DNA of 64,000 nt from Podarcis muralis (GCF_964188315.1 NC_135661.1:77252001-77316000); one strand, 5' to 3'; numbered from the stretch's first letter, positions 1-64,000 are shown. The notes: a model not told the origin generated them from the sequence alone. Translations and numbers: made by a program.

Positions 1-1032
1 TTAGTAAGAGAGCTGAATACCGCATAACAACCGAACTGTGTATACTCAGAAGGAGGAGGGCTATCTTTTTTTCTTTACTGGCTAAACTAAATGAACGAAC
101 CGGACTTTCATTTATAGGAGGTCCAAAGACTGTTTGCCTAAGCAACGTATACCTCCGCGAGGGGTTTGGCGTGGGCTTACAAACGAACTTATACTTGGAC
201 GCTTATATTTGGACGCTTAATTGGACGCCCATTTTGAAACACTGCCTAAGTTTTGTTCTCTTTTGTGACTCTTTACTGACTTTTTTTTTTAAAGGCGAAA
301 TAGTGGATACACACAGCAGTAAGCAGTAAGCGCTAATGGAATAAACCTAAGAGAACAGGAGAAGTACAAAGAGAGAGGAGGCAAGTTAAATACGGTCGCC
401 CTTCGAAGAGGCATATGGTTGAAAGTTGGAAATGATTATTGACTAAGAACTGTAGCTGCTTTTCTTTTTTATTTACTTAAGATACATGGGTCTTTTTTGG
501 GCCGATACAAGAGTGCTGTGTTAAGGACGCAAAGGAAGTAAAAGACAGACAATTCTCTCTGTAGTAGACGTATCAAACCCCCCCCCTACTCCCTAGTGAC
601 TTAATTTGACTGTCTGGGTATTACCTATGGCGTTTTGCATACCGGTGAATATCCCCTCGCTTGGTTAACCCCTGCCTTCCTCCCCCATTTAGTTAACTTA
701 GTGGTTGCTCGGCTCGCTGTACAGTCAATGTTATATCCTTTTACCAACCTCCCTGAACGATTTCGTAAAGTCTACAGAAATAACTTATTAACCCCCCTAC
801 TCCTTCCCTCCTTATACTCACCTCTTGGATAACCCCCTATATTTACCGTTTGGATTTGTATCTTTCCCCTATCTGCTTTTGGTATTCTGGAGATATGAGG
901 CTCGGATAAGCTCTGGGTACCCCGTGTGGGAACGTGTTGGGACTCCAACGGTATTCTTTTATGTATTCTTCCATGTAACTAAACAGATCATTTGGGATAG
1001 CCGTAAAGAGGAGAATAAGGAGATTGTGAGCC

Positions 1033-1762
1033 TGTGCTGGTCCCAGGGGGGATAAGGTACTATTACCGTAGGCCAAGATCAGTTCAGAGTCTCTAGCAGG
1101 GTAGATGAACACTAGATGAGACGCGAGGTCCAAGACAGGGAGCCGGGCGGGGTAACAGGAACGATGGTAGGGCAGAAGCAGGAAGCCAGGCGAGGAACAG
1201 GAACACTGGTAGGGCAGAAGCAGGAGTCCAGGCGAGGAACAGGAACACTGGTAGGGCAGTAGCAGGAATCCAGGCGAGGAACAGGAACACCGGAGAGTCA
1301 GAAACAGGAAGCCGGGCAAGGAACAGGCACACTGGGAGTGCCGAACAAGGACTGGGTAAAACAGGTACTCCACAACGATGTTGCTCCCGCAACCTGGGAC
1401 CGGGCTGACTGGCCTTTATCTTCTTCTAAGGCCGGGGGCGGTCCCGGCCCCCAGAAGCCCCGCCTCTCTTGGTCTTAAGGCGAGCACTCCTCCTGGGAGA
1501 CACCAGTTCCCTTCGCCTCTCTGCCCTAAGCCTCTGCAGATCAGGAGAGGCCGAAGGGTTACTGGGCCCCGGGGGAGGCTCACCTGTAGCCACTGAGTCT
1601 TCCAGCACCTCTGGGGCCTGAATGATTTCACCTGGTGCCTGCTCTTGAGTTTCCTCAGCATCTAGGCCTTGCCCCAGTTCAGCCGGCCCTGGAGGCGGGG
1701 ACTCCTGTGCCGGCTGGGATTCCTCCGGATCGCTCTCAGACTCGGAATCCCAGGCCATCACA
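1033..1762 (-). repeat. Gypsy 3' LTR
   Basis: Follows the PPT; ORF-track peptides 1093-1392, 1378-1596 and 1416-1661 recur identically 5112 bp away. Confidence 0.97.
1166..1333. repeat. 4 x 42-bp tandem repeat inside the LTR (also 6278-6445)
   Basis: Unit ggtagggcagaagcaggaagccaggcgaggaacaggaacact starts at 1166, 1208, 1250 and (degenerate) 1292. Confidence 0.9.
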
Positions 1763-4700
1763 CCATCCCCCCTCCCAGGCCCCCCCCTCACTTGAGGGTC
1801 CGGACCCGGCTTGCTGGGGTACGCCGCATGAAACTCTTGGATGCAGGCAGGCGCGTGGACGTTGACCGCTGGTTCCCAGGAACGGTCCTCTGGCCCATAC
1901 CCCTTCCAGTCAATGAGATACTGCAGCCTTCCCCTGCGGTATCGGGAGTCCAGAATGCGTTCCACCTCGTACTCTGGCTCTCCCTGCACCAAAACTGGCT
2001 GCGGTCGGGGACGGTCCGGGTGGAACTCGTCGGGTGGGGCCACCGGACTCAGCAGGGACCTGTGGAATACCGGGTGAACCTTCAGGTTTGCTGGCAACCG
2101 GAGACGGAATGCCACAGGCGAGACCTGGTTCACGATCGGGAACGGGCCGGTGAACCGGGCGTCCAGCTTCCGCGAAGGTCGAGAAGGGTGGAGGTGGCGA
2201 GTGGAAAGCCATACCAGGTCACCGACGTGAAGTTCCGGCCCCACCTGGCGGTGGCGGTCAGCCTGGACCTTGTACGCCTCCTTGGCCTGGCGCAGCTGCT
2301 CCATCAACAGCTGTTGCTGGGACTGGAGCTCCTGAAGCCACTCCGTCACCGCAGGGACCGCAGATGCCGGCAACACATCCGGAAACAACCGTGGATGAAA
2401 GCCATAACTGGCCTGGAACGGGGTCTGCTGGGTGGACGCATTCACCGCGTTGTTATAAGCGAACTCCGCCAATGCTAGGTGGTCGACCCAGTCGTCCTGC
2501 TGGTAGCTGCAGTAACACCGGAGGTACTGTTCCAGCACCGCGTTCGCCCGTTCCGTCTGGCCATCAGTCTGTGGGTGGTAAGCAGATGAGAGACAGACCT
2601 CTGTTCCAAGGGCCTGGTGCAAAGCACGCCAAAACCGGGACGTGAACTGAACGCCGCGGTCGGACACTATACGCTCAGGTAGGCCATGCAGGCGGAAGAC
2701 ATGCTGAAGGTACAGCTGTGCGGTTTCCTTAGCTGAGGGTACGGATGGGCAGGGGGCACAGTGCACCATCTTCGTGAAGTGGTCGGAGAAAACTAGAAGG
2801 CAGGTGCAGCCACGAGACGGGGGTAACTCCACTACAAAGTCCAGAGAAACTGTGTGCCAAGGACGTGGTGGAACCGGCAACGGCTGTAGAAGGCCGGGGG
2901 GTCGCCCGGTAGGCCCCTTGGCCCGCCTGCAGACGTCACAACCAGCGACGTAGCGAGCCACATCAGCCTTCAAACGGGGCCACCAAAACTCACGGCTTAC
3001 CAGATGGGTGGTCCGATACCGCCCAAAGTGCCCCGCCGCTGGAGCATCATGGGTCATCCGGAGAACCTCAGCCCGCAGCGGCCCTGGTGGGATGTACAGG
3101 CGCCCGTGGTGCAGCAGAAGGCCCTGATGCGAGACCAGCCCTGGATACTGAGGGCATGGTCCTTCGGCCAGTTCCCGGAGTCGTTCCTGGGCCCAAGCGT
3201 CGACCTGCTGCTGTTCCCGCACCCGAGCCTGCAGTGGCTCAACCTCCTGGGTGGCCAGGAATGCGGCTGGTGGTAGGATCGTGGTGGGTGCTGCTTGCTG
3301 AACCGTGTCTGCGTTGTCTTCAGGTTTCCGGGACAGGGCATCCGCCTTCTGGTTCTGGGAGCTAGGGATGTAGCGGATCCGGAACTGGAACCGGGAGAAG
3401 AACAACGCCCACCGGATCTGCCTTTGGTTCAGCTTGCGGGTGGTCTGGAGGTATTCCAAGTTCCGGTGGTCGGTTCTTACCTCCACCGGGTGTCTTGCTC
3501 CTTCCAGATGGTGGCGCCAAACCTCAAAGGCCACCTTGATGGCCAGTAGTTCCCGCTCCCACACGGTATAGTTACGCTCCGCTGGAAGGAGCTGGCGGGA
3601 ATAGAAGGCGCAGGGTAAGAGTGGCGCTTCCGGTCCGTGCTGCTGAGACAAGACGGCACCGAGAGCCGTACTGGAGGCGTCAGTCTCAACCACAAAGGGT
3701 CGAGAAGGATCCGGATGTTGCAAGATTGGCGCTCTCTGGAAACAGGCCTTCAACCCTTGAAATGCCTCCTCCGCCTCCTTGTCCCAGGAAAACGGCGTCT
3801 TGGGGCGCAGTAGCCGGGTCAACGGGGTGGTGCGGTGAGCATAATCCGCAATGAAGGTCCGGTAATAGTTGGCGAACCCCAGGAAACGCTGTAGGTCCTT
3901 GCGGTTCCGAGGTGCCGCCCATTCTCGAACCGCTGCCACCTTCCCCGGATCCATCTGCACCCCACCTGGTGAGAGTCGGTGACCCAGGAAGTCCACTGAC
4001 CGCTGATGAAACTCGCACTTGCTGAGCTTTGCATACAGACGATGCTCGCGCAAGCGCTGCAGCACGGTCCGGACATGGCCCTCGTGGCACGCCGGGTCAC
4101 GGGAGTAAACCAGAATGTCATCCAAGTACACCACCACGTACTTGTCTAGCAAGTCCTGGAACACGTGGTTGATGTACCGTTGGAACACAGCAGGCGCGTT
4201 GCACAAACCAAAGGGCATAACCAGGTATTCGAACTGTCCGTACCGGGTCCCGAATGCTGTCTTCCACTCATCCCCGGCGCGGATCCGAATCAAATTGTAG
4301 GCTCCCCGGAGGTCTAACTTGGTGAACACCTGCGCCCCTTGCACCCGCTCCAGTAACTCCGAAATAAGGGGCAAGGGGTACCGGTCCGGGATGGTAATTT
4401 TGTTCAGGGCCCGGTAATCATGGCAAAGGCGGAGCTCCCCACATTTCTTTTTAACAAAGAGCACTGGCGCAGCAGTGGGCGAGGTAGAAGGTCTAATGAA
4501 CCCACGCTCCAGGTTCTTGCGCAAGAAGTCCTGCAAAGCCTCGCGCTCTGGCTCTGTTAACGAGTATAAGCGACTCACCGGTAGAGGCGCTCCGGGCTGG
4601 AGGTCTATGCCGCAGTCAAAGGACCGATGCGGCGGCAGCTGGTCTGCCCCCCGTTCCTCGAACACGTCGTGATAGTCCCGGTACTCAGCGGGGAGCGTTG

Positions 4701-6081
4701 CAGCAGCCTCCTCAGTGGGCGCAGCTGCTAGCATCTCAGTCTCAGCAGGAGAACTGGGGTCTGGGAAGTGTACAGTCCGTTTGACCCAGTCAATCTGCAC
4801 ATTGTGAGCCTCCAGCCAGTCCATCCCAAGCACCAGGGGGAACCGGGGCATGGAGGCAATATCCAGAGTTCGCATCTCACGGTGCTGCTGGAGGCACAGG
4901 ACCAGGGGCTGGGTCTCCTGAGTGACGGCACCCGAACGCAGGGGCCGTCCGTCGATTGCCTCCACCTGTACCGGTTCTGGCTTGTTCCGAAGTGGCACCC
5001 GATGCTGGGCAGCAAAAGCAGCGTCCATATAAGAGCGGGTTGCCCCTGAATCCACCAGAGCATGGGTAAGAATCCATGGCCCTCCTGGAGGGTAAAGATG
5101 TACCGGAACCATAAGGTGTTGTAATTCAATTGGTGCGGCCCCATTCTGTGCTGTTTGGGACCCCAGGTAGCCAGGGCCATCAGCTACTGGGGTTTGGCAG
5201 TTTCCCTGCGGCTGGCGTTTCTCAGGACAGGACCGTGCATAGTGTCCGCTTCCGCCACAATAGAGACATAGGTTCCCCTCCCGACGCCGCGACTTCTCTG
5301 CGGGGGAGAGGCGTGGCCGCACTGCCCCAAGCTGCATAGGTTCCTCCAATGACTCAGCTGGGCCTGTGGGGCTGCTGGTAGACACTGGGGCCGAGAACTG
5401 GAGGTGCCTGCGGCCCCGAGCCTGACGCCGGTCCTCTAGCCGATCGTCTATCTGTAGACTCCGTTGAATAAGGGTGTCTAGCGTGGTGGGACGTTCCATT
5501 GTGGCCAGCTGGTCCAGTATCTCATCTGAAAGCCCCTCGAGATACTGGTCCCGAAGAGCAGAGTCGTCCCAGGTCAAGTCCTGTGCCAGCAGCCGGAATT
5601 CTGTGGTGTATGCGGCCACCGTGGACTTGCCCTGTCTCAACCGCCGAATCGCCCGGTTGGCTTGACTCCCCTTCTGAGGGTTGCCGAACGCGGCCTCCAA
5701 CAGATTGCAAAAACCCCCGTAGTCTGCCAGCAAGGGGGAGTCTTGCCTGAGCAGTGGCAACGCCCACTTGGCCGCCTGGTCCTTTAACAAACTAATCAAA
5801 AAATGCACCTTGGTGCGGTCGTCAGGGAAGTTCCGGGCGCGCCCCTGAATATACAGCTTGGCCTGGGCAAGGAACATGGGAAAGCTGGCCGGGGCCCCAT
5901 CAAATTTCTCAGGCAAGGCCACTGGGTACTTGCCAGAAGCCGGGGCGTCGGCCCCAGGAGCCGGTAGGGCATCCAAACGCTGCTGTAGTGCCGTAACCAC
6001 GTTACTGAGCTGCTGCACGGTGTGCCTCAAGGCCTGGTTCTCCTGGGCTATTGCCAACAGTGTAGCCGCTTGGTCAGCCAT
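1426..6081 (-). CDS. Gypsy Gag-Pol polyprotein (Gag, Zn knuckle, PR, RT, RNase H, IN, chromodomain, LTR-encoded tail), 1551 aa from ATG 6081
   Basis: LPEKFDG (Gag), [14 protein letters not shown] (CCHC), LVDSGA (protease), YLDD (RT), ETDAS (RNase H), H..H..CDVC and SLDFV/SDRG/TERAN (integrase), [13 protein letters not shown]...YLIDWKGY (chromodomain). One frame with no gag/pol frameshift. Confidence 0.97.
1763..1776 (-). promoter_or_regulatory. Polypurine tract (GGGAGGGGGGATGG)
   Basis: Purine run directly abutting the 3' LTR TG. Confidence 0.9.
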
Positions 6082-6132
6082 GGCCTCTGAGTCTTCCCGA
6101 ACGCACCCCAACAAAGAGGGAGTGCGGGTGTG

Positions 6133-6142
6133 GCGGGAGCAA
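6133..6142 (-). promoter_or_regulatory. Self-priming primer binding site (TTGCTCCCGC)
   Basis: Lies 2 nt after the 5' LTR, has no tRNA-type TGG start, and is exactly complementary to GCGGGAGCAA at 6502-6493 inside the LTR. Confidence 0.8.
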
Positions 6143-6144
6143 AC

Positions 6145-6874
6145 TGTGCTGGTCCCAGGGGGGATAAGGTACTATTACCGTAGGCCAAGATCAGTTCAGA
6201 GTCTCTAGCAGGGTAGATGAACACTAGATGAGACGCGAGGTCCAAGACAGGGAGCCGGGCGGGGTAACAGGAACGATGGTAGGGCAGAAGCAGGAAGCCA
6301 GGCGAGGAACAGGAACACTGGTAGGGCAGAAGCAGGAGTCCAGGCGAGGAACAGGAACACTGGTAGGGCAGTAGCAGGAATCCAGGCGAGGAACAGGAAC
6401 ACCGGAGAGTCAGAAACAGGAAGCCGGGCAAGGAACAGGCACACTGGGAGTGCCGAACAAGGACTGGGTAAAACAGGTACTCCACAACGATGTTGCTCCC
6501 GCAACCTGGGACCGGGCTGACTGGCCTTTATCTTCTTCTAAGGCCGGGGGCGGTCCCGGCCCCCAGAAGCCCCGCCTCTCTTGGTCTTAAGGCGAGCACT
6601 CCTCCTGGGAGACACCAGTTCCCTTCGCCTCTCTGCCCTAAGCCTCTGCAGATCAGGAGAGGCCGAAGGGTTACTGGGCCCCGGGGGAGGCTCACCTGTA
6701 GCCACTGAGTCTTCCAGCACCTCTGGGGCCTGAATGATTTCACCTGGTGCCTGCTCTTGAGTTTCCTCAGCATCTAGGCCTTGCCCCAGTTCAGCCGGCC
6801 CTGGAGGCGGGGACTCCTGTGCCGGCTGGGATTCCTCCGGATCGCTCTCAGACTCGGAATCCCAGGCCATCACA
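6145..6874 (-). repeat. Gypsy 5' LTR
   Basis: Starts TGTGATGG and ends AGCACA on the minus strand; same sequence as 1033-1762 on manual comparison. Confidence 0.97.
6527..6532 (-). promoter_or_regulatory. TATA-like box (GATAAA) of the Gypsy 5' LTR
   Basis: 25-30 nt upstream of 6502, the inferred transcript start that pairs with the PBS. Confidence 0.6.
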
Positions 6875-6932
6875 GAGCCCTTAAAGGGAGAGAATTAGTA
6901 TTGAAAAGATCAACGAATAATAAGGAGCCAAA

Positions 6933-7955
6933 ATGCAGGGGAAGAATGGGAAAAGGGGTAGGGGAACGCCAGGGGAAAGAAAAACCTCTAAGCAGGAAGA
7001 AATCAAAGACCTGGACTTTCTGTGGCTAAAAATTAAGGAGGAACTTAAGCAGAACGAAAATAATATAGAAAATAAATTAGAGGAAATGCAAGATAGAATA
7101 GATAAAAGGATAGAGGGAGCGATAGGAAAGAAAGTACAAGAGCTAACGGTCAAAGCAAAAACATTTGAGGAAATTAACAAAAAAATTCAAAAGGACGTAA
7201 GAGAACAGAAAAGGGAGGCGGAAAAAATGAAGGAGGAGATGCGAGAGCTGAACAAATCACAGGAGCAGATATGGGATAACATAGCGATGGCTGAAATGAG
7301 GCAAAGACAAATGCATTTAAAATTTAGAGGTATAGAGGAAGAAACGAAAGAGAATATTAAAGAAAAAATAATTACCGAATTAGCAAATTGGTTAGAGACT
7401 AAAGAAGAAGAGGTCGCGTACACAATAGAAAACGCCTTCAGGATTAAAATGAGATCACCTCAGAACAGAACCAGGAAACCCATAGGGGACTGCCTAGTAA
7501 TGTTTAACTCAATAGGAATGAGGAATTTGATACTTAAAACAAGTTACCATAAAAAACTCATAATAGGTGGTAGACCAATAATTGTCCTGAAAGAGATCCC
7601 GGTCAGGTTATTACGCAAGAGGGAAGGCTACAGACACATAATAGGTGTTCTGAGAAGGAACAATATCCAATATAGATGGGAATTCCCCGAGGGAATCGCC
7701 TTCTTTTTTAAGGATAAGAGATTTAAACTGACCAGCCCATTAGAAGTAGAAAAGTTCCTGAGAAGATACGAGAAGGAGCTTACTAAAAAGGAGAGTGGAA
7801 CATTAAGAAGAAAGGAGGGGGAGGGGGAGGGGGGGAGGGCGAGACTACAGAGGGGGGAGGAGGAAGGAGAAGGAGAAGAGGTTGAGAGGGGAAGTGCAGC
7901 GGAAGGGGAAGAATCAGGGGAAGAAACAGAGGAAGAGGAAGAAGTAAAGGATTAA
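6933..7955 (+). CDS. L1 ORF1p (coiled coil, RRM-like, CTD) with acidic C-terminal tail, 340 aa
   Basis: Heptad-rich K/E region, then RQMHLKFRGIEE (L1 ORF1 RRM-start motif) and YRWEFPEGI; sits directly upstream of ORF2. Confidence 0.9.
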   Translation: MQGKNGKRGRGTPGERKTSKQEEIKDLDFLWLKIKEELKQNENNIENKLEEMQDRIDKRIEGAIGKKVQELTVKAKTFEEINKKIQKDVREQKREAEKMKEEMRELNKSQEQIWDNIAMAEMRQRQMHLKFRGIEEETKENIKEKIITELANWLETKEEEVAYTIENAFRIKMRSPQNRTRKPIGDCLVMFNSIGMRNLILKTSYHKKLIIGGRPIIVLKEIPVRLLRKREGYRHIIGVLRRNNIQYRWEFPEGIAFFFKDKRFKLTSPLEVEKFLRRYEKELTKKESGTLRRKEGEGEGGRARLQRGEEEGEGEEVERGSAAEGEESGEETEEEEEVKD

Positions 7956-7989
7956 TAAGTGGATATAAACACTACGCTTCTTCTAAACA

Positions 7990-10900
7990 ATGTCTTTAAC
8001 TTTTTTAACGTGGAATGTTAACGGTCTAAATGAGAAAGTGAAAAGAAATAAAATAGTGAAAGTCTTGAAAAACAAAAAATGTGATGTGGTGTGCTGCCAA
8101 GAGACCCATGTGGCCAAAAAACACAGACATATATTGATTAATAAAAAGCTGGGAAAGGAGTTCATTAACTCAGAGGTGAACAAAAAGAGAGGGGTGGTCA
8201 TCTATGCCAAAGAAAAACTGGAACCTAAAGTAATATGTAAGGACGAGGAGGGGAGGATCCTAGGGATCCAAGTAACGCACCAAGGGGAAAGATTTAATAT
8301 AGTATCGATATACGCCCCTAATACAAACAAAACCGAGTTCTTTAGTAAACTGGAACAAATATTACTAGATCTAGAAAACAATAAATTAATCTTGTTAGGG
8401 GATCTGAATGGAGTCCCGGAACCCGACATTGACAGAAGCGAAAAAAGGAGGAAAGGGAAGCAGGGGAAACTTCCAAAAACTTTCGACGATCTTAAAGAAA
8501 ATTTAGATCTAATAGACATCTGGAGACACAAAAACCCGACAGAGAAACAGTTCACCCACTTCTCCGGAGTACACCAGAGCTGGGGTAGAATAGACCAGAT
8601 CTGGGTCTCCAGGGAACTTTCGTTGAGAACGGGGAGATGTACAATAGAACCCAGAACACTATCAGATCATAACTCAATCTTTTTGGAAATAAAGAGTACT
8701 TCACCAGGCCCGTATAGATGGAGACTGAACGATTATCTACTGGAACAGGATGAGATCACTGATAAGGCAAAGAAAGCCTTGAAAGAGTATTTTGACCATA
8801 ATCTACACAAAGAAACAAAAATTAATGTGGTATGGGATGCTAGTAAAGCAGTCTTAAGAGGCTTTCTGATTCAACAGAATAAATATAGAAAGAACTTGAG
8901 AGAAGCAAAGAAGGAAGAGGTAGTTAAACAACTAAAAGAAGTAGAGGACAGATTAATAACAAACCCTGGGGATGAGAGGTATATTCAAAATTATAAATTA
9001 CTACAAACCCAATACTCAATACTGCTGAATCATGAAATAGAATGGGGAATAAAGATGATGAAACAAAGATACTTTGAAACAGCAAACAAAACTGGTAAGT
9101 TGTTAGCGTGGCAATTGAGGAAAAAGCAAAAGCAAAAGGTGATCAGTAAAATTAAAGTTGAAGATCAAATAATAGAGGACCCCAATGAGGTTAAGGGAAA
9201 GTTCCTTCAATATTATGAAAATCTGTACAAAAAGAAAGAGGTAGAAGACATAAGTGAGATGGGAAGGTATTTGGAAAGATACGGGAAAGAAGACTTAACG
9301 GATGAGGAAAAGACAATGTTAAACGAGCCAGTAACTATGGATGAGGTTAGAGAAGTAATTAAGAAAATGAAACCCGGGAAAGCTCCCGGCCCAGATGGCC
9401 TCTCCCAAAAATACTACAAAGCCCTAGAGGAACAGCTGGTCCCAGTACTCTGCAGTGTAATTAATAATATCCTCCAAGGAGGGGAAATGCCTGATTCTTG
9501 GAGAGAGGCACATATCACACTGATACCCAAACCAGACTCTGATACACTTAATATATCAAACTACAGACCAATATCATTACTTAATAATGACTACAAGATC
9601 TTTGCAGGAATAATGGCTAACAGGTTTAAGAAATACTTAAATAGAGTAATCCACAAAGACCAGGCCGGGTTTCTGCCGGGTAGGCAGATGAAGGAGAATG
9701 TGAGGCATGTAGTTAATATAATCGAATATCTGGATCTTAAGATTGATATCCCTGCCGCCTTAATCTTTATAGACGCCGAAAAGGCTTTTGATAATGTGTC
9801 CTGGGAATTCCTCATTAAATGTATGGAGAGGGCAGGAATAAGAGGGCCATTTCTAGAAGGTATTAGAGCAATCTACTCAAACCAAAGAGCGAAACTCATT
9901 ATCAATGGTAACCTAACAAACTCATTTAAGATCACAAAAGGTACAAGACAGGGGTGTCCTTTATCACCCCTGTTATTCATCATGGTCCTGGAGGTAATAT
10001 TGAACAAGATCAGAGGAACCCAGGAAATAAGAGGGATTAAGATAGGCAAAAAGGAATATAAAGTTAAGGCTTACGCCGACGATCTTGTAATATCAATAGA
10101 AGAACCTCTAGAGAGGATGAATGTAGTCATTGAAGTAATGGAGGAATTTGGGAGATTATCTGGGTTTAAAGTGAATAAAACAAAAACGAAAATGTTGGTA
10201 AAAAATCTAGATGAACAAACAAAAAATAAAATTGAAACAGGATCTGGGATAAAGATATCAAAAAAGGTTAAGTATCTGGGTATTTGGCTCTCAACGAAAA
10301 ATATAAACTTAGTGGAGGATAATTACAACAGAACATGGAGGGAATGCAAAAGGGATCTAGACTGTTGGAGTAGATTATACCTCTCATGGGAGGGGAGAAT
10401 GGCTGCCATCAAAATGAACATCCTTCCCAAAATGATATTCCTGTTCCAAAATATTCCGGTAATCAGGGGCACAACAATGTTTAAAAACTGGCAGAGGACC
10501 CTTTCCAGATTTATTTGGCAGGGTAAGAGGGCCAGAATTAAGTACAAGTTACTCACGGACAAAAGAGATAGAGGTGGATTTGCGCTCCCAAATTTGCAAC
10601 TTTATTATGAGGCCTCGTGTTTATGTTGGGTGAAGGAATGGATAGTACTGAACAACACCGAACTACTGGACCTGGAGGGTTTTAATGCCAGGTTTGGATG
10701 GCACGCCTACCTATGGCAAGATAAGGCAGGTGTGCATAAAGGTTTTTCTAATCATATTATAAGAGGAGCGTTATTGGAAGTGTGGAACAGGTGTAAGAAC
10801 TTGGTAGAAAAAGGTACCCCTCTATGGCTGTCACCCATTGATATTCTAGCAATAAAAAAAACGAATATGGAAGGTAGAAGATGGACCTATGAGGAACTCC

Positions 10901-11745
10901 TGAAAAGATCTGAGAAAGGATGGGAAATTAGATCCTACGAAGAGTTAAAAGATAAATTAACGGGGTGGATACAATACCACCAAATTCACTCGTTATGGAA
11001 CGAACATAAAAAGGCTGGTATGAGTAAGAACAAATCCCAATTCCAGTTAGAAATAATAGAAGGGAAGTCTAAGCTCCTAGCCAAAATGTATAACCAACTA
11101 TTAGACTGGGATACCATGGATGAGGAAGTCAAAGAAGTTATGATTAAGTGGGCCATAGACATAGGACATCCTTTAGAATATGAAAAATGGAAAAAACTAT
11201 GGACCAAAGATATGAAATTCTCAGCATGTGTCAGCCTTCGAGAGAACATGGAAAAGATGATGTACCGCTGGCACATCACTCCAACAAAACTAGCTAAAAT
11301 GTATAAAACCGGAGATAAGACCTGTTGGAGGTGTAAAAAGAAGGAAGGAGACTTCTTCCATATGTGGTGGTCCTGCGATGTAGTAAAGAAGTTCTGGGGT
11401 TCCGTCTATGACGAACTAAAAAAGATGTTAAAGTATACCTTTCCAAAAAAGCCCGAAGCATTCCTTTTAGGAATGGTGGGTAGTGAGATCAGTAAAGACG
11501 ACCAAACCCTATTCCAGTACGCAACAGTAGCCGCTAGGTTACTGTTGGCGCAGAAATGGAAAAATCCCAGTATTCCAACAATTACGGATTGGCGAACCAA
11601 ACTAATTGAACACATCGACTTAGCAATAATGACGCAGAAGATTAGGCAACAGAAAAATACTAAATTTATTAAGGACTGGAACAAATTTTTTTCATACATG
11701 GAGATGACATTAGGAGATACCAAAGTCACAGTAGGTATAATTTAA
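7990..11745 (+). CDS. L1 ORF2p: APE endonuclease, reverse transcriptase and CCHC knuckle, 1251 aa
   Basis: TWNVNGL, QETH, GDLNG and SDHN (endonuclease); PGPDG, YRPISLLN, GTRQGCPLSP and YADD (RT); CWRC...HMWWSC (C-terminal knuckle); no stops or frameshifts. Confidence 0.97.
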   Translation: MSLTFLTWNVNGLNEKVKRNKIVKVLKNKKCDVVCCQETHVAKKHRHILINKKLGKEFINSEVNKKRGVVIYAKEKLEPKVICKDEEGRILGIQVTHQGERFNIVSIYAPNTNKTEFFSKLEQILLDLENNKLILLGDLNGVPEPDIDRSEKRRKGKQGKLPKTFDDLKENLDLIDIWRHKNPTEKQFTHFSGVHQSWGRIDQIWVSRELSLRTGRCTIEPRTLSDHNSIFLEIKSTSPGPYRWRLNDYLLEQDEITDKAKKALKEYFDHNLHKETKINVVWDASKAVLRGFLIQQNKYRKNLREAKKEEVVKQLKEVEDRLITNPGDERYIQNYKLLQTQYSILLNHEIEWGIKMMKQRYFETANKTGKLLAWQLRKKQKQKVISKIKVEDQIIEDPNEVKGKFLQYYENLYKKKEVEDISEMGRYLERYGKEDLTDEEKTMLNEPVTMDEVREVIKKMKPGKAPGPDGLSQKYYKALEEQLVPVLCSVINNILQGGEMPDSWREAHITLIPKPDSDTLNISNYRPISLLNNDYKIFAGIMANRFKKYLNRVIHKDQAGFLPGRQMKENVRHVVNIIEYLDLKIDIPAALIFIDAEKAFDNVSWEFLIKCMERAGIRGPFLEGIRAIYSNQRAKLIINGNLTNSFKITKGTRQGCPLSPLLFIMVLEVILNKIRGTQEIRGIKIGKKEYKVKAYADDLVISIEEPLERMNVVIEVMEEFGRLSGFKVNKTKTKMLVKNLDEQTKNKIETGSGIKISKKVKYLGIWLSTKNINLVEDNYNRTWRECKRDLDCWSRLYLSWEGRMAAIKMNILPKMIFLFQNIPVIRGTTMFKNWQRTLSRFIWQGKRARIKYKLLTDKRDRGGFALPNLQLYYEASCLCWVKEWIVLNNTELLDLEGFNARFGWHAYLWQDKAGVHKGFSNHIIRGALLEVWNRCKNLVEKGTPLWLSPIDILAIKKTNMEGRRWTYEELLKRSEKGWEIRSYEELKDKLTGWIQYHQIHSLWNEHKKAGMSKNKSQFQLEIIEGKSKLLAKMYNQLLDWDTMDEEVKEVMIKWAIDIGHPLEYEKWKKLWTKDMKFSACVSLRENMEKMMYRWHITPTKLAKMYKTGDKTCWRCKKKEGDFFHMWWSCDVVKKFWGSVYDELKKMLKYTFPKKPEAFLLGMVGSEISKDDQTLFQYATVAARLLLAQKWKNPSIPTITDWRTKLIEHIDLAIMTQKIRQQKNTKFIKDWNKFFSYMEMTLGDTKVTVGII

Positions 11746-12005
11746 AAACTGCGAAGTAAAACATGATAGTTAGTAAAAGACACTGCTGTAAATATTGTTG
11801 AGATAGAGATCTCGTCGTGGTGGTGGGAAGTCAAAGAACGGAAATATTGTATATTGATTTTGGACTATTCTATTATGTTTGTTTTTCTTGGACTGTTCTA
11901 CTGTATTTGTTTTTCTTTTGCATTTTTTATTAATAATGTATATGTGTTTTTTAGATGTTGGATTATAATAAAAACTTTTTTAAAATTAAAAAAAAAAAAC
12001 AACAA

Positions 12006-12219
12006 TGTAGCGGGCGGGCGGGAAGGTGACGTCGGGACAGTGCGTGACTAACGCACGCACCGCCCCCATGCGACATCACAGCCAGTACAGCGCCCGCCAC
12101 AGTGGGGAGTGTCGGGGCGCACAATGCGCCTCCTCCCCTCGCTAGTATCCGCCCCGGAGCTGCGGCAAAGGTGTAAAAGAGCCACATGCGGCTCCGGAGC
12201 CGCGGGTTGCAGACCCCTG
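12006..12219. mobile_element. One end of a non-autonomous hAT element, cut by the L1 insertion
   Basis: Ends ...gcggctccggagccgcgggttgcagacccctg, followed by GTCTAGAT (NTCTAGAN, the hAT/Charlie-type target). Confidence 0.7.
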
Positions 12220-12389
12220 GTCTAGATGATTGGTGCCTTCAAAAAACGTTTACAGTTGCCATCCCACAGCCCTCTCAATTACCTTCCTCAGAAAACACCA
12301 TAGGTGTGGATCAGGCCAATCTGCAACAAGAGTCGCAGAAATCAAGTTCCTCCAACAAACCCTTATATGAATAGGTGATTTATAGTTAC

Positions 12390-12527
12390 CTATGGTTGTA
12401 GTTCCAGATATCTCAAAGCATTTGGTCTCCTCTCCAGCACATTTGATGGGCGGAAACTTACACTCGGTTCCATCAGGTGGGCAAGTGGAGCATTGCCTTC
12501 CATTCAATGTGGTGTTTCTCCATGGAG
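12390..12527 (-). CDS. Gene 1 exon 4
   Basis: 138 nt, ttccag|CT...ATAG|gtaact; NTTLNGRQCSTC...C...C...C. Confidence 0.9.
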
Positions 12528-15500
12528 CTGGAAGAAAGGTGAGAAAATCAGATTTGGGATGTAAGAAGAACAGCGCTGACAAGGGGATTAGGAAGAAGAT
12601 CACAAAAATTAAGCGCCTCCCATTCTGCTAAGTGTCTCATATGTCTAGGACACACGTTTGACAAGCCAGTACCATGTTTCTTGTCATCTTTGGCTTCATA
12701 CATGGGGGCACCATCTCACCTGAAATGACAGCCCCTTCCAAATTTTGGTCTCCTCCCCATCTTTGGGAGAGGTTCCTCCTGCCCTCTGTCCTTAAGCCGT
12801 CAGGTATTTTAATTGGCCCTAACACTGAAGATCTGCACTCTCCCATTTCCTCACATGCTTCCAATTCTAGGCCAGATTTCCATGGAGCCAGGGACAGAGA
12901 ACCTATAGCGTTTCCACTATTGTCCCATCAGTCTCAGCTAGCCAGTTGCCAGGGATGTTGGGAGTTGCAGTTTGCCATCATCGAGAGCAGGGTTTCCCAA
13001 ACTTGGGTCTCTAGTTGTTTTTTGATTACAATTCCCATCATCCCTGACCACTGGTTCTGCTAGCTAGGGATGATGGGAGTTGTAGTTCAAAAACAGCTAG
13101 AGACCCAAGTTTGGGAAACCCTAATCTAGAAAGCTGCAGGTTCTCCTTCTTTGTAGGGAGAATCTTCTTTGCCCAAAATTTTCAGTCTTGTATAGAGAAT
13201 CTGTTCCTGATGTTTTAGCATCATCCACAAGACCTGTTCATTGAGCATTCCTCCTGATATGCTTGCACAAAACTTACATGGGGGGTTGATTCTATCCCAT
13301 CTTAGTTGAGCATTTGTTCTGATGCACCTAGGGCATTGTTTTTGCCGAAGCAGTCTGGAAGAAGCAGAGGCCACAGTAAAACATCAAATCAATGCCGAGG
13401 TTTCCCTAGGGGTGTGGCAAGCAACAGCATTTCTTTTTTAAGGAAAAAGAAAGGCCACTTCTAAGCTGTCACTATTCCGCAGGTGGATGTCTTCTCATTT
13501 TCCTGCAACCTTTAGTCTAAATCAGGATGAATTTCAGTGACCAGGTTGTCAGCAAGCGACTGATGAAAGGAGTGAGGAAAGGATAAAGAGACTAGCGGGG
13601 ACTTACTAGGGGGCCATGTTGTTTTGCAGGCAGCTCCCACACAGCAATGAGTCTCGATTACTGTTGTTCCAAATAGGCCACTGTTGATGATTTGGGGCCC
13701 TTTGCCGCACAATTTTGATGAGCCGCAACCCTTCTCAAAAACATTTTGGTCTGGAGGGATCAAAAGAAGGCAAATCTCATGAAACACAAGCGATAGCTTT
13801 AGCCTCAATGTGGGCAGCCACCGGCCACACACCACAGCATCTTTAGCAATCATAGCATATGGTCTCAAGGCAGGCCATGGGCCCATCGTGCGCCAGTTTC
13901 TCAATTTCATGTTTCATTAAATCCCTAGCCCACCTCTACCCTGAAAAGAATCCAGGCTCGGAAGCAAGAAAACCACAAAGAAATACAATCAGCAAATAAA
14001 ACAAATGGAAGCCATTCAAGAACAGTCACATGCCCTGAGCTGATAATATCAACGGGGCATCTTTCAGCCATTAAATAAATGCCTAGTTTTAACTTCCTCC
14101 TGGGTGTTAATAATGTGGGAAACAGATGCCACCTCACCAGGGAGAACACTCCAGCACCACTAAGAAGGCCTGGTTGTGGGTCAGTGCCAACTGGGCAGCA
14201 ACTCCCACCAGCAAAGCCATCAGCAGTGGCATTGCAGTTAATAGCAGGAAGCCACTCCTTTAAGTAAGGTACTTGGATCCCAAGCCATTTAGAGCTGGGT
14301 ACTAGATATGTGACAGGACATGGGTGGCGCTGTGGTCTAAACCACTGAGCCTGGGGCTTGCCAATCGGAAGGTTGGCGGTTCGAATCCCCATGACGGGGT
14401 GAGCTCCCATTGCCCGGTCCAAGCTCCTGCCAACCTAGCAGCTCGAAAGCATGTTAAAGTAGATAAATAGGTACCACTCCGGCGGGAAGATAAATGGTGT
14501 TTCCATGCGCTGCTCTGGTTCGCCAGAAACGGCTTAGTCATGCTGGCCACATGACCCGGAAAAACTGTCTGCGGACAAACGTCAGCTCCCTCGGCCAGTA
14601 AAGTGAGATGAGTGCCACAACCCCAGAGTCGTTCGCGACTGGACTTAACTGTCAGGGATCCTTTACCTTTACCTTTTACTAGATATATGCTAGATATGTA
14701 GCAGGCATCATTCTCATCATTTTAGCACTTTTCTCAATCCAAGTCAAGGAAATGCCCTTTGTTTCCTTGCATAGTGCTCAACAAAAGCTTCTCTGCAGAC
14801 AGAAGGTAGGGTAACTGGCTACATTTGGAATCTCCAGGGAATTAAACCACAGCAGGGAACCCAGCTGAACCCTCCTCCCCACCAAGAGGCAAGGTGAGGA
14901 GACTGCCTCACGCAACAGGGTCCCCCGGGGAAGCAGGTGTCAATCTTGCTTCAACCCCTTGTTCCTGATATAGATCTTCCCTCTTCTCTTCTTTCTTTCT
15001 TTTTAATTATTTTTATTAAGTTTTGTTTTGCATAAATCCATAAACATTTTCCATCTATAATTCAAACTATACCCAAGTAACATAGTAAAAGAAAATAAAG
15101 AGAGAGAAAAAAAATACATAGCCACTAATTATCTTCCGCACCATCCATTCCCCATACTTGTATTTAATGATCAAACCTTAAGAATTCTAATCTTTTGAAT
15201 TGACTTCTGTCCACCACCTCAATTCGGGTCATTTCCCCCCCATTCTTTAACTGCCTTCTTTAGATGTTTTCCATTCCTTGGTACTGTATTAGCTTGTTGG
15301 TTATTATAATTGTTTTGTCTTCTGCAAAAATTAATAAAGGTTTTATTTGAGAACAGTGTTTTTCTAGGTGATTTTTATAGCACTCCCATTCCTTAGTGAA
15401 CTTTTGGCTTGTTCCATTCCTAATTGTTCCTGTCATTTTAGCGAACTCAATGTATTCAAATAGCTTTAGTTGCCATCCCTCCTTTGTTGGGACCTCTCCT

Positions 15501-18500
15501 CTTCTTCCCTAGTGGGAATGGGTGGCGGGTTGACATTTGGGGGTCTTCCTCAGATGCCCAAATGTCTTGGCCCTGCCCTGCTCCCCACCCAGGCAAGAGG
15601 ATGTTACGCATTTCTTCAAATCTGCTGATGGCTGTAGGTCATCTCCACTTACCTAACCCAGAAATGCTGACACTCAACACCCGAGTAACACATGTGTCTT
15701 GCTCCTGGGTGCATTGCATCATAGGTCCTGAGCAGCGGCTTGTTGGCGAAGTACATTGCTCACATTCTAGAGCCATTCCTGAAAGCACACAAAATAAGAA
15801 AAGTCAATGTTGTTAATTCTCCTTCCTCTCCTGCTCCCGCTTTTTCTTTACCCAGAGTTAACAACTCAAGATGCACCAAAACAAGGTGTACTCAAACCCT
15901 GGGCAGGTTCCCTCTGGCTAAAGTCATTACAGACCCTCCAAGTGTCCCAATTATCAGAGACGGTCCTGTATTTACAGAAGCTGTCCCGGTTTCTTATTAG
16001 AGGTCCCTCTTTTCCTTAGGACATCCCTATTTTCATCAGATAAATGCTGGAGGGTATGGACAACCACTAAACAAAGGAGATAAATACGGTAACCATACAA
16101 CCTTTAGAAGACATCGGACGACAGCCCTTTATAAGGAAGTTTTGTTTTTTTAAAAGTTTAATGTTCTATTTATTTATTTTTAAAATTGTGAATGAATTAA
16201 TTTTATTATTTCGGTCACAGACCAGTTCCAGCCCACATAGAATATCAAGGAAGTCATAAAACACAATAAAGTCATAAAACATGATAAAGTCATAAAACAT
16301 CTCCCATTCCAACAAAATTCCATACATTTTAGAAATTACCTTTCTTTTATTTAATAATTCTTTATCTAATGTTGAAATTTCACTTGCAAAACCTTTTTTT
16401 TTTTTAAATCTGCTTTGAACACCTCATTTAGTTAGTGGTACTGAATCCACCCTGTTAGGTGGCGCTTTATTTCCTCATAATCTTTCAGTTTCAATTTGTT
16501 ATCTTTTTCTTCTAATAAATCCTTATATATGTCCCAGTTTGATTCCATATTTTTTCCTTTTTACTGCTATCGCCTCTAAGGGTGAGAACCACTAAGGCAT
16601 TTTAGGTTCTAATAACTCTTTATACTTTTCCCATACTCTATTTTGGCATGCTCTGGTCCATGGGGTCACGAAGAGTCGGGCATGACTAAACGACTAAACA
16701 ACAACAACAAATTTTAAAAAATGGGGGAAGATTGCCCAGAGTTGTTGTTGAGGTTTTTTTACAGGAGGGAGGGGGGTTTGCCTGAAATCACTTGACCTAA
16801 TGGCTGACTCGCCCATGTTGTAACAGCCTCCTAACGCCTGACCCCTCGCCGGGAGAAGCAGCCTATTGCCCACCCAATTGCCACACCAACACCCAATCAA
16901 CACCACCCCTTGCCCCAGACATCAATAACACGCTGCAGACCATTTACGGCTCGCGGCATTGACCAATCCCACGTCCCCCCTAGGCAGGACTGGTCATGTT
17001 GTGCGGATGCCTGATTATCGTCTTCCAAAGCAACTATTCTATTCCGAACTTAAAAATGGAAAGTGTAATGCTGGTGGTCAACAAAAGAGGTTTATAGACT
17101 GTTTCAAGGCAAATCTTTAAAAAATGTAGTATAAACACCGACAACTGGGAAACACTGGCCTGCGAGCGCTCCAGTTGGACAACAGCCTTTAACAAAGGTG
17201 TCATGGGCTTTGAAGACTGAAACTCAGGACACAAGGGAGAAACATGCTAGGAGGAAGGCACGCCTGGCAAATCCACACCATGATCAACTCCCGCCCAGAA
17301 ACCAATGTCCCCACTGTGGAAGGATGTGTGGATCCAGAATTGGCCTCCACAGTCACTTATGGACTCATTGTTAAAACTGTGTTTATGGAAGACAAACTTA
17401 CTTGGCTACGAGTGACCGCCAAAGAAAGAAGACCCATGTATAAGACAACCCCCCTATTTTAAACACAATTTTTCAGTAAAAAAAAACACCTAGTCTTATA
17501 CATGGAAAAGTATGGTACTTTTCTGCCAGAGTATCAATGAAATCTCAACCCGCCATCCCCCCCCACTCTCCTCATCCCAATTATCCTCTTCAGCCAGTGA
17601 GGTCCCCAGGGTAGGAAGGCTATTAAGCTGGGAGACAGTGAAGTGCTGGGGTCAGTTAGCAAACAGAAACCCATCAATTTCCATTGGTTTGGGAGGTCTG
17701 GAGACACTGATTGCCTGCACAGTCTCTTTTTCATATTACTTGCATGCAGAGTCCTGATATAACGTAATTACAGCAGCTTCCACTCCAGCTCTCCAGCTCC
17801 TGTGCCACAGTCAAAATGAGAAATCATTTCCTTGGTGATGAGAGACATTCAGGGTGGCTTAGGGTGTGGTTAGTTGTCTTTGGTTGGCTGTAGTGAGAAT
17901 AGTTTCTTCTCCTTCTCCTTCTCCTTCTCCCTAATTGTTTTAACCAATTCATAAACTAAGAACTTATACATTGACCACTAATAATGAAACATATGGTTGT
18001 AGATATTTCTTTCCACATTTATTATGCTGTTTTTTGTGATATACAGTACATGAGAAAACTTGGTATACTTATTTGTATAACATTCTTGTATATAAAAACC
18101 CAATAAATAAATAAATAAAATTCCAGATGTTTAGTTTAATCATATCACTTTGTTTCCCTCCTCTCCCAGTGACGGACTGAGGTTGAATCCTGACAAGACA
18201 TAAGTACTGTTCTTGGGGGACAGGGGGCAGGCGGGTGTGGAGGACTCTCTGGTCTTAAATGGGGTAACTGTGCCCCTGAAGGACCACGTACGCAGCCTGG
18301 GAGTCATTTTGGACTCACAGCTGTCCATGGAGGCGCAGGTGAATTCTGTGTCCAGGGCAGCTGTCTCCCAGCTCCATCTGGTACGCAGGCTGAGACCCTA
18401 CCTGCCCATGGACCGTCTTGCCAGAGTGGTGCATGCTCTGGTTATCTCCCACTTGGACTATGCGCTCTACGTGGGGCTACCTTTGAAGGTGACCCAGAAA

Positions 18501-21045
18501 CTGCAATTAACCCACAATGTGGGAGCTAGACTGGTAACTGTGAGTGGCCGCCGAGACCATATCACACCAGTCCTGAAAGACCTACATTGGCTCCCATAGG
18601 CGCCGACTCCATGGGGCTTGAGGGGGCCCGAGCCCCCTCAAAAATTCGTTTGGGGGGGCTCCGCCCCCCCAATAATCTCCGGCGCCCCTCCAGCAGAGCT
18701 CCATCGCCGCCCCTCCCCCAGCCCAAAATGCACAGGGAGGGGCGGGCTGCATGCCTCCTGCCCTCCCTCCCGAGCAAAAGCTCCACCCAATTTCCTTTGG
18801 AGCTGATTAATAGGCGCAGCACGCTCTCCCCTATTCGCTCACGAGGAGGCGGCGCCACTTTATTTGCATATTCATGAGCTTATTTATTATTCATGAGCTT
18901 TCCCGGGCCCCCCCAATATTTTTTATAAGTCCGCGTCCCTGTTGGCTCCCATTACATTTCCAAATACAAGTCAAAGTGTTGGTGCTGACCTTTAAAGCCC
19001 TAAATGGCCTTGGCCCAGTATACCTGAAGGAGCATCTCCACCTCCATCATTCTGCCCAGACATTGAGGTCCAGCTCCAAGGGCCTTCTGGCGGCTCCCTC
19101 ACTGCAAGAAGTGAGGTTACAGGGAACCAGGCAGAGGGCCTTCTCAGTAGTTGCACCCACCCTGTGGAACGCCCTCCTATCAGATGTCAAGGAAATAAAC
19201 AACTATCTGACTTTTAAAAGACATCTGAAGGCTGTTTAGTGAAGTTTTTAATGTTTAATGCTGTATTGTGTTTTTAATATTTGGTTGGGAGCCACCCAGT
19301 GTGGCTGGGGAAACCCAGCCAGATGGGTGGTGTATATTTAATAAATTATTTTTGTTATTATTACTCCTTGCTGGTTGCAGCTAAGAGTAGGAATTGGGCA
19401 ATAGTCAGCCAGGGCTCCAGCTAAAGAGCAACAATACAGAACAGAAAAATTCAGTCAAGGTCCAGGACTTCAAGGCCCGGCAATGATTTTATTTATTCCA
19501 TTTTTCTGCAAACTACTTAGAGGCTTTATTGCAAAACCAATTGTGTTTTTTAAAAATAAAACCAACACCATATATGATGCAAATTCCTTATGCAACTGTC
19601 TCACTAAATTGGGGGGGGGCTACCTCACAAGCTGTGAATTGCATCCAGCCCCTCAAGTGCTTTTTTGGGGGGGGTCCCCCACCCCCAAATGTAGTTTTTT
19701 AAAAAGAAATTTCATTTTCTTATAAAAAAAAATGACAGCTGCTATCCCTCTCTTTCTATGAGTCCATGATCATGATTCCAAAGCTGTTAATTTGGGGTGG
19801 GGGGGGGTTGAGGGTCCCAAAAATGTTCCATTCTTAATTTTTATATCAGACTGCTTCCATAAGTCTCATGCGCTGCCAAAAGATTCTGTGGACCTCCAAG
19901 AACACCCCCCCAAAAAAAAATTATGCAAAACAAATGTGATTCTAATAGGTACCCCCGCTGAGATGCCAAATGTTTTGTGCCCCTGCAAGGCCCCCTCAAA
20001 TCTGTCCATTTTATTTTTTCTCTCACAGATTCATTGTGATTCGAAGATGTTTTTTCCTGACCCCACCCGAACCTCACGTTGTCATTTTAAAAATAAACCA
20101 AACAGGCCACACCCATTCCTTAACTTTGGACACACACACTTTGACGTGTAACTCTCAGAGCTATATGCTAGTGCACATTGTCTTTTTTAAAATAATAAAT
20201 GCTTTTTATTCGTTTTTCACTTCACACAAACAAACAAAGTACAATCATCTTCCCACATTCTTTCCCAACACTCTGCTGTGCATTGACTTCCCTCCCTCCC
20301 TTCAACAGGTTTTCTTAATTCAGTCTCCTTTCCGCAGTTTCTTATTATATCCAGTCCCCGTCGTAAGATTTATTTCATTCCTGCTAGTGTTTTCAAATCT
20401 CTACAGTTATTATTTATATAATCCATAAGTTTACTCCAATCTCTTTGGAATTGTGTTTCCTCCTGGTTGACTGTAGTGTCAACAGCCCTTGGAAAAACTA
20501 CATTACCACAGGGTATGTTTGAGAGGCATTAAACTCTCACCTCTTCCATCTCTCTGACTGCCAGACGGGTGAGAAAAAAGCACAGACTCCCAAACCCTTG
20601 GAATGCTCAGATGTTACAACACATGGAAAGTATGTGCTCGCCTAATGCCTCCCTCTCTCTTTTTTTTTATTTTTATGCCTTATCAGGAAATTGTATCTCA
20701 CCGAATCAGCAAAGCTGTGGCAGGTTGTCATAACAGGATGCTTGGCTTCGCTTGTCTCTTTAGTTCCAGGCTTGGCTCTTTTCTCCCCCCAGCCAAGCAT
20801 TTACTCTAGGAAATCAGCATGCATATTATATCACTGAAGACGGATGCACTTGTGGAACGCCCTCCCATCCAATGTCAAGGAAATAAACAACAACCTGACT
20901 TTTAGAAGACATCTGAAGGCAGCTCTGTTTAGGGAAATTTTTAATGTTTGATTCTTTATTGTATTTTTAATCTTTTGTTGGAAGCTGCCCAGAGGCAGCT
21001 GGGGAAACCCAGCCAGATGGGCAGGGTATAAATAAATTATTATTA

Positions 21046-21102
<57 letters not shown>

Positions 21103-21372
21103 CCCTTAGCACCCATCGTTTCCCCATTTCAATATATTGTTGCAAATGCTAATGAGTGGGTTCCTGCAAAAGTTCTGCACCCTCTTTGTTCCAACCCAGG
21201 GAGTAACGATGATTGTTTTGCACAGAGGACTGACTATCTGTGAGATGAAACATGCAGCATTTTTTTTCTGGTGCTGCAAAGCCTCCCCCCCTACCCCACC
21301 CCCAAAAAAGTTTCCATACTCACCCAGGGCTATGAAGGCAGCAAGGAGGCTGATGAAAAGAGGAGTCTGCAT
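12390..21372 (-). CDS. Gene 1: PLA2-inhibitor-gamma / Ly6-PLAUR two-domain three-finger protein, 3'-incomplete; exons 21372-21324, 15778-15653, 13750-13607, 12527-12390
   Basis: MQTPLFISLLAAFIALG MALECEQCTSPTSRCSGPMMQCTQEQDTCVTRVLSVSISGLD QNVFEKGCGSSKLCGKGPQIINSGLFGTTVIETHCCVGAACKTTWPPT PWRNTTLNGRQCSTCPPDGTECKFPPIKCAGEETKCFEISGTTTIG. All introns GT-AG, phase 1; 10-Cys domain 1. Confidence 0.88.
12988..13123. mobile_element. Palindromic hAT-type MITE
   Basis: Terminal inverted repeats gggtttcccaaacttgggtctct / agagacccaagtttgggaaaccc and internal symmetry. Confidence 0.75.
13607..13750 (-). CDS. Gene 1 exon 3
   Basis: 144 nt, ccag|AC...CTA|gtaagt; KGC...C...HCCVGAAC. Confidence 0.9.
14316..14677 (+). 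mobile_element. Sauria SINE
   Basis: ggtggcgctgtggtctaaaccac head, ggttcgaatcccc B-box, tagataaataggtacc core, (ACCTTT)n tail; tactagatat flanking duplication. Confidence 0.9.
14995..15490 (-). mobile_element. L1 3' fragment
   Basis: T-rich tail and ORF2 C-terminal remnant (EGWQLKLFEYIEFAKMTG). Confidence 0.7.
15653..15778 (-). CDS. Gene 1 exon 2
   Basis: 126 nt, ttcag|GA...TTAG|gtaagt; LECEQC...C...C...C. Confidence 0.9.
15930..16058. mobile_element. Short non-autonomous DNA element (related copies at 28548-28658 and ~61505-61650)
   Basis: Inverted termini cagaccctcca / tggagggtatg; internal gtccc/gggac motifs recur in the other copies. Confidence 0.6.
16140..16711. mobile_element. L1 3' fragment (minus) followed by a BovB 3' tail (16648-16711, plus)
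   Basis: T-rich L1-type 3' UTR; gctctggtccatggggtcacgaagagtcgg...(CAA)n. Confidence 0.6.
16980..17432 (+). mobile_element. RTE-clade LINE 3' fragment (not BovB)
   Basis: Degenerate TGHVVRMPDYRLPKQLFYSEL...CPHCGR.CGSRIGLHSH coding remnant. Confidence 0.7.
18165..19345 (+). mobile_element. L2 LINE 3' fragment interrupted by a hAT MITE
   Basis: LGVILDSQL...ISHLDY...HITPVLKDLHWLP...KVLVLTFKAL RT C-terminal remnant; ggctggggaaacccagccagatggg tail. Confidence 0.85.
18595..18941. mobile_element. hAT-type MITE, 347 bp
   Basis: 8-bp TSD TTGGCTCC at 18587-18594 and 18942-18949; imperfect terminal inverted repeats. Confidence 0.85.
20850..21100 (+). mobile_element. L2 3' end with (ATT)n tail
   Basis: tggaacgccctccc...gaagacatctgaaggc...cccagccagatggg, then ATT repeats. 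Confidence 0.8.
21324..21372 (-). CDS. Gene 1 exon 1 (signal peptide)
   Basis: 49 nt, ATG...CTGG|gtgagt; MQTPLFISLLAAFIAL. Confidence 0.8.
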
Positions 21373-21879
21373 CCTTCTAGATTTCAATTGAGAGCTGTTC
21401 ACAAGCCTTGAACACACACAAAACCAATCCAACCCACACTTCTGCCTCCTTGATGCAACTGTGTATCTGTGTATGTGTAGTTGGGAGGTGGGGAACTGTT
21501 CTGTAGAAGAGATCAGTCAAGCTTCCCGGAAAACAAGGTGGAGACGCCAAAGCACCTCCCCAGTGGGATACAGGCCAAGTGGGTAGTAGATCAACTTTGC
21601 AAACGGGAGGTCTCCTATACAAAACCATGCATCCCTCTCGGTTTGCTTTGATATTCATCAGCTATAGAAAACAATGTTAAAAGCATGAAGGGCTGAACAC
21701 AGCCAAGAAAGCTCTGCTCACCACTGGGAAATATGCAACAGCAACAGCTACTATTCTAGGCACAGCCAACTTTTATGGGACTGACTTGTGACTTGTAACT
21801 TCATTTTTGTGACTTGTTTTTGTGACTGTGTAGAACCCAGTTCAGCTACAGATTGATTGATTGATTGATTGATTGATTG

Positions 21880-22709
21880 TGTGACTGCAGAAATGGATAA
21901 AAGCCCCCCATCCAAATAATGACTATCATCAGTGCAGGTAAGGAAAAAAAATAATTTTAATTTTTATCATCTACAATACTGTCTTATTTATTTTATAATA
22001 CAGTACATTGCCAACAAAGGTCCGTATAGTTAAAGCTATGGTTTTCCCGGTAGTGATGTATGGAAGTGAGAGCTGGACCATAAAGAATTGGCTGATCGCC
22101 AAAGAATTGATGCTTTTGAATTATGGTGCTGGAGGAGACTCTTGAGAGTCCCATGGACTGCAAGAAGATCAAACCTATCCATTCTGAAGGAAATCAGCCC
22201 TGAGTGCTCACTGGAAGGACAGATCCTGAAGCTGAGACTTCAATACTTTGGCCACCTCATGAGAAGAGAAGACTCCCTGGAAAAGACCCTGATGTTGGGA
22301 AAGATGGAGGGCACAAGGAGAAGGGGACGACAGAGGACGAGATGGTTGGATAGTGTTCTCGAAGCTACCAGCATGAGTTTGACCAAACTGCGGGAGGCAG
22401 TGGAAGATAGAAGTGCCTGGCGTGCTCTGGTCCATGGAGTCACGAAGAGTCGGACACGACTAAATGACTAAACAACAACAACAACACAGTACATTGATTA
22501 TTGCTTTCATTTTATGGATCAATGGTATTGTCTTGTTAGATAGGAAAATCCATGTTAAATTGCTGTGTTAGGGGTTGTTTTTAAAAGTCTGGAATGGATT
22601 AATCCATTTTGCATTACTTTCTATGGAAAAGCATGCCTTGGTTTTAGAATGCTTTGGTTTTGGAACAGACTTCCGGAATGGATTAAGTTTGGGAACCAAG
22701 TTACCACTG
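21880..22709. mobile_element. Tc1/mariner (Tigger-like) non-autonomous element carrying a BovB insertion
   Basis: Right end ...aagttaccactg-TA; left boundary approximate. Confidence 0.55.
22011..22485 (+). mobile_element. BovB (RTE) LINE 3' fragment
   Basis: IDAFELWCWRRLLRVPWTARRSN...RWLDSV; (CAA)n tail; 11-bp TSD ACAGTACATTG at 22000-22010 and 22486-22496. Confidence 0.92.
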
Positions 22710-22783
22710 TATTTGTGCTGAATCTTCCACCATTCCGTTTATTGCATGTCCTCAAATGCAAGTGTTACAAGAGAGGGAGGAAA

Positions 22784-22835
<52 letters not shown>

Positions 22836-22854
22836 AAATAAATAAATAAATAAC

Positions 22855-23470
22855 TAACCAGAAGGCCCTCGGAGCTGGACCTCAGTGTCCAGGCTGAATG
22901 ATGGGGGTGGAGATGCTCCTTCAGGTATGCTGGGCCGGGCCACTTAGGGCTTTAAAGGTCAGCGCCAACACTTTTAATTGTACTCGGAAAAATCCTGGAA
23001 GCCAATTTAGGTCTTTCAGAACCAGTGTTATATGGTCTTTGTGGTTACTCCCAGTCACCAGTCTAGCTCCCGCATTGTGGATTAATTGTAGTTTCCGGGT
23101 CACCTTCAAAGGTAGCCCCACGTAGAGCACATTGCAGTAGTCCAAGTGGGAGATAACCAGAGCATGCACCACTCTGGCGAGACAGTCCATGGGCAGGAAG
23201 GGTCTCAGCCTGTGTACCAGATGGAGCTGGGAGACAGCTGTCCTGGACACAGAAGTGACCTGCGCCTCCATGGATAGCTGTGAGTCCAAAATGACACCCA
23301 GGCTGTGCACCTGGTCCTTCAGGGGCACAGTTACCCCATTCAGGACCAGGGAGTCCCCCTCACCCACCCACCTCCTGTCCCCCCAAAACAGTACTTCTGT
23401 CTTGTCAGCCTCAATCTGTTAGCCGCCATCCATCCCCCAACCACCTCCAGACATTCACAGAGGACATTCT
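22855..23470 (-). mobile_element. L2 fragment
   Basis: Same family as 18165-19345 (ORF 22921-23367); preceded by (TAAA)n. Confidence 0.85.
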
Positions 23471-23986
23471 CCGCTATTCACCACCCACTCTCTCCATGCC
23501 ATGGATAAGAGAGGGAGAGGAAGGAGCAGGGTGGGGCACAAACTTAGTCTGCTTGATGGGAGACAAGCTCAGCCGCAGTGCCTCAGGGGAAACAAAGGGG
23601 AACATAAAAAAGCTTGAGATGGAGAACATGAGGGGTGCGGCCTTGCAACACCGTTCAACAACAAGGAGAACCAGCACACATTTCTCCCCCCTCCTCCATG
23701 GAGAAACAGGGAACATGTTGGGATACCTAGGGCCCTAAATAAGGATCCCAGTGTTGGGACACTTGGCCCTCATTCCCTGCCAGAAAGACCATCTCCAGGC
23801 TCTCCCCCTAAGACCCACGGGGGGGGGGGGCAGACAGCAGTGGCATAGCATGGGTGGCCAGCAGCCAGGGCCACATGGAGAGGGTGTGGGAGGAAAGGAA
23901 ATGGACAGAGTACACATGGACATTCAACTGCCTAATGGCCTCTGCATCACCCAGAAGCTGCAGAGATGAGAGAAAAAGAGTTGTTC

Positions 23987-24520
23987 TGTTGTCTGAAGAG
24001 GTCAATTCCTGGTTCACATGGAGAAGTCATTCATTTGTTGAATGGTCTCTTTAAATTTGAAGGTTCATTATTGTTCCACAAAATGTGCGTGTCTTTAAGG
24101 GCCAGAGCAAATAACGTGACCCAGTTTTACAGCTGTGAAGAAGTATAGCAGGTGCTGTTAAGTTGTGTTAATTAAGCTGTGTCAGCAATTGGGTATAGTA
24201 TATAAAGAGCTCTGACCAAACTGCGGGAAGTAGTGGAGGACAGAGGTGCCTGGCGTGCTCTGGTCCATGGGGTCACGAAGAGTCGGACACGACTGAACGA
24301 CTAAACAACAACAACAACAACAAATATAAAGAGCAGCACCTAGCTCTCTCAGTCCCCGGGGGTTGGGTTGGTGGATAGGTTATGCTTATTGATATGTTTA
24401 GTGTAAAAGGAGTTTTTGTTTTTGTTATTAAAACCTAGCTAAAGTTATTTTGCGTTCCTTGTAATGTGTGGTCTCCCCAGCACGCTTTCTGCAGCGCAAC
24501 TAATCTGCAAATAGCCAACA
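23987..24520 (+). mobile_element. Solo LTR with a BovB tail inserted at its TATA box
   Basis: TGTTG...CAACA termini; 4-bp TSD GTTC at 23983-23986 and 24521-24524; BovB 24211-24323 with 11-bp TSD ATATAAAGAGC. Confidence 0.75.
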
Positions 24521-24857
24521 GTTCTGTTGTCTGAAGAGGTCAATTCCTGGTTCACATGTCAATTCCTGGTTCACAAGTCATTTTCAACAGAGCCCAGCAA
24601 CGGAAGCACACACATCTGTATTGAGGCTGCACTGGTTGGTGAAATTTTGCACCCCTAACCATTTTGCTCCTGGGGCAACCATCCCTGTGTCCCCCCCTCC
24701 CACATACTATGCCACTATGCCACAGCCAGGGCCAGGAAAAAAAGGTTTAACAAAGGAGTGGTTCCAAGCATTTCTCCGCAAAGTTAAGGCCAAACAAGTA
24801 CAAGCCAAATGCAATTCTACTTTTCCTATCTGGACATATAACATTGATGACTTACAG

Positions 24858-24993
24858 CAGGCTTCCTCAACCTCGGCCCTCCAGATGTTTTTGGCCTACA
24901 ACTCCTATGATCCCTGGCTAGCAGGACCAGTGGTCAGGGATGATGGGAATTGTAGTCTCAAAACATCTGGAGGGCCGAGGTTGAGGAAGCCTG
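24858..24993. mobile_element. Palindromic hAT-type MITE
   Basis: TIR caggcttcctcaacctcggccctccagatgttt with its exact complement; near-perfect 8-bp TSD (a/c)cttacag. Confidence 0.85.
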
Positions 24994-25272
24994 CCTTACA
25001 GCATGTCTGATTTGCCTAATCTTGGGGTAGTTGATTCTCATGAGACTAAGAGATTCTGTTTTATACTTTGTGCATACCAGTTATCAAAGTCACCAGGCTA
25101 CGCCAGAGCTTCATCTCTTCAAATGACACAGATCACCCATGCAAATGTTCTGCAGCCTCTTTAATCCAGCCCTGGCAAATGGGACTAATTTGGAGAGGGA
25201 AACCTCTGTTGAAGTGGCCGGAAACATGTACCTTCCTCATTTTAGTATGCTGTTAGCCAAAAATATAGAAAC

Positions 25273-25722
25273 TGTTATAAGACAAATCTGCTCCTTTTCC
25301 CTTATGGGGTACCCAAGAGCCCGTATAGAGTCCTTATGTAGGTTCTCTATCGGTAGGAGAAAATAACGGAGGCCAGCCAGAGAACATTAAGAAGCAAAAC
25401 AACTGGTAAGCAGGATCTTTATTAAACTGTTGCGACAGGGTGCTCACCCCCCCCCTCCCAAGCAGGAGGGAGGAGGAACCCAGAACAATGGTGTGCAAGC
25501 CCTTATATAGACTTTTGAAATTGCCACCCTGTAGCTCAAGACCCCCCCCCCCAATACATCATACATACATCCTACAGAAGGGGCGGTCTACAGCAGAATC
25601 CTTTCTGGCAAGAAACATGTTAATGCATTTACCTGGAAAGCCTGGCTATTCTTTTGTGATGATAAATACTTAATTCCTGAGTCCAGGTCACAGGCTCGCC
25701 CTGTTCATACCACTACACCACA
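25273..25722 (-). mobile_element. Probable ERV-type solo LTR
   Basis: TG...CA ends; minus-strand TATATAA at 25502-25510 and AATAAA at 25418-25423 in U3-R order; no TSD found. Confidence 0.6.
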
Positions 25723-27313
25723 CTGCAGAGGAACATCTGAGGTCACTGAAAGAGTCAAAATGGCTTTAGGACTGTTTTCCTATACTGTTTCAGACATGTG
25801 GTTTATATATTTGTGTATGTGTTTGCCTGGTGCATTTATAAACATTTGTTTTATGTCTTAGATCTTATAAACTCATAACGGACACTAACAGAAAGTGCAT
25901 CCAAGTCGCAATGCAGACAGAAAAATGCTGGTTGCCGATAGAAGCTAATCTTCTTGCCACACACAACTTTGGATCCTTGGCCCAAAGTCAAGCTGCTGAT
26001 TGATCCTGTTCCCCTGCTCCCATTTTGCTCTGCAGCTTGCAAACAAATTTGAAAGTCTCCCACTTTGCTGCTGGCTGGAGTTAATGGTGAGAAGTCATGG
26101 AAGTAGATGCTGCAACCAGTACTGAAAGAGTTTTGCTTGGGGAGGTGGCTGCACTACATGCCAATTTATTTTGTTATAAAATCTTATGTTTCTGGCCTAT
26201 GTTCCAGAAGACGCATGGCACTAAGTAGGAAGGAAGCTATGCATTATTTGCCCTAGCAACAACTGCCTCTACCCCTCCCTTTCTCAGATATCTTTAAAGG
26301 GAGATGGAGTATTATTTTATCCAGAGTTCTGGAGGGGAGAAGTTGCGTTTAGGTGGTATCTGTGTGAGCCAGGAAGGAATGCAGGGCCTCAGATGGGAAA
26401 TCAAGGAGAGACGCCTTCTAAATTTAAACAGCCTGTTCCCAAAAGTAACTCTGGTTGTACAGTTACATAAAGTCCAGTGGCTGACAGATGAAAAACAGGC
26501 ACGCTGTTGTAACACTCCCATCTATGAAACATGAGCCCCACTTTACTGGGGATGAACTCCTCCAGTGTTTCATCTTCATTTACTGTAATACAGCTGCTTC
26601 TTCACTCTCATCCAACCCACGCACCCTCCCAGCAATGGGGCGGGGGGAGAATGAGATTATGTACGTTGTTTGTTATCGTTAAAAATCTATTTGTCCCAGA
26701 GTAGGGGAAGTGGTGTGTGTGTGTGTGTGTGTGTGAAATCAACGTCAGATAAAATGTTCCCACAAACCAAAGTAGACCTCAGAAACTGAGAAACTAGCAA
26801 GCTGTGTGCATTCCATGGCGCCTTAGGGTAGTGATGTGTGAACATGTCTTAATCCTTCTGCCATTCATTTTCATCCTGTGTTTTTTTCATTCTCCTGCAA
26901 TTGGTCTGTTTTGCACAAGAGTTTCTTCCATTCACTGACACAGAAATATACCTTCTTCTCCACCTTTTTTTTATTTTGCAAATATTGCAGGTACACGATA
27001 GACCTTCACATCTCAGTCATCAACAGGTACTGTTACAAATCTATCGCCTTCTTAGCATGTTCCCTTCCAAACATAATTAATTTCCAGAGTGGCAGCCCTG
27101 TTAAGTCTTTTGCAGAGAAAACAACACAGATTCTTCTGGCACCTAAAATACAAAGTGAAACGGCTAATGGCCCATCACAAACCCATTAGCGTCTGCCATC
27201 CTAATCACATCTACTCAGAATTAAATCCCATGGAATTGAATTGAGCTGACCCCCAGGAAAGTGGGGCTAGGACTGCAGCCTTGCTTACATGATTTCATTG
27301 TACAGTCTAAACT

Positions 27314-27707
27314 GTTGTTGTTGTTTAGTCGTTTAGTCGTGTCCGACTCTTCGTGACCCCATGGACCAGAGCACGCCAGGCACCTCTGTCCTCCACTACC
27401 TCCCGCAGTTTGGTCAAACTCATGCTGGTAACCTCAAAAACACTATCCAACCATCTCGTCCTCTGTCGTCCCCTTCTCCTTGTGCCCTCCATCTTTCCCA
27501 ACATCAGGGTCTTTTCCAGGGAGTCTTCTCTTCTCATGAGGTGGCCAAAGTACTGGAGCCTCAGCTTCACGATCTGTCCTTCCAGTGAGCACTCAGGGCT
27601 GATTCCCTTAAGAATGGATGCATTTGATCTTCTTGCAGTCCATGGGACTCTCAAGAGTCTTCTCCAGCACCATAATTCAAAAGCATCAATTCTTCGGTGA
27701 TCCGCCT
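27314..27707 (-). mobile_element. BovB 3' fragment
   Basis: ORF 27325-27654; TSD TCTAAACT at 27306-27313 and 27708-27715. Confidence 0.9.
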
Positions 27708-27715
27708 TCTAAACT

Positions 27716-27933
27716 AGGCATGTCCAAAGTCCATTTTGGGGACATAATCCGGCCCGCCGGTCGGTTTAATCCAGCCCCTGTGGCAGTTTATTTCCTGGGG
27801 TAAAATCCTAAAAAACCCTCAACAACTTCAACCCTAAAAAAAGTTGAACAACTTCGGTTGGCCCATTGGTCGGCCCTCACGGCCCTTCACTTCATCAAAT
27901 CTGGCCTTCTTTGAAAAAAGTTTGGATACCACT
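27716..27933. mobile_element. hAT-type MITE
   Basis: aggcatgtccaaagt...aagtttggataccactg termini with ggcccg internal motifs. Confidence 0.6.
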
Positions 27934-28154
27934 GGCTAAAGTCTGTGCTATTTCTCGAGAAAAAGAGATGCCGGAGCTCACCATGAACTTCTCCCTTGTT
28001 CTCTAAGAATGGCAATGGACTCCGAGAGGTGGGCTCTGGCTGAAAAAAAAGCATTCGTAAAGAATAGTTGACATTTTGTTCATGCCCTGGGTTGTAGGCA
28101 TATTAAATATTTTACAAGCACTCTAATGTGACTTATTAAAGTCATTTTTGTAAT

Positions 28155-28380
28155 ACAGTGGTACCTCAGGTTACGAACTTAATTCGTTCCGGAGGTCCGT
28201 TCTTAACCCGAAACTGTTCTTAACCTGAAGCGTGCTTTCACTAATGTGGCCTCTTGCTGCTGCCGTGCCACTGACATGCAATTTCCATTCTCATCCTGGG
28301 GCAAAGTTCGCAACCCACAGCAACTACTTCCGGGTTAGCAGAGTTTGTCACCCAAAGCATTTGTAACCCAAGGAACTTCA
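28155..28380. mobile_element. Tc1/mariner (Tigger-like) MITE
   Basis: TA-cagtggtacctcaggtt left end; same family as 38633-38858. Confidence 0.65.
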
Positions 28381-28746
28381 TAAATGTGTATTTTATGCAG
28401 GAAATAGCTGTGTTTGCCTCTGCTGAAACATAATGCTTGAATGAACTTATACTTTAAATATTTGTAGTAAATATGACTTTATGTTTGACACCTTGAAACC
28501 CTCAGGTTGTAACTGAAGAGGAGCATAGGCAAAGTCGACAGGTTACTCCATACTCTCCAACATTTATCCGATGAAACCAGTCCTAAGGAAAAGCAGGACA
28601 TCGGAAAACAGGATAGCTTCTGTAAATGCGGGACTGTCCCTGGAAAACAGGGACACTTGGAGGGTCTGCATGTTTGTGTGTATGTTGTGTACAGCCCTAT
28701 TATGTTATGTACACTATGGCAGACTTGTCGCTGCAGAGGAGAGAGA

Positions 28747-29018
28747 TCAAGTGAAGCGCTTTATCAGCCAGGATGAGAGACTGGGTGGAACGCAGAAGGA
28801 GGACACTGGAAGCAGCAGTGTGCAGAGGAAAAGGGTCCCCAGCCAGGAGTGTTGGTGGTGAAGACAGGCAGCATTCTTCGCAGAAGGGGCTGCGTAGCAT
28901 TCCCTGACTGTGGACAGTGTGTAAGTGTAAACACCAGCAAAAACAGCCATCCCCTTGCTATGCTCGCAGACGCTGGGCACAGCACAACCTCTGGCTGCAA
29001 ACCTTTCATTCGCAGCAA
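28747..29018 (-). CDS. Gene 2 exon 5 (coding part)
   Basis: 272 nt, long polypyrimidine tract then ttgcag|TT; ARGC...C...C, hydrophobic tail, TGA. Confidence 0.88.
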
Positions 29019-32000
29019 CTGCAAAGCAAAAAAAAAAGAAGAGGCAGAGTCATGTCTCATGGATCCTTCATTTGCTTTTGTTTTTCTTTAATCTCCACAC
29101 ATGGTGTTTTGTTCTGAGCTCTGTTAAGCTCCGGTCAGTGTCATTGCCTTGGTGTAAGCCGAAACCTTCGAGTAGAATTAAATCTGATCTACCCTGCTGT
29201 AAAACCAATGAATTTTCTTTGGGCTCTTTCTGGTTCTCTTGAACTCCCCGGGCTTCTAGGCCCCATCTGGGCTATCCATTTTAAGCAGTATCAAGTCGCT
29301 TTAAACATCCACAGATTCCCCCAAAGAATCCTGGGAGTTGTCATTTGTTAAGGGTGCTGAAAGGAGACTCATGTTCCCCAACAATTCCCAGAATAGTTTA
29401 ATAAATCCATCCCTCTTTTCAGGGAACTCTGGGGACTGTATCTGGGAGGCAGAGGGAATAAGGAGTTTGCTAAGAACTCTCAGCACCCTTAACAAACTAC
29501 AGTTTCCAGGATTCTTTGGAAGAAGCCAGGACTGTTTATAGTGGCAAAAGATAGACATAATATTTTACAATGACAGGAAGAAACATTATGGACAGAATAA
29601 CTGCCACACACAGGAAGAACTATGAGAGAGTTTGAATGCTTCTCCTGTAGCTTTATAAATCATTTAATGTGTCAGTACGAATGGAAGTCGTTAAAACTGC
29701 AGTTGCTGTATAAGGGATTGTTATTTTGAGTGCAGCATAACTGAAATTTATAAGATTTTGGAACGCTGAAATAAAGTAAATCATCCAACCATCAATTCTA
29801 GCTCGTGGGGTGGGGGGGGGCACCCAATTTGTCATCTGAATGATTGGTATTACTACTTGTATTATAATTTGGCATTGTTATAATGAGGCTGTTATTGTAA
29901 TTGAAAACTAATAAAAATTATTATCAAAAAAGAGTACTGTTTATAGTTGTATGATACTGCTTTAGCCCTGCTGCTGAACAGAGTTTTTGGGGAAAGGAGT
30001 AAGTTACAGCAGCGGGATTTACCCCCGTTTAAATTGCATTAGCTTCTTAGAGTTTATATTTGTCTCTGTACCACAAACTCACTGATGGCAACTCTCTTAA
30101 TTCATCCTCATGTGGAAAATAAACCCATCACCATCCCAGCTGGGTCGCTCTGGCCAGTTTGGTGTACTGTAGTTCTTAAAGTGTGGGACTAGGAGCTAGG
30201 AGATTGTGGTACAAATCCCCTCTCAGCTGTGAAGCTCATTGGGTGACCTTTGGCTAGTCATCTGCCTCTCAGTCTAACTTGCCTCACAAGGTTGTTGTGA
30301 GGAGGAAATGGGGAGGAGGGAAACTCTGAATGGAGCTCCTTGAAAAAAAGGTGGGGGTATAAATGCTTTTTAGCATCCTAAAAAGCAGAGACATCACCTT
30401 GCCAACAAAGGTCCGTATAGTTAAAACTATGGTTTTTCCAGTAGTGATGTATGGAAATGAGAGCTGGACCATAAAAAAGGCTGATCGCCAAAGAATTGAT
30501 GCTTTTGAATTATGGTGCTGGAGGAGACTCTTGAGAGTCCTATGGACTGCAAGAAGATCAAACCTATCCATTCTGAAGGAAATCAGCTCTGAGTGCTCAC
30601 TAGAAGGACAGATTGTGAAGCTGAGGTTCCAATACTTTGGCCACCTCATGAGAAGAGAAGACTCCCTGGAAAAGACCCTGATGTTGGGAAAGATGGAGGG
30701 CACAAGGAGAAGGGGATGACAGAGGACGAGATGGTTGGACAGTGTTCTTGAAGCTACGAACATGAGTTTGACCGAACTGTGGGAGGCAGTGGAAGACCGG
30801 AGTGCCTGGCGTGCTCTGGTCCAAGGAGTCACAAAGAGTCAGACACGACTAAACGACTAAACAGCAACAAATGCAATAAAAAATAAGCATTTAAAGCAGT
30901 ATCATGCCACCTTAAAGAGTTGCGGCTTCCCAAAAGCACAGAACTACAATTTGCAAAATTCCCACAAAAGAGAAGTAGACTATTAAATCACTATGAGAAC
31001 TGTAGCTCTGTGAGGAAAATAGGGGTTCTCCTAGCAAAACTCGGCAACAAACTACAGCTCCCAGGATTCTTTGGGGGAAGCCATGACTGTTTAAAGTGGC
31101 ATGATACTGCCTTAAACATATAGTGCAAATGGAGCTGTGTACTAGATTCTTAATTTCAGGGTTGTGGGTTAAAGCCCCACATTGGGCAAAAGATTCCTGT
31201 GTTCCGGGGGGGGGGGGGGGTTAGACTCGATGATCCCATGGTGTCTTCCAACTGATTCATGTCAGTTGAATTCAGCTCTCTTCCTCAGCTTTGTTCCCTG
31301 CTGACTTACCTTCTACTGATTCCAGAATGCCTGTAATGTGAACGCAATGGTCCTCTGTTCCAGTACAATCCATGGACCCTTCAGCTTCACACGAATGCGA
31401 ATCTTTCGCATAGCAAGCTGGGCAGGTGAAGCCGTTCCTTGTCGTATTGACTGGGGGTACTGGGAGGAAGGAAAGGGAATACAATCACAGGAGTCAGAAT
31501 GCAACAGAACGAACCCAAGAAAGGATGGATCAATGAACCACCCAAAGCCCACACTATTCAACGCCTTTCCTCCCAGGCTTCGGCAGGTAGAAACACATCT
31601 GTAGCAAGATCCACTGGGAAGAGCAGGGCTAGGATCCAGCAGATTTCTGCCTGAGCTGGCAGTTTCCCAGCACAGCCAGGCGGTGCTAGCTTAGCTCCCT
31701 CATCTTCACCTCGGCCAGAGATATGACAGCATTTCTCTCCCAACCTGGCTCAGCCAGGCGCCAGTTGGGTGAGCTGAGCTGGGTGAAGGCTGGACCAAAG
31801 AGGGGAGAGTTAGGCTGGATCCTATGCCCAATCAGCTTGGTCACGTGACCTGGCAACATGGCATAAATTATGCAGAAAAAAAGGGTGCAGTAACTCAAAC
31901 CCTATTTTACAGGCTTGTTTTCCCCACTGCCAGGCTTAGGTCATCTCAGACAACCATGGCACCTGAATCAAATTTGTATTTTGTGTGCTTTCTGCTGGCT

Positions 32001-33067
32001 TAATTTACACTGGAACTGTTTAACACCCACTGTACAATTAGTCCTCTGCAGGAGGGGGAATTTGGTCTGTTTTTGTTTTATTTTGTATTCTTCGTTTCTA
32101 GTTTTCTGGTGTGAACCACCCTGGGGTCTTCAATCGAAGGGCAGTACAGTTGTACCTTGGAAGTCAAACAGAATCCATTCTGGAGGTCTGTTCGAATTCC
32201 AAAACGTTTGGAAACCAAACCGCGGCTTCTGATTGGCTGCAGGAAGCTCCTGCAGCCAATCGGAAGCCACAGAAGCCTGACGGGCGTTTGGCTTCCGAAA
32301 ACCGTTCAAAAACCTGAACGCTCACTTCCGCACTTCCAGGTTTTGATCATTCGGGAGCCGATTTGTTCAGGAGCCAAGGCATTTGACATCCAAGGTATGA
32401 CTGTATACAAATTTAATAAATAATAATAAAATGGTGGTGGTGGTGGTGGTGGTGATGATGATGATGATGATGATGATGGGGAGGGAAGAGTTGCAGCATG
32501 ACTATGGTACTCACAGTCATTTATCCATTTTGCCTGGGGGCTTCGAAAAGGTTGCCAGCCCCTGCTTTAAAATAAGCAAAAGAGCTCTATGGTGTCCTTG
32601 TCATTTATTACAGCACCCCCTTCAGGCCTGGAGACGCATCTTCAAAGCCAGGCAAGTACAGGAGATACATACATTTAGCCATTTGCTTCTGGCAGCCCTC
32701 TCTCTTACAGCACACGGCGCTTCTTCGCAGCATGATCCCAGGCCCAACGGTCATGGTCCGGATGCCAGCTTTGCAAGCTCTGTGCCCAGTGCAGGACTTC
32801 AAGGAACCTGCAAATGCCACAACGCCTAGGCGAAGAAAGAAAGAGTTTGAAAAGGGAAGGAAACGCTGATAGATCAGTGCAGGGCTGGGCAGAAGGTGAA
32901 TCAGAAATAACTATGAGGTCTCCAGAGGTCCATTCACACATTACACCGAACTATCTCTGCACATGCATAAGTTTACGTGTTGATTTTTAATGTTTGACAT
33001 TTTATTAAGTTTTTATATGTGCTGGTAGCTGCCCAGGGTAGCTAGGGAAACCCAGTCAGATGGGCGG

Positions 33068-33118
<51 letters not shown>

Positions 33119-35120
33119 TATTGCTTATACCCCCCCTCCATCTGTCTGGGTGGCTCCCAACATAATATTAAAAACATGATAAAACATCAAACGTTAAAAA
33201 CTTCCCTAAACAGGGCTGCCTTCAGATGTTTTCTAAAAGTCAGGTAGTTGTTTATTTCCTTGACATCTGATGGGGAAAAGAGGGGGCAAATTGCATTAGA
33301 AACATTATTTCCATATATGCCTAGAAATCTGTTGAATCCTAATGGTTTTACTATCAAAATAAAAATCAGACGGTATTACAGTCATACCTCATGTTACGTT
33401 TGCTTCATGTTACACTTTTTCAGGTTGCGCCCCACAGCAACCCCGAAGTACCGGAAAGGGTTACTTCTGGGTTTCGCCACTCACGCATGCACAGTAGCGC
33501 TAAATCGCACTTCATGCATGTGCACAAGCACCAAATCACGCCGTGCACCTGTGCAGATACGGCGCTTCAGGTTGTGGGCTTTTCACATTGCGAACAGGCC
33601 TCCGGAATGGATCCCATTCGCAACCAGAAGTACCTTTGTAATGCTAAGAAGCAGTGACACCTGCTGGACAAATATCAGAAGATAGATTTATATCTGGAAA
33701 AGACCCTGATGATGGGAAAGATGGAGGGCACAAGGAGAAGGGGACAACAGAGGATGTGATGGTTGGATAGTGTTCTCGAAGCTACAAGCATGAGTCTGAC
33801 CAAACTGTGGGAGGCAGTGGAAGACAGGAGTGCCTGGCGTGCTCTGGTCCATGGGGTCACGAAGAGTCGGACACGACTAAACGACTAAACAACAACAACA
33901 GATTTATATGGTTGAGAGCAGTAACAGTCTAGAGTCTTTTGGGCAGTATGAGCTGAGGTTAATTAATTCAGGATTACTTGTTTTAGGCTCCAAAAGACTG
34001 AATGTAAATTAAGGAGTGAATGTATGTTAATTTATGTTGAGGTATGCTAATTTATTTAGTGGACGCGGGTGGCGCTGTGGGTTAAACCACAGAGCCTAGG
34101 ACTTGCTGTTCAGAAGGTCGGCGGTTCGAATCCCCACGACGGGATGAGCTCCCGTTGCTCGGTCCCTGCTCCTGCCAACCTAGCAGTTCGAAAGCACGTC
34201 AAAGTGCAAGTAGATAAATAGGTACTGCTCCGGCGGGAAGGTCAACGGCGTTTCCGTGCGCTGCTCTGGTTCGCCAGAAGCGGCTTAGTCATGCTGGCCA
34301 CATGACCCGGAAGCTGTATGCAGGCTCCCTCGGCCAATAAAGCGAGATGAGCGCCGCAACCCCAGAGTCGTTCGCGACTGGACTTAACGGTCAGGGGTCC
34401 CTTTACCTTATGTTAATTTATTTAGCAAATTTCTACGCTGCTTTTCAGCAACAGAAAGTTCACATAGCCAAAGGTGGCTTACAAACCTGTTCTAATAATG
34501 CTGTTTAAAATCTGAGGACAGGTGGGCTTTCCTATGAAGATCTTCCACCCTTAAAGCAAAAGAAGAGACTCTCCCACCTTACGCCTGACAGCTTTCACAG
34601 TTTTGGACTGTCTTGGAGAGCAACCCCTCCCTGTCCTCTCCTCCTAAAGACCAAAATTAGGAATGGGTCAGAGAGTGTCCAGGCCAGGAGGACAGGGCTA
34701 TAATAAATATATCTCCTATCCACTCTCACCAACCCTACTAGTTTGGAGCACAGGGTTATGAGTTTTGGAGCCAGTCAGAACAATAACATAAACAACCAGT
34801 TATGCATTGATACTAAACCCCCAGTGCTGGTCTTTCGTTCATACAATTGAAGAAAGCATCCCTATCTATCTGAAATCTTTAATCATAAATATGATGACGA
34901 CTGCTGCAAAAACAGTAGTGTGAAAAACTGGGGGGGGGGGGAGGGGGATACGTAAGCCCCACATATAAGGGAGCAGTTGCAGAAATATTTAGAAATGGCA
35001 CACCAGCTGATTTAGCTGATAGGAGAAAGGCAACTTTTCAGCTCAGTGAGTTGATAGAAAGATAGGCTTGCTTCATCAATTGCTGGAATGAAAATTATGG
35101 AAAGGTAAGTCTTGAAAGAC

Positions 35121-35177
<57 letters not shown>

Positions 35178-58168: not shown

Positions 58169-61100
58169 CTGCAGGAATTGAGAAGAATGTTGATTTGGTT
58201 TAAGCTGAGCAATTGACATGGAAATGGGCACTAAAATTCCACTTGGTTCTGCTAGATTTCCCGAAGTGAAATCGTGTGAAAGATTGCATAAAACGTGAAA
58301 GTTATCAGGTAATCAAACGTCAGGAAAATGGAAGAAAGAGCTGTCTGAATGAGGCCTTACCCTGTTGTACGGACACATCATAGTAGACACATTTGCGCTC
58401 CCAGCCGTGGCAGTTTAATGTCTCCGTGGGGCGGCACCTTGGATTCTGCGAGAAGCATCCAGGACACTGTAAGCCATTTGGCCTGGCCCCTAGCCGTGGC
58501 ACTGAGAGCAAGCACAGAAACAGGGAAGAAACACCTCATCTCAGATCCATTTTCAGATTTTAGATAAAGATAGTTAACCATCCTCCAGTCATTCCCCTTT
58601 GGGCTTCTGTCACAATCCTCAAACATTTCACCAAAGGAGCAACCACCCAACTTTGTGGCCCCTTCATAGGGAATTCTGTGAGCCCTCGGGCACCCAGGGC
58701 CCCAGGGCCCTGGCATCTATGATGCCACACCAATCTCCCAGTGGTGCAAGATTCCAGTGCTCTCACCCAGGGTTCATGTTTCCTTTGGAATAATGGGCAG
58801 CAGAGACAGTGGCGCCTTTATGGTATATGGGTTGTTGTTGTTGTTGTTTTGCACATATATACAACCTGAGCCTATGATGGAGGGATTCATAGCACTAACA
58901 TGCCAAGAGGGTCTTGCTTCTCCCATTGCCACAGCCTTGGATTGAAGCAGAAACCAGGCATGGCTCTGTCTCTCTGGCTTCCCAGCCTGCAACTTTGCTT
59001 CCAGCTTCTAGCTCTCACACAACTCTGCCCTCTGCTATTTGTCTTTCTAACTACCAACAAGTCAAGGGAGGGGGACCCAACTATTTATTGTCCAGCACAG
59101 AACCACCTTCCCTAAGCAGCCCATACTTAGAAGGCCATGACCTCAAGCCAGAAGCTAGGCAGGTTGTTCCAGGAATTGAATCTGTGCTGGATCCAGGAAT
59201 TAGAAGGGGGCTCAGGCATACAATCTGCCCTCCCCGCCTCCACTCAACACTAGAGTATGGAGGAAGAGTGTAGCCATTGTGGCTAGTAGCCACAGATAGC
59301 CTTATTCTCCATGAATTTGTCTATATCCTCTTTTAAAACTGGAGGCCATCACTGCCTACCATAGGATTGAGTCCCACAGTTTAACTATGTGCTTACATGA
59401 AGAAATGCTTCCTTGTATCTGTCCTCAACCTGCCAATGTTCAGCTTCAATGTGTCATAGCTGTGAGGAGGAGGAGGAGTTTGGATTTGATATCCCGCTTT
59501 ATCACTACCCAAAGGAGTCTCAAAGCGGCTAACATTCTCCTTTCCCTTCCTCCCCCACAACAAACACTCTGTGAGGTGAGTGGGGCTGAGAGACTTCAGA
59601 GAAGTGTGACTAGCCCAAGGTCACCCAGCAGCTGCATGTGGAGGAGCGGAGATGCAAACCCGGTTCACCAGATTACGAGTCACCACTCTTAACCACTACA
59701 CCACACTGGCTCTCTGTGAGCATATTCACACATTCACACACACCAAAAGAAGGCAAGTGGGATCACTCCTGCTAGCTGTACGCTTGCGAAACATGGACCA
59801 CTTATAAATACCATCTTCCAAAGCAACTACTCTATTCCCAACTTAAGAATGGTCACCGTAAAAAAAAAAAAAGGGAATTATAGGGACAGAACTACTGAAA
59901 CTGTACAGAAACTTATTCATGTATGCTACTACAGCAGCAAGAATGTTACTTGCTCCAAAATGGAAAGAATAAGAATTCCCAGCAAAAGAAGAATGGATAC
60001 AAAAACTTATGGAATATGCACAAATGACAAAACTTACCTAGGAAAAAAGAAATCAAGATAACAAACTTTTTAGAAAAGAATGGAAATGGTTTATTGAATA
60101 TTTACAAACAAATTTGTATTCATCCAGCTTAACACCCAAAAGCCTGGGGAGAAGGTAGAGTTGCAATCCTGTTCCCACTGTGCACAATCAGCCCCGCCCA
60201 CCCCCCAGGTTTTGAAGGTGAGAACATGATGGTTCCCATGTGTCCAGAATTTCCCAGTCATAGCTGGCAAGTGGCTGTCAGAAACTGTCCAGGCAGAAAT
60301 CGGCTAAACGTCCAGGGAAATCTGGCCGTATGCTAACCCAGCGATTCCCCCTTAAAAATAGCTCATTCAGAGCTTAACAGTTTTGAAAGAAAAAAAAGAG
60401 GGGGAAAGCTCACCAACGTTTCTGTCGAGAAATATGGCAAACCTAATGGCTGTACTCTAGGGACATATTCAAACTATACACAAGCACATTGCTTCCCCCA
60501 AAGAATCCTGGGAACCATCCTTAACCCATCATGGAGCTACCATCCCTGGCACTCTTAGCAAACTACAGTTCCCTAGATTCTTTGAGGTGGGGAGACATGT
60601 GCTTTAAATGTGACCTAGTTCATACTAGATGTTCTCAGAGGTCATTACTGCCATTGCAATGAAACGTGTTACAAATCATGGGTGCTGGTTGAGATTGATT
60701 CACAATTCTCCATGGCAATGTTTCCCAGGAGCAACCGGTGCCCCTTGGAGCAATGCTGGGGTGCAGTTTGGTAATGCGATTCACCCCATCGAAGAGGAAG
60801 AGCTTAGAAAAGTCCTGCCAAGGTGCTTACGTGTCACTGATCCAGCATTGCAGAGATCTTTGTGGCAACACTTGGCAGCTCTCCGTTTGCGCTGGTTCGG
60901 GAAAGTGAAGCCCATGGGCGTCGGAGGGCAGAACTTTTTCTTGGTGCAGCCTTTGAACGTGGAGAACCATCGGTCATTTCCTGGGGTTTTTCATGGAGGA
61001 AAGGCAAAAAGGAAATCAACAGCAACGTCAATCTGAGTACATTAATTTTTGTTTACTTACTCATTTATTTTTGACATGCATATCCTAGAATAGAATCATA

Positions 61101-62552
61101 GAGTTGGAAGAGACCACAAGGGCCATCGAGTCCAACCCCCTGCCAAGCAGGAAACACCATCAGAGCACTCCATCAGAGCATCAGAGATCCTGATTTGCTT
61201 TTTAAATGCAAGCACACACACAGAGAGAGGCACTACCCATTTTTGCCTGTGGCCATGCCCAGACCTTGGCAAAGGGCCAAACAATCACCCACCAACGATG
61301 TTCTCCGAGGTGAAGATAAGGCAGGCATCTTCAGATAGCGGGCAGGTATAGGGCGTCCCAATGCACGAGTCACTGTTGCTGCTGCTGCAGCGTTCACAGT
61401 TCAAGCAAACTCCTGGAAGGGAAACGGCAGAATTAAATAAAGGGCTGAGTTCCAGTCAGGTGGTAGCAAGTGAGCTTTATTCAGGGCTGGCCCAAGACAT
61501 TTTGTATACCCCCCCCCCCCCAATATTTCTCCAATGAAAATAGGGATGTCCTAAGGAAAGCGAGACATTCCAGGATCAAATCAGAAACTTTGGGTGGCTT
61601 CTGTAAATCTGAGTTTGTCCCTAAAAAACAGGGACAATTGGAGGATCTGGTTTTGGCACCCTGGGTAAACCACAAAATGGCATAACAAACCACAAAATGG
61701 AGGAGGAGAATTCCCTGGATGCCAAGATCCAGCCAAGTGCTGTTTGGTGAGCGAACCCCAGTAGAGCTATAAAATCACAAAATTTGTAGCAAACTAAAGC
61801 ATGGAAATAAAGGTTTTTAGATCCTTAAGATGTGTCCTTCAAAGGTCCTTCCAAAGTTCACCTCTTCCCCTAGCATAGAAAAAGACCATAGATTTGGTCT
61901 TACAAACCCTCCAAAGGTTATATTCATGGTGCTTTTCCATACAGCATTAAGAAAACGTTGCACAGGTAGTAAAACCTGCCTTAGTTACAGTGGTGAAAGT
62001 TCCTAAATTATTGGTATACAAACACAACAATGGCTTGTAAGAGCCATGTGGCCTGAACTGTAGCAACCAGCTCAAAACCTCTTCACTAATTGAACTTCTC
62101 TGGTAGATTGAAGTAAACAAAGGCCTTTGATTGCCTTCCTCCCAAGGTGAGAGGGAGTGGCCTAACTAAGCCTTGCAGACCAGTTTACTCTATGACATTA
62201 ACCCCTTCATGCATTAATTAGACATAAGCATGTTGCTTATATGAGGCTGGTTACCCCACAGTTTGTACTACAACTCCCATCTGTTGGGAGCTATTGGCAA
62301 AGGCAGGAGTAAATAATATCAAATTAGATAGGCAAATAATCTAACATGGTGTAAGGCAGCAAGAGTAGCCAGATACTGTTGAACTTCAACTCCCATCATC
62401 CTTCATCAATGGGCTGGGGCTCATGGGAGCTGGAATCCAACAGTGCCTGGAATGCATTACACTGGCTGCCCCTGGCCTAAGGAGTTAAGTCCTACTGACC
62501 TACCTGTAACAGGCAGGAGAATGAAGAGGTAGACGATCAGAGACGTCTGCAT
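58023..62552 (-). CDS. Gene 5: secreted, basic two-domain three-finger PLA2-inhibitor / PINLYP-like protein, 201 aa; exons 62552-62504, 61412-61293, 60980-60831, 58501-58361, 58168-58023
   Basis: MQTSLIVYLFILLPVTG VCLNCERCSSSNSDSCIGTPYTCPLSEDACLIFTSENIVG NDRWFSTFKGCTKKKFCPPTPMGFTFPNQRKRRAAKCCHKDLCNAGSVTL PRLGARPNGLQCPGCFSQNPRCRPTETLNCHGWERKCVYYDVSVQQG DEIYTYAKRGCGTKHACVSGPRTLGIPGLYVEIWKNAMCTPAVKYMH*. AATAAA at 57852-57847; closest paralog is gene 4. Confidence 0.92.
58361..58501 (-). CDS. Gene 5 exon 4
   Basis: 141 nt, ctcag|TG...CAGG|gtaagg. Confidence 0.9.
59466..59711 (-). mobile_element. MIR-like (CORE-type) SINE
   Basis: Minus strand gagccagtgtggtgtagtggttaagagt...ggttt gcatctcc...gtgaccttgggctagtcac; related copies at ~30170-30330 and ~42110-42280. 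Confidence 0.75.
59850..60110 (+). mobile_element. L1 ORF2 3' remnant
   Basis: YATTAARMLLAPKWKE..IPSK remnant. Confidence 0.65.
60831..60980 (-). CDS. Gene 5 exon 3
   Basis: 150 nt, cccag|GA...ACAC|gtaagc. Confidence 0.9.
61293..61412 (-). CDS. Gene 5 exon 2
   Basis: 120 nt, tccag|GA...GTTG|gtgggt. Confidence 0.9.
62504..62552 (-). CDS. Gene 5 exon 1 (signal peptide)
   Basis: 49 nt, ATG...ACAG|gtaggt. Confidence 0.85.
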
Positions 62553-63448
62553 GGCCTTGGGAACACATGCAAAAGAGAAAGGGAAACTCGAGCTCAGATG
62601 GCAGCTACATCAGGGATCTCTATTCCAGTCTAGCTGTGGGGGGATTTGGTTCGTGGTCCAACTGGGCTCCAAAGATAAATGGGGGAGAGTGACCAGCAAC
62701 AAATATGTGCTTGCAGGCCATGGACATGTGGAACTTTCCTTGCGCTTGGTCGGAAAACTGTAGCGAGCATAGAACGTGACAGCACAACAGCTGATAGGAG
62801 CGAGACCCTATCATCATATTACACATCTACCCAAAAGTGCTCTCTGATTGTCAATATGTTATGGGGCCAAATTAAAGGTGTTACTCTTAAGGTGTGTTTG
62901 TTTTCCTGAATATAATGCTAGTGCTTCTGTCCTGTTTCCTAACATTCATTTCATACTGCAATACCTGTTGTGTTGCGGAACTGTGGCTTGTTGACCAGTA
63001 TTCCGGACCAGGGGTGCCAACTTGAATAAAATATTGTGTGGGCCCCGCCCCACATAATCAATCACATGACTCAATGCACACATACCATTTGAATGGGAAT
63101 GCCCTTCAACTTGGGGGGGGGCAGACTCTCAAATGTTTTATTGTAGGGGGCCCTAGGAGTTGGCTCCTATGTCCTGGACATGCTAAATTTCTTTCGCAGC
63201 AATGGGCATGACACAGCAACAAACATCATTGGACGTTGTTTTTGCTTACCCACCCATTCCACACATGTATGCTTCTGCTCCCCCATGAGACCCCCATGGA
63301 AATAGCAGGAAAGGACTGTATGCTGATCTAACCACCCCAAATTTCATGATTTTACTCCCATGAATTTCCAGATTGAGCTGCAAACTGATATTTTTTCCGG
63401 AATCAAATAACATGGAAATGAGTTCCAAATATGTACTATATTCCATTA

Positions 63449-63810
63449 AAGGTAAAGGTAAAGGTACCCCTGCCCGTACGGGCCAGTCTTGCCAGACTCT
63501 AGGGTTGTGCGCTCATCTCACTCTATAGGCCGGGAGCCAGCGCTGTCCGGAGACACTTCCGGGTCACGTGGCCAGCGTGACAAGCTGCATCTGGCGAGCC
63601 AGCGCAGCACACGGAACGCCGTTTACCTTCCCGCTGGTAAGCGGTCCCTATTTATCTACTTGCACCCGAAGGTGCTTTCGAACTGCTAGGTTGGCAGGCG
63701 CTGGGACCGAACGACGGGAGCGCACCCCGCCGCAGGGATTTGAACCGCCAACCTTTCGATTGGCAAGTCCTAGGCGCTGAGGCTTTAACCCACAGTGCCA
63801 CCTGCGTCCC
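63449..63810 (-). mobile_element. Sauria SINE, full length
   Basis: gggacgcaggtggcactgtggg head at 63810; (TTTACC)n tail; flanking TTCCATTA duplication. Confidence 0.92.
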
Positions 63811-64000
63811 TTAGTTTCCATTAGTTTTCTGCAAATGGCTTTTATGTCATGTGACTTGCCAGGTATAATGGGGAAATCAACAGTTAGGGAAACGTTGGGG
63901 AAATGGAATAAACAGCTGTATGACCACAGCCTTCATATGTATATAAAGCCCTTAACAGCTTGGGACCGAGTTACTTGCAGGATCGCATTACCCCATAGGT

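Follow-up and report, generated by a model that had tools for sequence, protein, structure and literature searches.

Five co-oriented genes, all on the minus strand, lie between positions 12390 and 62552 of the analysed stretch of Podarcis muralis DNA (64,000 nt; hereafter, the window). All modelled splice sites are canonical, with AG at every acceptor and GT at every donor. The first exon measures 49 or 55 nt across the five genes and the lengths of exons 2–4 are all divisible by three, so that every intron falls in phase 1. Paralogous exons recover one another by tblastn with E values of 1e-6 to 1e-27, and this, together with the equality of joined models and RefSeq proteins, argues against a chance arrangement. 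Pairwise protein identity among the five genes is 25–39%, with the exception of genes 4 and 5, which are 60% identical. All exon coordinates given below refer to the minus strand.

Gene 5 encodes a product of 201 amino acids, and the whole model is identical to the P. muralis protein XP_028596087.2. Exon 1 (62504–62552) carries the start codon and signal peptide as 16 codons plus 1 nt. Exon 2 (61293–61412) encodes the first half of LU domain 1, and exon 3 (60831–60980) the second half, with an RKRR motif and CCxxxxCN. The second LU domain is divided between exon 4 (58361–58501), which supplies its first half and five cysteines, and exon 5 (58023–58168), which supplies the remaining half with three cysteines and the stop codon, with no hydrophobic tail. 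All four introns are spliced out at the modelled bases in contigs of a public run (X1). A contig from X1 spans the joint of exons 1 and 2 (61412/62504) and deviates at a single base, the joints 60980/61293 and 58168/58361 are also present in X1 contigs, and the exon 3/4 joint (58501/60831) is seen in both X1 and a run from a second study (X9). Spliced expression, on which the original prediction had staked itself, is thus present for gene 5. No reads on the exons of this gene were found in two bulk RNA-seq runs of P. muralis, which indicates that its expression is restricted.

The product of gene 4 (204 amino acids) is identical over the whole model to XP_053255610.1 from P. raffonei. The signal peptide is encoded by exon 1 (56086–56134), the two halves of domain 1 by exons 2 (54018–54134) and 3 (53003–53152), the latter with an RERR motif and CCxxxxCN, and the two halves of domain 2 by exons 4 (51507–51647) and 5 (49134–49291), with the stop codon in exon 5. 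In comparison to this model, RefSeq XP_077788627.1 has two added residues (VP) at the junction of exons 1 and 2; the difference is consistent with use of an exon 2 acceptor 6 nt upstream.

Gene 3 encodes 211 amino acids, with a signal peptide of 18 codons plus 1 nt in exon 1 (44881–44935) and the first half of domain 1 in exon 2 (42990–43106). The second half of that domain, in exon 3 (42580–42732), contains a CCC run that accounts for an eleventh cysteine. Exon 4 (40703–40840), encoding the first half of domain 2, has only four cysteines, the second having been lost, and exon 5 (39005–39177) completes the domain, with a NET sequon, and then runs through an acidic tail to the stop codon. No counterpart was retrieved among P. 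muralis database proteins. The model is colinear with orthologues from Sceloporus (P0038; 67% identity) and Pogona (62%), with no gaps at the exon junctions. The 11+7 cysteine pattern is common to the iguanian orthologues, and the CCC run is present in both Sceloporus and Pogona. In the gene 3 clade one cysteine may have shifted from domain 2 to domain 1, where it is a candidate for an inter-domain disulfide staple. We know of no such staple described for two-domain three-finger proteins.

Gene 2 encodes 245 amino acids. Exon 1 (37728–37776) carries the signal peptide; a second in-frame ATG occurs 9 nt upstream, at 37785. Domain 1 is encoded by exon 2 (35285–35398) and exon 3 (32673–32825), the latter ending in CCxxxxC-Q, and exon 4 (31310–31459) contains an NTT sequon and the first half of domain 2. 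The last exon (28747–29018) encodes the second half of domain 2, a hydrophobic stretch of about 19 residues resembling a membrane anchor, a further 13 residues and the stop codon.

Four exons of gene 1 lie inside the window: exon 1 (21324–21372; signal peptide), exon 2 (15653–15778; first half of domain 1), exon 3 (13607–13750; second half, ending CCxxxxC-K) and exon 4 (12390–12527; NTT sequon and first half of domain 2). Together they match exactly the first 152 residues of P. muralis XP_028598276.2. Exon 5 was searched for within the window and not found, and position 12390, reported as the start of the array, corresponds to the 3′ end of exon 4. Exon 5 is part of the RefSeq gene 1 proteins of both P. 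muralis and P. raffonei, and is located beyond the start of the window, past two retroelements. The first of these, downstream of exon 4, is a full-length LINE on the plus strand (6933–11745), in which a 340-residue ORF1 is followed by a 1251-residue ORF2 with endonuclease and reverse transcriptase. The second is an LTR retrotransposon of the Ty3/gypsy type on the minus strand (843–6485) with a single gag-pol ORF of 1562 residues (1426–6114); its LTRs share the same 183-nt stretch at 1115–1297 and 6227–6409, with an identical 61-residue translation. Both elements presumably sit within intron 4 of gene 1. Annotations of gene 1 in P. lilfordi include alternative 3′ ends that would yield soluble forms.

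Much of the original prediction for the locus is sustained by these models. The exon models, splice sites and RefSeq identities establish the tandem array of five genes on one strand, and the shared five-exon, phase-1 plan holds for the phase throughout, with gene 1 having only four of its exons inside the window. The expected scaffold of 10+8 cysteines is found in genes 1, 2, 4 and 5, the domain 2 count of gene 1 being five in the window plus three taken from the RefSeq protein (P0050); gene 3 departs from it with 11 and 7. The motif claims are accurate as well: the CCxxxxC that closes domain 1 of genes 1 and 2 precedes K or Q rather than Asn, and an NTT sequon stands directly ahead of domain 2 in both, while genes 3–5 keep CCxxxxCN. 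As had been proposed, the products of genes 4 and 5 lack any N-x-S/T sequon and are basic, with mature pI values of 8.5 and 8.95; genes 3 and 2 are mildly basic too (pI 8.1 and 8.2). In genes 3–5 one additional cysteine occurs immediately before the LxCxxC start, in the signal peptide or the mature part.

The family assignment was examined with full-length stand-ins in Pfam: P0034 for gene 5 (one signal-peptide residue different), P0028 for gene 4 (97.5% identity), the orthologues P0038 and P0008 for gene 3, and P0001 for gene 1 (95–96% identical). All exceed the UPAR_LY6 (PF00021) gathering score of 24.8 bits, with 47.9, 36.6, 28.7, 31.3 and 42.2 bits, respectively. Single exons from the window score 12–24 bits against this model, as expected for half domains; the best single-exon scores of gene 2 are below the cut-offs (UPAR_LY6 20.6 bits; PLA2_inh 17.9 bits, exon 2 alone). 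The cysteine framework of Ly6/uPAR domains, with an LxCxxC start, 8–10 cysteines and a CCxxxxCN end, is present in the array, apart from the final Asn in genes 1 and 2. The AlphaFold model of P0034 (pLDDT 91.3) is all-beta with two domains, and its best Foldseek matches are uPAR, C4.4A, CD177 and TEX101 (E values of 6e-8 to 3e-4). The same matches are returned for the gene 1 protein from a weaker model (pLDDT 69.6). RefSeq names for the array proteins are PINLYP-like, gamma subunit B-like and NAI-like.

A hydrophobicity scan detected no hydrophobic C-terminus in genes 3–5, the products of which are probably secreted, PINLYP-like proteins. In gene 2 and in the orthologues of gene 1, 15-mers at or near the C-terminal end reach a mean Kyte–Doolittle value of 2.1–2.3. 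Judged by hydrophobicity alone, these tails are most likely GPI-anchor signals, and the products of genes 1 and 2 are therefore predicted to be cell-surface proteins; in gene 2 a transmembrane tail is also possible, because 13 residues come after the hydrophobic stretch.

The names 'gamma subunit B-like' and 'NAI-like' and the lack of an anchor tail in genes 3–5 would suit PLA2 inhibitors that act in plasma as snake PLI-gamma does, made in liver and secreted to neutralise venom or endogenous PLA2. So would matches to the PLA2_inh model (PF02988; gathering score 22 bits), which is passed by orthologues of gene 1 (31.0, 24.6 and 23.9 bits) and by the Sceloporus orthologue of gene 3 (28.3 bits). 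However, the Pogona orthologue of gene 3 remains under the cut-off at 17.6 bits, and the stand-ins for genes 4 and 5 gave no PLA2_inh match at E 0.01 or better. Moreover, the best match belongs to gene 1, whose tail resembles a GPI signal, unlike a plasma protein. We consider this explanation of the genes improbable. At the level of the superfamily the predicted family stands, as judged by the UPAR_LY6 matches, the three-finger fold and the RefSeq names derived from PLA2 inhibitors, but a homogeneous PLI-gamma-like set is not supported, given the missing PLA2_inh matches for genes 4 and 5 and the tails on genes 1 and 2.

It is very unlikely that gene 1 or gene 2 is a decaying pseudogene. Such decay could be suspected from the absence of gene 1 exon 5 from the window, with two large retroelements after exon 4, and from the isolation of gene 2, for which no orthologue or database counterpart was retrieved from any species and which occupies a long branch of the protein tree. 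Nonetheless, the frames are open, all scaffold cysteines and splice sites are intact, the exon 5 that would be missed is present in the RefSeq gene 1 models of both Podarcis species, and every cysteine of gene 1 is conserved in five lacertids.

The age of the array was assessed from a protein tree whose sequence set contains neither authentic snake PLI-gamma nor verified mammalian PINLYP. Genes 4 and 5 fall in a clade with support of 100/99 that includes gecko, iguanian, anguid, amphisbaenian and python sequences. Within it, gene 5 pairs with a 200-residue protein from Rhineura, and the nearest relative of gene 4 after Lacerta is a 204-residue Rhineura protein. Gene 3 is placed with the Sceloporus and Pogona sequences, and genes 3–5 cluster with 'PINLYP-like' proteins of turtle and alligator. 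In comparison with Lacerta, the mature protein of gene 5 shows 97.8% identity and that of gene 4 shows 97.3%; the corresponding value for gene 1 is 80.6%. The lizard-specific expansion envisaged at the outset is contradicted by the orthologues of genes 3–5 beyond lacertids and by the conservation of genes 4 and 5 between Podarcis and Lacerta. Taken from these sequence comparisons, the array is a product of old duplications and not of a recent lizard-specific burst, and fast protein evolution appears in gene 1 only. A lineage-specific, fast-diversifying expansion for SPF-like chemical signalling in femoral or cloacal gland secretions has very little probability. The strong loop differences between paralogues, the limitation of gene 5 expression to some samples and the inclusion of amphibian SPF pheromones in the 2D-TFP family might point to it, as might the high expression of several 2D-TFP genes that PMC11659521 reports for reproductive tissues of the green anole. 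Against it, the divergence is old, two members of the array have anchor-like tails, and Ly6, uPAR, PLAUR and PINLYP find no mention in the sand-lizard femoral-gland proteome paper and two of its supplements or in the body text of the marine-iguana study.

Across the five lacertids, gene 1 retains all its cysteines together with its signal peptide and tail, and 26–38% of positions vary per ectodomain-coding exon. Gene 1 could conceivably encode a rapidly evolving GPI-anchored relative of snake PLI-gamma, perhaps confined to lacertids, with diversifying selection on its finger loops, a proposal we hold only tentatively and regard as unlikely on present evidence. If true, the gene 1 product would serve at the cell surface as a receptor or decoy in an arms race, immune or reproductive.

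We conclude that the locus is very likely a tandem cluster of five Ly6/uPAR genes with two LU domains each ('2D-TFP'), of mixed type, presumably secreted and anchored, and with old duplications. It is an ordinary gene cluster, since at least three of the five genes are already RefSeq gene models, three belong to orthologue groups beyond lacertids, and function is only putative. Exon 1 provides the signal peptide, each three-finger domain is divided between two exons, and all introns are in phase 1. The proteins are expected to pass through the secretory pathway and to adopt a fold of two three-finger domains built from beta-sheet. By analogy with the pairing in CD59, domain 1 would hold five disulfides and domain 2 four. 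The proteins of about 200 residues from genes 5, 4 and 3 are presumably secreted members of 'PINLYP-like' groups found across squamates. The products of genes 2 and 1 are divergent members and would be tethered at the cell surface by the hydrophobic C-terminal segment that the last exon contributes. The putative role is binding through the finger loops, in soluble (genes 3–5) or tethered (genes 1 and 2) form, and the analogy with snake PLI-gamma makes PLA2 one of the possible ligands. The roles envisaged at the outset, in venom resistance, immunity or gland signalling, are conjectural.

The closest counterparts of the array are the RefSeq Podarcis proteins that match genes 5, 4 and 1 identically or nearly so and represent the same genes. 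Amphibian SPF genes, also 2D-TFPs, occur as tandem clusters of multiple copies on a single chromosome (PMC11659521) and share with the lizard array both this organization and the two-domain three-finger architecture. In contrast to SPF, genes 4 and 5 evolve slowly. No amphibian sequences were identified among the 23 matches of an exon 3 profile search (10 named, 11 inspected). Snake serum PLI-gamma resembles the array in having a signal peptide followed by two tandem three-finger units, and orthologues of gene 1 and one of gene 3 pass PF02988, but the failure of the gene 4 and 5 stand-ins with that model and the anchor-like tails on genes 1 and 2 set the array apart. A further comparison is with the mammalian multi-LU cluster at human 19q13 (PINLYP, LYPD3/C4.4A, TEX101, CD177, PLAUR and LYPD5), which has both secreted and GPI-anchored members (PMC4839075, PMC6337849). 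The conserved neighbourhood of PINLYP comprises XRCC1, ETHE1, PHLDB3, LYPD3 and PLAUR; the window contains no flanking marker gene and no flanking non-LU gene. Mammalian multi-LU proteins are reported to have eight cysteines in their first LU domain (PMC6337849), unlike the 10+8 pattern of the lizard proteins. The two clusters are alike in their tandem genes with at least two LU domains, and the predicted lizard folds best match uPAR, C4.4A, TEX101 and CD177.

The window was scanned for stop-free stretches of high cysteine density, and all of the cysteine-rich pieces recovered lie on the minus strand. These pieces were used as tblastn queries against the window, after which acceptor and donor sites were read in frame. 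Five genes, numbered along the plus strand, could be modelled in this way: gene 5 (62552-58023, 201 residues), gene 4 (56134-49134, 204 residues), gene 3 (44935-39005, 211 residues), gene 2 (37776-28747, 245 residues) and gene 1 (21372-12390, exons 1-4 within the window), all on the minus strand. The intron ends are AG and GT throughout the five models. Exon 1 is 49 nt long (55 nt in gene 3), and the lengths of exon 2 (114-126 nt), exon 3 (144-153 nt) and exon 4 (138-150 nt) are multiples of three, so that all introns are in phase 1. The hydrophobic signal peptide is the product of exon 1, the first three-finger domain is encoded by exons 2 and 3, and the second by exons 4 and 5. The co-orientation and phase-1 plan put forward in the original prediction are therefore seen in all five genes, although the five-exon count is not, as gene 1 has only four exons in the window.

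The joined translation of gene 5 is identical to XP_028596087.2 from Podarcis muralis over 201/201 residues, that of gene 4 to XP_053255610.1 from P. raffonei over 204/204 residues, and the gene 1 model matches residues 1-152 of XP_028598276.2 (P. muralis) exactly. These matches identify the window as common wall lizard DNA, and they show that RefSeq already carries models for no fewer than three of the five genes; in that sense the genes are already known. Gene 3 is colinear with proteins from Sceloporus (67% identity) and Pogona (62%), and its exon junctions are gap-free in the comparison. Small multi-exon, cysteine-rich genes that are missed by ORF tracks can thus be recovered from the sequence alone, here almost base-perfectly. 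A possible sixth gene upstream of gene 5 was rejected: the match at 63526-63651 is weak (E 0.012), has no partner exons and adjoins a sequence that by eye resembles a tRNA-derived SINE.

RNA evidence was gathered for the gene 5 locus alone, from public runs whose tissues are coded. Contigs of run X1 skip 58169-58360, 58502-60830, 60981-61292 and 61413-62503, and these intervals match the four introns of the model exactly; read on the plus strand, their ends are CT..AC. At the joint across 61413-62503 one letter separates the two sides, which agrees with the modelled boundary if one base differs. The exon 3/4 joint is also present in a contig of run X9, from a separate study. Spliced expression, proposed as a check on the array, is accordingly seen for gene 5, with four introns in X1 and one joint in X9. 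No reads fall on the gene 5 exons in X23 and X24, which are bulk RNA-seq runs from this species; taken together with the splicing in X1 and X9, this indicates that expression is real but not everywhere.

Two intronic repeats of gene 5, at 59360-59872 and 61070-61240, are covered in the RNA runs at depths from the hundreds to above 100,000, with many loose ends; they belong to abundant transcribed repeat families and not to the gene 5 transcript. One X1 contig of 2344 nt spans exons 4 and 5 together with 95 nt of the 3' UTR, as far as 57928 on the minus strand. Past this point it continues for about 1,960 nt that are absent from the next 278 bases (57650-57927), and the break lacks a GT. A chimeric contig, a structural variant or an unusual 3' end could each account for the overrun.

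For family assignment the window exons were searched singly, full-length searches were run on returned proteins that stand in for the genes, and gene 2 was treated at exon level. Single exons, which encode half domains, narrowly miss the Pfam thresholds of UPAR_LY6, PLA2_inh and CD59. The stand-ins pass UPAR_LY6, at 47.9 bits for gene 5 (P0034), 36.6 for gene 4 (P0028), 28.7 and 31.3 for the two gene 3 orthologues (P0038 and P0008) and 42.2 for gene 1 (P0001). Of the stand-ins, gene 1 orthologues (31.0, 24.6 and 23.9 bits) and the gene 3 orthologue from Sceloporus (28.3 bits) alone reach the PLA2_inh cut-off, and Pfam returned no PLA2_inh match with the gene 5 and gene 4 stand-ins. The AlphaFold model of P0034, which differs from gene 5 by one signal-peptide residue, has two all-beta domains (pLDDT 91.3, pTM 0.81), and its closest solved structures are uPAR, C4.4A, CD177 and TEX101. 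The gene 1 protein has the same structural look-alikes with a weaker model. A sequence search of the PDB gave nothing significant (CD59, E 0.035; TEX101, E 0.22). The mammalian genes for the multi-LU proteins uPAR, C4.4A, CD177 and TEX101 belong to one small 19q13 cluster that includes PINLYP (PMC4839075, PMC6337849). The assignment to a family resembling the gamma-type plasma PLA2 inhibitors of snakes (PLI-gamma), PINLYP and the amphibian sodefrin precursor-like factors (SPF) thus stands at the superfamily level, by UPAR_LY6 and by fold, but does not extend to a PLA2_inh match for the gene 4 and gene 5 stand-ins.

The cysteine framework departs in one gene from the 10+8 scaffold described for all five: gene 3 has 11+7, with a CCC run in domain 1 and loss of the second cysteine of domain 2. 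The same swap is found in Sceloporus, Pogona and one further fragment, and is for this reason considered old and kept. Genes 3-5 and most relatives carry one extra cysteine immediately before LxCxxC; it falls near the N-terminus, where confidence in the structure model is low, and may be part of the signal peptide. The finer sequence details of the original prediction were borne out. Domain 1 of genes 1-2 ends in CCxxxxC followed by K or Q and no Asn, and an NTT sequon precedes domain 2; CCxxxxCN is kept in genes 3-5, and genes 4-5 are basic (pI 8.5 and 8.95) and lack a sequon. Ahead of the domain 1 CC there is a basic motif, RKRR in gene 5 (60880-60891) and RERR in gene 4 (53052-53063). In alignment, R-x-R-[RKS] is conserved in most of the gene 4/5 clade, from iguanians to python, with HKRR in the gecko. 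The pattern suggests a conserved basic patch or a processing site and not a lacertid novelty.

At their C-termini, genes 3-5 end shortly past the last cysteine without a hydrophobic stretch. Gene 2 ends in a hydrophobic segment of about 19 residues and 13 further residues, and the gene 1 orthologues in small residues followed by a short spacer and a terminal stretch of 19 hydrophobic residues, which on hydrophobicity looks like the usual shape of a GPI-anchor signal. By the same measure, the array looks to contain two kinds of gene, with genes 3-5 tail-less and genes 1-2 anchor-like.

Gene 1 had been drawn as a five-exon gene starting at 12390; this position proved to be the last base of exon 4, with exon 5 outside the window. 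No exon 5 was found below 12390 by tblastn with paralogous exon 5, by a cysteine-spacing regex or by tblastn with full RefSeq-type orthologues, and the part of the gene unaccounted for in the window is the last 69 residues of XP_028598276.2. The open frame directly after exon 4 was rejected as an exon, being intron read-through. Two retroelements lie downstream of exon 4. One, on the plus strand (6933-11745), is a full-length LINE with intact ORFs of 340 and then 1251 aa, the latter with AP-endonuclease and reverse transcriptase domains; it is possibly still active, and it explains why purine skew is strong at 6-12 kb. The other is a Ty3/gypsy (chromodomain) LTR retrotransposon on the minus strand (843-6485), with an uninterrupted ORF (1426-6114, 1562 aa, gag-protease-RT-RNaseH-integrase) and LTRs that share the same 183-nt stretch at 1115-1297 and 6227-6409, with an identical 61-aa translation. 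Since exon 5 was not found in the window, we infer that it must lie beyond the window start, across an intron 4 swollen by retroelements. In P. lilfordi, three gene 1 products are annotated: the tailed form, one of 177 residues with another last exon, and one of 181 residues running into intron 4, a read-through frame that is also open in the P. muralis window.

Gene 1 is 96% identical to its counterpart in P. raffonei and 80.6% to that in Lacerta. Among five lacertids all cysteines, the tail and the signal peptide are conserved (1/16 signal-peptide sites variable), and 26-38% of positions per exon vary in the ectodomain-coding exons. This pattern hints at diversifying selection. A word-index search with the gene 1 orthologue returned three lacertid proteins only, a number that reflects the limit of the index and is not proof of lacertid restriction.

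Relatives were sought with a three-row profile of exon 3 from genes 3-5 against 1.84 billion cluster representatives, which gave 23 matches. The named matches include Rhineura, Phrynosoma, Pogona, Paroedura, a turtle and an alligator, all PINLYP-like or PLI-gamma-B-like. A word search with the Rhineura protein adds Lacerta, Sceloporus, Anolis, Elgaria, Hemicordylus and Python, and the cluster of the python protein also holds proteins from ten other snake species. The profile also matches three long proteins (P0007, P0010 and P0013) with 7-15 repeated LU-like half-domain matches; the sole named one is a 2604-aa 'mucin-17-like' protein from the fish Gouania willdenowi.

A maximum-likelihood tree was calculated from 28 rows, omitting from the matches short fragments as well as the multi-repeat fish proteins, and without authentic snake PLI-gamma, mammalian PINLYP or amphibian SPF sequences. 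In this tree genes 4 and 5 share a single clade with all these squamates (support 100/99). The partner of gene 5 is a 200-residue Rhineura protein (93/86), and the nearest relative of gene 4, after Lacerta, is a 204-residue Rhineura protein. From these placements, the gene 4/5 duplication appears to be older than the split between lacertids and amphisbaenians. The closest group for gene 3 is Sceloporus and Pogona (92/80) and for gene 1 lacertid proteins only, and gene 2 has a long branch to itself, away from any close relative. Comparison of the mature gene 5 and gene 4 proteins gives 100% identity between P. muralis and P. raffonei, and 97-98% identity with Lacerta. A special lizard expansion is unsupported, given that the gene 4/5 clade extends from gecko to python and that gene 3 groups with Sceloporus and Pogona.

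At gathering scores, Rfam returned only two tRNA-like matches for the whole window, at 39293-39364 (plus) and 39766-39821 (minus), both in intron 4 of gene 3, and no hammerhead ribozyme anywhere in it, including 54842-54879 in gene 4 intron 1. Several microsatellites of (GT)n/(CA)n and (GA)n type occupy the interval separating genes 3 and 4 and the second intron of gene 4 (44950-45000, 45570-45660, 46330-46390 and 53740-53800).

Beyond the genes, the splicing of gene 5, the family and fold, and the age established here, a mode of action can be proposed. The products would pass through the secretory pathway and adopt a fold of two three-finger domains locked by disulfides, genes 3-5 presumably giving soluble and genes 1-2 surface-tethered binding proteins. 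By analogy with snake PLI-gamma, PLA2 would be one candidate ligand. Mammalian PINLYP is reported to have a role in type I interferon signalling (PMC8740751). The suggestion of a gland pheromone finds no support: a word search for Ly6, uPAR and PLAUR terms found none in a sand-lizard femoral-gland proteome paper with two supplement files, nor in the main text of a marine-iguana paper, and genes 4-5, being conserved, are unlike fast pheromones.

The observation behind the original prediction is accurate, and its importance beyond annotation is little. Our search of the literature found no relevant paper on lizard PINLYP-like or PLI genes. The small points of note are that gene 1 evolves fast and has an apparent anchor, that gene 3 carries the cysteine swap and that gene 2 is unplaced. 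Multi-copy clusters of two-domain three-finger proteins are known across vertebrates (PMC11659521, PMC4839075), including tandem ones, with functions mostly unknown (PMC11659521); for this reason the cluster would be no surprise to a specialist. Within this one locus, slow, conserved, presumably secreted genes 4-5 contrast with a fast, membrane-anchored-looking gene 1 that matches the PLI-gamma profile, a contrast that could aid study of how soluble PLA2 inhibitors and pheromones arise from anchored Ly6/uPAR proteins.
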